Positions 1-64,000 of a stretch of DNA of 64,000 bases are shown one piece after another. Made by a program: the position numbers and the translations under genes. Source of the DNA: an uncultured delta proteobacterium. Lineage in GTDB: Bacteria; Desulfobacterota; Desulfobacteria; Desulfobacterales; UBA2156. Numbering within the stretch: the stretch's first letter is position 1; the number at the start of each line of letters is the position of its first letter. Location of the stretch: positions 192,001 through 256,000 of the forward strand of contig CAVTQK010000021.1 of NCBI GenBank assembly GCA_963736855.1, given 5' to 3'. The notes under the pieces are model-generated. The model worked only from the letters and a program-made list of their open reading frames with translations. It ran no database searches and had not been told where the DNA came from.

Positions 1-24
1 ACTATCCGATACAGAGGATTGTTT

Positions 25-889
25 ATGAAAAATAAGGATGACACCGCCAGGCCGGAGAAAATTTATAAACTTCTCATTTTTAGCTTATGTGTCGGCGCTA
101 CTTTCGCCATCGGCTGGATCCGACTTCTGACGGCACCGGATCTTGCGCTGTCCCTATTTTATCTGTTGCCGATTTTAGTATCGGTGTGGCATCTAGGCCG
201 GGCTGCTGGGATGCTGGTTTCGCTTTGTAGCGCTTTAGTATGGCTGTGGGCCGATCTTAAGGTGATTGATTCCTTCTACAAAACCATATATCCCTTTTAT
301 CAATGAAACGTTTCGACTCATTGTATTTTTGTTTGTCACTTTTGTCTCTGATAAGCTCAAACTCGTTCTTGAGGATCAAAAGACTCTGGCCCGGAGCGAT
401 TCTTTAACCGAAGTGGCGAACCGTAGGGGATTTTCCGAGTTGGCAAAGAGGGAGATGGAAAAGGCTCGTCGCAACCAAACGTCGGTTTCCGTAATTTACT
501 TCGATGTCGACAATTTTAAGACCCTAAACGATCGATTCGGACATGCCGCAGGCGATCGCTTATTATTCGAAGTGGCAGATATACTGAAGAAAAACGTCAG
601 GGTGATCGATGTTGTGGCCCGTCTGGGAGGGGATGAATTTTGTATCCTCCTGGGAGAAACCAGCGAGCTTGCAGCAATGGCCATATCCCGAAAGCTGCAA
701 GGGCTTCTTATGGATCTGACAGAGAGCAGGAGATTCCCCGTGACCTTCAGTATCGGGGTTGCAACCTTCGAAAAACCGCCACAAGGAGTAGAGGACCTGA
801 TCAGCGCGGCAGATGCCTTGATGTATGATGCTAAAAAGGCGGGCAAAAACCAGATCCGCTCTGCCGTGGTAACCCCATCCGGCGAATAA
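25..889 (+). CDS. Membrane-anchored diguanylate cyclase (GGDEF), split by one apparent +1 frameshift near 275-285
   Basis: ORF 19..306 encodes hydrophobic TM segments. ORF 266..889 has DSLT, DVDNFK and ARLGGDEF. Removing one base joins them as ...KVIDSFSKPYIPFINETFR. GAGGA RBS precedes ATG at 25. Confidence 0.85.
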
Positions 890-938
890 TCTTATTGGTG
901 ACGCTTTTAGGCATTCAGGCGAGAAAAATTTTCACATT

Positions 939-978
939 ATTGAAGATTCCCTGCAACCTCCTGCAGGGAATCTTCAAT
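939..978. repeat. Perfect 17-bp inverted repeat (REP-like hairpin or bidirectional terminator)
   Basis: ATTGAAGATTCCCTGCA-ACCTCC-TGCAGGGAATCTTCAAT between two convergent genes. Confidence 0.8.
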
Positions 979-1043
979 GTTCCATATCCGGATACAGCAA
1001 GAAGAGGTTGGAACGCAGGCAAATATTTTCTTTAGCAGTTCTC

Positions 1044-2231
1044 CTAACGCCTTCGTCGCAATCTCTCGATAGAGATTCGTATACTGTCTTGCATACGGCC
1101 TACGGCATCTGCCAGGTCTCCGATTTCGTCAGCCGTTTTCGAGCTGACTTGCGCATCCAGATCTCCTACGCTGATCCGCTCCGCAACATCGGTCAGATTC
1201 CGGATTCTTGAAACCAGCATGGTACCATACACGGAAACGATGATTCCGATGAGAACGACGGTGGCGCCTAAAATAATAAGAACGATATTCCGTGTCGTTT
1301 GGGCACGCTTATCGGTACGCGTTTCCAGTAATTTTAATTCGCGTGTAAACTCTTCCAGATCGGTTGTTGCCGCAGCGACATAGGGAGTTCCCTCGATCGG
1401 TGAGCAGATCAAAAACCGGTCTCTCATCTGGCCCGCAGGATCCTTTGCCTTGTAAAATCCCCTTGATTCGCGTTGACCCATGACGCCGGTATATATTTTC
1501 CACAGCGGGTCCGATATTTCCAGCTGCTGTTTATTTTTGCCCATGTCCATTCCGACAATCCTGGGATTCACATGGGTACGAACAGTCCACTCCCCGGCTT
1601 CTTTCTGGTCTTCCGGTGGTACCTGGTATATAAACGTAAAACCGGTCATTCCGACCTTCTGCACAGCTATCCGCTTGAAATTCAGATCATCGTTAAAGTC
1701 CGCGGGTTGCAACGCCGGGTGAGCCTGGAGAAAGATCTTGACCTGAGAGGCCACGGCTCGGGAGACGTTTGCCACTCCATCCTCGGCCAATTTGGAGACG
1801 ATCTTTGTACTCTCACCTTTTATAAGAGCGGACAGTTGGTTCAGTTGCCAGAGATAGAGGAGACTGGCCGCAATGATAAGGACGATGGGAACCAGGAGGA
1901 AAAGCAGGATCATTTTGGTGCGCAAACCGAGTGCCCTTTTTGCAGGGGATGGGGCATTATCAGCCGCATAATCGGTCGCCGGCCTTTTTGATTCTATTGA
2001 AGGTGAAGCCGGTTCGGCCACTGCCGGGGCGATGGGGGCTTTAGGGGGAGCCGGCGCTTCGATTTTGCCCAATCCGGTTTCAAATGCAGCAGGCGCTGAA
2101 GAGTCTTCCTCTGACTTTTCTACGGTAATAATATGTCCGCAGGATTTACATTTGAACTTAGCCACATTCCCTTGTATCTTTTCAGGGCTAATCCGATACT
2201 TCCTTCCGCATTCTTCACAGATAACAATCAT
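1044..2231 (-). CDS. Zinc-ribbon + periplasmic (Cache-like) sensor + HAMP membrane protein with no output domain
   Basis: N-terminal CEEC...CKSC, Pro/Ala linker, two TM helices flanking about 185 aa, C-terminal HAMP (ERISVGDL...DEIGDLADAVGRM), then stop. Confidence 0.8.
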   Translation of the reverse strand: MIVICEECGRKYRISPEKIQGNVAKFKCKSCGHIITVEKSEEDSSAPAAFETGLGKIEAPAPPKAPIAPAVAEPASPSIESKRPATDYAADNAPSPAKRALGLRTKMILLFLLVPIVLIIAASLLYLWQLNQLSALIKGESTKIVSKLAEDGVANVSRAVASQVKIFLQAHPALQPADFNDDLNFKRIAVQKVGMTGFTFIYQVPPEDQKEAGEWTVRTHVNPRIVGMDMGKNKQQLEISDPLWKIYTGVMGQRESRGFYKAKDPAGQMRDRFLICSPIEGTPYVAAATTDLEEFTRELKLLETRTDKRAQTTRNIVLIILGATVVLIGIIVSVYGTMLVSRIRNLTDVAERISVGDLDAQVSSKTADEIGDLADAVGRMQDSIRISIERLRRRR

Positions 2232-2269
2232 TTTTGAACCTCCTTTAACAGAGTGTAACTTCTAAAGAT

Positions 2270-3577
2270 TTATTGCTTGGGAAGAGGTTCCAGAGTCACC
2301 GGATTTTCTTCACGGGATTGCATGACTTCGATGCCTTTTTTCTCTCCGATGATCTTAAACAGATCCCATTCGTCCTTCGCTTCGCCTTTTGGTTTTCCTT
2401 CTACGATAAAGACAGAGCTGATCACCTGGTGGTCCCAATCTCGCCATTGCTCTTCGTCCTTGAGTAAAGTAAACTTGTGGCCTTCCAATTCGGGGACGAT
2501 TTTATTTGCGGCAAAGGAATTGGCCCTTTTAACGGCCGCAGCCCATTCATGAATAGCAACCCAGGCACAGGCTGCCGAAGATCCCGGTGGTTTCCCATAT
2601 TTGCTTCTGAATGCGTCTACAAATTGCTTGGTGCCCGGGAAGCGATCCTGTAATCCCCAATACCAGTTCTTGGTTGCAAGCACTCCCGCCATGGCATCAA
2701 ACCCTGCACCATGGGCCATGCCCAACTCCATGAGCGGCACAACAATTTTCATTTTATTTTTCAATCCCATTGCCTGAGCCTGCTTCAGGGCTTGAACCAC
2801 GTCATTGCCGAAAAGCACCAAGACAAGAACATCCGGCTTTGCCTTTTGGGCCTGCGTTAGCTCAGATGAATAATCTGTTTTTCCAAGGGGTGTCAGGACG
2901 GAGCCGACCGTGTCCGATCCTGCCAATTCCGTTACCCATCTTGTGGATTTCTCCAGCGAATGCCCCCAGGTATAATCCGAAGTGATGTAAAAATAAGAAG
3001 ACCCTTTTTTCATTCTCTGCACCAGATAGGGAGCCAGTGCTTTTCCAGTCATCCATGCATTGAAATACCATCGAAAGGTATTCCTGTGGGCCGTTTGTAC
3101 CGTAAAACCTGAGGCCAGCGTATCGAAGCCGGTCGTGGCATCGGAATGGGTCAGGGCCGCCATGAAGATAATGCCGCGCTCCTGGCATACTGCACTCTGG
3201 GCAACAGCCTCTGCACTGCTGGATCCCCCTGTCAGCATGACAATACCATGCTTTTCAATTAATTCGATCGCATTCTCTTTGGCCACTTTTGCATTCGTTT
3301 TCGTGTCTCGGAGGACCGGTACGATCTTTTTCCCCAACACCCCGCCCGCACTATTGATTTTCTCGATGGCCAGCTCATAAGCCATCTGCTCATCTTTCCC
3401 CTGGTCTGCATAAGAGCCTGTTAAGGGAACGTTAATGCCTATAGCAACTGTTGTTACATCATTCACGGTTTTTGTCTGGGCATCTACGGATCGAGCGAGT
3501 GTTAAAAAACACAAAAAACAGAAAAGAATCGGACTTATCATTGTCATTGAAATTCTCTTCACACGCAAAGCCTTCAT
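2270..3577 (-). CDS. Branched-chain-amino-acid (LivJ/K)-type periplasmic substrate-binding protein
   Basis: Signal peptide, IGINVPLTG, INSAGGVLGK and DYTWG motifs. GGAGGAG RBS before ATG 3577. Confidence 0.85.
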   Translation of the reverse strand: MKALRVKRISMTMISPILFCFLCFLTLARSVDAQTKTVNDVTTVAIGINVPLTGSYADQGKDEQMAYELAIEKINSAGGVLGKKIVPVLRDTKTNAKVAKENAIELIEKHGIVMLTGGSSSAEAVAQSAVCQERGIIFMAALTHSDATTGFDTLASGFTVQTAHRNTFRWYFNAWMTGKALAPYLVQRMKKGSSYFYITSDYTWGHSLEKSTRWVTELAGSDTVGSVLTPLGKTDYSSELTQAQKAKPDVLVLVLFGNDVVQALKQAQAMGLKNKMKIVVPLMELGMAHGAGFDAMAGVLATKNWYWGLQDRFPGTKQFVDAFRSKYGKPPGSSAACAWVAIHEWAAAVKRANSFAANKIVPELEGHKFTLLKDEEQWRDWDHQVISSVFIVEGKPKGEAKDEWDLFKIIGEKKGIEVMQSREENPVTLEPLPKQ

Positions 3578-4488
3578 TGCTCCTCCTTTTTCCCGGTTTT
3601 CAGCAGTCTTTATGGAAACCGCAAGTCCCATCTCAATCACTTAATGTCCATCATTTAACAGAAATAAAGAAAAAAAACAAGCCGGCGGTTCTGATAAAAC
3701 ATTCGATCAGACGAGGTGATAAAGTGGAGCACGCCTTCTCATTTCTATTTGATGCTATTTTACTCTCGAGATTATCTTTGCAGCTCTTCAATCGAGAACG
3801 TTCCAAGATCTATGGATATGTTAAAGGCTTTCGTGCATGAATTCTTTGGGGTTGTGGATGGAACCATTCATGCCGCTCCATTTCCGTTATTGTTTTCCGA
3901 GCATCTCTTTTCAAGGTATATCAATTTTGGAAAGGTTTGAAATATATGGTGTTCTTTTATAAACTTTATATGGAAAATGTCAAGAAAAAAGAACAAGAGG
4001 AAAACCTGATGGGATTATGACCTTTTCCTCGATGAAAGCGAGTTCAGGGATGCGATATTTTAAGGCTCATTTTCAACTGTTTTTGGATGCTTTTCATTGA
4101 ATCTCTCCTAAAAATCTATCCATGCTATGATAAATAGAACTCTCTGGAAGGTCGTTGCTGACCTGGTTCCTTATAAAACGGGAGGGCTAACAAAAAAAGA
4201 TATGCTGGAATTATAAAACAGGGGTCTTTTAATCTTCGAAGGGTATCAGTTGAGATTTCCAAACGTTTAATTGGTCCTTGAAACGTGCCTTTTCTGAGAT
4301 GCTATTTTTAAGGGGTTGAAATATTATTTTTTCTATGATAATCTAACAAAATATACGTATCCAAATTTGTCGGATATTCCGTATGCATTCCAAATGCAAC
4401 GGATGTCAAGCAGTCCGGGGTTACCGGATGGCAAATGTGATCTCCGAATCGAAACCGGAGCCTTTTCAATTCATGCAGGGGCACTCGG

Positions 4489-6246
4489 ATGAACCAAACA
4501 GCCCATTCGACCATGCAGGGGGCGCGCCAGGCAGTCCAAAATATTCTCGGGAGTTTGCTGCGCGCGGTTAAAAGCCATTCCCTTTATCCTGAAGGACATG
4601 ACAGACTGAGCAAGGCCGTTGAACGCGTCTATGAAGATCTGAATGGGTATCTTAAAGACCATAAGGTACTTTCTTTTGAAATCGGCAAGGATCGTCTGGT
4701 CTTTCAGGGTGAAACGATCTATTCCGCACCGGCGGAGCAGGGAAATCTCCCCTTTATTTTTTTCCGGGACGGTATCCAAACACTGGAATTCAGTGAAGGC
4801 ATCGAAGAGACGGAACTGGAAGCCTTTTTTGGGATTTTGGATCGCTATTGGATCCTTGCGGATGAGCCCGAGGGGGATTTGGTGACCGCCCTCTGGGATG
4901 CCCAACTCCCACATATTCGATATGTTGTTTCCGACGTTTTCTGGGGATCCGAGTCGGAAATGGATATAGGAGCCTTTTCGATCGGCAAAGACCTGAAAAG
5001 CGGTACAATCGGTTCGGAAAGCCTCGTTGGCGATCCAAGGCTGATTGACAGTATGACGGATACCTACGAAAATGGGCAAGGGCCGGGTGCGGATGCAAAA
5101 CGGTCAGCTTTCGGGTCGGATTTCAACTTGCCGGAGTGGATGAATCCCATCGAACCGGAGGCTGTGGAACTGAAACCGGAGGAGTCGGAGCTCCTTTTTG
5201 GCTGGGTGATTCAAGAGGAAAAAAAAGAATCTCTGAACGATTTTTTGAATGTCCTTTTCGACAGCCTTCTGGAAGTCCATGAAACCAAAGATTTTGAAGT
5301 TATCCTGGATACCATAAAAGGTGTGTTTCAGAGTCTTATCGAGCGAGGTGAATGGGATACTGCTTCCACACTTCTTAAGCAAGTCGGCGAAGCAGGCCAG
5401 CGGAATCCTAACCTGCCCCCCGAACACCAGGCCCTGGCAGAGGCGTTTTTTAAGCAGGTATCGAGTTCTCCGGTTTTAGATGCATTGGAGAAAAGACTAT
5501 TGGAAGCCCCCCAGCAGCAGCTGAAATCTATTAGAAAGATGTTGCTGCTGCTAACCCCCGATGCGATCCCAACACTTTGCGGGTTGATCACTCCGAACAT
5601 GGATTTTGGGCTCAGACAAATGACTACAGAAGTAATTGAGGTGCTCGCATCCCGGGACTTCCGCCCCCTGGAGGCTATGCTGGAAACTGTAGAAGCGACC
5701 CGGATTCAACGATTGGTCTCTATTCTGGGCCGCCTTCACGATTCGAAGATTGATACCATATTGGACGATCTGCTTCGTCACCCTTATCCCGCGGTTCGTC
5801 GGGAAGCGGCGACGGCCTTGTTGCGCCGGGATGCGGAAAACATCAGCAAAGTCTTTCCCCTCATCGAAGACGAAGACGAAGCTATCCGACGCCTGATCCT
5901 GGGTTTTATGTTGCGATTCCGGAAAACGGTCTTTGAGGATCTGATGCTGGGATATCTGAAAACCGACAGCCCGATGCAATCAGACCATGCGCATGTCTTG
6001 GCGTGTTTCAAAGCATTGGGATTTTGCGGATCCTCCCGATCCGTCCCATTTCTCGATCAGATATTGATGAAACAAAAGTGGACGGATCTGTTTCGCAATA
6101 AAAGCCGTTTTCAGGGGGCCATCCTGGCGCTTAAGGCGATCGGGACCCAGGAAGCGAGGGAGGCTCTTGAAAAGGCAGGCCGGTGCCTCATTCCAGGGAT
6201 ACGGCGTGCGGTAATGGATGCTTTAAAGGACCGGACTGTGCCATGA
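4489..6246 (+). CDS. HEAT-repeat protein
   Basis: 585 aa ORF, LYPEGH N-terminal motif, acidic linker, C-terminal helical repeats (HPYPAVRREAATAL, DEDEAIRRL). Confidence 0.7.
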   Translation: MNQTAHSTMQGARQAVQNILGSLLRAVKSHSLYPEGHDRLSKAVERVYEDLNGYLKDHKVLSFEIGKDRLVFQGETIYSAPAEQGNLPFIFFRDGIQTLEFSEGIEETELEAFFGILDRYWILADEPEGDLVTALWDAQLPHIRYVVSDVFWGSESEMDIGAFSIGKDLKSGTIGSESLVGDPRLIDSMTDTYENGQGPGADAKRSAFGSDFNLPEWMNPIEPEAVELKPEESELLFGWVIQEEKKESLNDFLNVLFDSLLEVHETKDFEVILDTIKGVFQSLIERGEWDTASTLLKQVGEAGQRNPNLPPEHQALAEAFFKQVSSSPVLDALEKRLLEAPQQQLKSIRKMLLLLTPDAIPTLCGLITPNMDFGLRQMTTEVIEVLASRDFRPLEAMLETVEATRIQRLVSILGRLHDSKIDTILDDLLRHPYPAVRREAATALLRRDAENISKVFPLIEDEDEAIRRLILGFMLRFRKTVFEDLMLGYLKTDSPMQSDHAHVLACFKALGFCGSSRSVPFLDQILMKQKWTDLFRNKSRFQGAILALKAIGTQEAREALEKAGRCLIPGIRRAVMDALKDRTVP

Positions 6247-6316
6247 TAAAATTCTCTGCTGACAGAACGCAGTTGTTTAATATCCAAAAAAGGGAATAAC
6301 CTAAAAAGGACACCCG

Positions 6317-7768
6317 TTGCAGGACACGAACATTTTAGGCGAAGAACTCATCCGGACCTTTTATCGGATGGTCCATACCATCGGGATTTACAAAGACAAT
6401 AACCAGATGGTGCAGGAAGCGGTATCCAAGTTTATGACCGTAGCCGGAAGCCTTGCCAAAGGGAGTGATCTGGAGATCCTCATCTGGAGGGGAAGGCTTT
6501 TTCTTCAAGGAGAAAAGCTTCCCTATCGCCGCGAGACGTTCGCCTTTATCAGCGCGTGGCTTGATTTTTTTCAAGAAAGAGACCTTTCGGGGATCCGGTT
6601 TCTCTCCAAGGTTGTAAATGCACCCCGCGGAGAATTCGTGCTTCTTGCGCGTCTGTTGAACGAGTCCATCAGTCAGGAGGAACCGGCGCCATGGCTTGAA
6701 GATCAGCTTTTTACCCGGAAGATCGACTGGGTTGAAATGATACAGGAAGTCGAAGAGCCTCTATCCAAAGAAGAAGCTAAAACACCCTCGGATGCGGATT
6801 TAGATCGGAATTTGCTCCGTAAACAGAAGGCTCGGCAAAATTACAAGCGCGCACTGGATGTGGTCAAGGAGGTTTCACAAAAAATATCCGCACAATCAAC
6901 GGTCGGAATCCGGAAAGCCAGGCGGCTGGCTCAGAATATGGTCGAATTGGTCATGGAAGACGAATCTCTGATGCACTGCATGTCTTCCATCCGGGATTAT
7001 GACGATTATACCTATACCCATTCGATAAATGTGGCGTTGCTGGCAATGTGCGTCGGCAGGCGGATCGGTCTCTCACACATCCTTCTGGAGCAGTTGGGCA
7101 TCTGCGGTATGTTTCATGATCTGGGTAAGCTGGACGTCTCCACGGATATCCTCCACAAACCCGGAAGGCTTGCACCCGAGGAATGGGAAATCATGCGGCA
7201 GCATCCTCTCATGGGCCTCATTCGTATTCTCAAGTTACGGGCACCCCCTGGAATGAAATCGAGAATCGCTCTGGGCCCCTTCGAACATCACCTGAAAATG
7301 GATTTGACCGGATATCCAAAAACCCGTTTAACCCAAAACGTCACACTTTTTGGACGGATTTTGAGTATCGTGGATACCTATGACGCAGTGACATCCCACC
7401 GCGCCTATCGTATCAGAAGCCTGATGCCCAATGAGGCGATTTGCTTCATGTGGAACCGATTGAACCGGCAGTTTGATCCGATTCTTCTAAAGGTGTTCAT
7501 CTGCATGATGGGTCCTTTTCCGGCGGGGAGCGTCGTGAAGCTAAACACCGGAGAAATGGGGATCTCTATGGGGGTTAACCCTACCTCCGAAAAACCAGGA
7601 CAGCGGGTTCTTCTACTGGTCAAAGATGAAATGGGCAGCTACCGAAAAGGAGAAATCCTGAATCTTGATGAACCGGAAAAAGGGAAGAAAGCAACAGCTA
7701 AACGGATCCATTCTAGTATTCCTTCCTCCAGCATCGGTATTCAGCCTGCTGAGTTTCTCCTGCAGTAA
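6317..7768 (+). CDS. HD-GYP domain c-di-GMP phosphodiesterase-like protein
   Basis: YTYTHS, HDLGK, HHLKMDLTGYP, IVDTYDA, FDP motifs. Confidence 0.85.
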   Translation: MQDTNILGEELIRTFYRMVHTIGIYKDNNQMVQEAVSKFMTVAGSLAKGSDLEILIWRGRLFLQGEKLPYRRETFAFISAWLDFFQERDLSGIRFLSKVVNAPRGEFVLLARLLNESISQEEPAPWLEDQLFTRKIDWVEMIQEVEEPLSKEEAKTPSDADLDRNLLRKQKARQNYKRALDVVKEVSQKISAQSTVGIRKARRLAQNMVELVMEDESLMHCMSSIRDYDDYTYTHSINVALLAMCVGRRIGLSHILLEQLGICGMFHDLGKLDVSTDILHKPGRLAPEEWEIMRQHPLMGLIRILKLRAPPGMKSRIALGPFEHHLKMDLTGYPKTRLTQNVTLFGRILSIVDTYDAVTSHRAYRIRSLMPNEAICFMWNRLNRQFDPILLKVFICMMGPFPAGSVVKLNTGEMGISMGVNPTSEKPGQRVLLLVKDEMGSYRKGEILNLDEPEKGKKATAKRIHSSIPSSSIGIQPAEFLLQ

Positions 7769-7836
7769 GCAAGCAGGGGGGTCCCTTCAGGCCATCGTTT
7801 TACCCGATGAAATCGCATTCTGCATCAGACGGAAGA

Positions 7837-9351
7837 CTATTTTTGAGGCGCAATAAGGATAGGGTACCGACGAAACGCCCACCAGTCAGCCAGTTCCGCC
7901 AGGGACTTTTCCATCATGTAACGGCCGTCCGCAAAGACGGCGTAATCCCCCCCGCCCCCCATGGCCGAGGCAAAGCGAATGGTGTTGGCGTAAAATAGCC
8001 AGGTGTCGCTCCATTTTTTTTCAATCGCCTCGTCGAAAGGATTTTCTTTTCCGTCAGCCAGCCCTGTTTCCCAAATTTTCTCCATCAACTGCGTGGCAAC
8101 CCGCGTATCCAAGTTGGTTTTGGACACCGTATTTTCTAACCGGTTCCAGAATCCATTGACCCAGGATCTGTCATGACAGTTCAAACAGACCGCCTGCATG
8201 GTTTCCGTGCGTTGGAGGCGTTCCTTTTCGTCGATGAGGTGCGCTGAAGCGAATTCCCCGTTGAGATCGGTGGGGAGTGGGAGCCCTTCCTTGTTTCGAA
8301 TGCTCGTAGTGTCCGGACCTTTGGGGTGAGGATGCGCATAGATCAGGCCAAAAAGCCGCCAGGGAAGACGGTTGCTCATCTGGTGGGAACGTTCGGAGAC
8401 CGCCGTACCGTCTTGATTGACCAGAAGACTGATGTGGCAAGTCGCGCAGGTGGGTGCCGTGAAATCTTTACCGATGGTCCATGGGACGCCGGTAAATTCC
8501 CACGACGACCCGTGGGATGAAAATAAGTTGCCGTGCTTGCTTGCTTCATATATCTTGAAGGCCGGCACATCAGGCCCCACGTGGCATTCTTTGCAAGTAT
8601 ACGGCTTTCGCGCCGTTTCGATGGAAAAAAGATGACGGGTGTGGCATGCCGAGCAAGCCCCTTTGCTGCCGTCGAGATTGATCCTGCCGACACCCTGGTT
8701 GGGCCATCCCCGAATGACGGGAAACTCCAGTTCGCCGGCCAGATCCGTTGTACGTTTCTCGGTTCCTTCCAACGATAGGCGGGTGCCGTGGCAGTAATAG
8801 CAGGCTTCTTCCCGGGTGCCGGCATCGGATCTTTCATGCCGGATCCGATCTTTGACGAAAGTGGGTTGACCGAGGATGCTCAGTTCGAGTTTCTGATACA
8901 ATGCGTTTTCAGCAAGATTGGCATAAGCGTGCGACATGAGGTTTTTAGAGTACTGCTCGGCTTCGACCGAATGGCAGGTCCTGCAGTCTTGCGGGCTGAC
9001 CACTACGTGAATTGTATGACCATTGTGTTCGAAGCTGTCCTTATGGGCATCAGACCTAAGACCGTGACACTCTGCGCAACCCACGAATGTCGTCTTGAGC
9101 GAATTCGGGATAGAGTCGCTGGATACTTTCCTGGATAAACCCTGGACCGAAGCGGCGTCCCCGGGTATCACCTGGGCGTGGCGGCTTTTTTTCCATTCGG
9201 CAACGATGCCGGGGTGAAGCGATGCATGGCAGTCCAGGCATTCGGAGGTCGCATCGCTGACAGGGGTTTCGGCGGAAATTATCAGGGTAGGAAAGAGAAG
9301 TACTAAGGAAAGAATCATCCATAAAAAAAATGGTTTCATAGCAGACTCCAT
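7837..9351 (-). CDS. Octaheme cytochrome c of the hydroxylamine oxidoreductase (HAO) family
   Basis: Signal peptide and eight CxxCH motifs (CLDCH, CAECH, CRTCH, CYYCH, CSACH, CKECH, CATCH, CLNCH) with HAO-type context (CHTRHLFS, CHVGPD, SKHG, APTCATCH). Confidence 0.9.
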   Translation of the reverse strand: MESAMKPFFLWMILSLVLLFPTLIISAETPVSDATSECLDCHASLHPGIVAEWKKSRHAQVIPGDAASVQGLSRKVSSDSIPNSLKTTFVGCAECHGLRSDAHKDSFEHNGHTIHVVVSPQDCRTCHSVEAEQYSKNLMSHAYANLAENALYQKLELSILGQPTFVKDRIRHERSDAGTREEACYYCHGTRLSLEGTEKRTTDLAGELEFPVIRGWPNQGVGRINLDGSKGACSACHTRHLFSIETARKPYTCKECHVGPDVPAFKIYEASKHGNLFSSHGSSWEFTGVPWTIGKDFTAPTCATCHISLLVNQDGTAVSERSHQMSNRLPWRLFGLIYAHPHPKGPDTTSIRNKEGLPLPTDLNGEFASAHLIDEKERLQRTETMQAVCLNCHDRSWVNGFWNRLENTVSKTNLDTRVATQLMEKIWETGLADGKENPFDEAIEKKWSDTWLFYANTIRFASAMGGGGDYAVFADGRYMMEKSLAELADWWAFRRYPILIAPQK

Positions 9352-9519
9352 GAATCAGGGCATCGGAATTTTTAAAGGGAACCCGAATATAGATTAGCCT
9401 GAATCAGTGCGGAATTCAAACAGATATTCCCCGGTGAAAACCCTCAGGAATTAAAGAGAGCCTCCGCTCAGGGAGGTTGCCACCCTATCCCGGCTGAATT
9501 TGTCCTGAATCAGGCAACG

Positions 9520-10227
9520 CTATCCTTTGCTGATCTTAATCTCCACCCGTCGGTTCTTTTGGCGTCCTTGAGGGTCATCGGATCCATCGGTTCGGGCGTT
9601 GGGGGCGATGGGCCTGGCCTCGCCGAAACCTGCGGTCTGAATTATTTCCGACAGGATGCCTCCTTTTGAGACGAGCCAAGCCTTAACGGAATCCGCCCGG
9701 CGCTTGGAAAGCTTCAGATTGTAGTCCTCGGAGCCTTTGGCATCCGTATGACCGGAGATTATCACTGCTGGGCTTTTGCACGCCAGAATAACGCCGGCCA
9801 CCTTTATCAGGATTGCTTCTGCATCCGGACGGATATCCGTTTTGTCGAAGTCAAACAGGACATCCCCCGAAAGCTCGATCTGAAACTCGGTCGGAGTCTC
9901 CTTTGCTCCCAGGTCCTTGAGTATCGTTTTAAGGTCAGAGACGCCGGCGATAATTTTCTTTGAAGGGATACCCACTATGGCTACACTTCGGGAACTGATC
10001 GACTTCGCCCCTCGGTCGGGTCCCATCGTCTTCAATGAGGACACGGCTTTTTCATGGGCCGCACTCGGGATGATCAGATCCGCTCCATCTTCACCGGCCC
10101 TTGCATCGGATGCAAATCCCTGCAACATTCCGAGGATCATCCAGATGCTCAACAAAAATACCCCAATCCGGCAATGTTGTTTTCGAGGTCTGCTATTTTC
10201 CAAGGGAAACCTCTTCGAAGGGGGCAA
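9520..10227 (-). CDS. OmpA-family peptidoglycan-binding protein (start codon uncertain)
   Basis: LFDFDK, GHTD, NLKLSKRRA, GFGE and NRRVEI motifs. Confidence 0.85.
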   Translation of the reverse strand: MPPSKRFPLENSRPRKQHCRIGVFLLSIWMILGMLQGFASDARAGEDGADLIIPSAAHEKAVSSLKTMGPDRGAKSISSRSVAIVGIPSKKIIAGVSDLKTILKDLGAKETPTEFQIELSGDVLFDFDKTDIRPDAEAILIKVAGVILACKSPAVIISGHTDAKGSEDYNLKLSKRRADSVKAWLVSKGGILSEIIQTAGFGEARPIAPNARTDGSDDPQGRQKNRRVEIKISKG

Positions 10228-10660
10228 TATTCGGTATCGACAGAGTGATGCTTTTAGGTTGTCCGGTCGGTTCCGGAAATTTTATCCAGATTCCCATGGG
10301 TTTGCCGGCTGCAATATCAAACCAAAAGCGTCCCCCCGTGTCCTTGTCGTAAAATGGTCCGCCGATAAACATACCGTCTGCATCTTTTAGGGCAAAATAC
10401 TTTTTTTGGTTGATTTCATCCAAAACATAGCAGTCGGCAAAGTGAAACCTCATGGATTGTTTTTCCGTCCCCGTATTTCTGACCTTGAACTTTATTGTCA
10501 ATACGTTATTGCGTGCCTCGATCGACATCAGGTCCACTTCTATGCCGGTGAGCGTGTTGTGGGTCTGGGTTTGAATTCCATCTTTGGCGAAACCGCTTCC
10601 GGATGCAACCATCAGCAATAGGGCGGTCAAAAAACAGACGCTCTTTAAGAATTTCTTCAT
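10193..10660 (-). CDS. Secreted hypothetical protein (beta-rich), co-oriented with the OmpA gene
   Basis: GGAGGTGG RBS, signal peptide MKKFLKSVCFLTALLLMVASGSGFA, 155 aa. Confidence 0.7.
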   Translation of the reverse strand: MKKFLKSVCFLTALLLMVASGSGFAKDGIQTQTHNTLTGIEVDLMSIEARNNVLTIKFKVRNTGTEKQSMRFHFADCYVLDEINQKKYFALKDADGMFIGGPFYDKDTGGRFWFDIAAGKPMGIWIKFPEPTGQPKSITLSIPNIAPFEEVSLGK

Positions 10661-10750
10661 AACCACCTCCTTTTATCAGTATTTATCGGTTTTGTGCCGG
10701 GATGATTTCAACATTCGGTCATATGTCCTGCTTCTTTGAGACAAAGCCCT

Positions 10751-11245
10751 TTAGGATCCTGGCGGTTTTTCCAGCTTTCGGTTCGGATCATTTGCTTCAG
10801 TCCAACTCCTTCCGAATTTTTTCTCGAAAAAGGATTTAAGCCTTTCAAACCACTGGCCGGGCTCCTTTTCCTGCTGTCGATGGGCCCGGATGGCGTCCCA
10901 TACGAAAAAGCAGATATCGATGATTTTGTCTTTGGGGACATAGCAATGGGCTCCGGAACGGATGGACCGGATGAAGTTTTCCGGGCTCAGGGCGTGTGCC
11001 GTAAGCATCACGGCGGGGATTTTTAACGATGTAGCGATTTGGAGGAGCTCATATCCTTCTACCCCCATGATATCGAGGACCACACAATCGAAGCACTCCT
11101 TTTCCATGATTTGCTTTGCGGACTCGAAATCACGGGCCCGGTGGAGCTCACACATCTCCAGTTCTTCCGAAAGCATATCGAGTATATCCGGTTCATCATC
11201 TACGATGAGGACTTTTTTCCCTTCCAATATCGCCAAATCGTGCAT
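10751..11245 (-). CDS. Stand-alone response regulator receiver protein
   Basis: VLIVDDE, VLDIMG, MLTAH and conserved Lys. No DNA-binding domain. Confidence 0.85.
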   Translation of the reverse strand: MHDLAILEGKKVLIVDDEPDILDMLSEELEMCELHRARDFESAKQIMEKECFDCVVLDIMGVEGYELLQIATSLKIPAVMLTAHALSPENFIRSIRSGAHCYVPKDKIIDICFFVWDAIRAHRQQEKEPGQWFERLKSFFEKKFGRSWTEANDPNRKLEKPPGS

Positions 11246-11377
11246 ATCGTCCTCCTCATTTTATTCAGGCGTCAACCTGGTCGACAGAGTTCTTTCATGG
11301 GCTTCCGAGCCTTTGCATATCCTATGAAAAGATACGCGGCATGTCAATGCCGTTGCAGTCCTGCGCGGGATGTCGGC

Positions 11378-12562
11378 TCATACTTTGATTAAGAGTCCTT
11401 TCAGATAGGTTCCTTCCGGAAAACTCAATAAGACCGGGTGATCGGCGGACTGGCCGAACCGACGGAGAATGACTCCCGGTCGGCCGGCGTCCAGCGCTGC
11501 GTCGGCCACAACTTTTTGGAAGAGTTCGGGTGAAACATGGGCCGAGCAGGAAAAAGTCATCAGGAGTCCTCCTTCCCGCAGAAGCCCCAAGCCGAGCCTG
11601 TTGATGTCCTTGTATCCCCTGCAGGCTTTATCGAGATGAGCCCTGGAGTCGGCGAACTTGGGGGGATCCAGTACCACCATATCGAAGCGGCGACCCGACT
11701 CATGGATCTGTCGCAGGGCTGAAAAGACGTCCGCTTTCGTGGTTTTCACCTGATTTTCTGAAAAGCCGTTTAACTCGGCATTTCGGCGTGCAAGATCGAT
11801 GGCGGATTCGGAGGAATCGATGTTGAGGACTGAGGACGCACCTCCAATCATGGCCCAGACACCGAAACCTCCGGTGTAGGAAAAACCGTTCAGAACGTCC
11901 TTTCCCAGGGTATAATCGGCCAGAGCAGCCCGGTTTTCTCTCTGGTCCAGATAAAAGCCTGTCTTTTGTCCCTGTCGGATATCAACTAAAAAAGACATGG
12001 CACCTTCCCGAATTTTCAGGGATTCCGAAGGAATGTCGCCGTAGAGTAGCCCGGTTCTTTTTTTTAAATTTTCCTTGAGGCGCGCATCCACGTCCGAGCG
12101 TTCATAGATGCCTCTCACAGGGATTTGTCGGGCCAATTCTTTGATGATGATCTCTTTCCAGAACTCGGTACCGACAGTGAGAAACTGACAGACCAGAACA
12201 GGACCGTATCGATCCACGACAAGTCCGGGGAGGCCGTCCGACTCGGCGTTGATCAGACGGTAGGCGTCACAACCGGAGAGGGACGGGATCGCATGTCTCA
12301 AAGAAATGGCAGTTTGAATGCGTTTTGAGAAAAAAACAGTAGAAACCGTCTCCGTTGGATCGAAAGTCCACACCCGAATGATAATCTGAGAATGCGGAGA
12401 AAAGGCACCTCTGGCAAGCCAGGTTCCGTCCGAAGACAGAATATCCACCGTCTCTCCGGGAGCTGCTGCCTTGGAAACGTCCCGGATCGCCCCGGAAAAG
12501 ATCCAGGGATGCCGCCGCAGAAGGGATTTCTCCCTCTGTGGTTTGAGTGTAACCGAGGCCAC
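11378..12562 (-). CDS. rlmI: 23S rRNA m5C1962 methyltransferase (RlmI family)
   Basis: HPWIFSGAI PUA domain, ESDGLPGL, GQKTGFYLDQRENR, LDPPKF, FSCS, YLK. Confidence 0.9.
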   Translation of the reverse strand: MASVTLKPQREKSLLRRHPWIFSGAIRDVSKAAAPGETVDILSSDGTWLARGAFSPHSQIIIRVWTFDPTETVSTVFFSKRIQTAISLRHAIPSLSGCDAYRLINAESDGLPGLVVDRYGPVLVCQFLTVGTEFWKEIIIKELARQIPVRGIYERSDVDARLKENLKKRTGLLYGDIPSESLKIREGAMSFLVDIRQGQKTGFYLDQRENRAALADYTLGKDVLNGFSYTGGFGVWAMIGGASSVLNIDSSESAIDLARRNAELNGFSENQVKTTKADVFSALRQIHESGRRFDMVVLDPPKFADSRAHLDKACRGYKDINRLGLGLLREGGLLMTFSCSAHVSPELFQKVVADAALDAGRPGVILRRFGQSADHPVLLSFPEGTYLKGLLIKV

Positions 12563-12571
12563 GGGGCATGA

Positions 12572-12682
12572 TTACTTGGATTCGGCGGATTTAACAGCCT
12601 TTTTAGGCTTTTTAGATCTCGTTTTGCCGAAAGTTCCCCGAAAGATCTTTCCTCTTTTACTGCGCTGATCACCTTTACCCAT
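12572..12682 (-). CDS. thx: 30S ribosomal protein Thx (bTHX/bS31), 36 aa, absent from ORF track
   Basis: Translated by hand: MGKGDQRSKRGKIFRGTFGKTRSKKPKKAVKSAESK*, with GGAGGA RBS. Matches the Thx signature GKGDxxxxxGKIxxGxxGK. Confidence 0.9.
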   Translation of the reverse strand: MGKGDQRSKRGKIFRGTFGKTRSKKPKKAVKSAESK

Positions 12683-12899
12683 TGGATACTTCCTCCGTTT
12701 GAATAGAAATTAAAGTTTAACGAAAATCATCGAGGAAAATAGTGAATGAGTATCTATAGCACAACAGAAAAAGAGGGGCAACTCGAAGAAAAGGCACCAG
12801 AGATACGATTCGATATTTTTTCAATAGGTCGTTGCACCATGAGGGTTGATGCATTAAAATAAAAAAAGACACCGATTCAAATGCGTTAGAAGGGAAATC

Positions 12900-13976
12900 A
12901 TGGGTGATCCTCAATCCATCGTCAAACAAGTGGCTCATAACTGTGCGATTACCGATGCCCGTCATGCTACGATATTTTCGGTCTGCGGACTGGCGTTGCG
13001 TCTGCGAGGGCTTTATAAGTGGGAAAAGGGTCTCGATCCTTGGGTGGAAGAAGAACCGGGGAGACTGATGACATGGATCGAGGAAACGGAAATCGCATGG
13101 GAAAAGCTGGAAAATCTGGACTTCATCGGCATTCGATCCGATGACCGGGTCTTTGATCCTTTTAATGCAGCCGGGATCAACGGGACCCTTGAACCTTCCG
13201 GAATGATTTATGGTGCAGGGTATGCTCAGGGCCTGGCGCCCACTTTTTTCATGGCTTGTCTGAAAGAAGCCAGGAACCTGCATGGATGCTCGATTTTCAT
13301 CCTGGGAAAAGAGCTGGCCCGGGATCTGATGTCGATCCCCGCCCTTTCCCAGGATAACCGGATATATATCCGTACTGAAGTCGTGAAGTCCTTTCTGTGG
13401 GATCAGATTTTTTTTATAAACCGATCCGGAAAAAGCGCTTTGAACCTGGCATTGCAAAGCTTTAAAGCCCAAGAGGATGATAAACTTTCCATTAGGAGGT
13501 GTCTTCCCGAAATCGTGGAAAACGAAACAGAGTCATTTCTTTTTCATGAGCTCGGTGAAGTGCTGGATCCCACCCTCGATCGGATGGCCTGGAGGGAACT
13601 TTTGGCTCAGTTTCCGAACACGGTCATCGAGCTTCTGGCAAGAACACTGAAAGACATTGTTGCGGATACGAGCCCCTTTGGAAGGCTTTCTTTTATTGTT
13701 AAGCAGCACCGGTCGTCGTCCCTTGCCTTCTTTGTGGCATTTTTAGATGGGTTCCGGAAGATATTATTCCCGGAGATCTTCACCGCATTTGAAAGATTCG
13801 TCTCTGATGGAAGCTGGGAAATCATTGAGGAAGCGGTTCGAAAGGGATATCAGACGGCTCGAGAAAGGGCTGGGATGCTCATGGAAATCTTTCAGTCGGG
13901 GAAAAATAAGAGTCAACCCACATGGACCGAAAGTGAGATTCACCGCAACCTAATCCAGCCTCTGGGTTTAAGGTAA
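12900..13976 (+). CDS. Conserved hypothetical protein (Sfum_1244-like)
   Basis: NCAITDARHA...SVCGLALRLRGLYKWE N-terminus, HELGE motif. Family assignment from recall only. Confidence 0.65.
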   Translation: MGDPQSIVKQVAHNCAITDARHATIFSVCGLALRLRGLYKWEKGLDPWVEEEPGRLMTWIEETEIAWEKLENLDFIGIRSDDRVFDPFNAAGINGTLEPSGMIYGAGYAQGLAPTFFMACLKEARNLHGCSIFILGKELARDLMSIPALSQDNRIYIRTEVVKSFLWDQIFFINRSGKSALNLALQSFKAQEDDKLSIRRCLPEIVENETESFLFHELGEVLDPTLDRMAWRELLAQFPNTVIELLARTLKDIVADTSPFGRLSFIVKQHRSSSLAFFVAFLDGFRKILFPEIFTAFERFVSDGSWEIIEEAVRKGYQTARERAGMLMEIFQSGKNKSQPTWTESEIHRNLIQPLGLR

Positions 13977-14009
13977 CCATCGGTTTCATTGAAAGGAGAT
14001 CGGCGGAAA

Positions 14010-14745
14010 ATGCTTACAGATGATGAAAAGAAGCGATACAGCCGTCAGATCCTCCTGGAGGAGATCGGAGAGCCCGGCCAGGAAAAACTAAAGGCGGCCC
14101 GTATCCTTGTCGCCGGAGCCGGGGGGATCGGTTCCGCTGTTTTGAACTGCCTGGCGGCTGCCGGGATCGGACGGATCCGTATCGTGGACTGCGATACGGT
14201 GGAGATGAGCAATTTGAATCGGCAGATTCTTCACTGGCCAAAAGGATATCGGTCGAAAAAAGACGGATTCCGCAGCCGAAAAGCTCCAGGCAATTAACCC
14301 GGATATCGACGTGGTAGTGATGCATGAGACCATTTCTAAAGACAACATTCTGGATCTTGCCTCAGGAGTCAATGGAATCGTCGATGCCATGGACAATATG
14401 CCGGCTCGATACATCCTTAACGAGGCGGCGGTGAAAATGCGTATTCCTTTTTTTCACGGAGCCGTCTATGGCTTCGAAGGAAGAGCCATGACCGTCCTGC
14501 CTGGAAAAACGGCATGCTTGAGATGTCTCTATCGCGGGCCGGTGGAAAGAGAGATATTCCCGGTTCTCGGGACGGCGCCGGCTATGATCGGGGCCGTTCA
14601 GGCCTGCGAGGTGATCAAGTACCTGGTGGGTGCCGGTCGCCTGCTGACCGATCGGATGCTGACCATCGACGGTTTGACCATGAACGCATCCGAGTTCAAG
14701 ATCCACAGGAATCCTAATTGTGAGCATTGCGCGTCCCCCAGATGA
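14010..14745 (+). CDS. moeB: MoeB/ThiF-family sulfur-carrier adenylyltransferase, one apparent +1 frameshift at A-run 14240-14243
   Basis: RYSRQ, GAGGIGS, SNLNRQ in the first frame; CLRC and CEHC Zn motifs in the second. Removing one A gives [17 protein letters not shown]. Confidence 0.85.
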
Positions 14746-14757
14746 AAGGAGTTAAGC

Positions 14758-15030
14758 GTGAGTATCGATATCGCCATTCATAAGACGCACAGGCAATTTA
14801 CCGGAGGGGCGGAGCGGGTTTCGGTGGAAGGGAAGACTGTGGGTCAGTGCCTTGATCATCTTATCAAGCAATATCCCCAGATGAAGGGAATCCTCTTCGA
14901 TGGGAAAGGACGAGTCAAAAACACCATCGAGATCTATGTGAATATGGAAAGCGCCTATCCCGACGAACTGAAAAAACCGGTCAAGAACGGGGATGTGATC
15001 CACATCGCGCTGATGCTTGCCGGAGGATGA
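14758..15030 (+). CDS. MoaD/ThiS-family sulfur carrier
   Basis: 90 aa ubiquitin-like ORF ending in AGG, directly after moeB. Confidence 0.85.
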   Translation: MSIDIAIHKTHRQFTGGAERVSVEGKTVGQCLDHLIKQYPQMKGILFDGKGRVKNTIEIYVNMESAYPDELKKPVKNGDVIHIALMLAGG

Positions 15031-15031
15031 T

Positions 15032-15070
15032 AAAAACGGGAGCATCCTGTTTCCGCCGGCTGCCCCCGTT
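15032..15070 (-). terminator. Probable intrinsic terminator of the AOR operon
   Basis: Minus strand reads AACGGGGGCA...TGCTCCCGTT followed by more Ts, between convergent genes. Confidence 0.55.
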
Positions 15071-15090
15071 GGAGAGGAAAAAACGGTCGG

Positions 15091-15597
15091 TTAGAGGGCT
15101 GCGTGCTGAAAAACCGCTTCTTTCCCGGCAACAGAGATCCGGTGGGCGGCGGCTTTCTTCTTTATCAGGCTGACATCTCCAGCATCCACGTAAGTTAAAG
15201 CCTTCACATCACAGAACCGGACACATTGGGGATCACCGTCGCATAGATCGCATTTGAATACTTTCCTGTCGACGGTATTGAAACTCATGGCCCCGAAGGG
15301 ACAGACGGAAACACAGGTCCGGCACCCGATGCAGACATCGTAGTCGACCTCCACCCTTCCTAAAGACGTGTTCATCGAGATAGCCTTCACCGGGCACGCT
15401 TTCATACAGGGCGCATCCTGGCACTGCTGGCAAGACATAGGGATGTAAAGGCCTTCGGACTCCCACTTCATGACCCGGATGCGGCTGCGCATCGGGTTGG
15501 AAATGCCGTCGTGCTTAACGGTACAGACAAGCTCGCAAAGCCGGCATCCCGTGCATTTCTCGTAATCGATCATCAAAACTTTGCCTGAGGTTTCCAT
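15091..15597 (-). CDS. 4x[4Fe-4S] ferredoxin (DmsB/AorA-like electron-transfer subunit)
   Basis: CTGCRLCELVC, CQQCQDAPCMKAC, CIGCRTCVSVC, KCDLCDGDPQCVRFC. Confidence 0.9.
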   Translation of the reverse strand: METSGKVLMIDYEKCTGCRLCELVCTVKHDGISNPMRSRIRVMKWESEGLYIPMSCQQCQDAPCMKACPVKAISMNTSLGRVEVDYDVCIGCRTCVSVCPFGAMSFNTVDRKVFKCDLCDGDPQCVRFCDVKALTYVDAGDVSLIKKKAAAHRISVAGKEAVFQHAAL

Positions 15598-15629
15598 GAA
15601 CCTTCTCCTTTTCAATCTGTCAGGTTGGC

Positions 15630-17570
15630 TTAAAGCTGCCGGGAGGGCTCGTTATCAAGCCCCAGACGTTTAAGTGTCGCCGCTTTGGGTTTTCCGTTTT
15701 TATCCAACCCTTTGTATTCGTAAAACTCATCGATCATCTTGTCGAATTTTTCCCGGTCGATGCACATGCCGATGACGTCCGGCGCGCCTCTTTTGCAAGG
15801 CTCGTCAAAGTACCGGTGATTCAGGGTATCCCCTTTTTTAAGGTCGTTTCGGGTCAACCCCTCCCGCATATTGAACATGCGCTCGATCATGTTGCATCTT
15901 TCAGCGACGGTCCAGAGTTCTTCCGGGGTGACTTCGATGCCTGTGTTGTAGTAAATGACCTTGGGCCAGTCTTCGAAATTGGGAAGTGTGGCGCCGAGGA
16001 AAGTCGTATGATATTTACAGATCCCGAGACAGTCCACGGCCATATAACAATTTTCCTGCCAGAAGACCATCCATGCCTTGCCTTCGTAAGATGTATGTTC
16101 CGAGCTCAGGGGGCCGTTGTAGGGAACCGGGGAGCTGTAAATCTTTCTCAAGACTTCTTCCGGCAGATGATACAGGTCGATGGCGGGTCGGCTTCGCAGA
16201 TGGTCGCTCCCCCGGGATGCCGTAGCGATGTTGAGGGCCAAGGCCGGGGTGGCACGTTCGTCGGAGTGGAGATTGTTCATGCCCTTGACCTGGATCAGAT
16301 AGTCAAAGGAATTTTTTCCGATCTTTTCCGCAGCCGGAATGCCGCCGTCGGCCAGGGTGTCTCCCAGCCACCCTTTTCGGTAGCAGATGCGCTCAACCAT
16401 CTCCAGCAGGGCCTTGTCGTTTCCGAATCGCAGGTCTATTCCATCGGTATGCTTGTCGGTCAGGATCCCTTCTTCATAAAGCTCCATGGCCCAGGCGATC
16501 ATTGAGCCGGTCTCCAGGTTGTCCATGCCGAACTGGTCCACCAGGTAATTGCCTGTTAAAACGGTTTCGGCAGAAGTGCATCCCGGTTCGGAGCCGAAGG
16601 CACCCAAAGAGGTGTATTCCGGACCTTCATCGTATTTGCCTGCATAAGGCCCGGAAGGGATCCGGTATTGGGCCCGGCAGTGAACCTGACATCCGAAACA
16701 TCCCGTCATGTGATAAGGTCCCATGGTTTCCGTGGCGATTTCATCCAGCCTTTCCGGTTCGATGTCATCGGCGTATTCGAGCTGGTTGTATTGAAAATTT
16801 CGGGTTCGTAGGCCGCCCCAGCAGTTTGTCGCCCCCCAGATGAACGGGGTCCCCAGGGTTCCCTGGGTCTGGTTGACCTTGGCACTTGTGATCTGGTCAA
16901 TGAACCGCTTGTTGAATTCCAGGGCTTCCATGGGATGGGCGATTTTAATGTCCATCGTCCCGCGCGCAGCCACGGCCTTGAGATTTTTAGAACCCATGAC
17001 GCATCCCATGCCGGTCCGCCCTCCGGAGTTTTTGATCCCGGTCATGACATTGGCAAAGGCGACGAGGTTTTCACCGGCCGGACCGATCACGCAGCTTTTG
17101 ATTTCGTCATCGCCCAACTCCTCCCGGATCGCCCACTGGGTGTCGGTCGTCGTTTTTCCCCATAAGCCGCACGCGTCCCGAATTTCGATTTTTCCGTCGT
17201 GGATAAAGAGGTAAACGGGATCTTTAGCCTTCCCTGTAATGACCAGATGATGAAATCCGGCCCAGGCAAGTTCCGGGGCAAAAAAGCCCCCCATATTGGC
17301 GCTGCCCAAAAGCCCAGTCAGGGGAGACTTGGCCATGATATGCGTACGGGAGGTGGCGGATGCGCAGGTAGCGGTCAGCAAACCCCCGCTGATGATCAAG
17401 GGGTTGTCCGGGCTTAGTGGATCCACCCCTTTGGGGGCGTGGTTATAGAGCAGGTAAGCATCGAGCCCCCTCCCGCCGATGAATCGTTTTCGTATGGAGA
17501 CGGGAATGGGTTTGATCTTGACGTCCCCAGTGGTGAGATTGATATAGGCAATTTTTCTGTCTAGCGACAT
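15630..17570 (-). CDS. aor: Aldehyde:ferredoxin oxidoreductase family tungstoenzyme, catalytic subunit
   Basis: KSPLTG, IGPAGEN, GRTGMGCVMGSKNLKAV, CFGCQVHC, EGPEY, DQFGMD, DCLGIC, FNMREG. All four cluster Cys are present. Confidence 0.92.
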   Translation of the reverse strand: MSLDRKIAYINLTTGDVKIKPIPVSIRKRFIGGRGLDAYLLYNHAPKGVDPLSPDNPLIISGGLLTATCASATSRTHIMAKSPLTGLLGSANMGGFFAPELAWAGFHHLVITGKAKDPVYLFIHDGKIEIRDACGLWGKTTTDTQWAIREELGDDEIKSCVIGPAGENLVAFANVMTGIKNSGGRTGMGCVMGSKNLKAVAARGTMDIKIAHPMEALEFNKRFIDQITSAKVNQTQGTLGTPFIWGATNCWGGLRTRNFQYNQLEYADDIEPERLDEIATETMGPYHMTGCFGCQVHCRAQYRIPSGPYAGKYDEGPEYTSLGAFGSEPGCTSAETVLTGNYLVDQFGMDNLETGSMIAWAMELYEEGILTDKHTDGIDLRFGNDKALLEMVERICYRKGWLGDTLADGGIPAAEKIGKNSFDYLIQVKGMNNLHSDERATPALALNIATASRGSDHLRSRPAIDLYHLPEEVLRKIYSSPVPYNGPLSSEHTSYEGKAWMVFWQENCYMAVDCLGICKYHTTFLGATLPNFEDWPKVIYYNTGIEVTPEELWTVAERCNMIERMFNMREGLTRNDLKKGDTLNHRYFDEPCKRGAPDVIGMCIDREKFDKMIDEFYEYKGLDKNGKPKAATLKRLGLDNEPSRQL

Positions 17571-17571
17571 G

Positions 17572-17865
17572 TTATTTCCCTCCCTTTTTTTCTGCAGATT
17601 CCTTCTTGGAGGCCTGTTTTTCGGCAAAGGTTTTTGCGGCAATCTCTCGGTTTACTTCCCAGACCGGCCCCCGAATTCTCGGCAGGGTGGGGTTAACCCA
17701 GAACAACCGATATTCCATCCCGCAGGTAGGGCACTTCACCTGCTGGGCTCCCGGCTCAGGCTGAATCCTCCCCATGCAGCTGGGGTTGTGGCACCGGATC
17801 TTGCCGAAAGTCCGGGTTTTCCGAAGGCTTTCGGCGGCGGACTGTTTTGCACTTTCGATGGTCAT
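17572..17865 (-). CDS. Small zinc-ribbon-like protein (97 aa), first gene of the AOR operon
   Basis: AAAGGAG RBS, CHNPSC...CPTC. Stop codon lies 1 nt before the aor start. Confidence 0.7.
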   Translation of the reverse strand: MTIESAKQSAAESLRKTRTFGKIRCHNPSCMGRIQPEPGAQQVKCPTCGMEYRLFWVNPTLPRIRGPVWEVNREIAAKTFAEKQASKKESAEKKGGK

Positions 17866-17965
17866 GGCGGCTCCTTTCGTCAATTTTTTAAGGGACAGAG
17901 TCATGGCGGCTTTCAATAAGGATGTTACTTCAGAGGCATAACCTGTCTCTGCACATGCAAGTAAA

Positions 17966-17981
17966 GTTCATTATAGTGAAC
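17966..17981. promoter_or_regulatory. Palindromic operator 1 (putative IclR site)
   Basis: GTTCATTATAGTGAAC, just downstream of a minus-strand sigma70 promoter. Near-identical copy at 18116. Confidence 0.7.
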
Positions 17982-17996
17982 GATCAATGAAATTTT

Positions 17997-18024
17997 TTTA
18001 TATAGTAATGGATGATCTTGTCAA
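17997..18024 (-). promoter_or_regulatory. Sigma70-type promoter for the AOR operon
   Basis: Minus strand TTGACA-N16-TATAAA. Confidence 0.6.
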
Positions 18025-18115
18025 GTTAAATTTAACATAATGTTCATTTCCTTGATAAAAAATCAAAAAACGGTATTGACAGTATACGGAAATGGATGTA
18101 AATGAAAAGAAAATT

Positions 18116-18131
18116 GTTCATTATGGTGAAC
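18116..18131. promoter_or_regulatory. Palindromic operator 2 (putative IclR autoregulatory site)
   Basis: GTTCATTATGGTGAAC, 1 nt before the iclR ATG and downstream of TTGACA at 18076. Confidence 0.7.
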
Positions 18132-18132
18132 G

Positions 18133-18906
18133 ATGACAAATTCTTATCAGGCGCCGACCGTCAAGAAAGCTTTCCGGATCCTGCGGGCCGTCTCCAAAAA
18201 CCGCCACGGTATGGGAGTCAGTGAACTTTCAAAAAGACTCTCCATAGGCAAGAGCACCGTATTTGGCATCTTGAATGCGCTGGAAGATCTGGGAGCTGTT
18301 GTCCGGGATCCCAAAACCAAGACATTTACCCTGGGGGTGACCCTGTTCGAACTGGGTCGTGCCGCCTATTCCCGCATCGATGTGAAAGAGATTGCACGAC
18401 CCATCATGGAAGGCCTCATGGAGCGTGCCCAGGAATCGGTTTTCCTGGGAGTAAGAAACGGAGAACACGTCACCATCATTGATATTGTGGAATCCACGCA
18501 GGATTTGAAGATCACCGCGCCGGTGGGAACCCGGATCCCGCTTTTTGCCGGGGCAACCGGCAAAGTGTTCATGGCCTCCATGACGGAGGAAAAAGTGGCC
18601 GAGCTGATTCAAACCAAGGGGATTTCTCATTTTACGAAAAACACCGTCATCAACCCCATGCGTTTTATGGAAGAAATTCGGACGGCAAGAAGAAAGGGAT
18701 ATGCTACGGACGATGAGGAATACATCAGCGGAGTGCGGGCCGTGGCCGCAGCTATTGAGGGAACACGGGCCTTCAGTTCCGCTATCTGGGTTGTGGGTTT
18801 CAAACCCCGCATCGACGCCAGGAAGATGGAGTTCTTGGTAGAAGAAACCCTTAACGCTGCCCATGCGATCAGCGAAAGAATCCAAAAAACCGATGCGATC
18901 CATTGA
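18133..18906 (+). CDS. IclR-family transcriptional regulator
   Basis: N-terminal HTH (GVSELSKRLSIGKSTVFGILNAL), GATGK, GYATDDEE, GVRAVAA. Confidence 0.92.
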   Translation: MTNSYQAPTVKKAFRILRAVSKNRHGMGVSELSKRLSIGKSTVFGILNALEDLGAVVRDPKTKTFTLGVTLFELGRAAYSRIDVKEIARPIMEGLMERAQESVFLGVRNGEHVTIIDIVESTQDLKITAPVGTRIPLFAGATGKVFMASMTEEKVAELIQTKGISHFTKNTVINPMRFMEEIRTARRKGYATDDEEYISGVRAVAAAIEGTRAFSSAIWVVGFKPRIDARKMEFLVEETLNAAHAISERIQKTDAIH

Positions 18907-18938
18907 TTAGAAATACTGGGAAAGGATCAGGGAGATTC

Positions 18939-20498
18939 ATGGGTTTTTCAGGAAAAATCGGATACGTCGATTTAGGCAAGAGAACGGTGGACATCGTATC
19001 AGTTCCCTATGACTTGCGACGCAGGTTTTTGGGGGGCCGAGGAATCCATGCATATCTTTCCCTTCAGGGTCTTTGCAAAGAACCCAATCCTCCAAAATCA
19101 AAAAAAGTGATTGCACTGGGTTCGGGAGTCCTTTCAGGGTTCGGGGCGGGTCCCTTGGAATGCGCCGGATTTTCGACCCGTTTTCCGCTGACGGATCGAT
19201 ACGGTTTTGCAGCGATCCCCGGAGGATTCGGGGCCGGAATGCGATGGGCCGGATTCGATCATCTCGTAATTTCCGGCAGGGCTAAACGTCCTGTGTATCT
19301 CCTGCTCAAAGACAGCGGCGTTCAATTTTTAGATGCCGGGCACTTGAAAGGAAAAAGCATATCCGAATCCATCGAAATGATCCGGGATGAGATTAAAAGA
19401 TCGGATTTACATGCGGTGGTGATCGGTCCGGCAGGCGAAAACGGGGTGTACTTTGCCGATGCGGCAACGGAGGAAGGGTGGAGGTTCGGCAGGGCCGGAG
19501 CCGGAGCCGCACTTGGGAGTAAAAACATTAAAGCCGTCGTTTGCTGCGGTATCCGGGATGTTCCGGTGAAACATCCCGGAAAGCTTTTAAATCTGCTGAA
19601 AGAAATATTCGATGTCATGATTGCTTCCACTGACTCGGATTTGATCGACAAGAAGCCGGCGGGAGAGGATTTGCGGGTTTATTCGGCAACCCGGGAACTG
19701 GGAATGGATTATCAAACCAGCCTGGATGCTTTGACATGGGCCGAGCAATTGGCGAAATTCGGTCTTCTCCCGAAACAAACAAGTAAGCGCATGGGCATTT
19801 CTGTAAGTGAAAAAAATGACCCCACACCTTTTCTCATGCGGATCGCATCCGGAAAAGACTCGGCAGCTCCGTGGGGATGGGGGCCCTTGAAGGCGGCTGA
19901 AAAATTCGGGCATGAGAGTCTTAAATATTTCCCTTCATTGGAAGCCATTTTGCGGATCTATGCCGAGGAAGCTTTTGATCCGATGGATTCACGCCGGTGG
20001 ACTCTTTTTTCCCCGGATGGCGTTGTCTGCAAAGAAGGAAAATCAAAGACTCGGGGAATGCATGACCCGGAAAAGAAGGAACGGTCGCCGTTTCAGATCC
20101 ATGGAAGGACTTTGCCGGCGGAAACGGTGGAAAACCTCATCGCCAACTGCCTGGGAATCGGGACGTTGCGTCTTTCCCGGGACCCTGCCGGAGAAATTCA
20201 TCTGAAGACCTTCCGAAACATGGTTCATTTTTCAGTGGGATTGGAATTCAGCGAGACCGAACTGGTCGAAATTGCTTTTCGTACTTACGCCATGGAACAT
20301 CTGCTCAATGTTCGGGAAGCGGCGCGGGAATCGGTTACACCATCGATTTTTTTTAAATATTTTGACGGCGATGATCGAAAAAGGTTTAAAGCATTGATCA
20401 AAAAGACGGGCCTCAAAAGGGGATGTAAACGATCTCTATTAAAACGAGATGTTTTCAAAGAGCTTCAGATCGAAGATATATGGCCCTTGAAGCGATAG
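18939..20498 (+). CDS. Degenerate AOR-family paralog lacking Fe-S/catalytic motifs
   Basis: AOR N-domain motifs retained (FLGGRG, AGFDHLVISG, IGPAGENGV, GSKNIKAVV). No CxxCxxxC and no EY motif; DCLGIC is NCLGIG. Uninterrupted 519 aa frame. Confidence 0.8.
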   Translation: MGFSGKIGYVDLGKRTVDIVSVPYDLRRRFLGGRGIHAYLSLQGLCKEPNPPKSKKVIALGSGVLSGFGAGPLECAGFSTRFPLTDRYGFAAIPGGFGAGMRWAGFDHLVISGRAKRPVYLLLKDSGVQFLDAGHLKGKSISESIEMIRDEIKRSDLHAVVIGPAGENGVYFADAATEEGWRFGRAGAGAALGSKNIKAVVCCGIRDVPVKHPGKLLNLLKEIFDVMIASTDSDLIDKKPAGEDLRVYSATRELGMDYQTSLDALTWAEQLAKFGLLPKQTSKRMGISVSEKNDPTPFLMRIASGKDSAAPWGWGPLKAAEKFGHESLKYFPSLEAILRIYAEEAFDPMDSRRWTLFSPDGVVCKEGKSKTRGMHDPEKKERSPFQIHGRTLPAETVENLIANCLGIGTLRLSRDPAGEIHLKTFRNMVHFSVGLEFSETELVEIAFRTYAMEHLLNVREAARESVTPSIFFKYFDGDDRKRFKALIKKTGLKRGCKRSLLKRDVFKELQIEDIWPLKR

Positions 20499-20511
20499 CA
20501 GGAGGAAAGTT

Positions 20512-21009
20512 GTGGTTGAAAAAATACTCCAAATCGATCCTCAAAAATGCACGGGGTGCAGGCAGTGTGAAATCGTTTGCGCCATCCGGTGCAATGCGTC
20601 CGGAAATCCATCCGTGTCCCGCATCCGTGTTTTTGAATGGATGGAAAGCTCTTTTTTTATCCCGGTTGTTTGCCGGCAGTGTGAAGAGGCACCGTGCCTG
20701 GCGGCCTGTCCCAGGGAAACTATTTATCGTGACGAGCTTCTCAATCGCATCATGGTGGATTATGGGCGGTGCGTCAGCTGTCGGATGTGCGTGGCCGCAT
20801 GCCCCTTTGGTGCCATGGGATTTGATGCACCCAGACAGACGGTCTTCAAATGCGATCTTTGCGACGGGGATCCCCAATGTGTAAAATTTTGTTACCCCGG
20901 TGCCCTGAGTTATACCCGCCCTGAAGCCTTGCAGTACGAGCATATCCGTCATGCGGCAAGAAATCAGGCCGGAGTAAAGGAGAACAAGACATGTCATACT
21001 TTCGGGTAA
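20512..21009 (+). CDS. 4x[4Fe-4S] ferredoxin, paralog of 15091..15597
   Basis: CTGCRQCEIVC, CRQCEEAPCLAAC, CVSCRMCVAAC, KCDLCDGDPQCVKFC. Confidence 0.9.
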   Translation: MVEKILQIDPQKCTGCRQCEIVCAIRCNASGNPSVSRIRVFEWMESSFFIPVVCRQCEEAPCLAACPRETIYRDELLNRIMVDYGRCVSCRMCVAACPFGAMGFDAPRQTVFKCDLCDGDPQCVKFCYPGALSYTRPEALQYEHIRHAARNQAGVKENKTCHTFG

Positions 21010-21395
21010 ACGAACGGTGCAACGGTTGCCTGGCCTGCGTGGAGAACTGTCCTGCCGATGCCTTGAGCGCCCATGATTCCAAAGGGCACCGGACCCTCTT
21101 CCACAACATGGCTCGTTGTGCCAGATGCGGAACTTGCTGGCGGATATGTCCCCAAAACGCCATTGAGTTTGAGTATTTTTTGAAAGGAGATTGGGATACC
21201 GTTACGACATTGGATCTCGTCAGGTGTGACATTTGTGGCGACGTCCTCTACACGGCGCCTTTCAGCAAGACCGTGTCGGAAAAACTGAGCCGAGAGATGA
21301 AAGCCCTTTGCCCAAGACATCGGGAGTCCATCGACGCCGTCGCCCGTGCCGTATATTTTCCGGGATTGAAAGGGAAACACGAGGTGGTGTCATGA
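20991..21395 (+). CDS. 2x[4Fe-4S] ferredoxin-like protein with extra Cys/His motif
   Basis: CNGCLACVENCP, CARCGTCWRICP, plus CDIC...CPRH. Confidence 0.85.
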   Translation: MSYFRVNERCNGCLACVENCPADALSAHDSKGHRTLFHNMARCARCGTCWRICPQNAIEFEYFLKGDWDTVTTLDLVRCDICGDVLYTAPFSKTVSEKLSREMKALCPRHRESIDAVARAVYFPGLKGKHEVVS

Positions 21396-22066
21396 TCGTC
21401 GGGGATTTAAAGCCGATTGATGAAATTATCTCCATGATCGACGGTTATCGGAAGATCCTGGTTCTCGGTTGCGGAAGCTGTGTCACCGTTTGTCTTTCCG
21501 GAGGAGAGCGCGAGGCCCGGCAACTGGTCCGGGAGATTTCCCACCCGATGCATTATGTGGGGGATCCCCCTGAATTTTCGGCGGGATCCATCCTGCGGCA
21601 GTGCGAACAGGATCTGGTTGCTTCCTACCAGAAAATAGAACCGGGTACGGATGCCGTGTTATCCTTGGCGTGCGGAGCCGGTGTACAGACCATGGCGGAT
21701 GCCTTCGAACCGCTTACCATTCTGCCGGCCATCAACACGACCTTTTTCGGAGCGTCCTCAAAGCCTGGAACATGGAGCGAGGTCTGCCGGGGGTGCGGGA
21801 ATTGCGTGCTTTCCCATACCGGCGGAATCTGCCCCATTGCACGATGTGCCAAGAGCCTGTTCAATGGACCGTGCGGGGGATCGCAAAACGGAGCCTGCGA
21901 GGTCGACCCGAACACACCTTGTGCCTGGATGATGATCTATTACCGATTGAAGATGCAAAACAAACTTCATCTCCTTAACGAAATGCGTCCACCCCGGGAT
22001 TGGCGGAACGGAGGCGGTTCCGGCCCTCGTTCGCGGATTCGCACCGGTGTCGGCGATCCTCAATAA
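21392..22066 (+). CDS. MetV-like protein (methylene-THF reductase C-terminal-domain family)
   Basis: GCGSCVTVCLSGGE, RQCE, LACGAGVQ, CRGCGNC, GICPIARCAKSLFNGPCGG, CEV, CAW. ATGA overlap with the upstream gene. Confidence 0.85.
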   Translation: MIVGDLKPIDEIISMIDGYRKILVLGCGSCVTVCLSGGEREARQLVREISHPMHYVGDPPEFSAGSILRQCEQDLVASYQKIEPGTDAVLSLACGAGVQTMADAFEPLTILPAINTTFFGASSKPGTWSEVCRGCGNCVLSHTGGICPIARCAKSLFNGPCGGSQNGACEVDPNTPCAWMMIYYRLKMQNKLHLLNEMRPPRDWRNGGGSGPRSRIRTGVGDPQ

Positions 22067-23079
22067 TAACCCTCAGGTGATGCCTTACCCCGGAATGTAT
22101 AGAAGCTATAGGCGGTATAGCCTAAAACCATGGGAAGCAAAAAGAGGGTACCCGCTAATAACAGGGATTGAGATTGCGGAGCTGCAGCCGCTTCCCACAA
22201 CGTGAATCGAAAAGGAACGATCCAGGGCCAAAGACTGATGCCCAACCCGAGATAGTTCATCAAGAAGATGCCGATGCTCAGGAAAAAGGGCCGGTACTCT
22301 TTCTTTCGGCGTAAGTCCCTCCACAAAAGTAAAAACATGCCAAAAGCCAGCAAGGGAAGGGGAGCCAGGTAAAAGAGGTTGGGGAGGCTGAACCACAAGG
22401 TTTTGATGTTTTTGTTAATCAACGGCGTACTCAGAGTGACCAGGCCCATGAACAAGGCCACACAAGCGCAGATGGAGCCGGTGTAATTGCGGGCCCATTC
22501 CTGGGTTTCTCCATCGGTTTTCATAATTATCCAGGTGGCCCCCAACAGCGCATATCCGAAGACCAGGGCTGCGCCCGTCATCAAAGCAAAAGGACTTACC
22601 CAGTCGAGTGCGCCGCCGGCAAAACGACGTCCTTCTACCGCGATCCCCTGCACAAAGGTTCCCAAAACCACCCCCTGCATGAATGCGGCTGTAAGCGATC
22701 CGAGGTGAAAGGCATGATTCCATGCTTTTCTTGACCACCCCGAAGCCTTGAAGCGAAATTCGAAAGCCACGCCACGAAAGATCAGCCCCAGCAGCATGAA
22801 GATGATGGGAAGGTAAAAGGCCGGCATCAGGACGGCATAGGCCAAGGGAAAGGCGGCAAAAAGACCGCCGCCGCCGAGGACGAGCCAGGTTTCGTTTCCG
22901 TCCCAGAAAGGGGCGATGGAATTCATCATCTGATCCCGGGATTGATCCGATGGGGCAAACGGAAATAGGATTCCTACACCCAGATCGAAGCCGTCGAGGA
23001 GAACATATAAAAAGACGGCGGTTCCGATGAGTGCGTACCAGATGAGGGGTAAATCCAGGATATTTTCAAAACTAAACAT
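22060..23079 (-). CDS. cydB: Cytochrome bd quinol oxidase subunit II
   Basis: LDGFDLGVG, PFWDGNETWL, RGVAFEFR. Confidence 0.95.
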   Translation of the reverse strand: MFSFENILDLPLIWYALIGTAVFLYVLLDGFDLGVGILFPFAPSDQSRDQMMNSIAPFWDGNETWLVLGGGGLFAAFPLAYAVLMPAFYLPIIFMLLGLIFRGVAFEFRFKASGWSRKAWNHAFHLGSLTAAFMQGVVLGTFVQGIAVEGRRFAGGALDWVSPFALMTGAALVFGYALLGATWIIMKTDGETQEWARNYTGSICACVALFMGLVTLSTPLINKNIKTLWFSLPNLFYLAPLPLLAFGMFLLLWRDLRRKKEYRPFFLSIGIFLMNYLGLGISLWPWIVPFRFTLWEAAAAPQSQSLLLAGTLFLLPMVLGYTAYSFYTFRGKASPEGYY

Positions 23080-24475
23080 GGAATCCTCCCGATTCTTGGC
23101 TCCTATCCCCGACCAGCAAGGGTTTTTTAAGACCATGGGCTCCGAAGGAGGCATCTTCCGGGATATCCGGGCCTTTCATGATCAGCTTTAAGATGTAATA
23201 GGTTCCCGCGCCGAAGATGATCGTGTAGACCAGGACAAACGCTCCGAGTGACAAGGCAACGGGGCCGGATCCTACCGGAGAAACCGAATCGGCAGTCCGC
23301 ATCACATTGTAGACGATGAAGGGCTGTCTGCCGATTTCCGTGACACACCACCCGGTCAGCACGGCTAAAAATCCCGAAGGCGTCAAGGCCATACACCAGA
23401 GCTGAAACCATCGGGTGTCAAAAAGTCTTTTTCGCCAAAAAAGGATCAAGGACGCAATACCGGTGGCAATCATGAGCAAACCGATCCCCACCATGATCCG
23501 AAACGACCAGAAAATCCAGGCCACGGGCGGCCGATCTTCAGACGGCCACTCCTTGAGCCCTTTCACTTCGCCGTTGAAATCATGGGTGAGGATCAGGCTG
23601 GACAACTTGGGGACTTCCAGAGAGAAAAGGGTCGTCTCTTTTTTCTGGTCAGGCCAGCCGAAGAGTTTCAGGGGGGCTCCACGCTGGGTTTCCCAGAGCC
23701 CTTCCATGGCGGAAACCTTGGCCGGCTGATGCTCCAGGGTGTTTAAACCATGAAGGTCTCCGAAGAAAAGCTGCAACGGAGCCACAAACACGGCCATGAT
23801 CATAGCCATGCCGAACATCACCCGGGCGGAACCCTCGTGACGCCTGCGCCACAGATAATAGGCCCCGACACCCCCCACAACGAATGCGGTGGTGAGATAT
23901 GCCGCCGTGACCATATGAACGAATCGATAGGGAAAAGACGGATTAAAAATGATATGGATCCAATTCGTGGGGTAAAAGATGTCATCCGATCCCTTGATAA
24001 ACCCTTGGGGCGTCTGCATCCAGCTATTAGCCGAAAGAATCCAGAAGGCGCTGATCAGCGTGCCGGCGGCCACAATCACCGTGGCGCCAAAGTGGGCCTT
24101 TTTTCCTACCCGTTTCCATCCAAAGAGCATGATGCCTAGAAACGACGCTTCCAGGAAGAACGCCGTCAGGACTTCAAAACCCAGCAGGGGGCCGAGAATG
24201 TTACCCGTACGGTCCGAAAAGGCCGACCAATTGGTGCCGAACTGGTAAGAAAGCACCACCCCTGAAACCACCCCCATGCCGAAATTAACAGCAAATATTT
24301 TCACCCACATTCGGTAGACCGATTCATAAACCGGGTTGCCGGTCTTCAGCCAGAGCCATTCCACGACAGCCAGCCAGCTGGCGACACCGATGGTAAAGGC
24401 CGGAAACAGGATATGGAAGGATACGGTGAAAGCGAACTGAAGTCGTGCCAAAAAGACGGGGTCGAACAGGTTCAT
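23072..24475 (-). CDS. cydA: Cytochrome bd quinol oxidase subunit I (short Q-loop, CioA-like)
   Basis: ARLQFAFTVSFHILFP, QFGTNW, ANSWMQTP, QPAKVSAMEG, EIGRQP. Confidence 0.95.
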   Translation of the reverse strand: MNLFDPVFLARLQFAFTVSFHILFPAFTIGVASWLAVVEWLWLKTGNPVYESVYRMWVKIFAVNFGMGVVSGVVLSYQFGTNWSAFSDRTGNILGPLLGFEVLTAFFLEASFLGIMLFGWKRVGKKAHFGATVIVAAGTLISAFWILSANSWMQTPQGFIKGSDDIFYPTNWIHIIFNPSFPYRFVHMVTAAYLTTAFVVGGVGAYYLWRRRHEGSARVMFGMAMIMAVFVAPLQLFFGDLHGLNTLEHQPAKVSAMEGLWETQRGAPLKLFGWPDQKKETTLFSLEVPKLSSLILTHDFNGEVKGLKEWPSEDRPPVAWIFWSFRIMVGIGLLMIATGIASLILFWRKRLFDTRWFQLWCMALTPSGFLAVLTGWCVTEIGRQPFIVYNVMRTADSVSPVGSGPVALSLGAFVLVYTIIFGAGTYYILKLIMKGPDIPEDASFGAHGLKKPLLVGDRSQESGGFHV

Positions 24476-24781
24476 GGTATTACCTCTTTACCTATCGGTT
24501 GGGAGGATGCTGATTTCTAAAAAACCGGGAAGTAGATTTATACTTCAAATATGTCCTAAAATCGAGATTTTTCCTTTTCCATAGAGGGCGCTGTCTCTGG
24601 TGATCGGAAAAATTGACATCGGCAGCGGATCGGTGATAATGACTTCAGAGGTTTTTATTGTCAAAGCTTCCTTACCAAGAGCTGACATCGAAGCTGCTTA
24701 TATCTATGGCATCCATAGACCGGGGAAGTAGTGCATCTTTATCTTCATAATTAATCGAGCGCAGGAATCAGGAGGCCCGCG

Positions 24782-25357
24782 ATGAACATTGAAACACCGA
24801 CCCGGCAGGAAGCCCATGATCTGCTGCTTAAGTATAATCAAAGTGAAAGCCTGATCAAGCACGCCCTGGCCGTGGAGGGGGTGATGCGCCATTTCGCCAG
24901 GAAGTTCGGCGGGGACGAGGAGAAATGGGGTATCATCGGCCTGGTTCATGATCTGGACTATGAGCAGTTTCCAACTGTCCATTGCAAAAAAAGCGAGGAA
25001 ATCCTTAGGGAAGCCGGCTGGCCGGAAGAGTATGTCCGGGCTGTCATCAGCCACGGATGGGGGATCTGTACCGACATTGAGCCCAAGACGACCCTGGAGA
25101 AGGTTCTCTTTGCCGTCGATGAACTGACCGGGCTGGTGGTCACTTCTGCGCTGGTGAGACCCTCGAAAAGCGTGATGGACATGGAGGCCAAATCGGTCAG
25201 GAAGAAATGGAAGGACAGGCGCTTTGCAGCCGGTGTGAACCGGGAGATCATCGAAAAAGGCGCAGCGCTTTTAGGTATGGACTTGACGGAACTCATCACG
25301 GAGACGATCCTTGGAATGCGAAATGTGGCCGGGGAGATCGGCTTGAAAGGATTATAG
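24782..25357 (+). CDS. HD-domain (HDIG-type) hydrolase
   Basis: KHALAVE, HDLDYE, SHG, DELTG motifs. Confidence 0.85.
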   Translation: MNIETPTRQEAHDLLLKYNQSESLIKHALAVEGVMRHFARKFGGDEEKWGIIGLVHDLDYEQFPTVHCKKSEEILREAGWPEEYVRAVISHGWGICTDIEPKTTLEKVLFAVDELTGLVVTSALVRPSKSVMDMEAKSVRKKWKDRRFAAGVNREIIEKGAALLGMDLTELITETILGMRNVAGEIGLKGL

Positions 25358-26779
25358 GGGGCGATCCGGAAAGATCACCCGGGCTCCGTGGAGATACCCT
25401 GAATATCGAGGGCTTTGTATCGGGCATACGGAAAAGAATAGGGTCGCCGGGACCGACTGACCGGTACGGGGATCCTCCGGGGCGAACACTTTTACCGCAG
25501 CCTCTTCGCCCACGATGGCAACTCCCGCAAAATCCAATCGGCTTTCTTCTGAGGTGACGGCTACCTCCCCTTCGATCCTACCGCCGGTGACGACGATTTC
25601 CGAACGGCAGGCAGTGAGGGCCGTCTTGTTTGGGCCGATGCGGCTGTTTTCGATAATCACCGAGGATTCCAGAATCCTGACAGAAGAGGTCCGGACATTA
25701 TTCAGCAGGACGGATCGGCAATTGGTGATTTCGATGGCATCGTAGGATCCTTCAAATACCGTGCCGGATTGATCTTGGCATCTGCCGGTTCCCTTGGAAG
25801 GTCCGGCAAAGGATTCAGCGGTTTCCGTCACCCGAGTTTTGGGAAGAGGCTTTTGCGGTTCGCTGAGAAACGCGAGAACGGTCCTTGCGAATTCTTTGGG
25901 TTGCTCCTTCATCAACACATGCCCTGCGCCTTTCATCCACTCCAGGCGCGCATCCGGAATCTGAGAAGCCAAAAGGGTGGCTGTTCTAGGCGGCGCGATA
26001 TTGTCCTGAGTTCCCCAGATAATAAGGGTAGGGGTGAGGATCCGGCTAATGAGGGGGCTGAAATCTTCCACCGCAGTGGCAAAGGCGGCTATGCGGATTG
26101 GATCGGCTTGCAGAAATTTTTCACGGGTCAGCGGCGTAAAAAGGATCCATGCGTCGGGTATCGATTTTCCCGCCGCCCGGCGCAGTACCGCCTCCGCGAT
26201 CCGGTCCAGAAAGGCATCCTGCTGAGGAAAGATATCCGGGAGCAGGCGGCTGCCGCTCTGGGCAAGGAAACGGGAATAGACCTGCCGGTGGAGGATCCCA
26301 GGCACCGAAGCAAGGACCAGGCGAGACACATTCCGAGGATGTGCGGCGGTGTAACACAGGGCGACGGCGCCTCCCATGGAGTGGCCAACGAGGTGCACGG
26401 GTCCTTTTGCAAATTGCGGCAGAAGGAATTCCATCAACTCGGCATACCGGGACGGAGAGTATAGGTCATTTCCAGTGTCAGATTGACCGAAACCGGGAAG
26501 GTCAAATGCCAAAACGTGAAATTTTTGGGCTAACTCCGGGAAGATCTCTTCCCAGTCTCTCGAAGCCGAAGTACCCAGGCCGTGTATCAGAACCACGGTC
26601 TTTAAGTGATGACGGCCTGCCTCCTGCACATATACGCGGCCGTTAAAGATCGGTTCCGGTACAAGGCTTTCTCTTCGATCCTGAATCTCTCCGACGGACG
26701 TGCCGAAGGATGATACAGGAAAAAATACCACCCATAACAAAGGGAATATCCCTAATGTCCGTATCAAAGATTCAAGCAT
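25352..26779 (-). CDS. Secreted alpha/beta hydrolase with C-terminal beta-rich extension (start uncertain)
   Basis: HGLG, DLPGFG, GHSMGG, WGTQD, AGH catalytic-triad motifs; N-terminal hydrophobic signal. Confidence 0.8.
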   Translation of the reverse strand: MLESLIRTLGIFPLLWVVFFPVSSFGTSVGEIQDRRESLVPEPIFNGRVYVQEAGRHHLKTVVLIHGLGTSASRDWEEIFPELAQKFHVLAFDLPGFGQSDTGNDLYSPSRYAELMEFLLPQFAKGPVHLVGHSMGGAVALCYTAAHPRNVSRLVLASVPGILHRQVYSRFLAQSGSRLLPDIFPQQDAFLDRIAEAVLRRAAGKSIPDAWILFTPLTREKFLQADPIRIAAFATAVEDFSPLISRILTPTLIIWGTQDNIAPPRTATLLASQIPDARLEWMKGAGHVLMKEQPKEFARTVLAFLSEPQKPLPKTRVTETAESFAGPSKGTGRCQDQSGTVFEGSYDAIEITNCRSVLLNNVRTSSVRILESSVIIENSRIGPNKTALTACRSEIVVTGGRIEGEVAVTSEESRLDFAGVAIVGEEAAVKVFAPEDPRTGQSVPATLFFSVCPIQSPRYSGYLHGARVIFPDRPL

Positions 26780-27740
26780 CTTCCGCATCTGCGTCGAAGA
26801 GGATGTCGACTGCCTGTTTTGCGGCAGAGAAGGGGTCAATCCGTCTTTTTTCAAGGGCCGCAAATAGAGTATCCAGTTTCTTTTTCTGCTGAAGCCGGGT
26901 CAGGGCTTTTTGTAAAAGCGCCTGCTGCAGGGCATTGAAGAAGGCGGCCCTGAGGCCTTTAGAATGAGTTTTTTCACCAGGATGTTTTTGGATATAATTG
27001 TAATGTTCAGAAATGGCGTCAATCAGGGTATCGATTCCCTGGTCTTTAACCGCTTCGGTTTTCAGGACCGGGGGCTTCCACCTCTTTTGAGATGAGACGC
27101 CCATCGCAAAAAGCGCCTTCATGTCGGCCGCCGTGCTGTCGGCGCCTTTCAGATCGGCCTTGTTCACTACCAGAATGGAGGCCGTTTCCAGGATCCCGGC
27201 TTTAATGGCCTGAATGCCATCCCCCATCCCGGGAATGACCACTAAAATGCTGGTATCGGCCAGATCCGTGATCTCTACCGCGTCCTGGCCGACCCCAACG
27301 GTTTCCACGATGATGATTTCCTTTCCCATGGCGTCCAGCACCGACACCATATCGTAAAGGGAACGGGAGAGTCCTCCGACGTGGCCGCGGGTAGCCAGGC
27401 TCCGGATAAAGACCCCCGGATCCGTGGCATGACGCTGCATCCGTATCCGATCTCCTAGAATGGCCCCCCCGGAGACCGGGCTCGTGGGATCTACTGCCAG
27501 GACGCCGACGGTCGTTCCTTTTTTTCTGTAACCGGCAATGAGGCGATCCACCAGGGTTGATTTTCCGGCTCCCGGGGGTCCGGTGATGCCGACAATGTGG
27601 GCCTTTCCGGTGTGCGGGAAAAGTGCCTTGACGGTTTCCAGGGCCAGAGGCGATTGTTCATCGATTTCCCGCATGAGCCTGGCTACTGCCCGGACATCGC
27701 CCTTTAATATAGACTCCATCATCGTTTCTGACTTTTCCAC
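26772..27740 (-). CDS. meaB: MeaB/ArgK-family GTPase chaperone of B12-dependent mutases
   Basis: GPPGAGKST, AVDPTSP, GDRIRM, ETVGVGQ, KAGILE, NKAD. Confidence 0.9.
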   Translation of the reverse strand: MEKSETMMESILKGDVRAVARLMREIDEQSPLALETVKALFPHTGKAHIVGITGPPGAGKSTLVDRLIAGYRKKGTTVGVLAVDPTSPVSGGAILGDRIRMQRHATDPGVFIRSLATRGHVGGLSRSLYDMVSVLDAMGKEIIIVETVGVGQDAVEITDLADTSILVVIPGMGDGIQAIKAGILETASILVVNKADLKGADSTAADMKALFAMGVSSQKRWKPPVLKTEAVKDQGIDTLIDAISEHYNYIQKHPGEKTHSKGLRAAFFNALQQALLQKALTRLQQKKKLDTLFAALEKRRIDPFSAAKQAVDILFDADAEDA

Positions 27741-27953
27741 CGCCCCGGTGATCCTTTCGGGAAAGCCTCATTCGATGCCCGTTTTTAACGAAAACACGGA
27801 TAAATTGCAATTGGGGACAAGAATTTCCTTTTCGATGCCGAAAGCGCAGGACACCAGACGGTTCGGGGATTGACGAGAAGAGGGGATCCGGCTTATAAAA
27901 ACATACCGCCTTGCGAAGGTGTTCCTGCTTTTTCATTAAAAAAAGGAGATGCC

Positions 27954-28478
27954 ATGGATCTTTCTGTTTTTGAAAAAATGGACCGGTCCGATCTGATGAA
28001 GTACATAAAGTTTTTGCTTTGGCACTACCGGGTCATGGATGCCTTCTGGTTCATCTATGTCGGGGAGCGCTTCGACCAGCCCACAGCCGAGCGGATCAAC
28101 GAGCAGGTCTGGAGCCGGGTTTCGGCCATGGCCGCAAAAGACCTGATCACCCGGTTCGATATTCGGGAAAAGGGCCTTGAAGGGTTTATTCAGGCATTGC
28201 GGTATTTTCCATGGTGTATCCTGGTAGGATACCGCATCGAGAAGGAGAACGATGTCGTGACGATTTCCGTACCGTCGTGTCCCACCCAGGAAGCCCGGCT
28301 GAAAAGGGGCCTGTCGGAATTCGTTTGCAAGGAAATGCATCGGGGTGAGTTTGCCAATTTTGCCCGGGTGGTGGATGATCGGATTCAGGTCGAATGCCTT
28401 TTTGCGCCCCCGGATCCCCATCCGAAGGAAATGTTTTGCAAGTGGCGGTTTTTTTTAAACGATCAACCGGAAAAATAG
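27954..28478 (+). CDS. Hypothetical protein (DUF6125/V4R-like ligand-binding fold)
   Basis: [37 protein letters not shown]...CKWRF. Confidence 0.65.
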
Positions 28479-28744
28479 CCGTTCCACTTGCCTTTGAATC
28501 TCTCAGTCATTTAACGGTAGCCTTCGGCTTTTTTCATATATCGGTGAAACACAAAAACAGGGTCTGGTGAGGCTTCCAAACCAACGGCATTTTGGAGCCG
28601 AAGATCCGGCCACGGTTTCATTTCAACAGGGAAGACGTTTCTGAGTCGTGAAGGATGTCCGGCGGATTCTCCATGTATCTGATCAATTTCAATTTTTACC
28701 GAAGCCCGGGAATGGCCCCCTATGGAATCCGGGATGATTGAACG

Positions 28745-29533
28745 ATGATTATTGCAGGAATCGATAGTGGTGCGAAAAACACCAAGACGGTCATTTTAAA
28801 AGATGGCAAGAGTATCGGAAGAGGGAAGGCCCTGACCGGTTTTGACCTGATGAAGGCCGTGAAAGCTTCCCTGGCGGAGGCTTTAAATCAGGCGGGGATC
28901 CAGTGGGAGGATATCTATATGGTCGCCGGGACCGGGTCCGGAAAAGAAGCCATCACCATCGCCGATGTCAAGGTCAGCGATATCCAGGCGATGGCCAGGG
29001 CCGCCCGATACTTTTTCCCCCGTGTCCGTACAGTGGCAGATGTCGGGGCCGAAGAGGGGCGGGCGGCCAAGCTGGACGACAAGGGGGATATCGACGATTT
29101 TACCATCAATGAGAAATGCGCATCCGGTGCCGGCTCTTTCATCGAGGCCATGGCCCGGGCGTTGGAGGTGACCATCGAGGAGATGGGGACTCTGTGTCTT
29201 CAGTCGAACAAAGAGATCCCCATGAATGCCCAGTGTGCCATTTTTGCCGAGTCCGAAGTGGTGGGGTTGATTCATGCCAAGACCGCAAAGGCGGACATCA
29301 GCAAGGCCATACATGACTCCATGGCCAGTCGGATCGCAACCATGATCCGCCGTATCGGGGTGAATCCGGACGTCATGATGATCGGAGGGATGGCTAATAA
29401 TCCGGGGTTCATGGCGGCGGTGGAAAGAGAACTGAAAACGGATATCATCCTCATCCCGGAGAAACCGGAATTTGGCGCAGCCATCGGAGCAGCGTTGGCC
29501 GCCTCCGAAGAAAATCAAGCCAATGAAGCTTGA
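28745..29533 (+). CDS. bzdP: ASKHA-type ATPase/activase, bzd-type benzoyl-CoA reductase subunit P-like
   Basis: GIDSG, GTGSG, DVGAEEGRA, NEKCASGAG, CAIFAESEV, GGMA. Adjacent to bzdQ-like gene. Confidence 0.7.
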   Translation: MIIAGIDSGAKNTKTVILKDGKSIGRGKALTGFDLMKAVKASLAEALNQAGIQWEDIYMVAGTGSGKEAITIADVKVSDIQAMARAARYFFPRVRTVADVGAEEGRAAKLDDKGDIDDFTINEKCASGAGSFIEAMARALEVTIEEMGTLCLQSNKEIPMNAQCAIFAESEVVGLIHAKTAKADISKAIHDSMASRIATMIRRIGVNPDVMMIGGMANNPGFMAAVERELKTDIILIPEKPEFGAAIGAALAASEENQANEA

Positions 29534-29628
29534 TGAAATCGTAAAAACTCAAAATTAGGATGGCAAAGTAAAAAGCTTCAGATGCAGTGCAACGCAGCAG
29601 ATGGACTTTTTACGAAGCCATCAAGCTT
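29526..29628. mobile_element. MITE/REP-like element with 25-bp imperfect terminal inverted repeats
   Basis: AAGCTTGATGAAATCGTAAAAACTC versus reverse complement of the right end AAGCTTGATGGCTTCGTAAAAAGTC (21/25). Internal third partial copy. Confidence 0.7.
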
Positions 29629-29640
29629 AGAGATTCGATA

Positions 29641-30528
29641 ATGGCTGGAGAGATGAAAGAGGCGTTTTGGCGGTGGACGGAGTCAAACTGGAAAAACCCG
29701 GAGATCGACTGGAAGAAGGCCAAATTCATCGCGGTGGGCATCGATGTCGGCTCCGTCAGCTCCCAGGCGGTCATCATGGCCGATGGCGAGATTCTGGCTT
29801 ATGGGAACATGCGTACCGGATCGGACAGCCCCGATAGTGCCCGAAAAGTCTATAATTTTGCTCTGGAGGTTCTGGGAGACATGCCGGAGGACCGGAGAAA
29901 TTATTGCATCGGAACAGGATACGGCCGGGTCAACATTCCCTTTGCGGACCGAACTGTCACTGAGATCGCATGCCATGCCCGGGGTGCCAATTTTGTTTAC
30001 GGCCCGCAGGTACGGACCGTGCTGGATGTCGGCGGACAGGATATCAAGGTTATCCGGTGCGACGAAAAAGGGAAGGTCACCAACTTCCTGATGAACGATA
30101 AGTGTGCAGCCGGAACCGGGCGGGGCATGGAGGTTTTTTGCGACCTCCTGGGAATCCCCATTACCGAAGCGGGGAATCGAAGCTTCTGGTTCAAAGGTGA
30201 AGAACCGGAGGCCGTATCGAGCATTTGCGTGGTCTATGCCAAGTCAGAAGCCACAGGCCTTTTAAGGAAAGGTTATACAACGGAACAGGTACTTGCCGCT
30301 TATTGCAAGACGATGGCCCAGCGCATTTACTCTCTGGTGGAGCGTCTCGGCGTCAAACCCGAATTTGCCGTCACCGGCGGAATGGCTAAAAACTGCGGGG
30401 TCATGGAGCGACTCATGCGGATGATCGGCACCGAAGGAATGAAGACCCGATGGGACACCCAGATCGCCGGTGCCATCGGGGCGGCATTATTCGCCCATAC
30501 CCTATGCCTAAAGGGAAAAGTAAAATAA
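29641..30528 (+). CDS. bzdQ: bzd-type benzoyl-CoA reductase subunit Q (ATPase, BadF/BcrA family)
   Basis: N-terminal FWRWTE extension, GIDVGSVSSQAV, MRTGSDSPDSA, TGYGR, EIACHARGA, MNDKCAAGTGRGMEV. Confidence 0.8.
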   Translation: MAGEMKEAFWRWTESNWKNPEIDWKKAKFIAVGIDVGSVSSQAVIMADGEILAYGNMRTGSDSPDSARKVYNFALEVLGDMPEDRRNYCIGTGYGRVNIPFADRTVTEIACHARGANFVYGPQVRTVLDVGGQDIKVIRCDEKGKVTNFLMNDKCAAGTGRGMEVFCDLLGIPITEAGNRSFWFKGEEPEAVSSICVVYAKSEATGLLRKGYTTEQVLAAYCKTMAQRIYSLVERLGVKPEFAVTGGMAKNCGVMERLMRMIGTEGMKTRWDTQIAGAIGAALFAHTLCLKGKVK

Positions 30529-30563
30529 ACAGCTTCCCATTTTCTAAAAACCGGGGAATCCAG

Positions 30564-33083
30564 ATGGACACCGTCGGTTTGATCATTGACGGAAAAAGCA
30601 TCGAAGTACCGGCAGGCACCACCATTCTCGGGGCGGCTAAAAGCATCGGTATCTACATTCCCGCCCTGTGCCACCACCCGGATCTACCTCCGGCAAAAGG
30701 GGTTCCCTCTGCTTCAGCCATTTATCAGGGTGCCGTCCGAATCGTAAATGCCGCTCTCCACGAAGCCGGTAAAGAGTGCAGGTTATGTATGGTGGAAGTG
30801 GAAGGGGAACCGGATCTGGTGGAATCCTGTTTTACTGAGGCCCGTGTCGGTATGGTAGTGGTTACCCACAGCGACCGAATCCGGCAAAAGCGACAGGAAA
30901 ACCTGATCTCCATCATGGCGCGCCATCGTCACAGTTGTCTCACCTGCGCCCAGAAGGAGGGGTGTTCAAGGACCCAATGTTCCGCCAATGTTTCGGAAAA
31001 TGAACGTTGTTGCGAAGAGTTCGGGCACTGCGAGCTGCAAAATATCGCCGACTATATCGGCATTTCGAATGCCACGCCCCAGTGGGTTCCTACCACCATC
31101 CCCATTCTTTTCGATGAACCCCTTTTTAAACGGGATTACAATCTATGCATCGGTTGCACACGCTGTGTTCGGGTATGCAGGCAACTCCGGGGAATCGAGG
31201 CCATCGGCTTTGTTTACGATGCCGCCGGTCGGGTCCAGGTCGGGTCCCTTGGGCTTACGTTGGCGGAATCGGGATGTAAGTTCTGCATGGCCTGTGTTGA
31301 AGTCTGCCCCACCGGTGCATTGATGGAAAAGGACGTGGAAGCAGGGAAAAGGGAAGATGATCTGGTCCCATGCAGAGCCGCTTGCCCTGTCCACATCGAT
31401 ATCCCGGGCTATATCCGGATGATCGCTAAAGGAAAAGCGGATGCGGCCAATGCCATAATCCGGGAAAAGGTTCCCTTTCCGGGCATCCTTGGGAGGATCT
31501 GCATCCGGCCCTGTGAGTCCGTATGCCGCAGGGGAGAGGTGAACGAACCCATCGCCATCTGTGCGTTGAAGCGTTATGCCGCATACCACGAGAAAGGGTT
31601 ATGGAAGAAAGGGCTTACCCTCGGAAAGGATACCGGCAAGCGGGTTGCCGTAGTGGGAGCCGGACCGGCCGGGTTGACGGCGGCATTTTATCTTCAGAAA
31701 AAAGGGCATGCCGTCACCGTTTTCGATGCCGGCGCTGAACCTGGCGGGATGATGCGTTATGGGATTCCGGCCTATCGCCTGCCTTTGGATGTGCTGCAGA
31801 AAGAAATCGATGAAATCTTCGATTTGGGAATTGAATTCAAGCCCAATATGCGTCTCGGCAAACACATGCAACTGGAAGATCTGAAGGCGGAGGGTTTTGA
31901 TGCCGTATTCTTGGCTATCGGCGCCCAATTAAGCCGGCGGATCCCCCTTGAGGGATGTGATCTTCCCGACGTGATATGGGGAGTCGACTTCCTGAGGGAT
32001 GTAGCTCATGGAAAAGCCGTGCGCATGAAAGAGAACGTACTCGTCATCGGCGGAGGGAACATGGCAATAGATGTCGCCCTGACCGCGCTGCGTTGCGGGT
32101 CAGCAGATGTCTCCATTGCCTGCCTGGAGAGCGAAGAAGAGATGTCGGCATTTAAGTGGGCAATAGAGGACGCCGTGGCCGAAGGAGTGAAGCTTTTGCC
32201 ATCCTGGGGGCCGGAGCGGGTCTTGAGCAAAAATGGCAGGGTAACAGGGCTCGATCTGGTGGAGTGCACCTGCGTATTCGATGAAAAAGGAAACTTTGGC
32301 CCAAGATTTGGGGATCGGAAAGAATGCATCATGGTGGATCAGATCATCCTGGCCGTGGGCCGGTCCGTTGACCTGTCGTTCCTGTCCGACGGAACCCCCA
32401 TTTCGATTGAAAATGGGCTCATCCTGATCGAACAGGAAACCCTGGAAACCGGGATGAAGCATGTGTTTGCCGGAGGCGACGCCATTGCCATGCCCGGCAC
32501 CGTGATTCACGCCATCTCCCATGGTCGGAAGGCGTCCTCAGCCATCGATAAGGCGCTGGGAGGGGATGGTCGGATCGAGGAAGTGCTCTTTCCGAGGGGA
32601 GCCCCGGATCCATACTTCGGCCGCGAAGAGGGGTTTGCGGGATGGTCGCGGATTCCTGTTCCACAGATTCCTTTGGGTGACAGTCGCAGTGATTTCGCAG
32701 AGATCGACCTTGGTTATGACCAAACCCAGGCTCGAAAAGAAGCTCGGCGCTGCCTGCAATGTGACGCCAGGCTTTATTTGAAGGGCAATCCGGCTCCGCC
32801 GGAGAACCTGGTGGCTTTCACCTATGAACACATCGTTCAACTCTCTGAAGCTGAAGGGGTTTTTAGACTGTTGGATGCAGGAAGAAATATCCTGGCCATC
32901 AAGGGGACACCTGATCTGAAGGCGGAGCTTTTAAGGGCGCTGAAAGAAAATCAAAATGCCGTCTGGTTTGAGTTCGAGGAAGACAAGTTGTACTCCAAGA
33001 GAGAAAGCGAACTCCTCCAGCGATACCTTCAGGAACATGGGAAGATGCCCGGAATTTCTGCGGACGACGACGATTACTTTTAA
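30564..33083 (+). CDS. BzdV-like FAD/NAD(P)-dependent Fe-S oxidoreductase (2Fe-2S + 2x4Fe-4S + GltD-like + small C-terminal domain)
   Basis: IPALC...CRLC, CIGCTRC, CKFCMAC, CRAACP, GRICIRPCE, GAGPAG, GGGN, EARRCLQC, KRESELLQRY. Confidence 0.8.
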   Translation: MDTVGLIIDGKSIEVPAGTTILGAAKSIGIYIPALCHHPDLPPAKGVPSASAIYQGAVRIVNAALHEAGKECRLCMVEVEGEPDLVESCFTEARVGMVVVTHSDRIRQKRQENLISIMARHRHSCLTCAQKEGCSRTQCSANVSENERCCEEFGHCELQNIADYIGISNATPQWVPTTIPILFDEPLFKRDYNLCIGCTRCVRVCRQLRGIEAIGFVYDAAGRVQVGSLGLTLAESGCKFCMACVEVCPTGALMEKDVEAGKREDDLVPCRAACPVHIDIPGYIRMIAKGKADAANAIIREKVPFPGILGRICIRPCESVCRRGEVNEPIAICALKRYAAYHEKGLWKKGLTLGKDTGKRVAVVGAGPAGLTAAFYLQKKGHAVTVFDAGAEPGGMMRYGIPAYRLPLDVLQKEIDEIFDLGIEFKPNMRLGKHMQLEDLKAEGFDAVFLAIGAQLSRRIPLEGCDLPDVIWGVDFLRDVAHGKAVRMKENVLVIGGGNMAIDVALTALRCGSADVSIACLESEEEMSAFKWAIEDAVAEGVKLLPSWGPERVLSKNGRVTGLDLVECTCVFDEKGNFGPRFGDRKECIMVDQIILAVGRSVDLSFLSDGTPISIENGLILIEQETLETGMKHVFAGGDAIAMPGTVIHAISHGRKASSAIDKALGGDGRIEEVLFPRGAPDPYFGREEGFAGWSRIPVPQIPLGDSRSDFAEIDLGYDQTQARKEARRCLQCDARLYLKGNPAPPENLVAFTYEHIVQLSEAEGVFRLLDAGRNILAIKGTPDLKAELLRALKENQNAVWFEFEEDKLYSKRESELLQRYLQEHGKMPGISADDDDYF

Positions 33084-33089
33084 GCCCGG

Positions 33090-33527
33090 CTAATCCAGGG
33101 TTTTTGAGAGATTAATAAAGTTGCTGCGATTAAATCCAAGGGTCTTGAAGAAGGAGAGCAGATCCGTAGAATCCCATCGGACGGAGGTATGCACGTTATG
33201 GATCCCTTCCTTCTTGTAAAACCTGAAAAGCTCTTCAGCCAAGCGCGCTCCGATTCCCTGGCCCATATAGTCGGGGTTCACTCCGAGGGTGGCGATCCAC
33301 GAGCTTTTTTCGATTCCGAAACCGAGATTCAGGACATAGCTGATTATAAAACCGACGACTCTACCCTCGAATTCGGCTACAAAACAGGCATCCTCCCCTC
33401 TCTGGGCATCATGGGCGATGACCCGCTTGAAATCGATTTCGACCGGTTTCTGGGTGATGGCGGCGTAGATCTTGCTGATGGCTTCCGAATCCTCGATTTT
33501 TAATTTGCGAACCACAATGTCTGTCAC
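33090..33527 (-). CDS. GNAT-family acetyltransferase-like protein
   Basis: LGVNPDYMGQGIG acetyl-CoA motif A; FFKTLGF. Confidence 0.85.
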   Translation of the reverse strand: MTDIVVRKLKIEDSEAISKIYAAITQKPVEIDFKRVIAHDAQRGEDACFVAEFEGRVVGFIISYVLNLGFGIEKSSWIATLGVNPDYMGQGIGARLAEELFRFYKKEGIHNVHTSVRWDSTDLLSFFKTLGFNRSNFINLSKTLD

Positions 33528-33554
33528 CGATAGCTCTCCCCTGCAGATTGATGG

Positions 33555-33743
33555 TTAATCGATTCGGATGATCTTGACTTGGTGTCCCACCCAGTTGGGA
33601 GGGAGATATACCCGGCCGCTGTTGCCGCTCAACTTCACCCGCTTTTCGATCATCTCTTCCCCGTAAATTTCGAACTTAACTTTTTCTTGGCCCGATTTCG
33701 GGTCGGCTTCTTTTCTATTTTCCGCTTTCTTGTCGTCAACCAC
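33555..33743 (-). CDS. DUF2080-like small protein (AbrB-type swapped hairpin)
   Basis: EEMIEKRVKLSGNSGRVYLPPNWVGHQVKIIR motif, 62 aa. Confidence 0.75.
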   Translation of the reverse strand: MVDDKKAENRKEADPKSGQEKVKFEIYGEEMIEKRVKLSGNSGRVYLPPNWVGHQVKIIRID

Positions 33744-33874
33744 GTCTCATCCCTTTTCTGGAGTATAACAAAAAGATCGAAAACTCACGCATCAATTTGC
33801 CTGCATCGGTTGCTCGGCGGCTGTGTACTGAATAATATAACGATCAATACTGATAGCTGTTTTTTAGCTATTAT

Positions 33875-36130
33875 TCAAGGGAAATGTTCGGCCCATGCCA
33901 GGATGGCGGAGTAGGTGCATACTTCATAATAAACTTGTTCAAAGGTCGATATTGCACCCGGGCCCGGGGATCCTGGGGTGAAAAAGGGTGCTTCTCGAAT
34001 AACGAGGGTCCGTTTAGTTCCCAAGGAGGTCGGGAATTTTCCCACGTGGAATCGGAGGCGTTCGGATTTAAGATCGGGCATTGTGTATTCCAGGGTTTTC
34101 AGGTTGACTTCCAGGGAGAGTTGTCCGAACCCCGCGTTGTCGAGTGCAATGCCGTTTACGTTGTAAATCAAGGGGAGGGCCGAGGCGTCTTCAGCCGTAT
34201 GATCGGCTTTTTCGGGCTTAAATACAACCAGATTGAAACGTGGTTTCCATGTGCCTGTTTGCATCAGACGTTTATCGGAACGGCACAAAGAATGGGCTTT
34301 GTTGATGGCGGAAGAGATCATGATACGCCGATTCCCGTCGAACAAGTAGGTGGGGGGACCGTTCTGAAAGCCGATGCCGATCCCGAGTTCAATGACGGGG
34401 AGCTGAGCCTTCCGGCTCCCCGCGTTGCAACGTCGCACCACTGAGAGGATGTCCATGGCCAAGCCGCAGGCCCGGGCTACGGTGAAGAGGTTCTTTGCCG
34501 GCTGAAACCTTTCCAGGATGGTCAGAATGATGGCATCCCCTTCGATGAAAACTTTTTCTGCTTCATAGGTTTCCAGGAGGCGATTGATGGGCTCAAAAAA
34601 ATTCAGACTGAAAAAGGAAGCGGGGTTGAGGCCCTTGCCTTTCATTTGTCTGACAATTTCCGTAGATCCCCGTACATCAGCCTTAAGGACGACGTGATTG
34701 ATGATGGGGCTGTGGTCCTCCGTGTCTTCCTCGGGAAGCAAAAATTCATAGAGCAAGTTATTAACCCGGGATAGATTGAGGACCTTCTCCTCGATGACGA
34801 GGTGGACGGCATCCATGGCCTCCCGGGTTCTTGTGGCGTTTTTCAAATCCCGGTGATACCGGGAAAGGTCCCTGAGAAAGCGCAGTAGGTACGCTTCTTT
34901 TTGGCGACGGTTGAGTCGACGAATCCGTCTGGCTATCTTCCACAGGGCATCAGCAGAATAGGACCGATTCTCCTTTTTAGAAAGCCGTCTGAGTCGATCC
35001 AGTACAATTTCTCTGGATCGAGGGTTTACCATAAATTGCATCACCACCTGGGGTGTCAGGGGAGGACAATATTCCAGGAAACCCGGTTGGATCTCATAAG
35101 AAGCCGCAACGATGGGAATGAGCCCGATTTTTTGAAATCGTTCATAGAAAAACCTTAACAGGCTTTTTTTTGCTGCTGCCCTTTGAGTCAAAGAAAGAAC
35201 TTCGTCCTTCGGGTATCCATGGACCTTCAACTCCGTGCGTCGATTCGGATATTCTTCAACATTGAAGAGACGGTCCATATTTTCCGGTTCACCGATCCAT
35301 TCGTCTAGAAGGAGATCCTTTTCTTTTGGCGGTGAAGATTCGCTCATTTCTGCATCCGTATCGCATTCCATCAGCAGGCGCTTCACCAAAACAATGAGGG
35401 CGTCATAACGGTTGGCGTCTTCGTATCGGTGGCCAAAGAGAAGATATTCGGAGATCATGAACAGGTCTTCCGGCAAGACATCTCCACAGATCAGTGGGTT
35501 GTTGAAAAAGTTATCGGGGAGAATGGATTCGGCTCCGAAGGCTGATTCCCGGTATTTTCTTAAAGGGTCACGCTGGATTTCTTCCACTAACTGAAACAGG
35601 TCTTTGCTGACGCTGCGGAGAATGGATTGCCGATTCTTGAAGATGTCGGAAAGCACCTTTTTTAACCGGATGTTCTCCATATGGTTGAAGGTGGACGGAG
35701 TTTCCGTTTCCCGTATGCCTTTCTTCAAATGCCGACAAAGCCCCTCAAACTGGTCCCGGATTTCCTGTATCAAAAACTTGTACAGGGCAACTTGGGCCAG
35801 CATGTCTATCTGAATTTCTTTGAAATCCCGAGCCTGCCGGAAACCGGAAAAAAGCACATCACGACAGACCTGCTTGAACGCATTGCGCAAATCTGTGCGG
35901 TCGGACTGGGTTCCGATATCCACCCCATCCTCGATATGGGCGGCAAGGGCTATAAACTGGAAAGCCAGTTTTGAGGCAATGCTGCAAAATTTTGGACTTA
36001 AGTGAACGTCATATCGGATGTTGTCCACTCCGAGCTTGAGACGATCGAAAGCAATGCGGACGTACGTGGCCTTTTGGAGAAGGTCTTTCAGGCGGAAAGT
36101 CGGTTTAGTATGCTTTTTGAAAAAAATCAT
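33875..36130 (-). CDS. Large helical protein with C-terminal class III nucleotidyl-cyclase-like domain
   Basis: KADVRGST, FIEGDA, LGIGI, ISSAINKA motifs in the C-terminal third; 751 aa. Confidence 0.65.
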   Translation of the reverse strand: MIFFKKHTKPTFRLKDLLQKATYVRIAFDRLKLGVDNIRYDVHLSPKFCSIASKLAFQFIALAAHIEDGVDIGTQSDRTDLRNAFKQVCRDVLFSGFRQARDFKEIQIDMLAQVALYKFLIQEIRDQFEGLCRHLKKGIRETETPSTFNHMENIRLKKVLSDIFKNRQSILRSVSKDLFQLVEEIQRDPLRKYRESAFGAESILPDNFFNNPLICGDVLPEDLFMISEYLLFGHRYEDANRYDALIVLVKRLLMECDTDAEMSESSPPKEKDLLLDEWIGEPENMDRLFNVEEYPNRRTELKVHGYPKDEVLSLTQRAAAKKSLLRFFYERFQKIGLIPIVAASYEIQPGFLEYCPPLTPQVVMQFMVNPRSREIVLDRLRRLSKKENRSYSADALWKIARRIRRLNRRQKEAYLLRFLRDLSRYHRDLKNATRTREAMDAVHLVIEEKVLNLSRVNNLLYEFLLPEEDTEDHSPIINHVVLKADVRGSTEIVRQMKGKGLNPASFFSLNFFEPINRLLETYEAEKVFIEGDAIILTILERFQPAKNLFTVARACGLAMDILSVVRRCNAGSRKAQLPVIELGIGIGFQNGPPTYLFDGNRRIMISSAINKAHSLCRSDKRLMQTGTWKPRFNLVVFKPEKADHTAEDASALPLIYNVNGIALDNAGFGQLSLEVNLKTLEYTMPDLKSERLRFHVGKFPTSLGTKRTLVIREAPFFTPGSPGPGAISTFEQVYYEVCTYSAILAWAEHFP

Positions 36131-36200
36131 AAAATAAAATCAGCTTTGGTGTAATTCTCTGCAGAATCTGATCCTGAGACCCTGGTTGATCAAATCGGCT

Positions 36201-37220
36201 TTAATGTTTCCGACGCTGTACGATTCCCATGAGAATCCCGGATTCTGTAGGGCCCCGGAATGGGTGCCTGAGGATATCCTCCACTCCGGCTGCTTTGAGC
36301 ATATCGATGATTTGCGGCTCACTGTAAGATTGTCCTTTCAGTGTTCCAAGGAGCATGTTCAGGGAGAAAAGGGCCGGAAACAGAGGCTTTTCCATAGTGT
36401 CGTCCAGGATAAAATCATGGACAAGGATTAGGCCGCCGGGCTCAAGCGTGGATACGGCCTTTCGAATCAGCCGGCGGCATTCATCCGGTCCCTCCGCATG
36501 GAGGATGTGGGAAAGCCACGCCACGTCAAAAACGCCCGGGATTTCATCTTCATGGTAGTCTCCCCCGTAAAAAGTGATGCGGTCTTTCATCCCGAACCGC
36601 TCAAAGATCTTTTCGGCAAAGGGCCTAGTGGTTTCTAAATCAAAAACCGTCGCCGAAAGCTCTGGGAAATGCTTACAGAAAAAGACGGCGTAGGTGCCCG
36701 GTCCGCCGCCGAGATCCAGAAAGTGACGCCTTCCGGATAAGTCAATCTGGGATGCCAACATCGGTGCGATCCCCATAGCATTATTGAACATCCCCATGAG
36801 AAAACTTTCCCGGCGGGGTTCCTCACCAATGGAAGATCTTTCCCGTACCGGCTTTCCGGTCAAAACGGCCTGATCCAGCTTCCCCCAGGACTCGAAGAGG
36901 TAGTGGTGATGCAGGATCATATAACCGATGTACTTTTCTGAATCTTTTGAAAGCAGGACGGTTCCGGCTTCGGTATTCATGTAAGCGGATTCCTGTTTGC
37001 GCAACAACCCCATGGCAGAAAGTGCGTTGAGTAAAAACGTCAAGGCTCTTTCATCCGCGCCGATTTCTGCGGCAAGATCCCCCGCGGTTTTCCCATTTTC
37101 TCCAATCAACGTGAAAAGGTTGAGCTTTACTGCTGCATGGAGGGTGCACGTTTTCCAATAATACCCGGATATTTCCAGGATCTCTCGGGGGGTGGAGGGT
37201 TCCTTTTCTCCGGAAGGCAT
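36201..37220 (-). CDS. SAM-dependent O-methyltransferase (dimerisation + Methyltransf_2)
   Basis: LHAAVKLNLF, LDLGGGPG, LSHILH, PGG. Confidence 0.85.
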   Translation of the reverse strand: MPSGEKEPSTPREILEISGYYWKTCTLHAAVKLNLFTLIGENGKTAGDLAAEIGADERALTFLLNALSAMGLLRKQESAYMNTEAGTVLLSKDSEKYIGYMILHHHYLFESWGKLDQAVLTGKPVRERSSIGEEPRRESFLMGMFNNAMGIAPMLASQIDLSGRRHFLDLGGGPGTYAVFFCKHFPELSATVFDLETTRPFAEKIFERFGMKDRITFYGGDYHEDEIPGVFDVAWLSHILHAEGPDECRRLIRKAVSTLEPGGLILVHDFILDDTMEKPLFPALFSLNMLLGTLKGQSYSEPQIIDMLKAAGVEDILRHPFRGPTESGILMGIVQRRKH

Positions 37221-37225
37221 GGGTT

Positions 37226-38359
37226 TTACCCCTTTTTTGCAGATGATTTTTTTTGTGCGGTCTTCAATTCCTGTTCCACCACGCAGTACACCCCTTTTCC
37301 GGTCCGAATCGGAATGAAGCACCGGTTTTCGGACTGGCAGGTCGCCTTTCGACGATCACCCGAGCGCCACCGCTTGATTAGATCAGGCTCCCGGATCAAG
37401 GGCCTGCTCATGCAGATGTAATCGGCAATCCCTTTCTTGATAATACGCTCCGCCACGTTATAGGAGCGGATTCCTCCCACCAGCATGATGGGTACACTCA
37501 ATCGCGCTTTAAAGGCCGTTCCCGCCTCTTTGAAGTAAGCTTCATCTTCTTCCTGAATAATTCCTGCGCGAATCGGCCGCAATTTGCCGGAGGCGCCTGT
37601 TCCACCGCTCAGCTCGATGGCGTCGATTCCCTCTCGCTGCAGAAAAAGACCGGCCTCCAGGGACTCTTCCAGAGTCAATCCGCCTTCGAGGCAATCCTGG
37701 GTGTTGATTTTAATAAGGACGGGGAAATCTTGGCCCACGCGGGATCGTATCTCCTGCAAAACTTCGATGAGGATCTTCGTCCGGTTAGCCAGATTCCCGC
37801 CGTACTTATCTTTACGCCGATTGAAGAGGGGGGACAGAAACTGACTCAACAGGTAACCATGGGCCGCATGGATCTGGACCCCGTCAAAGCCGGCCTTCTG
37901 GGCCCGTTTTGCAGCCATACCAAAAGCCCGGATTATGGTTTTAATTTGAGGGGGCGCCATTTCCAGGGGCGGCGTGGTGGTGAATCCACCGACATCCGAA
38001 GGGGCAATGGGCATACCCCCGGTAAGCCGGGGATCGGCGAACATGCCGGCATGGGCGAGTTGCAGGACAATGGTGCCGTTGTTTTTATGCACCGTATCCG
38101 TCATTTGGGTCAGGCCGGGGATGAGGCGATCATCGTAGACTCCCAATTGCCAGGGTCCTGCCTGTCCATTTCTGTGGACATAAGCGTGTCCCGTAATGAT
38201 CATTCCAACGCCGCCCTTGACGAGCTTTTTCATCAGGTTGGTGAGGCGACGGGTGCATGCACCGTCTTCTTCCGCCATCCCCTCCCAGGTGGCCGACCGC
38301 ACGAAACGGTTACTTAGCGTCATGGAATTGATTCGTGTTTCTTCAAAAAGATCCTTCAC
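37226..38359 (-). CDS. NADH:flavin oxidoreductase (Old Yellow Enzyme family)
   Basis: NRFVRSAT, QLAHAG, AGFDGVQIHAAHGYLLSQFLSP, RKDKYGG, SRPLIREP. Confidence 0.9.
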   Translation of the reverse strand: MKDLFEETRINSMTLSNRFVRSATWEGMAEEDGACTRRLTNLMKKLVKGGVGMIITGHAYVHRNGQAGPWQLGVYDDRLIPGLTQMTDTVHKNNGTIVLQLAHAGMFADPRLTGGMPIAPSDVGGFTTTPPLEMAPPQIKTIIRAFGMAAKRAQKAGFDGVQIHAAHGYLLSQFLSPLFNRRKDKYGGNLANRTKILIEVLQEIRSRVGQDFPVLIKINTQDCLEGGLTLEESLEAGLFLQREGIDAIELSGGTGASGKLRPIRAGIIQEEDEAYFKEAGTAFKARLSVPIMLVGGIRSYNVAERIIKKGIADYICMSRPLIREPDLIKRWRSGDRRKATCQSENRCFIPIRTGKGVYCVVEQELKTAQKKSSAKKG

Positions 38360-38398
38360 ACAGCAACCTCTTCTATGGATTTTTTCCCGGTTGTTATT

Positions 38399-39259
38399 TC
38401 ATGAAAAGGAAAAAATGTTGAATGTATTTTCCATCAGGTCCACAAACAGGAGTTTGTTTCTCAAAAGACCCTTTTTACCCAATAGGATTTTGATCACTTC
38501 AGAACATTCGACGGAGGCGATCATCATGATGGCCTGGGGCAGGCATCCCAGGGAAGCTTCAGCCCCGACCTTCGGCCCGTTTTCGGCAGAACCGTAAATG
38601 GATTGAAATCCCTTGTCCGATGGGAAGATGGTCATGACCTGGCCCGAAGCGCCGGCTACGGCGCCGGAAACCAAAGGCAGACCTTCACGACGGGACGAGC
38701 CTTCCACAATGAGCCGGGTTCGGATGTTATCAAGGCAGTCTACCGCCACGTCGGAGCCGCGAATCAGCGTGGCCGCATTCGTTTCGTCCAGCATGACATG
38801 ATGTGCATCTGCCCTCACCGCTCTGTTGACGGCCACAACCCGTTTGACGGCCATTTCAGCCTTGGATTGAAAGCGTGTTTTTTCAGTGCACAAAAACTGT
38901 CGGTTGAGGTTGCTGTCTTCGAACCTGTCGCCATCGATAAGAGTGAGATTCCCGATCCCGATACGGGCCAGCCCCTCGCAAACGGCGCCCCCCAGCCCGC
39001 CAAGCCCGATCACCGTGACTCTCGATTTCAGGAGGCGCGCCTGGTCTTCAAAGGTAAGGCTTTTCATATTCCTGGCATAACGCATCGGGAGGATTCCCTT
39101 CCCGAGAGCTGTGGTCTCCACTTGCGCGATGCCGATTCCGAACGCATCGGCCAGATCGCCGGTTGCGTCCACGGAAAGGCCTATGAAGGGCGACCCGTCC
39201 GGGAGAGTGGCAGGTATGGCCCAGGCCCGGATTTTTTCCGCTAATGAGGGAGAGGACAT
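38399..39259 (-). CDS. ThiF/HesA/MoeB-family adenylyltransferase (no Zn CxxC)
   Basis: RYARN, GLGGLGG, SNLNRQ, DCLDN. Confidence 0.85.
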   Translation of the reverse strand: MSSPSLAEKIRAWAIPATLPDGSPFIGLSVDATGDLADAFGIGIAQVETTALGKGILPMRYARNMKSLTFEDQARLLKSRVTVIGLGGLGGAVCEGLARIGIGNLTLIDGDRFEDSNLNRQFLCTEKTRFQSKAEMAVKRVVAVNRAVRADAHHVMLDETNAATLIRGSDVAVDCLDNIRTRLIVEGSSRREGLPLVSGAVAGASGQVMTIFPSDKGFQSIYGSAENGPKVGAEASLGCLPQAIMMIASVECSEVIKILLGKKGLLRNKLLFVDLMENTFNIFSFS

Positions 39260-39492
39260 TATCCACCTCCTACCGGCGGGAATATAGCGACCCTCTCACC
39301 GCCGGTCAGCACGGAATACAGATATCCCCTTATTCCGTCAATAAAGATGAGTTTGGCTTCTTCTCGGGGAATGCCGACCGATTCCAGGATATCGCCCACC
39401 GTCGTTCCGGAAGTGATGGGGAATCTTTCCGCGTTCTGAGGTGTTTTCGGCTTGAGGCTCGCGAAGAGCCGGATTTCCACATAGGCCTGCAT
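39259..39492 (-). CDS. MoaD/ThiS-family sulfur carrier
   Basis: IRLFASL...FPPVGGG C-terminus. Stop overlaps the ThiF start. Confidence 0.85.
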   Translation of the reverse strand: MQAYVEIRLFASLKPKTPQNAERFPITSGTTVGDILESVGIPREEAKLIFIDGIRGYLYSVLTGGERVAIFPPVGGG

Positions 39493-39684
39493 CGTGAAAT
39501 TCAACACGCTAAATTTTTTAGGTTTTACCCAAGCTGAAAAGCAATTTAGAAAGAACGCACCGGAAAGTCAACGGCTTAAATGACCTACGGAAATCTCCTA
39601 ATCAAATTCCGTTTCTGATGCAAGACAGGAAATGCGCCGTGGAAAGAACCTTGACGCATTCATGTATGATGGGATATTATTCAT

Positions 39685-39949
39685 ACCTAAATTGATCGTT
39701 TTCAATTTGGCAAAAAAGAGTTGTGTTTGAATATCCTTGTATTGGAACGGAGTTGACCCTTCCAATTGCCCACCCATCGGGTGTACCAAAAAAGGCATGC
39801 AGTGGAATGATTTGCCGAATTGAAAACCCTTTGGGATTTCCGATTTCACCGCATCTGCTACGTTGCCGAAAGCTCGACGTACGAATTGTACGCCTTCGCT
39901 TCCGGACGCCTTGCATCTACGGCAAATTCGAAAATTGCTCAATTTAGGT
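39685..39949. mobile_element. MITE-like element, about 265 bp
   Basis: Ends ACCTAAATTGATCGTTTTCAATTTGGC / revcomp ACCTAAATTGAGCAATTTTCGAATTTGCC. Internal CATCTGCTACGTTGC...TGCATCT motif shared with the 29526 element. Intergenic. Confidence 0.65.
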
Positions 39950-40047
39950 CATCAAAACGGATCAATGACCGGCGGCTTAAAGGAAAAGGAATAAGCCGTT
40001 TACTCGTGTTTGAAGCAGAAATCGGTTTGAGCAGGAGAAAATTTTAA

Positions 40048-40997
40048 ATGGCTTACCGACAGGCGCTGGTAACGGGTGGTGCGGGGTTCATCGGCTCCCA
40101 TCTCGTTGAGGCCCTTCTGGAGAAAGGATGCGCGGTAAAAATTCTGGATAATCTTTCAACCGGACGCCTTGAGAACCTGGCTCATGTGCGGGAGCGCGTC
40201 AATTTTTTCCAGGGAGATATCCGGGATACCCGTCTATTGGCCGAAGCGGTCCGAGGTTGTGATGTCGTTTTTCATCAGGCGGCCATGGTCTCTGTTCCCA
40301 AGAGCGTGGAAAATCCCATTGAAAGCTTAGAAATCAACGATCTGGGGACGCTCAGGGTCCTGGAGGCGGCCCGGAAAAATGGCGTGCGGAAAGTGGTTTT
40401 GGCCAGTTCCTGTGCCGTTTACGGAAATGACTCTCAGCTTCCCAAGCATGAATCCTTGCCTCTGAAACCCATGAGTCCTTATGCGGTCCACAAGCTGATC
40501 GGGGAAGTTACGCCCGGCTTTACACCGAACTTTACGGCCTGGAAACGGCGTGTCTGCGCTATTTCAACGTCTATGGACCCAGGCAGGACCCATCCTCACC
40601 ATACTCCGGCGTCATTTCCATTTTTCTGAGCCGGGCCATAAAGAGACAGCGCCCGATCATCTTCGGAGATGGAGCCCAATACCGGGATTTTATCTATGTG
40701 AAGGACGTGGTGCGGGCAAATATGCTTGCTGCAGAATCCAGTGCTGCCTCCGGAAACGTTTATAATATCGGTACCGGTAGCTTTTTGCGCATTTTGGACC
40801 TGTGGAAAGCCATCAGGGATCGACTGGCCGTCCACATTGAACCGGAATTTGCACCGTGCCGTTTGGGAGACATCCGAGAATCGCTTGCCGATGTTCATCG
40901 TGCCCGGGAACACCTCGGGTTTGAGGCCCAATATCCTTTCGATATCGGGCTTGATGCAACCTTGAAATGGTACATGGAAAATTCAGCATTCTTATAA
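40048..40997 (+). CDS. NAD-dependent nucleotide-sugar 4-epimerase, one apparent -1 frameshift near 40507
   Basis: TGGAGFIGS, SPYAVHK in the first frame; YARLY...LRYFNVYGPRQDPSSPYSGVIS, RDFIYV in the next frame. Confidence 0.85.
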
Positions 40998-41021
40998 TCT
41001 GGAGTCGATCCGGAAAGGAAG

Positions 41022-42056
41022 ATGTTCTTGCAAGGAAAAAACGCGCTCATAACCGGCGCAGCCGGGTTTATCGGCTACCATCTTTCAGAACGGCTCTGCC
41101 GGGAGGGGTGGCAGGTGACCGGTATCGACAATCTCAACAACTACTACGATATCCACCTCAAGGAGGCTCGCCTGGATCGGTTGCTGAAGAACAACCTCTT
41201 TTCCTTTTCCAAAATTGATCTTTCAGACAAAAGCGGCCTGGAAGCCCTGTTTAAAAAGGAAAAGATCGATGTGGTGGTCAATCTGGCTGCTCAGGCCGGA
41301 GTCCGCTATTCACTGACCAATCCTCATGCCTATATACAATCGAACATCGTCGGCTTTTTAAATCTGCTGGAATGCTGTCGGTATCATCCGATCGGTCACC
41401 TGGTTTTTGCCTCATCGAGTTCCGTTTACGGGGCTAACACCCGCATGCCCTTCAACGTCCACGATAACGTGGACCATCCGGTTTCCTTATATGCGGCCAC
41501 CAAGAAGGCCAATGAATTGATGGCCCACACTTACAGTCATCTTTATGGCCTGCCCGTTACAGGTTTGCGGTTTTTCACGGTCTATGGCCCCTGGGGAAGA
41601 CCCGACATGGCCCTTTTTTTATTTACCCGTGCCATCCTGGAAGGCAAACCCATCCAGGTTTTCAACCACGGAAGGATGCAGCGGGATTTCACCTATATCG
41701 ACGACATCATCGAGGGGGTTTTCCGGGTAATGAAACGCATTCCGGAATCTAATCCGGCATGGGATGGCAACTCCCCGGATCCCGGAACTTCCATGGCTCC
41801 ATATCGGCTCTATAACATTGGAAACAATAACCCGGTAAGCCTCATGGATTTTATCGTTGCCATCGAGAAGGCGCTGGGGAAAACGGCACAAAAAATCTTC
41901 ACGGACCTCCAGCCCGGGGATGTCCCGGCTACCTACGCCGATATCGACGATCTCACGCAGGACGTGGGATTCAAGCCCGAGACCGCCATTGAAGACGGAA
42001 TTCAGCGGTTTGTGGACTGGTACCAAGATTACTACAGCAACGCGGCCGACTCTTGA
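41022..42056 (+). CDS. UDP-glucuronate 4-epimerase-like
   Basis: [57 protein letters not shown]. Confidence 0.9.
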
Positions 42057-42081
42057 CATAAGCATACGGACTGCGAAGGTG

Positions 42082-44391
42082 TCAGCGACCCAATGAAGGA
42101 TTTCGTGACATACCCATCGAACTCATCATCCAGGCGATGGCGTAACATCCGGCTCCAGCGAGAAAGACCCAGGTAAAGCCCGCGGCCACGGCAAGGGCCA
42201 CGCCGCCTATCGAGCCAACGACCGAAGCCACGCCGTTAATACCCCACAGAACCGATGCCGATGTTTCCGGTTGGCCCGGTGCCCCGGATGTGGATCGCCG
42301 GAGCCCCAGGGGAAACGGCATGCCCATGAAGAAGCCGAACGGGAAGACGGATGCCGCTGTTAAGAGAATCCGCAGATGCAGGCTCAGCGGCAGGGCGGCA
42401 CGAACCAAGAGAGGCAGCGTAGACGCGGCTAGAATCATCAGGAGGATCACCACGGGGAAAATCCGGCCCAGTGCCTGAGGAATTCTCTCGGGTGTGAATC
42501 GTCTTGCGAATAAGCTTCCCAAGGCTCCTGAAAGGAGTATCGTGAACAGAATCACGACTAGTGAGTAAATTGGATGACCGAGAAGCAGAATGAGCCGCTG
42601 AATCAAGGCGACTTCGCATATAATGAATCCCCCGCCCAGCGCTGCGAAGTAGGCGACTGTTTTGGGGCCGGGCGCCTGGAAGCCCAAGAAGCGACTGCCC
42701 AGGAGCAACAGAATGGTGAATCCCAGGACAGCAATCACCGGCAGGCAGAACAGACCGACCATGAATCTGGGAATTCCGAAGGGCTTGTCGGTAGCAAAAT
42801 AAAACGGCCGGTCGTCGTACACCGGTGTGGCCAGCGTATGGAAGCTCTGAGTATATTGGTCGAAACTCGTTTTTCCTGAAAAGAGGTTGCTGTACGCGGG
42901 CTCTGATTCCCGGTTCGGAACCCAGAGGATATGGGGGTCGGCATGCCCCGCCAGAAGTGCGTCCGCTATTGACGGGGTTATCTGGGATCGGCTGAGCATG
43001 AAGACGGTTTCAACGGGCTCATTTCCCAGGGGTCGGCGTTGTGATACGGCCAGGATATGATTGCCGGCCTGGCTCGTGTTCAGTCCGCGTTGTGCCAGCA
43101 GGGAGACTGAATTGGCCACCAGCCGGGGCACGTCCATGGGCCAGCGAATGATTGCGATGGCGCCTCGATCGGTGAGATGGTCGAAATACGAGGCCAGGGC
43201 ATCGCGGGTGTAAAGGTAGTTTTCTGTCAGTGAAAGCCCGCCGCTGGTGACTGAAGCCCACGAGTCGACGAACCCCAGGACGATCAAGTCATAACGCTCG
43301 GCTGTTCGTTCGATGAAATTACGACCTTCATCCATGACCAGTTGAACCTTGGGGTGATCATACAAATTTCCGGCCTGATCCCCCCACGCCCGCACGCAGT
43401 CCACGATCAGCGGGTTCATCTCCACGGCCGTGACTTTGGGGCTCCCCGCACAGATTGCGAGTACCACATCAGTTCCGCCGCCCGGACCAATAACCAGTAC
43501 CCGCGGCTCTCGGGACAGTCTGAAAGGAAACGCCCGGAACCAATCTGCTGCATCCTCGATGCCGTTCGGCCGGCCGTTCCAGCGCAGGATGTCGGTCCAG
43601 GCATCGCTGTCGATGAACAGGCGGGCGAGGTGAAAGTTGTCAAAGTCGCTTACCGAACTGATACGCGAATAAGCATTCCAGCGGTCGAAAATAATCCGGC
43701 TGCCTGGTTTCGATCGCAACAACTGGTAAAGACCTTTGCTGGGGGCATCCCGAATGACCAGGGTTTGGGTGCGGTTGTTCCACAGGGTCAGCGAAGTCGT
43801 GGCGATCAGAGCCAAAAGCGAGAGGAACAACCATAGGCTCCTTTTTTGACGACCTATCTCCATACTCAACAGCACAGCGGCAAGGGAAGGCAAGATCGCT
43901 GTAGCCAGAATAGCTGTTTCCGCTCCTAAGCGGCTGATAACCAGCGGGACCATCAGCGTCCCCAAAGCCGCGCCTCCCAAGTCGGCAAAATAAAGGCGGT
44001 TCGAGTCACCGCGATAGGCATCGAACATCAGGCTGAGCGTCGCCCCGCCTGCGATGAACGGAAGGAGTCCCATGGCGAAATAGAAGTTCAATCGCTCGGG
44101 GGTGAAGGGAAACTGCAGAATTCCATAAGGGAAAAGGGGCAACACGATCGCAAATAGGATCGAAAGGACTATCAGAATAGGTGACAGGAGATTCTCCAGG
44201 CGGGCCAGCCGCAATATGTAGACCAGAAATCCGCCGAGCCCCCAACCGAAGAGGGCGACGGAGATGGCAACGAAGGTATAATGGTACCAAATAGCCGCCG
44301 AAAAGATCCGCGTCAGGGTCAGCTCAAAGACCAGCCCGGCGGCAGACAGCATGACCACAGACGCCAGGACCGTTGCCGATGCTCGCTTCAT
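42082..44391 (-). CDS. Polytopic membrane protein with central spermidine-synthase-like SAM-binding domain
   Basis: About 7 N-terminal and 6 C-terminal TM helices; VLVIGPGGGTD, AVEMNP, DEGRNF, LTENYLYT, DDRPF. Confidence 0.8.
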   Translation of the reverse strand: MKRASATVLASVVMLSAAGLVFELTLTRIFSAAIWYHYTFVAISVALFGWGLGGFLVYILRLARLENLLSPILIVLSILFAIVLPLFPYGILQFPFTPERLNFYFAMGLLPFIAGGATLSLMFDAYRGDSNRLYFADLGGAALGTLMVPLVISRLGAETAILATAILPSLAAVLLSMEIGRQKRSLWLFLSLLALIATTSLTLWNNRTQTLVIRDAPSKGLYQLLRSKPGSRIIFDRWNAYSRISSVSDFDNFHLARLFIDSDAWTDILRWNGRPNGIEDAADWFRAFPFRLSREPRVLVIGPGGGTDVVLAICAGSPKVTAVEMNPLIVDCVRAWGDQAGNLYDHPKVQLVMDEGRNFIERTAERYDLIVLGFVDSWASVTSGGLSLTENYLYTRDALASYFDHLTDRGAIAIIRWPMDVPRLVANSVSLLAQRGLNTSQAGNHILAVSQRRPLGNEPVETVFMLSRSQITPSIADALLAGHADPHILWVPNRESEPAYSNLFSGKTSFDQYTQSFHTLATPVYDDRPFYFATDKPFGIPRFMVGLFCLPVIAVLGFTILLLLGSRFLGFQAPGPKTVAYFAALGGGFIICEVALIQRLILLLGHPIYSLVVILFTILLSGALGSLFARRFTPERIPQALGRIFPVVILLMILAASTLPLLVRAALPLSLHLRILLTAASVFPFGFFMGMPFPLGLRRSTSGAPGQPETSASVLWGINGVASVVGSIGGVALAVAAGFTWVFLAGAGCYAIAWMMSSMGMSRNPSLGR

Positions 44392-44679
44392 CGTTGCCTC
44401 CACATCTTAATCCCAGGTGTTTTCCGAATCATAATCCCATGGTTTATTTTTAGGAAGGACATCTTTCCAATAATTTTGCTTTTTTGTAAATACAAAACGA
44501 ATAATCCCATAAGATTGGGGGCGGTCATCCCATCAGCCGGTCGTTTCCTGCTTGAACGGCGAAATCTTTTGGTATACGAATGGAATATATATCGTTTGTC
44601 GAAATCCTTTGCAGCTTTCATGAGACCGATCCTTGCTAGAAACCATTTTCGGATATCGAGGAGAGAAGGAGGATTTTCA

Positions 44680-46134
44680 ATGAAAAAACGTTTAATCGGG
44701 CTTGCCGTATTCTTCGTGTTTTTTTCGATACATTTTGGAGAAACGGTTCGAGGTGTCCATGCAAGTGATCAAAAACCGGAAACACTGTCGAGCGATCTTT
44801 CCAACCAGACAGGCGTTGCCATAACGATATACAACGTCAATCTAGGCCTTGTTAAAGACCAGAGAGAAATAAAGCTTCCCAAGGGAACCGGTGAATTGCG
44901 ATTCATGGACGTGGCATCCAAGATCATTCCCTCCAGCGTCCACATCAAATCCCTTGCGGATGCCGAAAGTCTTCGAATCCTCGAACAGAATTATGAGTAC
45001 GATCTGCTGAATCCCCAGAAGTTATTGGATAAGTATGTGGGAAAGGAAGTGAAGCTTTATTCCAAAAACAGTTATACCGAGCGGGAAGAGGTGATGACGG
45101 CAAAACTTCTCTCCAACAACGGCGGCCCCATTTTCCGGATCGGAGATGAAATCACCTTCGGCCATCCCGGACGTATCCTGTTTCCTGGAGTGCCGGAAAA
45201 CCTCATCTCCAAGCCCACTCTGGTCTGGCTTCTGGAAAATACCCTGCCTGTCCAAAAAGTCGAAGCAACCTATCTGACGGAAGGCATTACGTGGAGGGCC
45301 GACTATGTCGTGACCTTGAATGAGACAGACGACCGGTCGGATCTTTCGGGTTGGGTGACCATTGACAATAAGAGCGGCGCAATATTCCAAAATGCCAAAC
45401 TCAAACTCGTGGCCGGAGACGTCAACCGTGTCCAGGAAAAGCTGGAATATGAGGACCGGGGGCAACGCAGGCAAAAGCTTGCAGCGATGCCTGCCGCCCC
45501 CCAATTCAAAGAAGAGGAATTTTTCGAATATCATATTTATACGCTTCAGAGATCCTCCACCATCAAGGAGAATCAGACCAAGCAGATCAGTCTGTTGACC
45601 GCCGAACGCGTCCCGGTGAAAAAAGAAATGGTCTTTCAGGGCGCAAAGTTTTACTACTATAACCGTCAGGGCGAACAGATGTCGAATCAGAAGGTCGGCG
45701 TGTTTGTCCGGATCGAAAACCGGAAAGAGAATAATATGGGGATGCCGCTGCCCAAGGGGATCGTACGGGTTTATAAATCCGACAGTGAAGGCGGACTTCA
45801 GTTTATCGGCGAAGACAGCATCGACCATACCCCCAAGGACGAAAAAATCAAGATCAAGCTCGGGGAGGCATTCGATGTGGTCGGGTCCCGTAAGCAGACG
45901 GATTGGACAAAACTAGCCTCCGACACCTATGAGGCGGCGTTTGAAATCTCCTTGAGGAATCATAAAAAAGAAGACGTAACGGTCAAAGTCATCGAGCCGA
46001 TCCCGGGGGACTGGAAAATGCTCAGCGAATCTCATCCATATACAAAGAGCGAAGCGTTCACCGCTGAATTCAATATCTCCGTGCCCAAAGACAAAGAGGT
46101 CAAGCTGACCTATCGGGTCAGGATGCGGTTTTGA
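44680..46134 (+). CDS. Secreted DUF4139-domain protein
   Basis: GGAGG RBS, signal peptide, TIYNVNLGLVKD, EQNYEYDLL, WRADY, LVAGDVN, PLPKG. Confidence 0.75.
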   Translation: MKKRLIGLAVFFVFFSIHFGETVRGVHASDQKPETLSSDLSNQTGVAITIYNVNLGLVKDQREIKLPKGTGELRFMDVASKIIPSSVHIKSLADAESLRILEQNYEYDLLNPQKLLDKYVGKEVKLYSKNSYTEREEVMTAKLLSNNGGPIFRIGDEITFGHPGRILFPGVPENLISKPTLVWLLENTLPVQKVEATYLTEGITWRADYVVTLNETDDRSDLSGWVTIDNKSGAIFQNAKLKLVAGDVNRVQEKLEYEDRGQRRQKLAAMPAAPQFKEEEFFEYHIYTLQRSSTIKENQTKQISLLTAERVPVKKEMVFQGAKFYYYNRQGEQMSNQKVGVFVRIENRKENNMGMPLPKGIVRVYKSDSEGGLQFIGEDSIDHTPKDEKIKIKLGEAFDVVGSRKQTDWTKLASDTYEAAFEISLRNHKKEDVTVKVIEPIPGDWKMLSESHPYTKSEAFTAEFNISVPKDKEVKLTYRVRMRF

Positions 46135-46465
46135 GCCGTATGCCGGGATATTTTCCTGCCTGAGGATCTGAAGAAATTCTCGGTTAAAGATGAAGGATTC
46201 AGATCGCTTTTTTCTTTTGCAGTGCACACGGGAACCAGGATAATAAAATATTTAAACGCTTTATATTCGAATCCTTCCAATGCTTGATCCATAATACTAC
46301 CGGCTTCAGGCGGCTGGCAGTTTATTTATCCATTATATAGATCGGAAAGTCCGGGACGGCTTCCGGAATAATGTGTGGGTTTCTGCCTGCCGCCGGTTAA
46401 CTTTCTAAACCGTTTAGTGATATACCGATCCAGCTTTTTAATAGTAATTGAATCGGCCTGCCAGG

Positions 46466-46495
46466 AAAAAAGGCAAAGCGGAAACCCGCCTTGCC
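46466..46495 (-). terminator. Intrinsic terminator of the Rieske/cyt b operon
   Basis: Minus strand GGCAAGGCGG-GTTT-CCGCTTTGCC-TTTTTT, 20 nt after the last stop codon. Confidence 0.75.
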
Positions 46496-46515
46496 ATCTC
46501 AAAAACCCCGGCAAC

Positions 46516-47511
46516 TCAGCGCTTGAAATCCAACACCAGACTGCGAGTGGCCTTGGAATGGTCGGCGCCGCTATCATCAAAAACAGCGATAGCGAAGCTG
46601 AATCTCTTGCGGACGTCGAAGGCGACATCGTCTTCCTGGCCGGTGTTGAATTTTCGGTGCAGCATGACCGTCCAGCGGCCGGTGGCATACCGGCTGTCGA
46701 CCTTGACATCGAACCGTGATCCGCTCGGCTTCACGGGGAGGCGGTAGGGGATCACGTCGCCCGCCTTGAAGATAGAGTAGTCCGTGATGGGGACGGCTTC
46801 CTCCAGGAGCAAGAACCCGAGCACCGAAGGTTTGCGAGCAGGATCCTGCATGTAAAGCGGGTGGGAACCGTCGGGGGTTTCATTTTTAACATCCCCGCCG
46901 CTGCCCGCATCGTTTCTCCGGCCGGTTTCGCGGTAGGACCCGGACGGATTGCCCGCCACGGTGAGCCATCCGTCATCGGCATGTCGGTAGGGCGCCGAGC
47001 GAGCTGCCTTCCAATGCCAGAGATCGCCCTTTTCAGACGGGCTTTCCGTGGATAGGTTCCACTTGTTACGGGGCAGATCCGCCGGGCTATGACAGACGAC
47101 CGTACAGCTGCGCGATGAAAAATAGTTGATCCGTTCGATTTCAAACAGTAGCGCTATCCGGTCTTCGTCCCCCCTGAGGTGAACCCATTTTCCCCCGTCA
47201 AACTGCCACGACTCCTTGGTGACGCTGTAGGTCGGATCAGCCCAGCTGAGCAGGAAGTAAAGTTCGCTGTCCGTATAGAGGGCCCGGATCGAAACTATTT
47301 CCTTGACGTCGGCCATCTCCAGGCGGCCTGCAACAGGAACCTGACCCGGAGCGGCACGCTGCCAGGCAGGGTCATCGATCCCGGCCGGCGGTGTCTTGAC
47401 ATACCGGGCGGTTATCGTCATGACTCCGGCATCATCCGGAGAGGGTGCCGCCGCGAACACAATGGCAGCGCCCAAAAGTGCAGCGATCCCCGCGATCAAC
47501 CACTTAGACAT
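46516..47511 (-). CDS. Ethylbenzene-dehydrogenase gamma-subunit-related (EbdC/EB_dh, DOMON-like) heme-binding periplasmic protein 2
   Basis: Signal peptide; DDPAW, WADPT, EDRIALLF, SCTVVCH, DLWHWKAAR, WTVMLHRK, FAIAVFD. Confidence 0.75.
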   Translation of the reverse strand: MSKWLIAGIAALLGAAIVFAAAPSPDDAGVMTITARYVKTPPAGIDDPAWQRAAPGQVPVAGRLEMADVKEIVSIRALYTDSELYFLLSWADPTYSVTKESWQFDGGKWVHLRGDEDRIALLFEIERINYFSSRSCTVVCHSPADLPRNKWNLSTESPSEKGDLWHWKAARSAPYRHADDGWLTVAGNPSGSYRETGRRNDAGSGGDVKNETPDGSHPLYMQDPARKPSVLGFLLLEEAVPITDYSIFKAGDVIPYRLPVKPSGSRFDVKVDSRYATGRWTVMLHRKFNTGQEDDVAFDVRKRFSFAIAVFDDSGADHSKATRSLVLDFKR

Positions 47512-47531
47512 GGCCCACCTCTTTCAGTGCC

Positions 47532-48611
47532 TTAATGTTCAGGCGTCACGAAGTGCTCGATATACCCCATGACGGACAGAACCGCCACTGCGGCCAGAAC
47601 TAGTGCCGCCGCAACCATCACGCCTATGCGCTTGGAAGGACGGCGTTCGGACGTGCGGTCCAGGAAGGGCAACGCCCCAAGTAAAAATACCAGCCCCCCG
47701 GGAATGATCGCCGATCCGAGAACCATGAACGGGCCTTTAAAAATCGAGACCAGTTGGTTCAGAAACAACACCCACCACTCCGGGCGGGGAATAAACGCAG
47801 AATCGGTCGGATCGGCCGGATCACCCAAGGCAGCCGGCCATTGCCAGGCAACCAGGCCCAGTGCGATCGCCGACACAATAAGAACCGCCAGCCAGCGGTT
47901 GAAAATGGCCGGCATGAAAGGAACTTTCGGCCTTGGGGTCGCATTGGCCGACAGGGGTCCCGAAAGCCCCCGGGTCGCCATTAAATACAGGTGTAAGCCG
48001 ATCAGCAGAACGAGGGCGCAGGGCAACAGGAGGATATGCAGAACATAAAGGCGGGTCAAGGCGACGATTCCAGTCAGGGAGCCGCCGCGAAACAATTGGA
48101 CGAGAAAATCCCCGGCCAACGGAATGGAGCCGATGATGCTGAAGCGCACCTGGGTGGACCAATATCCTTTCTGGTCCCAGGGCAGCAGGTCGCCGGTGAT
48201 GATGAACAGCGGCATCAGCAGAAGAAACAACACTCCCGAGATCCAGACGAGTTGACGCGGCGACTTATAGGCTCCAACGACCAAAGCACGAAGCAGGTGA
48301 AGCCCCATGACCACCAGCAGGAGGTTCCAGGCATAGTGATGCATCCCGCGGACCACGTTTCCCAAAGGCAGGCTGAACTGAAAATAATCGACACTGTCAT
48401 AGGCTGTGCCCGGAACCGGGGTGTAGACAAAGGCCATCAATGCCCCGGAAAGGAACAGCAGGCAAATCAGCGCCAACTGCAGAGCGCCGAAGAACCGGTG
48501 CCAGCAGATGGTGTCGGCCGGTGCCTCCATCTGGAGCAGTTTTGCAAAACCTTCCCGGGCCGCTGCAACGGGCGATCTCTGTTCCGAGCCGTTAAACTCC
48601 GCTTTGGTCAT
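47532..48611 (-). CDS. petB: Cytochrome b of a Rieske/cyt b complex (unsplit b6 + subunit IV type)
   Basis: RGMHH and GLHLLR heme His, LPWDQKGYW, H-x14-H in helix D, PEWW (PEWY-like) Qo motif. Confidence 0.9.
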   Translation of the reverse strand: MTKAEFNGSEQRSPVAAAREGFAKLLQMEAPADTICWHRFFGALQLALICLLFLSGALMAFVYTPVPGTAYDSVDYFQFSLPLGNVVRGMHHYAWNLLLVVMGLHLLRALVVGAYKSPRQLVWISGVLFLLLMPLFIITGDLLPWDQKGYWSTQVRFSIIGSIPLAGDFLVQLFRGGSLTGIVALTRLYVLHILLLPCALVLLIGLHLYLMATRGLSGPLSANATPRPKVPFMPAIFNRWLAVLIVSAIALGLVAWQWPAALGDPADPTDSAFIPRPEWWVLFLNQLVSIFKGPFMVLGSAIIPGGLVFLLGALPFLDRTSERRPSKRIGVMVAAALVLAAVAVLSVMGYIEHFVTPEH

Positions 48612-48783
48612 AGCACTCCATCCCGGGTATCCGGTTGATCAAAAGGATAGAAAAACAAGCTACACACCGTCAGACCAGGCGCGCGGCATTTTGGAAAGCG
48701 CAGCATATTTAACGATATGTGAGCATTCCCAAACGCCGCGCAACGTCGGATCACATCTGGAGGCGCTATTTTTTAGCCTCTTG

Positions 48784-49774
48784 CTATTTCTTGAACTCGA
48801 GGGTCAAGACCTCTGAATCATACGAATCATGGTCCTTGGAGTCGTCGAACAACGCCATGGCGAAGCTGTATTTCTTCGTGGGATTAAAAGCCACATCGTC
48901 ATCGTGTCCCGGTGTCTATCTTGCGGGAGAGAATTACCGTCCATGTGCCGTCGGCATAACGGCTGACGGCCTTGATGTCAGCGAACGACCCTTCCGCGGC
49001 TACCGGCATCCTGAAAGTGACGACGTCGCCGGCCTTGAAGACTGAATAGTCGGTGATTTCAACTGCGTCCGCCGCCAGCAGGATGCCGTTCTTGCCGAAT
49101 TTCTTGCCCGGGGCAAGCATGTACATGGGTTTGGACTTGTCAGTGGTCATGTTTTGCTTGTCGCCGCCCTTGCCGTCATCCCCCTTACGGCCGCCCTTGG
49201 TGTCGCTGATTTTGGCCAGGTAGCCGTCATCGGCGTAGCCGGCAGGGTCGGAGCGGGCCGCCTTCCAGTGCCACAGGTCGCCTTTCTCGGCATCGGTCGC
49301 GGTCCCGAACTTGCCCTCCTTGGCGTTGGGCGCTCCCGGCGGGACGTGGCACGTCACCGCGCAGCCCTTGGTGGCGAAGTTGTTGATGCGGTTGATCTCG
49401 AACAGAAGCGAAATCCGGTCCTCGTCGCCCTTCAAGTGGGTCCAGGCCTTCCCGTCGAACTTCCAGGCCTCCTTGGTCATGCTCTGGGTGGCATCTTTCC
49501 AGTTGAACCAAAGGTAGATTTCATTGTCCGTAAAGACGGCTTTGGTGTTCACAGCCGTTTTTTTGCCCGCGAATATCTCCTTGCCGTCGAAGGGCACCTC
49601 GAGCGCCTTGATTTTCACCCACACGGGGTCATCCAGACCGGTGGGGGCGGCTTTCGAGTAAGCGGCGGTCAAGGTCTGTTTGGCGGCCCCAGTGACGTTG
49701 TTTGAGAAAAAAACCAAGCCAAGTACGCTCAGCAGGACACACGTCAGGACACCCAGTTTCATTGGTTTCTGCAT
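48784..49774 (-). CDS. EbdC/EB_dh-related heme-binding periplasmic protein 1, one apparent +1 frameshift near 48908
   Basis: Paralog of 46516 gene (EDRISLLF, GCAVTCH, DLWHWKAAR). Removing one G restores DTGHDDDVAFNPTKKYSFAMALFDD...LEFKK*. Confidence 0.75.
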
Positions 49775-49808
49775 CGAATACCTCCTTCGGCCCGATGCCG
49801 GGCGCGGG

Positions 49809-50321
49809 TTAAAGTGTAATTTGAACCAACAGCTTGCCCTCTTCTACCTTGTGCGGAAGGAGCGAAAGCGGCTTTTTCGGCGGTCCGGATGCCGGTTGTC
49901 CTTCCGGGTCGAACCGGCCGGTGTGGCAAGGGCACTCGAACATTCGGGTGTCTTTTCTCCAGATGACATTGCAGGCCAGATGCGAACAGATTGAAGAAAA
50001 GACTTTGACGCCGTGCTGGGCATCGGCCTTGGCCCAGACAAACCCCCGCTGTGGGAGGTCAACCCAGCCGTCCTTCACCATGAACTCAAAGGACAGCATG
50101 CTGAAATCATTCGGGGTCAGCATGTCTGCTTTGCCGAAATCGACCCATTTGCCGACGCCTTTTTTAAGAGAGGGGATAACAATGGTCGACACCATGGGGA
50201 TGGCCGCCAGAACGGCCGCGCCGCCTGCTAGAACAGAAGTCGTGATGAAGGTGCGGCGCGAAATGTTGAACTGATTTTCCACCGTGGGTTTTTGAGGAAG
50301 GGTGAGAGGGTTCTCGGCCAT
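49809..50321 (-). CDS. Rieske [2Fe-2S] protein with Tat signal anchor
   Basis: SRRTFI twin-arginine motif, CSHLAC and CPCHTG boxes, SGPP. Confidence 0.92.
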   Translation of the reverse strand: MAENPLTLPQKPTVENQFNISRRTFITTSVLAGGAAVLAAIPMVSTIVIPSLKKGVGKWVDFGKADMLTPNDFSMLSFEFMVKDGWVDLPQRGFVWAKADAQHGVKVFSSICSHLACNVIWRKDTRMFECPCHTGRFDPEGQPASGPPKKPLSLLPHKVEEGKLLVQITL

Positions 50322-50790
50322 GGCTATCCTGTTCTAGTTGATAGGGGCTCGCTTTTGGGGGGTCATCGGTTGCCTGAGGGCTTGATTGTGGTCCGGCTGC
50401 CTGCTTGCCCCAACATATGGGAACGCTGCTTCGCCCCCGACAACGGTCAGACCGATATCACCCACTTCCGTGGTTGTCAACAATGAACATGCGTCCGCAG
50501 AAATTCTCGGTGACTGGTTCCATGTGATTAAGCGAGGGACGAGGTAGGGGTCATCGGAAATTCCCCCACATATGGTGCATCGATGATTTAAGATTCATGG
50601 CCCGGGTCGCGTTTCGGTCGGTTGTATTCGGTTCCGAGGCTACTCCCGGTTGTGGTTCGGCAACTGCGCAGCACCTCCTCTGCACCGAGAAAGACCATAC
50701 CAGCGCATGCCAAAAAGCTTGGGGAGCTTCCCGACAGGCCCTGCTCAGCCATCCGCGCGGAGCAAAGAAAGAAATCTTCGGGAGGCCTGA

Positions 50791-53463
50791 TCAGGCGGCT
50801 TTCTCGATCCTCACGGCGCAAATTTTGTATTCGGGGATTTTCGACACGGGATCAAGCGCACCAATGGTTAACTTGTTCACCGCCGCTTCATAGAAATGGA
50901 ACGGCACAAAAGCAACGCCACGATCAGTAGTGTCCGAAACCAGAGTCTTTATTCTCAATCTTCCCCGTCTTGAGACGATATTGACGTATTCTCCGCTCGC
51001 AACACTCAGCGCCTTCGCGTCCTCCACATTGATCTCCGCCAATGCTTCGGGATAAAGACGATTCAAAGCGGTTCCTTTGCGACTCATCGTTCCCGTATGA
51101 TAATGCTGATGCACCCGCCCTGTCGTCAAAACGAACGGATATTCCGCATCGGGAAGCTCGGCGGGCGCTTTATAATCGATGGCGAAAAACGATCCTTTTC
51201 CCTTGGTAAAGCCTTTCATGTGCAGGACTGGAGTGCCTGGATGTTCCAGTGTTGGACACGGCCATGTCAAGCTTTCTTGATCAAGCCGATCATAAGTAAT
51301 ACCGCCATAACTTGGGGTAAGAGCATTGATTTCCGTCATGATTGCGGAGGGGTCCGCATAGTCCATCTCATATCCCATTTCCTTGGCAATGGCGGTGATA
51401 ATACGATGATCTTCCCAGGCTTCTCCGGGAGCATCCAATGCCTTGCGCACCCGCAACACCTTGCGCTCGGTGTTCGAGAAGGTCCCCTCCTTTTCAGCAA
51501 AACACGCACTGGGGAGAACCACGTCGGCAAGCTTGGCCGTCTCCGTTAAAAAAATGTCCTGCACAACAAGGAAATCCAATGCCGACAGGCTCTTTTCAAC
51601 ATGGTGCATATCGGCATCGCTCAGCATCGGGTTTTCGCCCATGATGTACAAGGCCTTAATGCCTTTCCCGGCTGCCGGAACCATCTCGGTAACGGTCATG
51701 CCAACTTTTCCCGGGAGTGAGGGCACCTTCCAGGCTTTGGCGAATTTGTCTCGTATGGCAGCATCGGTTACGGCCTGATATCCTGAAAAAACATTGGGCA
51801 AGCCGCCCATATCACATGCGCCCTGAACGTTGTTTTGGCCGCGAAGCGGATTGACACCGCCGCCCGCAACCCCGACATTTCCGCAGAGCATTGCCAAGGC
51901 GGCAAGAGACTTTACGTTGTCCGTGCCGGTGGTATGCTGGGTTATACCCATAGTGTATAGAATCGACCCGGGTTTTTCTGTTCCATACAACCGCGCCGCG
52001 GCAATCATAGCTTCTGCCGGAATACCCGTAATGCCGGACACATAATCAGGCGTATATTTAGCGACACACTGCTTGAGTTCTTCATAACCGGTTGTACGCT
52101 CATCAATGTAGCTCTGTGCTTGAAGGTTCTCATTGATGATTACATTCATAAAACCGTTTATCCAGGCCACATCTGTGCCGATTCTCTGACGCAGCCATAG
52201 ATGGCAAATATCCACCAGCTTGATCCTTCTCGGATCGACGACAATCAGCTTGGCACCGTTCTTCGTGACGGCTTCATGAATGTAGTTGGCAATAATAGGA
52301 TGGTTTGACGTGGTATTGGTACCGGTAATGAGAATGACCTTTGACTTCAATACATCCTGGAAGGGATTGGTCATCGCTCCGCTTCCAAACGTGGCGGCAA
52401 GCCCTGCCACCGTTGAGGAGTGTCAGAGACGGGCGCAGTGATCCACATTGTTGGTGCCGATCACCGCGCGCATGAATTTCTGAAACAGATAATTTTCTTC
52501 GTTGGTGCATCGAGCAGAAGAAAAACCCCCGATGGCGTCGGGACCATGATCGCTTTTGATCTGGCTGAACCTTCTGGCGATCAGGTCAAGGGCTTCATCC
52601 CAGCTGGCTGATTCGAACTGACCATTCCTCTTGATAAGCGGCGTGGTCAGTCGCTGATCACTAGCGATGAATTCATAGCCGAATCGGCCTTTGACGCACA
52701 GGCTGCCCTTATTGACGGCCACATCGCTCTTTCCGACCACACTCGCCACCCGATTGTCGAGAACATTGAGTTCGATTTGACACCCGCAACCACAATAGGT
52801 GCAGGTGGTGACCACCTTTTTGGTGACGAACCCTCTCGCCTTGAGTGGGCTGAGGTTCTCGGTCAGCGCCCCGGTCGGACAAACCTGCAAACATTCTCCG
52901 CAAGACACGCACTTCTCGGGATCCACCGTCAGTTTCAGCACCCCATCGGTATCGACAAATTCCAGCGCCCCCACACCCTTGATTTCTCGACAGGCGGAGG
53001 CGCAACGCTGGCAAAAGACGCAACGATCGCGCCAGTATTTAATCAAGGGAGTGGCATAGGCCACCTCAACCCTCTCCTTGGGCTCCTCATAGGCATCTGC
53101 TCTGACTCCTAATTCGAACACCAGATCCTGCAGCTTACAGGCACCGGCCTTGTCGCAGATCGGGCAATCCAGGGGATGATGGGCCAAGAGGTGCTGCAAG
53201 GATTTCCGCCGCATATCGGCGAGCATGTCCGAATTGGTCGCCACCGCCATACCGTCGGCCACCGAAGTCTTGCAGGCTTCCACCGGGGTGTCTTTGCCTT
53301 CGACTTCGACCACGCAGAGTTTGCAGGAGCCTATTGGATTCAATCGTTCATGGTAGCATAGGGTCGGTATCTTGATCCCCGCGTTCTTGGCCGCTTGCAG
53401 AATTGTGCTATCCTGCTGAGCGATGACTTCGTGACCGTCAATTGTCAACTTGACTGTGCTCAT
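50791..53463 (-). CDS. fdhA: Selenocysteine-containing formate dehydrogenase alpha subunit (Mo/W-bisPGD) with NuoG-like N-terminal Fe-S module, 890 aa
   Basis: The two ORFs are in the same frame, separated only by TGA at 52423-52425 in DHCARL-U-HSSTVAGLA. IPTLC, HPLDCPICDKAGAC, 2x CxxCxxC, CTYCGCGC, LRGQNNVQG, PEYK. No signal peptide. Confidence 0.92.
52393..52411 (-). promoter_or_regulatory. Bacterial SECIS hairpin
   Basis: GGTGGCA-GGGCT-TGCCGCC stem-loop beginning 11 nt after the UGA, same geometry as the E. coli fdhF SECIS. Confidence 0.8.
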
Positions 53464-53579
53464 TTTTATTTGCTCTCTTCGCTACCTGTTTATCACTCAC
53501 CCAAGACCTGCCGCCAAGCCTCGGCCCAGTTCGTGTCGGCTAATGATCCACAATCATTCCCGGAACCTTGGGCTTAGGC

Positions 53580-55058
53580 TTACAGCAAGGTCAGAAAGGA
53601 CAGTTTGACCATGGCAATATAAGTGGATGGAAAGAGCCCCAGCGACAACACACCATAAGCTGAAATGAAGATCGCGATCACCAGGGCCGGCGAAAACACG
53701 CTTGCCGGCATTTCTTTCTCGACGGCCGCTTCTGGAGCCTGCATATACATGGCAACGGTCACCCGAAGATAATAGTAAACCGACACCACGCTGTTGATCA
53801 CCCCAATAACGGCAAGGCCCACAAAACCTTCCTTGATCGCGGCGGAAAAGATATAGAACTTGCCCATAAAACCACCTGTGGGCGGAATCCCTGCCAGGGA
53901 AAACAAGAACAGGCTCATGGCCAGAGCTGCGATCGGATGCCGGTAACCGAGTCCCCTGAAATCTTCAATGTGGACTCTTTGTTCGCCCTTGCCGGCAAGC
54001 ACGGTGATCACCGCGAAGGCCCCGATATTCATACAGGTGTAGGCGAGCATGTAATAGAGGATGCTGGTGATCCCCTGCTCGCCTGCCGACAGGAATGCTA
54101 CCAGCACATAGCCAGCGTGGGCGATGCTCGAATAAGCGAGCATCCGCTTGATATTGTCTTGCACCAGGGCAATCACATTGCCGACGCTCATGGTCAGCAC
54201 GGCCATCACCCAGATCAGCATGGTCCAGTTGGTCTGCAGGGACGGCAGCGCTTCCATGAAGATCCGCACAAATGCGGCGAACGCCGCCGCCTTGGGCCCG
54301 GCGGACATGAACGCCGTAACCGGGGCGGGAGCGCCTTCATACACGTCCGGGGCCCACATGTGAAACGGCACCGAGGCAGTTTTGAAGCCGAAACCGATCA
54401 CCAGCAGTGCCATCCCCATGACGATGGTGGGCCCGCCGAAGCCGGCGGCGGCGATATACTTGGCAATGGCTGGAATCTTGGTGGTGCCGGTAGACCCATA
54501 GATCAGCGCGATGCCGTAAAGCAGAAAGCAGGTCGCAAACGAGCCAAGCAAAAAGTACTTCAGGGCCGCTTCGTTGGACACCATGCGGGTACGAGTATAT
54601 CCGGCCAGCACATAGAGCGATATCGACATCAGCTCAACCCCGAGAAAAATGGTGATCAATTCGGCTCCGCTCGCCATGATCATCATCCCCAGGGTCGCAA
54701 AAATGATGAGCGCATAATACTCACCATGTTGCATAGCTTCGTTATCCAAATACCTGATGGAAATGAGGATGGTCAGTCCAGTGCCGAGCAGAAAGATCAA
54801 TTTGAAAAAGCGGCAGTAATTGTCCACCACCCACATGTCATTGAAGGAATACGCGATTTCCCGGAGCTCGAAGCTCTGGGGCTGGGTTAAAACCACCGTA
54901 ACGGCGCCTATCACCCCGATCAGACTGACATAGCCGTAATAGCCCCTGAGCCTTGTGGGGGCAAAAGATTGGATCAACAGAATCAGCAACGAACAAACCA
55001 CCAGAATCAACTCTGGAGCTATGGCGCTCAAATTGATGCTGCTCATGACCTGTTCCAT
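53580..55058 (-). CDS. nuoN: NADH:quinone oxidoreductase subunit N
   Basis: SNEAALKYFLLG, PFHMWAPDVYEGAP, IKRMLAYSSIAHAGY, SLAGIPP, YYYLR. Confidence 0.93.
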   Translation of the reverse strand: MEQVMSSINLSAIAPELILVVCSLLILLIQSFAPTRLRGYYGYVSLIGVIGAVTVVLTQPQSFELREIAYSFNDMWVVDNYCRFFKLIFLLGTGLTILISIRYLDNEAMQHGEYYALIIFATLGMMIMASGAELITIFLGVELMSISLYVLAGYTRTRMVSNEAALKYFLLGSFATCFLLYGIALIYGSTGTTKIPAIAKYIAAAGFGGPTIVMGMALLVIGFGFKTASVPFHMWAPDVYEGAPAPVTAFMSAGPKAAAFAAFVRIFMEALPSLQTNWTMLIWVMAVLTMSVGNVIALVQDNIKRMLAYSSIAHAGYVLVAFLSAGEQGITSILYYMLAYTCMNIGAFAVITVLAGKGEQRVHIEDFRGLGYRHPIAALAMSLFLFSLAGIPPTGGFMGKFYIFSAAIKEGFVGLAVIGVINSVVSVYYYLRVTVAMYMQAPEAAVEKEMPASVFSPALVIAIFISAYGVLSLGLFPSTYIAMVKLSFLTLL

Positions 55059-55085
55059 AAATTATCGCCCTTGACCCTTGGCAAG

Positions 55086-56651
55086 CTATTGAAGGTCCAC
55101 TCTCGCAAACACATTGTTCAGCCGGCTCGGCTTAGCTCCGTCCAGGTGAGCAGTTATCTGCGGGTTCACCATCTCCAGGAGATGATCCACGGAAGCGTCC
55201 ATCGTCTTCAAAAACGGTTTAGGATATACGCCTATCCAGACAATGAACAAAACGATGGGCAGCAAATAGGCATATTCCCGCCCGGTCATGTCCTTCAGGT
55301 CCCGATTCTCAGCCTTGGTGATTTGGCCGTACATGACCCGCTTATACATCCACAGAAGGTACACCGCACCCAGGATCAAACCGATGGTGGCAACCAAACC
55401 ATAGCCCAGCGACGACTTGAAGGCACCTATCAGAATCAACAGTTCACCGACGAAGCCGTTGAGTCCGGGCACACCCATCGAGGACAAAGCCACCAGCAAG
55501 AACAGGGCCGCGAACGCCGGCATGACTTTCATGATTCCGCCGTATTCCGAAATGAGCCGGGTGTGGCGCCGTTCGTACAACATCCCAACAATCAAGAACA
55601 GTGCGCCGGTGCTCAAACCGTGGTTGATCATCTGGATCATGCTGCCCTTTAAACCGTCAGCGTTCAGAGCGAACATTCCCAGCATGCAGTAACCCAGATG
55701 ACTGACGCTTGAGTAGGCCACCAGCTTCTTGATGTCGTCCTGAGCGATGGACACCATCGCGCCGTAAATGATCCCCACCACTGACAGAGCCAGGACGATG
55801 GGCATGAAATCGATTGTGGCCTGCGGGAAAATCGGCAGGCAAAAGCGCAGAAATCCATAAATTCCCATCTTCAGCAACACTCCGGCCAGAATCACACTCC
55901 CCGCCGTGGGCGCTTCCACGTGGGCATCGGGAAGCCAGGTGTGGAACGGGAACATCGGCACCTTGATGGCAAAAGCCACAAAGAATGCCAGGAACAGCCA
56001 TATTTGAATGTTGCCCGGCAGACCCAGATTATAATAGTCGAGGATATCGAAGGTGTAGGTCCCGGTGGCCTTAAAGTGCATGAAGTAAAGGACCAGAATG
56101 GCCACCAGCATCAGCACGCTGCCGCTCATGGTGTATATGAAAAACTTGACCGCCGCGTAGATTCGCCGTGGCCCACCCCAGATCCCGATGATGAAATACA
56201 TGGGGATCAACATCACTTCCCAGAACACGTAAAAAAGGACGAAATCCAGCGCACAGAACACGCCGATCATCCCGGTTTCCAGGAACAGCAGGGAGGCCAT
56301 GTAGCCTTTCACCCTCTCCGTCACCGCCGTCCAGGTCGAAAGGATGGCCAGGGCGGTGAGAAAGGTGGTAAGCAGGACCAGCAACAGACTGATCCCGTCG
56401 ATGCCCATATGATAGCGAATGGCGAACTGGCTGATCCAGGGAACGTCTTCCACGAATTGCATTTCCCAGGTCCCGCTATCGAACATGAAATAGAGCGGCA
56501 GGGAAACCACAAAGGTTACCACGCTGGTACTGAATGCCACCCATCGTATCAGTTCATGGCGGGTGCTCTTGATCAGACAGATCGCAACAATCCCCACCAG
56601 GGGCAGATAGGTGATCAAGGACAAAATCGGCAAATTAATTATATTTATCAT
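55086..56651 (-). CDS. nuoM: NADH:quinone oxidoreductase subunit M
   Basis: [48 protein letters not shown]. Confidence 0.93.
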
Positions 56652-56655
56652 AGAC

Positions 56656-58423
56656 TCATATCAAGGAAGTAAATAAGTAGTAGCCGAGGATGACGACGCC
56701 GCCAATCAGCATCGTCGCCGCATAATTCCGAACCAGTCCGCTGGCGGTAACGCGGATCACGCCCGCCAGGCCAATGAAAAACTGAGCGACACCGTTAACC
56801 AACCCATCGATCGCACGGACATCGATAATCCGCGCGAGAAAACCGGAGAAGAACAGAGTGAAGCGGGTGAACCAGGTATCGTAAATGTTGCCCAAATAGC
56901 TATCGCTCGAAGCCAGCGGCTTTCTCGCGATCCACATGAATACCCGGCTTCCCTTGCGGTATACCCAATCGGTATCGATGCTGATGGTGGGTTCCGGATC
57001 GAGCTTTTTGAGCAGCATGAAAAAGCCCAGACCGGTGAACAGGAGGATACCCAAGGCGCTGGTTACATGATCACCGGTATAAGGTTCGAAGTGCACCGGA
57101 AAGGGAAGCAGGTTGTACAGCGGCCCGGGAAGCACACCGATCCCGATGCAAAAGAAGGCCGCCATGCCCATGGCCAGCAGCATATTAAGCGGCGGTTCCT
57201 TGGCTTCCAACCCGGAATCTTTACCAAAAAACATGTAGTAGGGAAGCTTCAAACCCGTGTGCAGGAATGTACCGGATGAGGCCATGGTCAGCAGTAGGGC
57301 CACCATCGGCCGATGGTCATGAGTGGCGCCGGAAACCACCATCGACTTGGTGACAAATCCACTGAACAAGGGGAAGGCCGAGATCGCAAACCCGCCGATC
57401 ATATAGAGCACCAACGTGATCGGCATGGTTCGGTACAAGCCTCCCAGTTCGGTGAGTTTCCTGCGCCCTGTCATTTCGATCACCGCGCCGGCTCCCATAA
57501 AAAGGAGGCCCTTATAGAGGATGTGGGCGAAGGCGTGGGACACCGAACCGTTCAGGGACATCTCCGTGCCGATCCCGACTCCGGCCACCATGTACCCGAC
57601 CTGACTGACTATGTGGTACGCCAGCAACCGTCTGCAGTCGTTTTCCAGCACCGCGTAAACAACCCCGTACAGGGCCATGATCGTTCCCAGATACACCAGC
57701 AGTTCAGTGCCTGGGAAAGACCCGCACCAAAACGTACACAGCCGTTTTGGTGGTGAATGCCGACATGAACACCGATCCGGTTACGGTCCCTTCCGGATAG
57801 GCATCGGTCAGCCAGGCGTGCAGCGGTGGCACCGCGGCATTTATAATAACCCCCACCAGCATCAGGTAGAAGGCCAGGCTGCCGTCTTGATCGAGAGGGC
57901 CCACCAGCATCGACTTGGTGCTGAGATAGTGGAGGATAATCCCTCCAAGCAGACACACACCGCCGAAGGTGTGCACCAGCAGGTACCGGTAACCGGCCCG
58001 GATCGCATCAGGTTCACGCCGGGCAAACACCAGATAGGCGGAAGCGAAGGCCATCAGTTCCCAGAATACGAACAGGGTCAAGTAATCCCCGGCGAACGTC
58101 ACCCCCAGCGCCCCTCCCACGTACAGGAAAGCGGCCACGTGCTGGCCCTGATCGTTCACGTGCAGGGCATACACGATGCCGATGAACGACATAATGGCGA
58201 AGACCCAGCCGAACACGATGCTGAGCTTGTCCACGGCACCGAAGGTCAGCACCATGCCAAGAAAGTCCCAGGACCAGAAGGTGCCCGCGGACATGGCGAA
58301 CACAGAAGCGACCCCGAGCAGGGGGATCAGCATCAGATAGGCTTTCCGCACCTTCCCGCGCAGAAATGGGATGAGAGCTGCTCCGAAAATGTAGAATACG
58401 GACGGGTGGAACCAATCAGTCAT
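56656..58423 (-). CDS. Mrp/NuoL-type antiporter-like subunit with NuoL-like C-terminal tail, one apparent +1 frameshift near 57712
   Basis: [35 protein letters not shown]-terminal [11 protein letters not shown]...SGLVRNYA. Removing one C gives [11 protein letters not shown]. Confidence 0.8.
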
Positions 58424-58673
58424 TGTAGTAATCCTCGCCCCGCATGACGCCGCACTGGTGGCCGATGAATTTAGAGACCAGAACGATAACAGCGCAGGCC
58501 ACAAACCCGTACAAGGCGCCCCATCCGGGCATCTTATCCCAGATATACATGGCATGCTCCCGGTGAACCAGAAAGTCCGCTACTACTGTAAGCCCCAGAG
58601 CCACGTAACTGAGCTTTTTCAAAGTGCCGGCATTTGCTGGGTTGCCTATGTAAAGGACGACCCTCTTGATCAT
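58416..58673 (-). CDS. Small two-TM membrane protein of the complex I-like operon
   Basis: 85 aa, PGWGALYGFVAC, MRGEDYY. Overlaps both neighbours. Confidence 0.75.
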   Translation of the reverse strand: MIKRVVLYIGNPANAGTLKKLSYVALGLTVVADFLVHREHAMYIWDKMPGWGALYGFVACAVIVLVSKFIGHQCGVMRGEDYYND

Positions 58674-60169
58674 CGGATCACCTCCCTGGCGAGACTCAGA
58701 AAGTAGTCGGGGAATATCCCGATCAATAGTGAGATGGTCGCAGTCAGCACCAGCGGCACCACCACCATCTTGATTTCCCTGACGTCCTCATGTTCGTGAT
58801 GGTCATGACCGGAGCCAGTGGCCACCGCCGCCACTCCCTTGTCCTTTTCGAAGAAGGCCTTGTAAGTGATGGGCAGAAAATAGGCTGCATTCAGGACCGT
58901 GCTGGCCAGCAAGACCATTAGTATGGGCACCGATCCGGACTCGATTGACCCCAGGGCCAGAAACCATTTGGTCGTGAACCCGGCGGCAGGGGGCACCCCG
59001 ATCATGCTGAGGGAGGCGATGAAAAACGCCGCCATGGTCCAGGGCATCTTCTTTCCGATACCGGAGAGTTGGCTGATTTCGGTCTTGTGCGCGCTGCAGT
59101 AAAGGGAACCGGCACAGAAAAACAGGGTGATCTTGGAAAAAGCGTGATTGGCGATGTGCATGATACCCCCCACCATGCCGCTCGGCGTCAGCAAGACCGC
59201 CCCCAGGATAACGTAGGAGAGCTGGCTCACGGTCGAATAGGCGAGCCGCGCCTTCAGGTTGTCCTTGGTGAGGGCGATGATCGAAGCGGTGATTATGGTG
59301 AAGGAGACCACATAAGCCGCGGTAATGCCGAGGTTGATGCGGCTCATCAAATCAATGCCATAAACGTTGAACACCACCCGCAGGATCGAAAACACCCCGA
59401 CCTTCACCACGGCCACCGCATGGAGCAGAGCACTGACCGGGGTCGGCGCCACCATGGCGGACGGCAGCCAGTTGTGGAAAGGCATCACCGCGCCTTTGGC
59501 GAACCCGAACAGGAACAAGAAGAAACCGACGAACAGGAGCCACGATCCCGGCTGATTGCTCAGCAGCCCATGGCGCTGGAAATCCGTCGTACCCGCCACC
59601 ATGTAAACGATGATGATACCGGACAGCAGAAAGGTCTTGGACATACCGAGCAGGTACAGGAAGTATTTCTTCGCCCCTTCCTGGGCTTCCGGCGTTTCCT
59701 TGTGACCGACCAGGGGCACCGTAGCCAGACTCAGGATTTCGTAGAAAGCGAACAGGGTCACCAGATTGGCGGAAAAGGCGACGCCCATGGTGGCCGACAT
59801 GCTGACCGCGAAGCAGCTATAGTAGCGGGTCTGTGCATGCTCCTTGCCGGCCCGCATGTAACCGATGGAGTAGCAGGTGGTAACGATCCAGAGGAACGAT
59901 GAAACCGTCGCAAATAGCAGGCCGAAGGCGTCGACTCGGAACTTGATATCGATCCCCTGGTAGAAGCCGCTCACCAGGGTGTATTCGATGTTGTGCCCGG
60001 AAAAGATAGCCGGCGCCATGGACATGACGATGGAAAATTTCACGACGCCGGCAAGGATGGACCAGAACTCGCGCACATTGGGCCGATCCGCGGTCCCCAG
60101 AATCAGTGGCACCGAAAGAAGAGACGCCAGCACGGCCAGCAATGGTTTTATGGACAGAATGGTTTCCAC
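58670..60169 (-). CDS. MrpD-like antiporter subunit (extra proton-pumping module)
   Basis: YSIGYM, FYEIL, PFHNWLPSAMVAPTPVSALLHAVAVVK, LAYSTVSQLSY, HAFSKITLFF. Confidence 0.85.
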   Translation of the reverse strand: METILSIKPLLAVLASLLSVPLILGTADRPNVREFWSILAGVVKFSIVMSMAPAIFSGHNIEYTLVSGFYQGIDIKFRVDAFGLLFATVSSFLWIVTTCYSIGYMRAGKEHAQTRYYSCFAVSMSATMGVAFSANLVTLFAFYEILSLATVPLVGHKETPEAQEGAKKYFLYLLGMSKTFLLSGIIIVYMVAGTTDFQRHGLLSNQPGSWLLFVGFFLFLFGFAKGAVMPFHNWLPSAMVAPTPVSALLHAVAVVKVGVFSILRVVFNVYGIDLMSRINLGITAAYVVSFTIITASIIALTKDNLKARLAYSTVSQLSYVILGAVLLTPSGMVGGIMHIANHAFSKITLFFCAGSLYCSAHKTEISQLSGIGKKMPWTMAAFFIASLSMIGVPPAAGFTTKWFLALGSIESGSVPILMVLLASTVLNAAYFLPITYKAFFEKDKGVAAVATGSGHDHHEHEDVREIKMVVVPLVLTATISLLIGIFPDYFLSLAREVIR

Positions 60170-60176
60170 GTTTTCG

Positions 60177-60479
60177 TTAACCTTTACTTAGATTGATTTC
60201 GTCCACGTTCACGGTCGCTTTGTTCCGGAAAAGCGAAATGATGATGGCCAATCCCACAGCCGCCTCAGCCGCAGCGACGGTCATGATCATGAACACGAAA
60301 ACGTGACCATCCAGGTTGTTGAGAAAGCGCGAGAAAGCGACAATGGTCAAATTGACGGCATTCAACATCAACTCGATGCACATATAGATGATCAAGGCGT
60401 TGCGTTGTGTGAACACTCCCACCGCGCCGATCGAAAAAAGCACAGCACCCAACATTAAGTATGAGTTCAATGAAACCAT
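60177..60479 (-). CDS. nuoK: NADH:quinone oxidoreductase subunit K
   Basis: [20 protein letters not shown]. Confidence 0.95.
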
Positions 60480-60508
60480 AGGCTACCATTCATGACCCGG
60501 ACGGCGAC

Positions 60509-61027
60509 TCAATCGCGCCCAGAGTCATCAATCCTCCTTTTGGCTAGGATGACCGCGCCGACAATTGCTGCGAGTAACAACACGGAGGCGATTTCGAAAG
60601 GCAACAGGTATTCGGTAAAGAGCATCTTCCCCACCGCCTTCGTGGTGCCGAACGCTTCGTCCACGTTCCCAAGCGCTGCCAGCGAACCGTTCGCCTGGAA
60701 CAGACTCACCATGGTAACCAGCAGCAAGCCCACCACCAACACGCCGAAGACTTGCAGCAGAATGACATTGCCTCCCAGTTTCCCTTCCTTTTCTTCCAGA
60801 TTGAGCAGCATGATCACGAACAGAAACAGCACCATGATGGCGCCGGCATACACGATCAGCTGCAGCACCGCGATCAGATGCGCATCCAGCAGCGCGTACA
60901 ATCCAGCTAGAAAGGACATGGTCGCGACCAGGCTCATGGCGGCGCGCACCGGCCTCTTGTTGGTCACCATCAGCAGCGCCGAGACCACGGCACCGACAGA
61001 GAAGGCGGAGAAAATCAATAATTGCAT
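60509..61027 (-). CDS. nuoJ: NADH:quinone oxidoreductase subunit J
   Basis: QLIVYAGAIMVLFLFVIMLL, YLLPFE. True start at ATG 61027. Confidence 0.92.
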   Translation of the reverse strand: MQLLIFSAFSVGAVVSALLMVTNKRPVRAAMSLVATMSFLAGLYALLDAHLIAVLQLIVYAGAIMVLFLFVIMLLNLEEKEGKLGGNVILLQVFGVLVVGLLLVTMVSLFQANGSLAALGNVDEAFGTTKAVGKMLFTEYLLPFEIASVLLLAAIVGAVILAKRRIDDSGRD

Positions 61028-61638
61028 TTGGAGTAAATCCTCCTGATGTATTCCAAACGAGCCTTCACACTGTCCTCGGGCCTGAGGAGTTGTTCTTTCG
61101 AATAACGCATGAGGCTCCGGTCCCGTTGCGCCAACCCCCGGTATTCCGAACTCATGACGATGGCCTCCTTCGGGCAAACCTCCTCGCAATAGCCGCAATA
61201 GACGCAACGGGACATGTCGAGGGTGTAGCTCAGCGGATAGCGATCGCCATCGGCCCTTTCCCCGGCCATGACGGTGATGGCCTTGGCCGGACACATTATT
61301 TCACACAGGCCGCAGGCCACGCATTTCTCGGCTCCGTCCAAACCGGCCACCAGAACCGGCCGACCGCGATACGCGGGAGGCAGCACGACCTGCTCTTCCG
61401 GATAGTAGACGGTGAACACCTTGCGCTTCTTGCCGGCCGGCGGGAAGACGAAGCCGATCATATTGATCACGAAATGCTTGCTGGTGACGTACAGGCCCCG
61501 CAGTACTTCGAAAAGGTACAGCTTCTCCCACAAGGTGAGCTCCACGTTCTTCCTCACCTTCTTGGGCTTCAGCGTAGCCGAAGGGACTCCCACCAGCGGA
61601 TGATATTGGGATTGCTCAGAACCTGTCATCTTGCTCAT
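61015..61638 (-). CDS. nuoI: NADH:quinone oxidoreductase subunit I
   Basis: YPEE, YRG, CVACGLCEIMCP, CVYCGYCEEVCP. Confidence 0.92.
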   Translation of the reverse strand: MSKMTGSEQSQYHPLVGVPSATLKPKKVRKNVELTLWEKLYLFEVLRGLYVTSKHFVINMIGFVFPPAGKKRKVFTVYYPEEQVVLPPAYRGRPVLVAGLDGAEKCVACGLCEIMCPAKAITVMAGERADGDRYPLSYTLDMSRCVYCGYCEEVCPKEAIVMSSEYRGLAQRDRSLMRYSKEQLLRPEDSVKARLEYIRRIYSKCNY

Positions 61639-62708
61639 AGCACCAGAACCACCAGCCCGGTTATCAGAATGTTGATGAGTGCAAGCGGCAGCAGCATCTT
61701 CCAGCACAGCCTCATGACCTGGTCGTAACGGAAGCGCGGAAGCGTCCAACGAATGGTCATTTGCAGCCAGATGAAGAAAATAATCTTGGCGAAGAAAGTG
61801 GCAACGTTCACCAGCATTGCCAGCAGGGCGGAGCCGTTTGGTCCCGCGAACTGGAACAGGGACAATAATTTCTGATCGCTCACGAAGGGGAGATGCCAGG
61901 CACCGAAAAACAGGGTGGTCACGATCCCACTGATGGTCACGATTTCCAGAAATTCCCCCATCCAGAACATGACGAACTTGAGGCCGCTGTATTCGGTGAA
62001 GTAGCCGGCCACCAGTTCCGATTCCGCCTCGGGCATATCGAACGGCACCCGCTTGTTTTCGGCAATGGCGCAGGTGATGAACAACACAAAACCAAGAGGT
62101 TGGAGAAAAATGCCCCAGTGGAAGAAATTTTCTTGCAGGGCCCCGATCTCTGTGAGCCGCAGGGAACCGTACACCATGATCACACCGATGATGGTGAGGC
62201 CCATGGCTACTTCATAGGAAAGCATTTGCGCCGACGCCCGCAAGCCGCCCAACAGCGACCAGTTGCTGCGCGAAGACCAACCGGCGAGGACCACCCCGTA
62301 GGTGGCGAGCGAGGCCAGAGCGAAAACGAACAGGATGCCCACATCCAGGTCGGCGATCACCAGGTTGACACGATGCCCGAACAGATCGTACTGGCCGCCG
62401 AAGGGAACCACACTGAAGGTGACAATCGCCGGAACCAGACAGATGAACGGCGCCAGGGTATGGAAGAACTTGTTGGCGCCGCTGGGGATGAAGTCTTCCT
62501 TAGCGAGGACCTTGATGGCGTCGGCGAGGGAATGGAACAGGCCGATCGCGGTGAAGCCGAAGATGGCCGCCCGGTTCGCGCCGATCCGGTCCTGCATCAC
62601 CGCGCTTTGCTTTCTTTCGACCCATCCCAACACGGGGGCAAAAAAGCCCAGGTTTACGCTGAATACGAATATAATTTTTGCAAGGGACTCGATCAGGTCT
62701 GCAACCAT
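61635..62708 (-). CDS. nuoH: NADH:quinone oxidoreductase subunit H
   Basis: ERK, QDRIG, GGLRASAQMLSYE, PFDMPEAESELVAG, RWTLPRFRYDQ. Confidence 0.95.
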   Translation of the reverse strand: MVADLIESLAKIIFVFSVNLGFFAPVLGWVERKQSAVMQDRIGANRAAIFGFTAIGLFHSLADAIKVLAKEDFIPSGANKFFHTLAPFICLVPAIVTFSVVPFGGQYDLFGHRVNLVIADLDVGILFVFALASLATYGVVLAGWSSRSNWSLLGGLRASAQMLSYEVAMGLTIIGVIMVYGSLRLTEIGALQENFFHWGIFLQPLGFVLFITCAIAENKRVPFDMPEAESELVAGYFTEYSGLKFVMFWMGEFLEIVTISGIVTTLFFGAWHLPFVSDQKLLSLFQFAGPNGSALLAMLVNVATFFAKIIFFIWLQMTIRWTLPRFRYDQVMRLCWKMLLPLALINILITGLVVLVL

Positions 62709-62710
62709 GG

Positions 62711-63901
62711 CTATCTATCGCATTCTCCGCCGATCATGTTGATCATGTCGAATGTGGGGACGATATCGGCGATCAGCCTCCCCTTCATCAGCCTGGGCAT
62801 GGCGGCGGTGAGGGCAAAACAAGGCGGTCTTACCCGGCATTTGTAGGGCTTCCCGCTGCCATCGCTCACAAGATAGAATCCGAGTTCGCCGTTGGCTCCT
62901 TCGACGGCCGCATAGACCTCGCCGGGAGGCGGCTTGATGCCATCGATAACAGTCTTGAAGTGAAAGATCAGGGAATCGATCCGATGGTAAATGTCTTCCT
63001 TGGGCTGCATCCGATATTGCGGCAGGTCGAGATTGATGGGTCCGTCAGGAAGTTGGCTCAAGGCCTGCTCGACAATCCGCATGCTCTGTTGGATCTCTTC
63101 CATTCGCACCAGGTACTTGTCGAAATTGTCGCCCTTCTCACCGATCGGGATCTCGAAATCCATCCGATCGTAAACCAGGTACGGCTGCGCCCTGCGCACA
63201 TCGTAAGGGACCCCGCAGGCCCGCAGGCAGGGGCCCGTAAATCCATAAGCGATGGCTTCGTCCGCCGGAATGACCCCGACATCTCTCACCCGGTCGATGA
63301 AGATCCGGTTCTTGGTCAGGAGCTTGTCCACATCCTCCCACAAGCGCCGGCACTCCTTGAAGGCCAGCCGGGTCTTTTCCTGAAAGCCGTCGGGCAGATC
63401 ATTCTTGAGACCGCCGATCCGTACATAGTTGACGGTGACCCGCGCCCCACACAGCATCTCGATCAGGTCCCACACCAGTTCCCGCGCTTCCACAAAATAG
63501 AGGAAGGCGGTGAAGGCGCCGAGTTCGAGCCCGCTGGCGGCGACATTGGTTAAATGATCGGCGATCCGCGACAGCTCACAGGCGATCACCCGCAGATACT
63601 GGCACCGTTCCGGGACCTCAATGCCGATCAGCTTTTCCACCGCCAGCGCATAGCCCACGTTGTTGATCAGGGGCGATACGTAATTCAGCCGGTCGGTGTA
63701 AGGGATCACCTGCTGCCAGGTGCCGTTCTCGCACATCTTCTCGAACCCCCGGTGGAGGTACCCGATGTCCACCTTGAGATCGACGATGGTCTCCCCGTCG
63801 AGGGTCGCCAGGAACTTCACTGTGCCATGGGTCACCGGATGCGACGGACCCATGTTGATCACCATGTGTTCGGTGTGCAGATCTTTGGCTAAATCGGACA
63901 T
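62711..63901 (-). CDS. nuoD: NADH:quinone oxidoreductase subunit D
   Basis: NMGPSHPVTHG, GYLHRGFEK, DRLNY, GELG, GECDR. No NiFe CxxC pairs. Confidence 0.95.
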   Translation of the reverse strand: MSDLAKDLHTEHMVINMGPSHPVTHGTVKFLATLDGETIVDLKVDIGYLHRGFEKMCENGTWQQVIPYTDRLNYVSPLINNVGYALAVEKLIGIEVPERCQYLRVIACELSRIADHLTNVAASGLELGAFTAFLYFVEARELVWDLIEMLCGARVTVNYVRIGGLKNDLPDGFQEKTRLAFKECRRLWEDVDKLLTKNRIFIDRVRDVGVIPADEAIAYGFTGPCLRACGVPYDVRRAQPYLVYDRMDFEIPIGEKGDNFDKYLVRMEEIQQSMRIVEQALSQLPDGPINLDLPQYRMQPKEDIYHRIDSLIFHFKTVIDGIKPPPGEVYAAVEGANGELGFYLVSDGSGKPYKCRVRPPCFALTAAMPRLMKGRLIADIVPTFDMINMIGGECDR

Positions 63902-63925
63902 GTCTCGAAACGACCCGTTGGAGTG

Positions 63926-64000
63926 TTAATTAACCGGCCCGATTAAGGGCTGCCTCTTTTTAATGGGATAGTCCTTCCGCAAGGGATGCCCCTCGAAGCC
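63926..64000 (-). CDS. nuoC: NADH:quinone oxidoreductase subunit C, 3' end only
   Basis: Hand translation GFEGHPLRKDYPIKKRQPLIGPVN*. Runs off the window edge. Confidence 0.85.
   Translation of the reverse strand, partial: GFEGHPLRKDYPIKKRQPLIGPVN

Follow-up and report, generated by a model that had tools for sequence, protein, structure and literature searches.

A Rieske/cytochrome b cassette with two EB_dh-fold proteins

Which protein accepts electrons from a Rieske/cytochrome b pair when no canonical cytochrome c is encoded with it? This question is raised by four genes on the minus strand of a 64,000-nt stretch of DNA (the window, whose forward-strand positions are used throughout) from a dsrA-positive, sulfate-reducing bacterium. 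Motifs and profile matches confirmed the four genes as real: a Tat-Rieske [2Fe-2S] subunit (49809..50321, 170 aa), a seven-helix cytochrome b of the fused b6 + subunit IV type (47532..48611, 359 aa), and two secreted proteins of the EB_dh fold, here referred to as EA (48784..49774) and EB (46516..47511, 331 aa). Canonical CxxCH motifs were absent from all four, as the original prediction had stated. A terminator-like hairpin with 10 pairs and a T run (46472..46495, minus strand; a consensus match only) closes the cassette, and the spacer between EA and cytochrome b holds a hairpin-rich insertion of ~130 bp with no assigned strand (48645..48775, ends approximate), common to locus L023 only among the 7 orthologous loci aligned.

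The Rieske subunit has a Tat-like anchor (motif SRRTF) and both cluster boxes, box 1 being CSHLAC and box 2 reading CPCHTGRF rather than CPCHGSxY, with Gly and Phe replacing Ser and Tyr at the two tuning positions. By a criterion also applied in PMC3509893 and PMC12954380, these residues predict a low-potential cluster, in agreement with the lowered potential proposed before. In cytochrome b, the heme-ligand pairs His91/His105 and His192/His207, the b6-type H-x14-H spacing of helix D and a PEWW motif at position 277 were found across seven hydrophobic helices; the four histidines and PEWW were invariant in 53/53 cytochrome b sequences. The heme ci motif CxGG is missing, with RFFG in its place. 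The protein differs from cytochrome bc1 proper (no c1 family match, seven helices not eight, x14 not x13) and, being fused, from the b6f/b6c type with its split b6 + subunit IV and CxGG. Split b6 + IV with CxGG does occur in sister cassettes (L045, L054, L092, L114, L116), and the same EB_dh-type subunit also follows such split cassettes. The host genome encodes one cytochrome b and, by motif, one Rieske protein.

Distribution and gene neighborhood

A gene-neighborhood survey showed that the combination of Rieske, cytochrome b and EB_dh genes is conserved. For the locus scan, a broad alignment was too divergent and a narrower one gave mostly members of the same clade; the range described here is that within Desulfobacterota. 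The intact four-gene cassette was present in 53 of 72 GTDB loci, nearly all from Desulfobacterota or deltaproteobacterial MAGs, in the order Rieske-EA-cytochrome b-EB (36 loci) or Rieske-EA-EB-cytochrome b (17), and the Rieske gene lay 5' of cytochrome b in all 53 complete sets. An EB_dh gene adjoined a Rieske or cytochrome b gene in 69/72 GTDB and 73/78 metagenome loci; cassettes with a single EB_dh subunit also exist (L054, L131). Within the host order, 17 of 201 sampled genomes (about 8%) carried the cassette. Neighbor clusters contained no fifth conserved gene, and a CxxCH protein near the cassette passed the filter in only 2/72 loci, one of these being a sensor kinase. Where enough flank was available, a two-component pair was found directly upstream in 23/47 loci.

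In the window, an fdhA-like gene lies upstream of the cassette and encodes a NuoG/FdhA-type protein. A link to the upstream nuo/fdhA genes was rejected, with FdhA-like matches in 2/72 loci and NuoN in 0/72. The apparent split of fdhA at 52423 is an in-frame TGA in a selenocysteine context and not a frameshift.

The EA gene is frameshifted in this assembly. Its open reading frame is disrupted at about 48908-48910 and reaches a stop at 48899; the remaining 41 codons continue in another frame down to 48784. Compared to 7/7 aligned orthologs, EA contains one extra base that cuts off 41 residues, as would be expected if the cassette were decaying in this strain. We consider such decay unlikely: the 41 codons past the break remain conserved, the extra base falls within a short homopolymer, the assembly also splits ccoN and a NuoL-like gene, and, among contigs of 4 runs compared (none of them from the source strain at this site), one that is 96-97% identical is 131 bases shorter across this stretch. 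If the spacer of that contig has the usual length, this difference would correspond to the 130-bp insert plus one base. The frameshift is thus probably an assembly error.

EA and EB as candidate c-type cytochromes

The two proteins were confirmed as secreted EB_dh paralogs by PF09459 matches of 144 and 161 bits (cut-off 33), and are about 47-50% identical to each other, each with one N-terminal hydrophobic stretch. As controls, PF09459 scored above cut-off in Sulfolobus acidocaldarius, a match that we take to be CbsA, and also matched in Haloferax volcanii. A single-sequence search of the PDB with the EB_dh proteins returned nothing significant, while profile and fold searches did match; ESM Atlas gave EB_dh clusters only, none with a function. 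The EB model (pLDDT 91.9) superimposed on 2ivf_C (Z 20.8, rmsd 2.2, 193 residues aligned) and 7b04_C (Z 20.4), and the model of an EA ortholog on 2ivf_C (Z 20.8, rmsd 2.2, 191 aligned); the predicted fold equals that of the heme subunits EbdC and NxrC.

Both paralogs contain a Cys-x3-Cys-His motif, CAVTCH in EA (residues 138-143; 49346..49363, minus strand) and CTVVCH in EB (residues 136-141; 47089..47106, minus strand). The chance rate of this motif in long ORFs of the host was 13 in 949,313 residues, or 0.0045 per 330 aa. It was present in 121/121 close sequences, in 135/135 full-length EA/EB copies from the 72 GTDB loci, and, among distant representatives clustered at 50% identity, in 134/138 of the domains that could be scored (71 of the 209 domains allowed no scoring). 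Even among relatives that share about 30% identity, the His that directly follows the second Cys did not vary. Published work takes Cx3CH to be a heme c motif (PMC10734462; bioRxiv 2025.05.29.656830). The paralogs are secreted, their Cys-xn-Cys-His has the non-canonical n=3, and a System II maturation system is encoded in the host, with CcsB above cut-off beside a ResB-sized gene. Because the motif is retained in 135/135 cassette copies and 134/138 distant domains, EA and EB are, judged by sequence, more likely non-canonical c-type cytochromes than EbdC-like b-type proteins, and they likely bind heme covalently at Cys-x3-Cys-His. The reading that the complex has no cytochrome c therefore probably fails.

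The original prediction had instead proposed EbdC-type heme acceptors. Spelled out, this version would make the pair b-type cytochromes like EbdC or CbsA, the two Cys forming a disulfide and heme b being held non-covalently. EA and EB do share the fold of heme b proteins, and the EbdC heme is described as held by Met/Lys (PMC8840923). Lys320 of EB is invariant and lies near the C-terminal Lys in the NxrC alignment, and in many distant relatives a Met is kept some 12 residues ahead of the W-x-W strand. However, no conserved Met occurs in the loop before that strand in the EA/EB clade, the TIGR03477 cut-off was missed (31 and 38 bits vs. 169.85), the invariant His follows the second Cys as in a heme c motif, and maturation genes are present in the host. 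EbdC-type acceptors are thus probably not what the cassette encodes, and heme b held in this way appears quite improbable.

EA and EB split into separate clades with different C-terminal tails. Among 135 copies, 68 had an H-S-K tail and 64 a D/N-S-Y tail, with 1 H-S-Y and 2 unparsed. This difference between EB (H-S-K) and EA (D/N-S-Y; D-S-Y in the window) sits at the predicted distal-ligand loop: His318 and Lys320 are invariant in EB, and the EA tail has no conserved His or Lys. By sequence alignment, the C-terminal Lys that would correspond to the EbdC ligand is conserved in EB only. EA and EB both resemble secreted proteins with a cleaved N-terminal signal and, unlike c1 or f, have no further anchor, so they may not be tight subunits.

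The closest solved structures being gamma subunits, EA and EB could alternatively be the gamma subunits of a type II molybdoenzyme that acts in the periplasm, has its genes elsewhere and is wired to the core, for which the haloarchaeal Nar clusters, as described in PMC3509893, offer a precedent and the upstream fdhA-like gene a local hint. Yet TIGR03479 had no match at E<=1e-30 in the 100%-complete host genome and none above cut-off in 5/5 genomes tested, and the upstream enzyme is of NuoG/FdhA type, with FdhA-like genes at just those two loci of the 72. We regard this reading as highly improbable.

Candidate electron sinks and proposed electron route

Two cbb3-like ccoNO sets were found in the host genome. 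A CcoN-like oxidase was present in 14/17 cassette genomes vs. 64/184 others, although kin among these genomes are not independent and the CcoN-like classes were assigned from the length of the frame and the E-value, with every one that was checked falling below the TIGR00780 cut-off. Of 78 CcoN-like genomes, 64 lacked the cassette, and no heme-copper oxidase match was detected in two 97%-complete cassette genomes (G015 and G139). HAO-like multihemes occurred in 5/5 cassette genomes, a survey that covered cassette genomes only and is not counted as support, and a diheme peroxidase was rejected as sink (0/5 tested). The host encodes further mono- and multiheme cytochromes c, which could also act as acceptor of the complex.

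The two genomes with no heme-copper oxidase, together with the missing diheme peroxidase, leave some room for EA being a catalytic or ligand-binding heme protein fed by EB, with an open or Tyr-ligated site for O2, peroxide, NO or hydroxylamine. The cassette would then be a self-contained menaquinol-driven reductase, not a cytochrome c reductase. The separate clades with fixed and different tails fit this proposal, and the upstream two-component pair would suit an inducible stress module. Nevertheless, active-site residues were not identified in EA, single-subunit cassettes exist, and tandem repeats of the EB_dh-type domain in other proteins suit an electron wire; catalysis by EA seems decidedly unlikely.

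Our preferred explanation, which we hold to be reasonably probable, is a conserved Rieske/cytochrome b cassette of Desulfobacterota for a predicted menaquinol-oxidizing complex, in which EA and EB, as likely heme c proteins, would replace c1/f as acceptors. Of the original prediction, the conserved cassette with EB_dh proteins at the usual c1/f position and the predicted low-potential Rieske protein are supported, but not the EbdC-type heme. From the observed gene content, conservation and motifs and the predicted fold, we infer the following route. Menaquinol would be oxidized at the PEWW site of cytochrome b, one electron passing to hemes bL/bH and the other to the low-potential Rieske cluster. 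The cluster would reduce EB, whose heme iron may be held by the motif His and, as sixth ligand, His318 or Lys320. EA would likewise receive electrons by way of the Rieske cluster, its heme being possibly Tyr-ligated or five-coordinate given the lack of a conserved His or Lys. Electrons would leave EA/EB to a periplasmic sink. In the host, the most plausible sinks are a cbb3-like oxidase, which would serve to remove O2 or to respire under microaerobic conditions, and an HAO-like octaheme.

The EB_dh-type domain is not always an electron carrier, since 7/40 long relatives are kinases or cyclases that carry it as an external sensor domain; in 3/40 of the long relatives scanned it is fused to cytochrome b561 (weak Pfam matches below cut-off). 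A broader synthesis would join an unrecognized cytochrome c class, with heme c on Cys-x3-Cys-His inside a DOMON-like beta-sandwich and missed by CxxCH scans, to a proton-pumping menaquinol reductase of sulfate reducers formed by the pair (one electron-transfer heme, one open-site heme; O2 or nitrogen oxides as acceptors) and to use of the same domain as redox sensor on kinases. Taken jointly, these proposals are doubtful.

Comparison with known complexes

Rieske/cytochrome b complexes have recruited their acceptor subunit on several occasions, and the variability of this subunit is noted in PMC3062577 and PMC5600118. The cassette would add a likely covalent-heme beta-sandwich acceptor, invisible to CxxCH counts. 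It bears on the use that sulfate reducers make of a high-potential chain and on whether System II matures Cys-x3-Cys-His within an all-beta fold, and EA/EB are a concrete, expressible target for both questions. In the literature accessible to our search, neither this cassette nor a Cys-x3-Cys-His motif within EB_dh proteins turned out to be described; one survey of cytochrome b names PF09459 14 times in its operon key (PMC5600118, Fig. S1 legend). The idea of a non-c1 acceptor is less unprecedented than originally held, with CbsA and a haloarchaeal soluble cytochrome b as precedents.

EbdC and NxrC (PF09459; 2IVF_C, 7B04_C) share the beta-sandwich and secretion with EA/EB (Z scores of 20.2-20.8 and rmsd values of 2.2-2.5 for 191-204 aligned residues). 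EA/EB are 18-23% identical to them, are about 100 residues longer than EbdC with an inserted Cys-x3-Cys-His helix, and have neither the conserved Met nor an alpha/beta partner. The menaquinol-oxidizing b6-like complexes of Firmicutes and Deltaproteobacteria have the same H-x14-H, seven helices and low-potential Rieske protein, and PMC3509893 notes a seven-helix unsplit cytochrome b for deltaproteobacteria; here, however, the fused form has no CxGG, and the cassette encodes neither a class I cytochrome c nor c1, f or a CxxCH multiheme. The haloarchaeal Rieske/cytochrome b-Nar cluster, as presented in PMC3509893, likewise combines a low-potential Gly/Phe Rieske protein with a missing cytochrome c gene, a periplasmic cytochrome being proposed as shuttle, but the present cassette is associated with no Nar or type II molybdoenzyme and its acceptors bear a covalent-heme-type motif. 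The Sulfolobales cytochrome ba complex CbsAB-SoxLN also joins a Rieske + cytochrome b pair to a heme protein other than c1, namely CbsA, which is presented as the cytochrome c1 analog (PMC5461723). That complex is archaeal, with the Qo motif PPWF (PMC4122944) and a single b-type acceptor reported at +400 mV (PMC13741234), whereas the cassette described here combines PEWW with two Cys-x3-Cys-His paralogs in an anaerobic bacterial host.

Gene Set and Conservation of the Cassette

Four Pfam-supported genes on the minus strand of the window encode a Rieske protein (50321–49809; boxes CSHLAC and CPCHTGRF), a secreted EB_dh-fold protein (EA, start 49774), a cytochrome b (48611–47532) and a paralogue of EA (EB, 47511–46516), followed by a terminator-like hairpin (46495–46472). 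Cytochrome b has seven hydrophobic helices, His91/105, His192/207 and PEWW, and a sequence scan of it found no CxGG. The motifs named in the original prediction are correct, but a Cys-x3-Cys-His in both EB_dh proteins and an extra base in EA had been overlooked.

The cassette is genuine and conserved. The best 80 of 134 confirmed relatives from a GTDB scan gave 72 loci, nearly all titled as Desulfobacterota or deltaproteobacterial MAGs. All four genes were intact in 53, ordered Rieske-EA-cytochrome b-EB (n = 36) or Rieske-EA-EB-cytochrome b (n = 17); the remaining 19 were truncated at a contig end, disrupted or of variant form, with an EB_dh gene alone in three. No conserved fifth gene was found among the neighbors of these 72 loci; a two-component pair lay upstream in 23 of the 47 with sufficient flank, and FdhA-like genes occurred in two. 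A Rieske or cytochrome b neighbor was present at 73 of 78 metagenome loci. Among 201 genomes of the host's order, 24 had an EB_dh match of the EA/EB kind, 17 the cassette type and 70 any cytochrome b.

Variants included one-subunit cassettes (L054, L131) and cassettes in which b6 (CxGG) and subunit IV (PEWY) are split and a related subunit comes next (L045, L054, L092, L114, L116). At L045, L054 and L092 two Rieske/cytochrome b cassettes stood in tandem, the split type with one Cys-x3-Cys-His subunit preceding the fused type; partial tandems occurred at L034, L050, L167 and L169.

One extra base near 48908–48910 puts the last 41 EA codons in another frame. This is likely an assembly error: orthologues are intact at 327–338 aa, and over this stretch a close contig lacks 131 bases, the length of a 130-bp spacer insert plus one base. 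Other genes of the host assembly are split as well: a NuoL/Mrp-like gene (56656–58555, minus strand), an epimerase (40048–40997, plus strand) and ccoN (G000:C15:783017–784211) each lie in two frames, which points to indel errors. The hairpin-rich insert (about 130 bp, about 48645–48775) is single-copy in the host genome and shares 80% identity with the spacer of L023; it also matches several unrelated contigs of runs X1 and X2, in the manner of a small repeat element.

Upstream, a NuoG/FdhA-type formate dehydrogenase gene (50791–53463, minus strand) is split by an in-frame TGA (52423–52425) in a selenocysteine context. A nuoCD-H-I-J-K/Mrp-like/M-N cluster lies directly upstream of it, suggesting a formate-coupled complex I-like module.

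EA and EB as Putative Heme Subunits

Cys-x3-Cys-His was present in 121 of 121 close EB_dh sequences, in all 135 full-length copies at the 72 GTDB loci (best 80 of 134 relatives) and, among 209 distant domains of which 71 were unscorable, in 134 of the other 138; 0.0045 are expected by chance per 330 residues. In both proteins these cysteines are the only ones outside the signal peptide. The sole hydrophobic stretch of each protein is N-terminal. Predicted models of EB (pLDDT 91.9) and of an EA orthologue without the frameshift (pLDDT 81.8, low around the motif) match EbdC and NxrC in fold (Z 20.2–20.8). The motif lies at a helix end, in the loop preceding a W-x-W strand; in EbdC this loop carries the Met ligand, and EbdC binds heme through Met/Lys (PMC8840923). 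Covalent heme binding by EA and EB is putative. A less likely alternative is that both are heme b proteins whose two Cys form a disulfide.

EA and EB fall into distinct clades. His318 and Lys320 are invariant in EB, and in an alignment of 116 sequences that includes distant relatives, His318 reaches at least 90% conservation. Because the HMM alignment places an NxrC tail Arg opposite His318 and an NxrC Lys two residues beyond Lys320, either residue is a candidate for the sixth ligand of EB. EA has D/N-S-Y at the matching place; a rival reading makes EA catalytic.

The wider family also occurs as tandem repeats, cytochrome b561 fusions and outside domains of kinases and cyclases. N-terminal Cys-x3-Cys-His EB_dh domains on PAS, histidine kinase and GGDEF proteins (P0166, P0176, P0192, P0201, P0223, P0244, P0255, P0273) are candidate heme-based redox or gas sensors. 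Large proteins with two or three such repeats, some with secretion tails (P0134, P0135, P0146, P0147, P0151), are candidate multiheme wires escaping CxxCH scans.

Proposed Electron Transfer and Host Context

In all 53 complete sets (best 80 of 134 relatives) Gly replaces Ser in the Rieske box, and Tyr is retained in two. These replacements predict a potential under +200 mV (PMC3509893, PMC12954380), fitting the menaquinone reported for deltaproteobacteria (PMC4122944). We consider it rather probable that the EB_dh proteins serve as heme-binding acceptors of a Rieske/cytochrome b complex. In such a Q-cycle complex the high-potential branch would run from Rieske through hemes of EB and EA and end at a sink in the periplasm. 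The host's cbb3-like oxidase is the most plausible candidate for this sink, an assignment we make tentatively.

The host genome contains dsrA, one cytochrome b and one Rieske gene (by motif), CcsB above cut-off adjoining a ResB-sized gene, several further c-type cytochromes, three HAO-like multihemes and two cbb3-like ccoNO sets scoring below the curated cut-off. With classes assigned from frame length and E-value, CcoN-like oxidases occurred in 14 of 17 cassette genomes versus 64 of 184 others, a hint of association since related genomes are not independent; of the other cassette genomes, one had a partial match and two none. Ahead of the second ccoNO set (L104:4490–10017, G000:C17 about 217500–223000) stand genes for a QrcA-like tetraheme protein and a membrane protein, which suggests an alternative quinol-to-oxidase route. 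An HAO-like octaheme cytochrome c gene lies at 7840–9354 (minus strand) of the window.

Comparison With Known Systems

Our literature search found no description of this cassette, although subscription papers or figures may contain one. In PMC5600118, PF09459 appears 14 times near cytochrome b genes in the key to Fig. S1, and section 8 states that the acceptors of new subfamilies were not addressed. A further rival has the EB_dh subunits partner a molybdoenzyme; no type II molybdoenzyme match was found in the host genome. In this the cassette differs from haloarchaeal Rieske/cytochrome b-Nar clusters, which have no cytochrome c and for which a periplasmic cytochrome b has been proposed instead (PMC3509893). 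For the cbsAB/soxNL complex of Sulfolobales, CbsA has been presented as the analogue of c1 (PMC5461723). FoxC has been modelled on EbdC (PMC13741234), and PF09459 matched in the Sulfolobus and Haloferax control genomes. The cassette is a real, conserved variant on known Rieske/cytochrome b systems, with a Cys-x3-Cys-His EB_dh pair as its putative acceptors.

Follow-up and report, generated by a model that had tools for sequence, protein, structure and literature searches.

Many sulfate reducers carry a selenocysteine (Sec) formate dehydrogenase gene, fdhA, within or right behind their complex I genes; the operon lacks genes for NADH input, and the product is likely a formate-driven ion pump. 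For the window analysed here (the whole 64,000-nucleotide stretch of the source genome, G000), we assign a probability of about 0.6 to the reading, based on sequence, that the nuoA–N genes and fdhA form an operon for a formate:quinone oxidoreductase with FdhA docked at the NuoG site, and that the Rieske/cytochrome b block behind it is a separate unit brought there by rearrangement. No description of a complex I with formate dehydrogenase input was found in the literature searched, which did not cover Chadwick et al. 2018.

Profile searches of the window place all genes of the run on the minus strand, in the order given by an earlier sequence-only reading. The gene order is real, yet it comprises two units instead of a single chain. 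Unit 1 consists of nuoABCDHIJK, an mrpD-like gene, orf85, a nuoL-like gene, nuoM, nuoN and fdhA; unit 2 consists of a Rieske gene, an EB_dh gene, a cytochrome b gene and a second EB_dh gene. The gaps between nuoN and fdhA (116 bp, 53464–53579) and between fdhA and the Rieske gene (469 bp, 50322–50790) are as that reading described them, and the cluster ends in a terminator-like hairpin (46495–46472; 10 pairs) with a T run behind it. Only the 3′ end of nuoC (63926–64000, PF00329) lies in the window; nuoA, nuoB and the remaining part of nuoC are located to its right, where the sequence-only reading had proposed to look for nuoAB (C21:255926-257358; PF00329, PF01058, PF00507). No nuoE, nuoF or nuoG is found in the cluster, and no nuoEF between C21:238519 and 257358. 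In an approximately 98% identical relative (run X1) a single contig spans nuoM through the last EB_dh gene, which excludes mis-assembly as the source of the adjacency of the two units. The sole RNA run (X20) contains a few short contigs, which make up a small share. Compared with orthologs, one extra base is present in the nuoL-like gene (at 57712) and one in the first EB_dh gene (at 48906). Genuine gene splits are rejected, since the orthologs are intact; both frameshifts may be assembly errors or recent mutations. The base at 57712 is missing in the 98% identical relative, so at least this one probably stems from faulty assembly or arose very recently.

All 11 core subunits of complex I (A, B, C, D, H, I, J, K, L, M, N) are present, with the L position occupied by Mrp-type subunits. 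NuoD (62711–63901; TIGR01962 above cut-off) has no NiFe CxxC motifs, and a group 4 hydrogenase or formate hydrogenlyase identity is ruled out by the absence of the NiFe ligands; on inspection its sequence keeps the His/His/Tyr residues, which we take to be those of the quinone site. NuoH (61635–62708) and NuoK (60177–60479) are identified by profile matches. NuoI (61015–61749) contains two [4Fe-4S] motifs and its real start is probably about 40 codons in; the start of NuoJ (60509–61294) is also further in, the Pfam match being at residues 105–250. Between nuoK and fdhA are found the four antiporter-like subunits claimed by the sequence-only reading: an MrpD-like extra subunit (58670–60169; PRK08375.1-1, 701.6 bits, cut-off 663), a NuoL-like subunit (56656–58423; split by the extra base, with PRK12668 as the best family for both halves), NuoM (55086–56651; TIGR01972) and NuoN (53580–55058; TIGR01770). 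The 85-aa membrane ORF orf85 (58416–58673), without Pfam or NCBIfam match, accompanies the two Mrp-like genes in nuo as well as mrp operons.

In G005, the MrpD-like ortholog (94% identical) has retained the complete Glu/Lys/Lys/His/Lys set. In the NuoL-like subunit, Asn stands in place of the TM7 Lys in 19/19 orthologs matched, and the TM5 Glu/TM7 Lys pair is not found in all four antiporter subunits; a fifth pumped proton, or five charges, is doubtful for this reason. The C-terminal lateral helix of the NuoL-like subunit is not lengthened. Based on their published definition, as far as given in the accessible part of bioRxiv 10.1101/2021.11.15.468770, the Green complexes I of rhizobia have two MrpD-like subunits that replace NuoL. 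The four-antiporter arm of the cluster fits this description: two Mrp-type genes lie between nuoK and nuoM (PRK08375.1-1, PRK12668, and a tree with Mrp-operon subunits), there are four antiporter-like subunits, and the lateral helix is of ordinary length. However, it has an intact Sec formate dehydrogenase as input gene and lacks nuoEF, an input not included in the accessible description of the Green complexes. Four antiporter-like subunits are also a trait of the 2M complex I, for which extra pumping has been proposed (Chadwick et al. 2018, as represented in citing papers). A 2M-type identity is ruled out, as there is only one nuoM and no amphipathic-helix insertion in NuoL; the insertion is present in the two-nuoM cluster of G010.

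FdhA (50791–53463; 890 aa) contains Sec347, and its assignment as a Sec protein by the sequence-only reading is borne out by an in-frame TGA (52423–52425) within the CARL-U-H motif, a SECIS-like element (52370–52428) and a tRNA-Sec in the genome. The SECIS_3 match (52428–52370) has an E-value of 1.5e-11 and 58.6 bits, which is under the gathering score of 63. The N-terminal region is NuoG-type, with a [2Fe-2S] motif, a His-ligated [4Fe-4S] motif and two further [4Fe-4S] motifs, and the molybdopterin domain is intact, with its own proximal [4Fe-4S], CARL-U-H and RGQNN; the protein has five Fe-S motifs and a NuoG-type HPLDCPxCD segment. The Sec-His pair, the Arg, the proximal cluster, the SECIS-like element and the tRNA-Sec are the traits of Sec formate dehydrogenases of the FdhF/FdsA type. 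No signal peptide is seen on FdhA. A single in-frame TGA is found at the Sec position in 16/16 checked homologs having the catalytic motif, and the [2Fe-2S] cysteines are invariant in 17 sequences. In the comparison with PDB structures, which include E. coli formate hydrogenlyase (7z0t), FdhA matches the FdsABG type over its full length (6tg9/6tga, E 1.6e-207). The FastTree phylogeny places 18 FdhA sequences of the nuo-linked type in one clade with support 1.0; 17 of the 18 are encoded within or next to nuo genes. The HPLDCP segment is not diagnostic for this type, because it is shared by a clade of stand-alone paralogs (about 50% identical) mostly located away from nuo genes.

Concerning the distribution of the linkage, a further 20 genomes, from two classes, have fdhA behind nuoN with a gap of 33–175 bp; it is absent from this place in six of the 26 other four-antiporter clusters. 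When clusters were found through NuoN alone, 10/16 orthologous ones have the nuoN–fdhA link. FdhA proteins of more than 60% identity occur in 28 other genomes: in or beside nuo in 26, at a contig edge in one and not beside nuo in one. Among 401 genomes of the order, 17 contain the FdhA N-terminus, and 16 of these 17 are among the 20 genomes that match NuoN strongly. Also, a member of the FdhA clade (62–63%) lies between nuoD and nuoH in the three-antiporter operons of G113 and G187, and in G369 and G033 one comes immediately after nuoD, where the contig ends; nuoEF are absent from all four. The place taken by fdhA in these two to four ordinary three-antiporter operons is the nuoG slot. These counts are not independent events, because the genomes are related and the nuo–fdhA cassette looks horizontally spread. 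Most of the genomes searched that carry the nuo-linked FdhA type also have dsrA (26/27), and both dsrA and acetyl-CoA synthase are present in the source genome. The conserved nuoN–fdhA synteny supports the proposal of the sequence-only reading that a formate dehydrogenase feeds a four-antiporter complex I.

The same linkage bears on the idea that FdhA is merely co-regulated with a complex I of the eleven-subunit type, its electrons travelling by ferredoxin or another soluble carrier without stable contact. Four-antiporter clusters without an adjacent input gene do exist in G685, G253 and L134, the last being the sole ortholog among the 80 loci kept, of at least 596, in a metagenome scan with NuoN, and having no fdhA behind nuoN; exchangeable donors have also been proposed for eleven-subunit complexes (accessible part of PMC3144371; PMC11238625). 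However, a soluble carrier is improbable given that fdhA sits exactly in the nuoG slot in another type of operon (two to four genomes) and that the FdhA clade is almost strictly tied to nuo genes.

A second input to the same complex is somewhat easier to envisage, but still unlikely: FdhA on complex I might also bind a flavin module encoded elsewhere (NuoEF/BfuBC, or a flavoprotein with a NuoF domain and a GltD-like part), giving a three-way formate/NAD(P)H/quinone complex that is possibly bifurcating. The [2Fe-2S] domain, which binds NuoF in complex I and in FdsABG, is retained in FdhA with its invariant cysteines. A flavoprotein with a NuoF-type Fe-S domain is encoded between fdhA and nuoA in G304 and upstream of nuoA in G183 and G266, G523 being a further case of co-encoding, and one operon of G635 joins nuoEFG, a GltD-like gene and a degenerate FdhA. 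NuoF-type proteins, candidates for binding FdhA, are encoded elsewhere in 22 of the 25 carriers searched, and also in G000 itself, by three genes away from the cluster. Against this, the G000 genes adjoin NuoG-like genes of their own, and three near-complete carriers (G005, G293 and G187; 94, 98 and 97% complete) have no PF10589 NuoF-type gene at all. The N-terminus of the flavoprotein has a close match (at least 42%) in only 9/23 genomes; none was found at this level in G000, G005, G293, G274, G298, G213, G131, G359, G113, G187, G369, G033, G710 and G631.

FdhA as a proposed direct input to complex I can be compared with several known systems. The complex is not a canonical 14-subunit NADH:quinone oxidoreductase, as nuoEF are absent and FdhA keeps its catalytic motifs. 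The 12-subunit complex I of Campylobacter and Helicobacter likewise has a NuoG-like twelfth subunit and no nuoEF; according to the accessible part of PMC3144371, flavodoxin is its proposed donor and the C-terminal part of its NuoG has lost catalytic conservation, whereas that of FdhA keeps the Sec, His and Arg motifs. Fpo/Fqo, with F420H2 input, and the Geobacter-like Nuo-Bfu also have a complex I core with an exchanged input module (PMC3144371, PMC9304861, accessible parts); here the input would be formate/CO2 at a molybdopterin site, in contrast to F420H2 or NADH plus ferredoxin. Fdh-Bfu and Nuo-Bfu are given as separate types in the accessible part of the Bfu paper (PMC9304861). The soluble NAD-linked FdsABG enzyme has an identical domain layout of its alpha subunit (6tg9/6tga), but it is nuo genes that adjoin fdhA, not FdsB/FdsG genes. 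In E. coli formate hydrogenlyase, as far as its accessible descriptions go, a Sec formate dehydrogenase (FdhF) also feeds a complex I-like membrane enzyme, a group 4 hydrogenase. That enzyme reduces protons at a NiFe site, with FdhF joined through separate ferredoxin-like subunits; by contrast, NuoD here has no NiFe ligands and the NuoG-type domain is fused into FdhA.

We infer that FdhA may replace NuoEFG to give a reversible formate:quinone oxidoreductase. FdhA, presumed to be catalytically active, would dock where NuoG normally sits, and electrons would leave the Mo/W-Sec site, cross the FdhA clusters and reach the quinone at NuoD/H by way of NuoI and NuoB, coupled to the pumping of ions; in reverse, quinol would reduce CO2 for the Wood–Ljungdahl pathway. 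With potentials of −420 mV for formate and −74 mV for menaquinone (accessible part of PMC9304861), the transfer yields 692 meV by arithmetic, enough to move four charges against as much as 173 mV or five against as much as 138 mV, so that the enzyme would operate near equilibrium and could also be reversed. Menaquinone, the carrier named in the sequence-only reading, is not evident from the genome: mqnA and mqnC were not found and menB is below cut-off, while three UbiA-family genes are present. An alternative menaquinone pathway has reportedly been proposed for some Desulfobacterota. The broader reading, in which a catalytically active Sec FdhA is the sole complex I input at the NuoG position, with three- and four-antiporter arms, and represents a living evolutionary intermediate, may hold, at slightly less than even odds.

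Unit 2, a block that is conserved independently of unit 1, encodes a Rieske [2Fe-2S] protein (49809–50321), EB_dh-family protein 1 (48784–49774), a cytochrome b fused to a subunit-IV-like part (47532–48611) and EB_dh-family protein 2 (46516–47511). The Rieske protein has the box I and box II ligands (box II being CPCHTGRF) and a twin-Arg anchor; the cytochrome b has four heme His candidates and a PEWW Qo motif. Both EB_dh proteins match PF09459 (144 and 161 bits, cut-off 33), conserve the Lys of WHWK and have a CxxxCH motif which is invariant in 27/27 sequences. The EbdC-type subunit binds a non-covalent heme b through Met/Lys ligands; the invariant CxxxCH suggests a covalent heme c instead. 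Searched against PDB sequences, EB_dh protein 2 matched nothing but NxrC, and that weakly (E 0.18). The unit resembles b6f-type complexes in its Rieske protein, four-His cytochrome b and PEW motif, but has two EB_dh proteins in place of cytochrome c1/f; no description of such a combination was found in the literature searched, including the accessible part of PMC5600118.

The sequence-only reading had joined both units, over 17.5 kb, into one chain from formate through complex I and menaquinone to the Rieske/cytochrome b proteins, the EB_dh hemes and a periplasmic acceptor, and had named absence of the linkage in related genomes as grounds for refutation. The genes are indeed co-oriented, their adjacency is real in near-identical strains, and the gap is without a strong terminator. 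Ser and Tyr in Rieske box II mark high-potential Rieske proteins; both are missing here, which fits a low-potential quinol. However, the Rieske block does not follow fdhA in any of the 18 other nuoN–fdhA genomes with at least 1.6 kb of sequence downstream of fdhA, and, where 1.5 kb or more of upstream sequence is available (14 other loci), co-oriented nuo or fdhA genes never precede it. An EB_dh homolog is found in just 3/22 genomes with a matching complex I or FdhA type (G000, the same-genus G005 and G369). These counts rule out a single conserved super-cluster: the half of the chain from fdhA to complex I is supported, the Rieske/cytochrome b/EB_dh half is not. The fdhA–Rieske link is observed only in G000 and near-identical strains; in G005 contig breaks fall within fdhA and within the Rieske gene, leaving the junction uncovered.

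The gap itself contains a 152-bp copy of sequence from 360–510 bp upstream of nuoA (50346–50496, minus strand; 89.5% identical) and a 45-bp remnant (50551–50595, minus strand) of a flavin-reductase-like gene whose parent lies upstream of nuoA. The 152-bp element contains TTGACA, occurs twice in the whole genome and could place both units under one control in G000. It is rejected as a known RNA family, with no Rfam match at E≤0.1 and no fold common to both copies. No clear match to it lies ahead of the Rieske gene or nuoA in 15 other loci: the best score is 39 vs a shuffle maximum of 28 (G213), and the scores of the other loci fall inside the shuffle range or at its edge. The gap of runs X1 and X5 holds a shorter version of the DNA, followed by a TATAAT-containing stretch. 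The copied nuoA-upstream sequence points to a local rearrangement, which likely placed the Rieske block behind fdhA in this lineage, and the duplicated and remnant DNA, with the TATAAT stretch, suggests that the Rieske unit has a promoter of its own. We therefore regard the single chain as very improbable, and the complete claim would not extend to other organisms.

The Rieske/cytochrome b/EB_dh genes likely encode a quinol-oxidising complex of their own and adjoin fdhA only in this lineage. Both units could share a quinone pool, like any two quinone enzymes of one cell. The octaheme protein at 7837, put forward as a possible terminal enzyme, does have eight CxxCH motifs, but it is 37 kb distant, and its homologs are never near the module in the loci examined. 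Octaheme homologs occur in 11/16 module-bearing genomes at E≤1e-30 (close in 7/16); without a background rate, this speaks neither for nor against such a role. In addition, the genome has genes for two cbb3-type oxidases and one bd oxidase.

NuoG is regarded as the descendant of a molybdopterin enzyme, e.g. a formate dehydrogenase, whose catalytic half has decayed (accessible parts of PMC3144371 and PMC7419157). An operon family with an intact catalytic half, sometimes in the nuoG slot, renders this idea directly testable. If the proposed reading is true, formate would be a new input module of complex I beside NADH, F420H2, ferredoxin and flavodoxin. Sulfate reducers with the Wood–Ljungdahl pathway might conserve energy on cytoplasmic formate or use quinol-pool electrons to reduce CO2 through reverse electron transport, and FdhA–complex I would be, in one reversible enzyme, their formate-driven pump and their gradient-driven, quinol-dependent CO2 reductase.

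The minus strand of 46516-64000 carries, in order, the 3' end of nuoC, nuoD, H, I, J and K, an MrpD-like gene, an 85-codon ORF, a NuoL-like gene, nuoM, nuoN and fdhA and, after a 469-bp gap, genes for a Rieske protein, an EB_dh protein, a cytochrome b and a second EB_dh protein, ending in a terminator-like hairpin on the same strand. This order, as given by the sequence-only reading, is confirmed by the gene calls of the window and by one 9.3-kb contig of sequencing run X1 (a relative ~98% identical), which bridges nuoM through the last EB_dh gene. nuoA, B and C run on to the right of the window; nuoE, F and G are absent from the nuo–fdhA cluster, including that part. The NuoL-like gene and, likewise, EB_dh gene 1 each contain a single extra base relative to orthologs; that at 57712 is absent from another X1 contig. 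An epimerase-like gene at 40048-40997 is apparently split over two frames, which fits the other single-base indels of the assembly.

The sequence-only reading took the whole run as one chain from formate through complex I and menaquinone to Rieske/cytochrome b and EbdC-like heme proteins. Half of this stands: the nuo–fdhA link is conserved, but its adjacency to the Rieske block is limited to the lineage of the source genome (G000). The conserved object is a complex I whose input subunit is likely a selenium formate dehydrogenase, and the Rieske/EB_dh/cytochrome b block is likely a separate unit.

Within the order NuoN has matches in 20 of 401 genomes (E<=1e-100), within the phylum in 105 of 401 (E<=1e-135). 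Close orthologs (63-90%) number 12 from the order set, three from the phylum set and one metagenome locus, leaving out G000 and a partial match in G108; the MrpD-like/NuoL-like arm is present in every such locus long enough to show it, and fdhA lies immediately 3' of nuoN in 10/16. The FdhA N-terminus was found in at least 17 of 401 genomes of the order (16 also in the NuoN list) and in 43 of 122 of the class of genome G710, with 7 and 3 candidates scored per genome, so that misses are possible. In that class, ten of 11 new best matches follow nuoN and the eleventh is at a contig edge; the eight weaker matches whose flanks were fetched are a stand-alone paralog. The proposed link of fdhA to four-antiporter complex I genes is thus borne out by synteny: nuoN–fdhA, with gaps of 33-175 bp, occurs in 20 genomes besides G000, although kinship and the apparent movement of the cassette between classes mean that these counts are not independent. 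In G813 (locus L339), from another class, the cassette is 80-96% identical to that of G000, as close as in the same-genus relative G005, which suggests recent horizontal transfer. The same FdhA clade is found between nuoD and nuoH in a three-antiporter operon without nuoEF (G113, G187), and next after nuoD as far as the contig end (G369, G033). In a FastTree tree (39 sequences, 887 columns, midpoint root; leaving out matches with <550 aligned residues, the frameshifted paralog of G000 and later class matches), 18 sequences of this type, of which 17 lie within or next to nuo genes, form one clade (support 1.0), set apart from the stand-alone paralogs and most degenerate NuoG proteins.

There are also exceptions. 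G253, G685 and locus L134 have nuoN without fdhA behind it. A 655-aa flavoprotein (NADH_4Fe-4S, Fer4_20, Pyr_redox_2) lies by nuoA in three genomes: between fdhA and nuoA in G304 (L219), together with a degenerate NuoG in G266 (L213), and with fdhA at another place in G183 (L220). It is a candidate NAD(P)H input module in place of NuoEF. G635 (L265) combines full nuoEFG with an FdhA of the nuo clade lacking the catalytic His and Arg; in G523 (L269) a fully degenerate NuoG forms a long branch beside the active FdhA clade, and a NuoF-domain/GltD flavoprotein takes the nuoEF slot. The two are an apparent decay series of FdhA/NuoG. A second NuoG-type fdhA of G000 (C13:4453-7134; several frameshifts, in-frame TGA) is probably of the stand-alone type, which in G131 and G213 is divergent to, and beside, nuoA.

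One TGA is read through in fdhA, within CARL-U-H; a SECIS_3-like element, scoring under the gathering threshold (E 1.5e-11), follows it, and G000 contains tRNA-Sec. FdhA has motifs for a [2Fe-2S], a His-ligated [4Fe-4S] and two further [4Fe-4S] clusters, and for one adjoining molybdopterin, the layout of FdsA-type enzymes. In complex I, electrons pass from the His-ligated cluster of NuoG to NuoI; the extra cluster, which ordinary NuoG lacks, would link the catalytic site with this wire. No NuoF-type gene was found in three of 25 carriers searched, all three near-complete, so FdhA there cannot belong to an NAD-linked FdsABG enzyme. As NuoD lacks NiFe ligands, the acceptor is taken as quinone. 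Docked on complex I, FdhA would pass formate electrons to quinone. With potentials of -420 and -74 mV (from an excerpt of PMC9304861), formate is computed to yield 692 meV per two electrons versus 492 for NADH, enough for four charges below 173 mV or five below 138 mV; the formate:quinone enzyme would lie near equilibrium and be reversible. Known menaquinone pathways were not found in G000. In this genome, which is rated 100% complete and encodes many quinone enzymes, searches for marker genes of the futalosine and classical menaquinone routes found none.

The extra MrpD-like subunit retains its charged residues. In the NuoL-like subunit the TM7 Lys is Asn in 19/19 orthologs matched and the helix is not lengthened, so the presence of four antiporter genes does not establish five protons. 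The two Mrp-type subunits both cluster with Mrp-operon genes of relatives, so that coupling may be to Na+. G010 (L212), of the same family, has a complex I of the two-nuoM (2M) kind, in which the C-terminal helix of NuoL clearly carries an insertion.

A Kuenenia gene cluster, which we take to be annotated as formate:quinone oxidoreductase, is a possible precedent; the literature search gave no confirmation of this annotation. The search, with subscription journals largely outside its coverage, found no description of a complex I with Fdh input. The excerpts available describe Green complex I, with two MrpD-like genes in place of nuoL (bioRxiv 10.1101/2021.11.15.468770), complexes with four antiporters (PMC7419157, PMC7117926), twelve-subunit (NuoG, no NuoEF) and F420-input complexes (PMC3144371), and Nuo-Bfu and Fdh-Bfu as distinct types (PMC9304861). 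No active Fdh feeding complex I, and no Rieske/EB_dh complex, is described in the excerpts of PMC12361115, PMC11238625, PMC4046663, PMC8165549, PMC10553843, PMC5600118, PMC10654088, PMC3578206 and bioRxiv 10.1101/855817.

Judged by the names of homologs, G000 is probably a sulfate-reducing member of the Desulfobacterota. It carries dsrA and acetyl-CoA synthase and, away from the nuo–fdhA cluster, three NuoF-type genes; it also has a bd oxidase and two cbb3-type oxidase genes. Two further nuo clusters lack nuoEF (C21:166280-180854 and C17:18123-28868), and behind the former lies a gene for a 1200-aa protein in which NuoG-like, GltD-like and molybdopterin domains are fused. In this dsrAB-bearing genome, an alternative-complex-III-like cluster is joined to cbb3 oxidase genes (C17:212675-221978); a second cbb3 cluster (C15:779644-784251) is frameshifted. 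Window positions 15091-33083 hold two aldehyde:ferredoxin oxidoreductase-like genes, cytochrome bd genes and bzdQ-type benzoyl-CoA reductase genes.

One 152-bp stretch of the gap between fdhA and the Rieske gene is a copy of the DNA upstream of nuoA; a further 45 bp are left over from the gene lying beyond that DNA. Direct repeats of 152 bp, with TTGACA, lie on either side of the nuoA–fdhA block (window 50346-50496 and C21:257718-257868); the element is also present upstream of nuoA in G005. In near-identical strains from runs X1 and X5 just ~50 bp at the start of the copy are kept, including TTGACA, followed by a TATAAT-containing stretch. We infer that the gap is a trace of a lineage-specific rearrangement and that the Rieske operon has a putative promoter of its own, possibly related to the nuo promoter. 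A 72-bp REP- or MITE-like repeat (C21:257869-257940; seven near-full copies in the genome) directly precedes the element upstream of nuoA.

An EB_dh homolog is found in 19/101 relatives and at seven loci of the genome collection. In the 23 mapped loci, two EB_dh genes are grouped with the Rieske and cytochrome b genes at 16 distinct places; two gene orders occur. None of 14 loci with at least 1.5 kb of upstream sequence has co-oriented nuo or fdhA there (one ends at a contig edge after cytochrome b; three others, beginning <0.5 kb from the Rieske gene, were left out). Nor does any Rieske-module gene lie behind fdhA in the 18 nuoN–fdhA genomes with at least 1.6 kb downstream, G005 and G274 being left out. 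Conservation of the module behind nuoN–fdhA is therefore not borne out. Of 22 genomes carrying this type of complex I or FdhA, just three have an EB_dh gene at any place. In G041 (L078, L114) a full soluble-type fdhA and a 36-aa fragment resembling fdhA flank the module on the other strand.

Within the same coverage, the literature search found no published account of a Rieske/EB_dh complex. Both EB_dh proteins (46516-47511, 48784-49774) and 27/27 aligned homologs have an invariant CxxxCH, possibly an atypical site of covalent heme c attachment. If heme c is bound covalently there, the EB_dh proteins would be the cytochrome c1/f equivalents of a widespread Rieske/cytochrome b complex.

What the first reader, a model, noticed from the sequence alone, without database searches (positions are those of the whole stretch)
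50791..63901. Complex I-like operon with no nuoEFG in view and a Sec-formate dehydrogenase as likely input module
Seen: nuoD is followed directly by nuoH, with no nuoE/F/G between them. The gene 116 bp after nuoN is an FDH whose N-terminus carries the NuoG-type 2Fe-2S, His-ligated 4Fe-4S and two further 4Fe-4S motifs and has no export signal. NuoD lacks NiFe cysteines and keeps the quinone-site His and Tyr, so this is not a formate hydrogenlyase. Inference: a proton-pumping formate:quinone oxidoreductase in which FDH docks where NuoG normally binds.
Basis: partly seen in the sequence, partly recalled or inferred. Interest (0 to 1): 0.8.

Follow-up and report, generated by a model that had tools for sequence, protein, structure and literature searches.

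The report
Complex I headed by formate dehydrogenase
This sulfate reducer's respiratory complex I operon lacks the usual NADH-oxidising genes and carries a selenium-type formate dehydrogenase gene instead; that enzyme is predicted to dock where NuoG normally sits, which would link formate/CO2 directly to membrane ion pumping.

Summary
Observation confirmed. No canonical NuoG is found in the genome.

Evidence that FdhA is the input module:
(1) 38 of its 80 closest relatives flank nuo genes, 18 of them between nuoD and nuoH; all 38 keep the Sec codon.
(2) Nuo-linked copies carry a NuoG-type cluster motif (35 of 36); copies beside soluble partners do not (0 of 18).
(3) A NuoD segment is kept in 42 of 42 FdhA operons and deleted in 8 headless ones, including this genome's other two.
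(4) A predicted complex puts FdhA on that segment (0.76 versus control 0.02), possibly by likeness to solved complex I.
(5) The same Nuo lineage alternatively carries NuoEFG or a dead FdhA-like subunit.

Best reading: an ion-translocating formate:quinone oxidoreductase (0.7). Open: binding, direction, the pumped ion and the quinone; no menaquinone ring pathway was found. Not found in ten literature searches; two key papers were unavailable. This scan noted the system before on other genomes (e1-9801835, e1-1118019).

The parts
63926..64000 (-). 3' end of nuoC; nuoA, nuoB and the rest of nuoC lie just beyond the window (G000:C21:255926-257358)
   Evidence: NuoB keeps the ACC, GxC and PGCPP motifs
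62711..63901 (-). nuoD, 396 aa, quinone-type, no NiFe cysteine pairs
   Evidence: TIGR01962 482 bits, over cut-off; alignment to Nqo4
62942..63022 (-). NuoD residues 294-320: segment predicted to contact FdhA; kept in operons with a NuoG-type subunit, deleted in headless operons
61635..62708 (-). nuoH
   Evidence: NF004741 over cut-off
61015..61638 (-). nuoI, 2x[4Fe-4S]; start placed at the second likely ATG
   Evidence: TIGR01971 over cut-off
60509..61027 (-). nuoJ (start inferred)
   Evidence: NuoJ families, below cut-off
60177..60479 (-). nuoK
58670..60169 (-). MrpD-like antiporter subunit 1, 499 aa; extra to the canonical set; keeps conserved Glu/Lys positions
   Evidence: NF006236 701.6 bits, over cut-off 663; alignment
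58416..58673 (-). 85-aa small hydrophobic protein, conserved between the two MrpD-like genes; no family
   Evidence: no Pfam or NCBIfam hit; only unnamed Atlas clusters; synteny
56656..58423 (-). MrpD/NuoL-like antiporter subunit 2 with a NuoL-like C-terminal tail; one extra base near 57712 breaks the frame in this assembly; Asn at the first conserved Lys position
   Evidence: NF009310 hits on both halves; one open frame in 9 of 9 relatives checked; extra base absent from contigs of runs X1 and X2
55086..56651 (-). nuoM
   Evidence: TIGR01972 over cut-off
53580..55058 (-). nuoN
   Evidence: TIGR01770 over cut-off
50791..53463 (-). fdhA: 890-aa Sec formate dehydrogenase with NuoG-like N-terminus (2Fe-2S, His-ligated 4Fe-4S, 2x4Fe-4S, Mo/W-proximal 4Fe-4S) and intact Sec347/His348/Arg541
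53083..53187 (-). FdhA residues 93-127, His-ligated cluster region with the NuoG-type motif HPLDCPICDKAG; predicted interface to NuoD and NuoI
52423..52425 (-). in-frame TGA, likely selenocysteine 347
   Evidence: TGA or Cys at this position in relatives; selA and tRNA-Sec in the genome
52393..52411 (-). SECIS-like 7-bp hairpin starting 11 nt after the TGA
   Evidence: conserved in 20 of 20 aligned copies, two pairs with changes on both sides; not significant as a single-sequence fold, z -0.2

Best explanation
The operon likely encodes a complex I variant in which an intact selenocysteine formate dehydrogenase replaces NuoEFG and is predicted to dock on NuoD/NuoI, so that formate oxidation would reduce a membrane quinone and drive ion translocation. 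Inferred electron path: formate at the Mo/W-Sec site, the proximal 4Fe-4S (N7 equivalent), the bridging cluster that canonical NuoG lacks, the N4 equivalent, the His-ligated N5 equivalent, the two NuoI clusters, N2 on NuoB, then quinone at NuoD/H. The 2Fe-2S cluster would be a side port, used by an SfrB-like NADP(H) flavoprotein in relatives that encode one; this genome has no such gene. Shown: gene order, motifs, conservation, absence of a canonical NuoG, and the kept NuoD segment. Predicted: the interface. Inferred: co-transcription, activity, quinone, ion, stoichiometry and direction. The enzyme may run in reverse, reducing CO2 from quinol.
For: Context: 38 of the 80 best FdhA relatives lie beside nuo genes on the same strand. 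Of these, 15 follow nuoN, 2 precede nuoA, 18 lie after nuoABCD in the nuoEFG position (6 alone, 12 behind an SfrB-like gene; nuoH is seen next in 14, the contig or locus ends in 4) and 3 precede nuoH on cut contigs. All 38 keep TGA-His. An independent NuoH-anchored search gave 35 of 80 loci at 77% identity or more; 15 reach past nuoN. Of those 15, 12 carry this FdhA, 2 carry SfrB plus a dead FdhA-like gene and 1 is unresolved (hand count). nuoN-fdhA gaps are 22-29 bp in 9 of 23 loci. Motif H[PA]LDC[PS][IV]CDxxGxC: 35 of 36 nuo-linked, 0 of 18 beside soluble partners; 12 of 14 canonical NuoGs show the same P after the first Cys with D next (all 14 have the P). [quoted passage not shown] NuoD 289-324 is 36 residues in 42 of 42 loci with an active FdhA, against 10-12 in 6 headless operons of relatives and 11 in both other operons of G000. 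Complex prediction: 0.76 against best control 0.02; this mark was reached by 116 of 157 solved and 2 of 215 mismatched pairs; runs agree in 100% of contacts; partner pLDDT 81. The same FdhA clade sits with two separate NuoD lineages. In the genus, FdhA and this NuoN are both found in G000 and G005 and neither is found in G001-G004.
Against: No biochemical or expression data. The complex score may come from likeness to solved complex I, and no soluble FDH was run as a control. No menaquinone ring-synthesis gene passed its cut-off in G000 (mqnA/D family, menB, menD), and mqnA/D was also not found in G005, so the acceptor is open. The motif is not exclusive to nuo neighbours: L096 and the G000 paralogue on C13 carry it with no nuo genes beside them. 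L037 (69% identity) shows no nuo in 10 kb upstream and is cut downstream. In L035 the fdhA faces nuoN on the opposite strand. Three SfrB-only FDHs with no nuo seen nest among the nuo-linked N-termini (support 84). The genome has three separate NuoE/F-type modules that could act in trans. Loci are related and partly redundant, so counts overstate independence. One antiporter gene is frameshifted in this assembly.
Confidence: 0.7

Rival explanations
1. FdhA is docked, but the complex is a three-way hub: a flavoprotein or ferredoxin binds at the 2Fe-2S cluster in trans, so the main reaction couples formate, NAD(P)H and quinone, not formate and quinone alone.
For: 14 of 38 nuo-linked loci encode an SfrB-like protein (NuoF N3 domain plus GltD-type FAD domain) next to fdhA. 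The four 2Fe-2S cysteines are invariant in 37 of 37 aligned N-termini. G000 has three NuoE/F modules.
Against: G000 has no SfrB orthologue: best hits are 40-46% over the GltD part only, and the N3 motif occurs only in the three NuoF-type genes. Each of those modules has its own short 2Fe-2S partner gene. SfrB is missing from FdhA operons in both NuoD lineages.
Confidence: 0.15
2. FdhA is a soluble enzyme that is merely co-regulated with an 11-subunit complex I fed by ferredoxin or by an input module encoded elsewhere.
For: FdhA's closest solved relatives are soluble enzymes. PMC11238625 (passages) describes 11-subunit complexes as docking platforms with several possible donors. There is a 116-bp gap here and a 249-bp gap in L023.
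Against: This NuoD keeps the segment that headless NuoDs delete. Only two proteins in the genome carry the NuoG-type motif, both FDHs. Relatives place the gene between nuoD and nuoH.
Confidence: 0.1
3. The complex is a formate hydrogenlyase-like enzyme, or reduces a non-quinone acceptor, with MrpD-like subunits taken from a hydrogenase-type membrane arm.
For: MrpD-like subunits replace NuoL. No menaquinone ring pathway was found. FDH-fed pumps of this superfamily are known (FHL, PMC9474812; Fdh-Ech, PMC13040438; passages).
Against: NuoD has no NiFe cysteine pairs, passes the NuoD cut-off and matches complex I subunits best. No HycB-type gene lies in the operon. The same arm occurs with canonical nuoEFG in L166, L168, L169 and L173.
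Confidence: 0.05

Closest known systems
Canonical 14-subunit complex I (NuoA-N; T. thermophilus Nqo1-14)
   Same: NuoA-D, H-K, M, N; quinone-type NuoD; NuoG-type cluster motif; predicted interface at the His-ligated cluster.
   Different: No NuoE/F; the NuoG-type subunit keeps an intact Sec-FDH site and the bridging cluster; NuoL is replaced by two MrpD-like subunits and a small protein.
12-subunit complex I of Campylobacter/Helicobacter (NuoG without NuoEF; PMC3144371 and PMC7171172, passages)
   Same: A NuoG-like twelfth subunit and no NuoEF; a cluster at the bridging position is predicted there too.
   Different: Flavodoxin is the proposed donor there. Here the subunit has the catalytic Sec/His/Arg, so it would supply its own electrons from formate.
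R. capsulatus FdsA of the NAD-dependent FdsABG(D) (PMC7171172, passages; PDB 6tg9)
   Same: Same five-cluster architecture; full-length match 1.5e-207.
   Different: FdsA is soluble, passes electrons to FMN through the 2Fe-2S cluster and dimerises at the His-ligated cluster via Leu122. Here that residue is Pro and no fdsB/G lies nearby.
E. coli formate hydrogenlyase (PMC9474812) and Moorella Fdh-Ech (PMC13040438), passages
   Same: An FDH feeds a complex I-superfamily membrane enzyme.
   Different: Their acceptor is H+ at a NiFe site. FdhF docks through HycB in a geometry that the FHL paper says differs from Nqo3.
Predicted Nuo-Bfu (PMC9304861, passages)
   Same: A complex I with an alternative input module encoded in the operon, proposed to reduce menaquinone.
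   Different: The input there is NADH plus ferredoxin via BfuABC. No Fdh-headed Nuo appears in the passages read.
Moorella NADP-dependent FDH (sfrB2-sfrA2-fdhF3; PMC13040438, passages)
   Same: The SfrB-like plus FdhA pair of 14 related loci resembles it.
   Different: It is a soluble enzyme with its own genes; the window has no SfrB.

Membership tests
Canonical 14-subunit complex I | NuoE and NuoF belonging to the operon | tested here: not met
   None between nuoD and nuoH, upstream of nuoA or after fdhA; three NuoF-type genes lie in separate clusters.
Canonical 14-subunit complex I | NuoG with a degenerate molybdopterin domain | tested here: not met
   No TIGR01973 hit over cut-off; the best is FdhA itself at 408.5 versus 470, and its active site is intact.
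Complex I superfamily, quinone-reducing type | NuoB, C, D, I with N2 ligands, no NiFe cysteine pairs, conserved His/Tyr | tested here: met
Complex I superfamily, quinone-reducing type | Membrane arm NuoA, H, J, K, L, M, N | tested here: inconclusive
   A, H, J, K, M, N present; L replaced by two MrpD-like genes, the second with a NuoL-like tail and frameshifted here.
Complex I superfamily, quinone-reducing type | Quinone reduction coupled to ion translocation | not testable with these tools
   Needs vesicle assays; the quinone pathway was not identified.
Mo/W-bisPGD formate dehydrogenase, FdhF/FdsA type | Sec or Cys metal ligand followed by His, conserved Arg, proximal 4Fe-4S, molybdopterin domains | tested here: met
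   selA and tRNA-Sec present
Mo/W-bisPGD formate dehydrogenase, FdhF/FdsA type | Formate oxidation activity and identity of the metal | not testable with these tools
   sequence only
Formate hydrogenlyase / group 4 NiFe hydrogenase | Two cysteine pairs in the large subunit | tested here: not met
   NuoD has neither pair; criterion as stated in PMC3144371 (passage).
Headless 11-subunit complex I | No NuoG-type subunit tied to the operon | tested here: not met
   FdhA conserved beside the operon; NuoD keeps the segment that 8 headless NuoDs lack.
Nuo-Bfu | BfuABC genes inside the nuo cluster | tested here: not met

The most novel reading that the evidence does not exclude
A reversible, four-antiporter complex I in which the NuoG-type subunit is a working formate dehydrogenase. 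It would conserve more ion charge from formate than NADH-fed complex I can with menaquinone, and in reverse it would use the ion gradient to reduce CO2 to formate from quinol, feeding the Wood-Ljungdahl pathway or syntrophic formate export.
Probability: 0.3. Interest if true: 0.85.

Novelty: new variant of a known kind. Interest (0 to 1): 0.7.

Why it matters
NuoG has long been seen as a formate-dehydrogenase-like protein with a dead catalytic domain and a stranded cluster (N7). A complex I in which that domain is catalytically intact and wired through a bridging cluster would show the architecture working as an enzyme. It would also add formate/CO2 to the donors of quinone-type complex I.

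At standard potentials (taken from PMC9304861, Table 1) formate to menaquinone yields about -67 kJ/mol against -47.5 for NADH. That is enough for about four protons where NADH supports about three.

The system is testable: the arrangement is in the genome of the isolate Desulfoferrobacter suflitae DRH4 (L031), and nuoN-fdhA is in Desulforhabdus sp. TSK (L036). The NuoD segment also gives a simple sequence marker that separates headless from headed operons in this sample.

Tried and rejected
nuoEFG upstream: not present.

SfrB partner in G000: not found.

Formate hydrogenlyase: rejected on the NuoD cysteines.

'Living ancestor of NuoG': not supported. The N-terminal tree joins FdhA with dead SfrA-like subunits (support 94), apart from canonical NuoG. 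In the window's NuoD lineage, FdhA operons nest among operons with NuoEFG or a dead subunit, which fits late recruitment. Both trees are FastTree, midpoint-rooted, and no clade test was run. The IQ-TREE run did not finish.

PDB ranking of the first 204 residues was not decisive: NuoG 139.7 bits, HydA 136.8, FdsA 127.3.

Promoter and terminator scan: no terminator-like site between nuoN and fdhA on the coding strand; consensus matches only.

Expression: no RNA holder listed.

Single-sequence SECIS fold: not significant.

The 85-aa protein: no family.

A fifth pumped ion was not claimed: the second MrpD-like subunit has Asn at a conserved Lys position, and the arm also occurs without FdhA.

Four rows under 560 aa (L037, L052, L053, L068) were dropped from the FdhA tree and the motif count.

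Not read because not held: the 2018 ISME J paper on complex I with a fourth antiporter subunit (recalled) and the 2011 survey of sulfate-reducer energy metabolism (PMC3119410). No supplements were read.
Full report
What is there. The window is G000:C21:192001-256000. The genome has dsrA, selA, tRNA-Sec and an acetyl-CoA synthase family gene. The closest named FdhA relatives are Desulfobacterales and Syntrophobacteraceae. On the minus strand the genes run nuoA-B-C (just outside the window), nuoD-H-I-J-K, a 499-aa MrpD-like gene, an 85-aa gene, a second MrpD/NuoL-like gene, nuoM, nuoN and, 116 bp on, fdhA. With its one internal TGA read as Sec, fdhA is 890 aa with Sec347, His348 and Arg541 and five predicted Fe-S clusters. 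A 7-bp hairpin follows the TGA in 20 of 20 aligned copies, two pairs showing changes on both sides; the region is also coding, so this is weak support. NuoD has no NiFe cysteine pairs and passes the NuoD cut-off. The second MrpD-like gene has one extra base near 57712. It is one open frame in 9 of 9 relatives checked, and contigs of runs X1 and X2 lack the base. Other FDH genes of this assembly are also frameshifted, so an assembly error is likely.

Genome-wide search. There are three NuoF-type genes, each in its own cluster with nuoE and a short 2Fe-2S protein, none beside a nuo operon. No NuoG passes its cut-off; the best hit is FdhA. Two further nuo operons lack nuoEFG. A six-frame scan finds the NuoG-type His-cluster motif in two proteins only: this FdhA and a frameshifted FDH paralogue on C13. 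No SfrB orthologue was found.

Conservation from the FdhA side. Of the 80 best relatives in genome contigs, 38 lie beside nuo genes on the same strand. Fifteen follow nuoN; 2 precede nuoA with an SfrB-like gene; 6 directly follow nuoD; 12 follow nuoD and an SfrB-like gene; 3 precede nuoH on cut contigs. Among the 18 after nuoD, nuoH is seen next in 14 and the sequence ends in 4. The SfrB-like protein is a NuoF N3 domain fused to a GltD-type flavoprotein. All 38 keep TGA-His. Eighteen others sit beside nuoE/F-type or SfrB-like genes with no membrane genes seen, and 24 are unassigned, many on short contigs. In a FastTree of 77 rows (4 short rows dropped), 34 nuo-linked rows and 7 unassigned rows form one clade (support 99) that holds none of the 18 soluble-context rows. 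Two more nuo-linked rows group with L096, which has no nuo genes. L037 and L035 are further exceptions or unclear cases.

Conservation from the Nuo side. A NuoH search of metagenome contigs did not select for FDH. Of 80 loci, 35 are at least 77% identical and 15 of these reach past nuoN. Eleven have FdhA after nuoN (one cut before the active site), one has FdhA plus SfrB before nuoA, two have SfrB plus an FdhA-like protein without the catalytic residues, and one is unresolved (hand count; residues). More distant members of the same NuoD lineage carry the dead subunit or canonical nuoEFG, four of them with the same four-antiporter arm. I saw no operon with both this FdhA and another NuoG-type subunit on the same strand, within the 10-kb flanks. 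The FdhA clade also serves a second, distant NuoD lineage (45-51% identity). Some loci are near-duplicates.

Molecular signs of docking. The motif H[PA]LDC[PS][IV]CDxxGxC is in 35 of 36 nuo-linked rows (the miss is a fragment), 0 of 18 soluble-context rows and 7 of 23 unassigned rows. Canonical NuoGs read HPLDCPICDQAGEC or close to it. PMC7171172 (passages) reports that Leu122 beside this cluster forms the dimer contact of NAD-dependent FDHs and is not conserved in complex I; here the residue is Pro101. The same paper states that the extra cluster A2 links the N7-equivalent cluster to the chain; its cysteines are invariant in 37 of 37 aligned N-termini. A prediction of NuoD + NuoI + FdhA(1-285) scored 0.76 against a best control of 0.02. 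The mark was reached by 116 of 157 solved and 2 of 215 mismatched pairs; the runs agree in 100% of contacts; partner pLDDT is 81. Contacts are FdhA 93-127 and 206-213 with NuoD 294-320 and NuoI 107-127. This resembles solved complex I and may be recalled by the model, so it shows likeness, not binding. The stronger test is the NuoD segment itself. Residues 289-324 span 36 residues in 42 of 42 loci with an active FdhA. They span 10-12 residues in six headless operons of relatives and 11 in both other operons of G000. Of 85 NuoD hits, 20 more are long with no motif-bearing subunit seen, mostly on cut contigs; 15 are long beside a NuoG-type, dead or cut subunit; and 2 short ones belong to second nuo gene sets in L188 and L194. 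So this NuoD is built for a NuoG-type partner, and the genome offers only FDHs for that place.

Mechanism. Most likely, formate is oxidised in the cytoplasm and electrons pass through four FdhA clusters, the NuoI clusters and N2 to a quinone, with ions moved by the membrane arm (0.7). With potentials from PMC9304861 the drop to menaquinone is -66.8 kJ/mol, or 3.8-4.6 H+ at 180-150 mV, against 2.7-3.3 for NADH. The reverse reaction is plausible in a genome with a Wood-Ljungdahl enzyme, but nothing here shows direction. The acceptor is a real gap. The mqnA/D family, menB and menD gave no hit over cut-off, and mqnA/D was found in 17 of 41 genomes searched but not in G005. Three UbiA-family genes exist, one beside a methyltransferase that I read as UbiE-like (label recalled). 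The fourth antiporter subunit is a separate trait: it occurs with NuoEFG and in headless operons, while FdhA also occurs with canonical NuoL. One conserved Lys is Asn in the second MrpD-like subunit, so an extra pumped ion is not claimed.

Against what is known. This works like complex I with a swapped input module; it fails membership of the 14-subunit, headless 11-subunit, Nuo-Bfu and hydrogenlyase types. I read passages only of PMC4046663, PMC9304861, PMC8808070, PMC4453560, PMC9474812, PMC7171172, PMC11238625, PMC5736913, PMC10689502, PMC13040438 and PMC3144371; none describes an FDH-headed quinone-type complex I in those passages. 'FdhA-Nuo' in PMC10689502 means a soluble FdhA-NuoEF. Ten searches turned up no description. 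Most subscription journals, two relevant surveys and all supplements were not seen, so a passing mention in print cannot be excluded. This scan noted the same or sister arrangements on other genomes; I had reached my reading before looking and do not count those notes as support.

Verdict. It remains unproven biochemically. New variant of a known kind; interest 0.7.

Noticed in passing
L040, L041, L042, L044, L047, L049, L056, L061 (nuoB): NuoB has a stop codon in place of the first Cys of the tandem N2 ligand pair in 8 loci of the SfrB+FdhA type; a selenocysteine ligand is likely, but I did not print the codon. The window's operon has Cys-Cys.
   Followed up: partly
G000:C13:4453-7134 (L114); L141:4136-6805; L035:4192-6864: A second FDH type also carries the NuoG-type cluster motif (active site HCART-stop-HAP in L141 and L035). 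It is divergent from nuoA in L141 and tandem with FdhA in L035, and could be an exchangeable head.
   Followed up: partly
window 46516-50321 (-): A separate cluster 470 bp after fdhA: Rieske protein, two DMSO-reductase-type heme b subunit-like genes and a cytochrome b. Not seen beside fdhA in relatives.
   Followed up: no
G000:C21:166280-180854 (-): A second, headless nuo operon is followed by a 272-aa thioredoxin-like Fe-S gene and a 1200-aa fusion of 2Fe-2S, GltD-like, ferredoxin and molybdopterin-like domains; a candidate input module of another kind.
   Followed up: no
L158-L164: Seven metagenome loci show nuoA-C-H-I-J-K-L-M-N with nuoB and nuoD missing from the string.
   Followed up: no
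L196 (G018:C209): Order nuoE-F-A-B-C-D, then a full-length FdhA-like subunit without catalytic residues, then nuoH.
   Followed up: no
G000 whole genome: No menaquinone ring-synthesis gene over cut-off in a 100%-complete sulfate-reducer genome with three complex I-like operons; mqnA/D is patchy within the genus (2 of 5 other genomes).
   Followed up: partly
window 40048-40997: A sugar-epimerase-like gene appears split into two frames, one more sign of single-base errors in this assembly.
   Followed up: no
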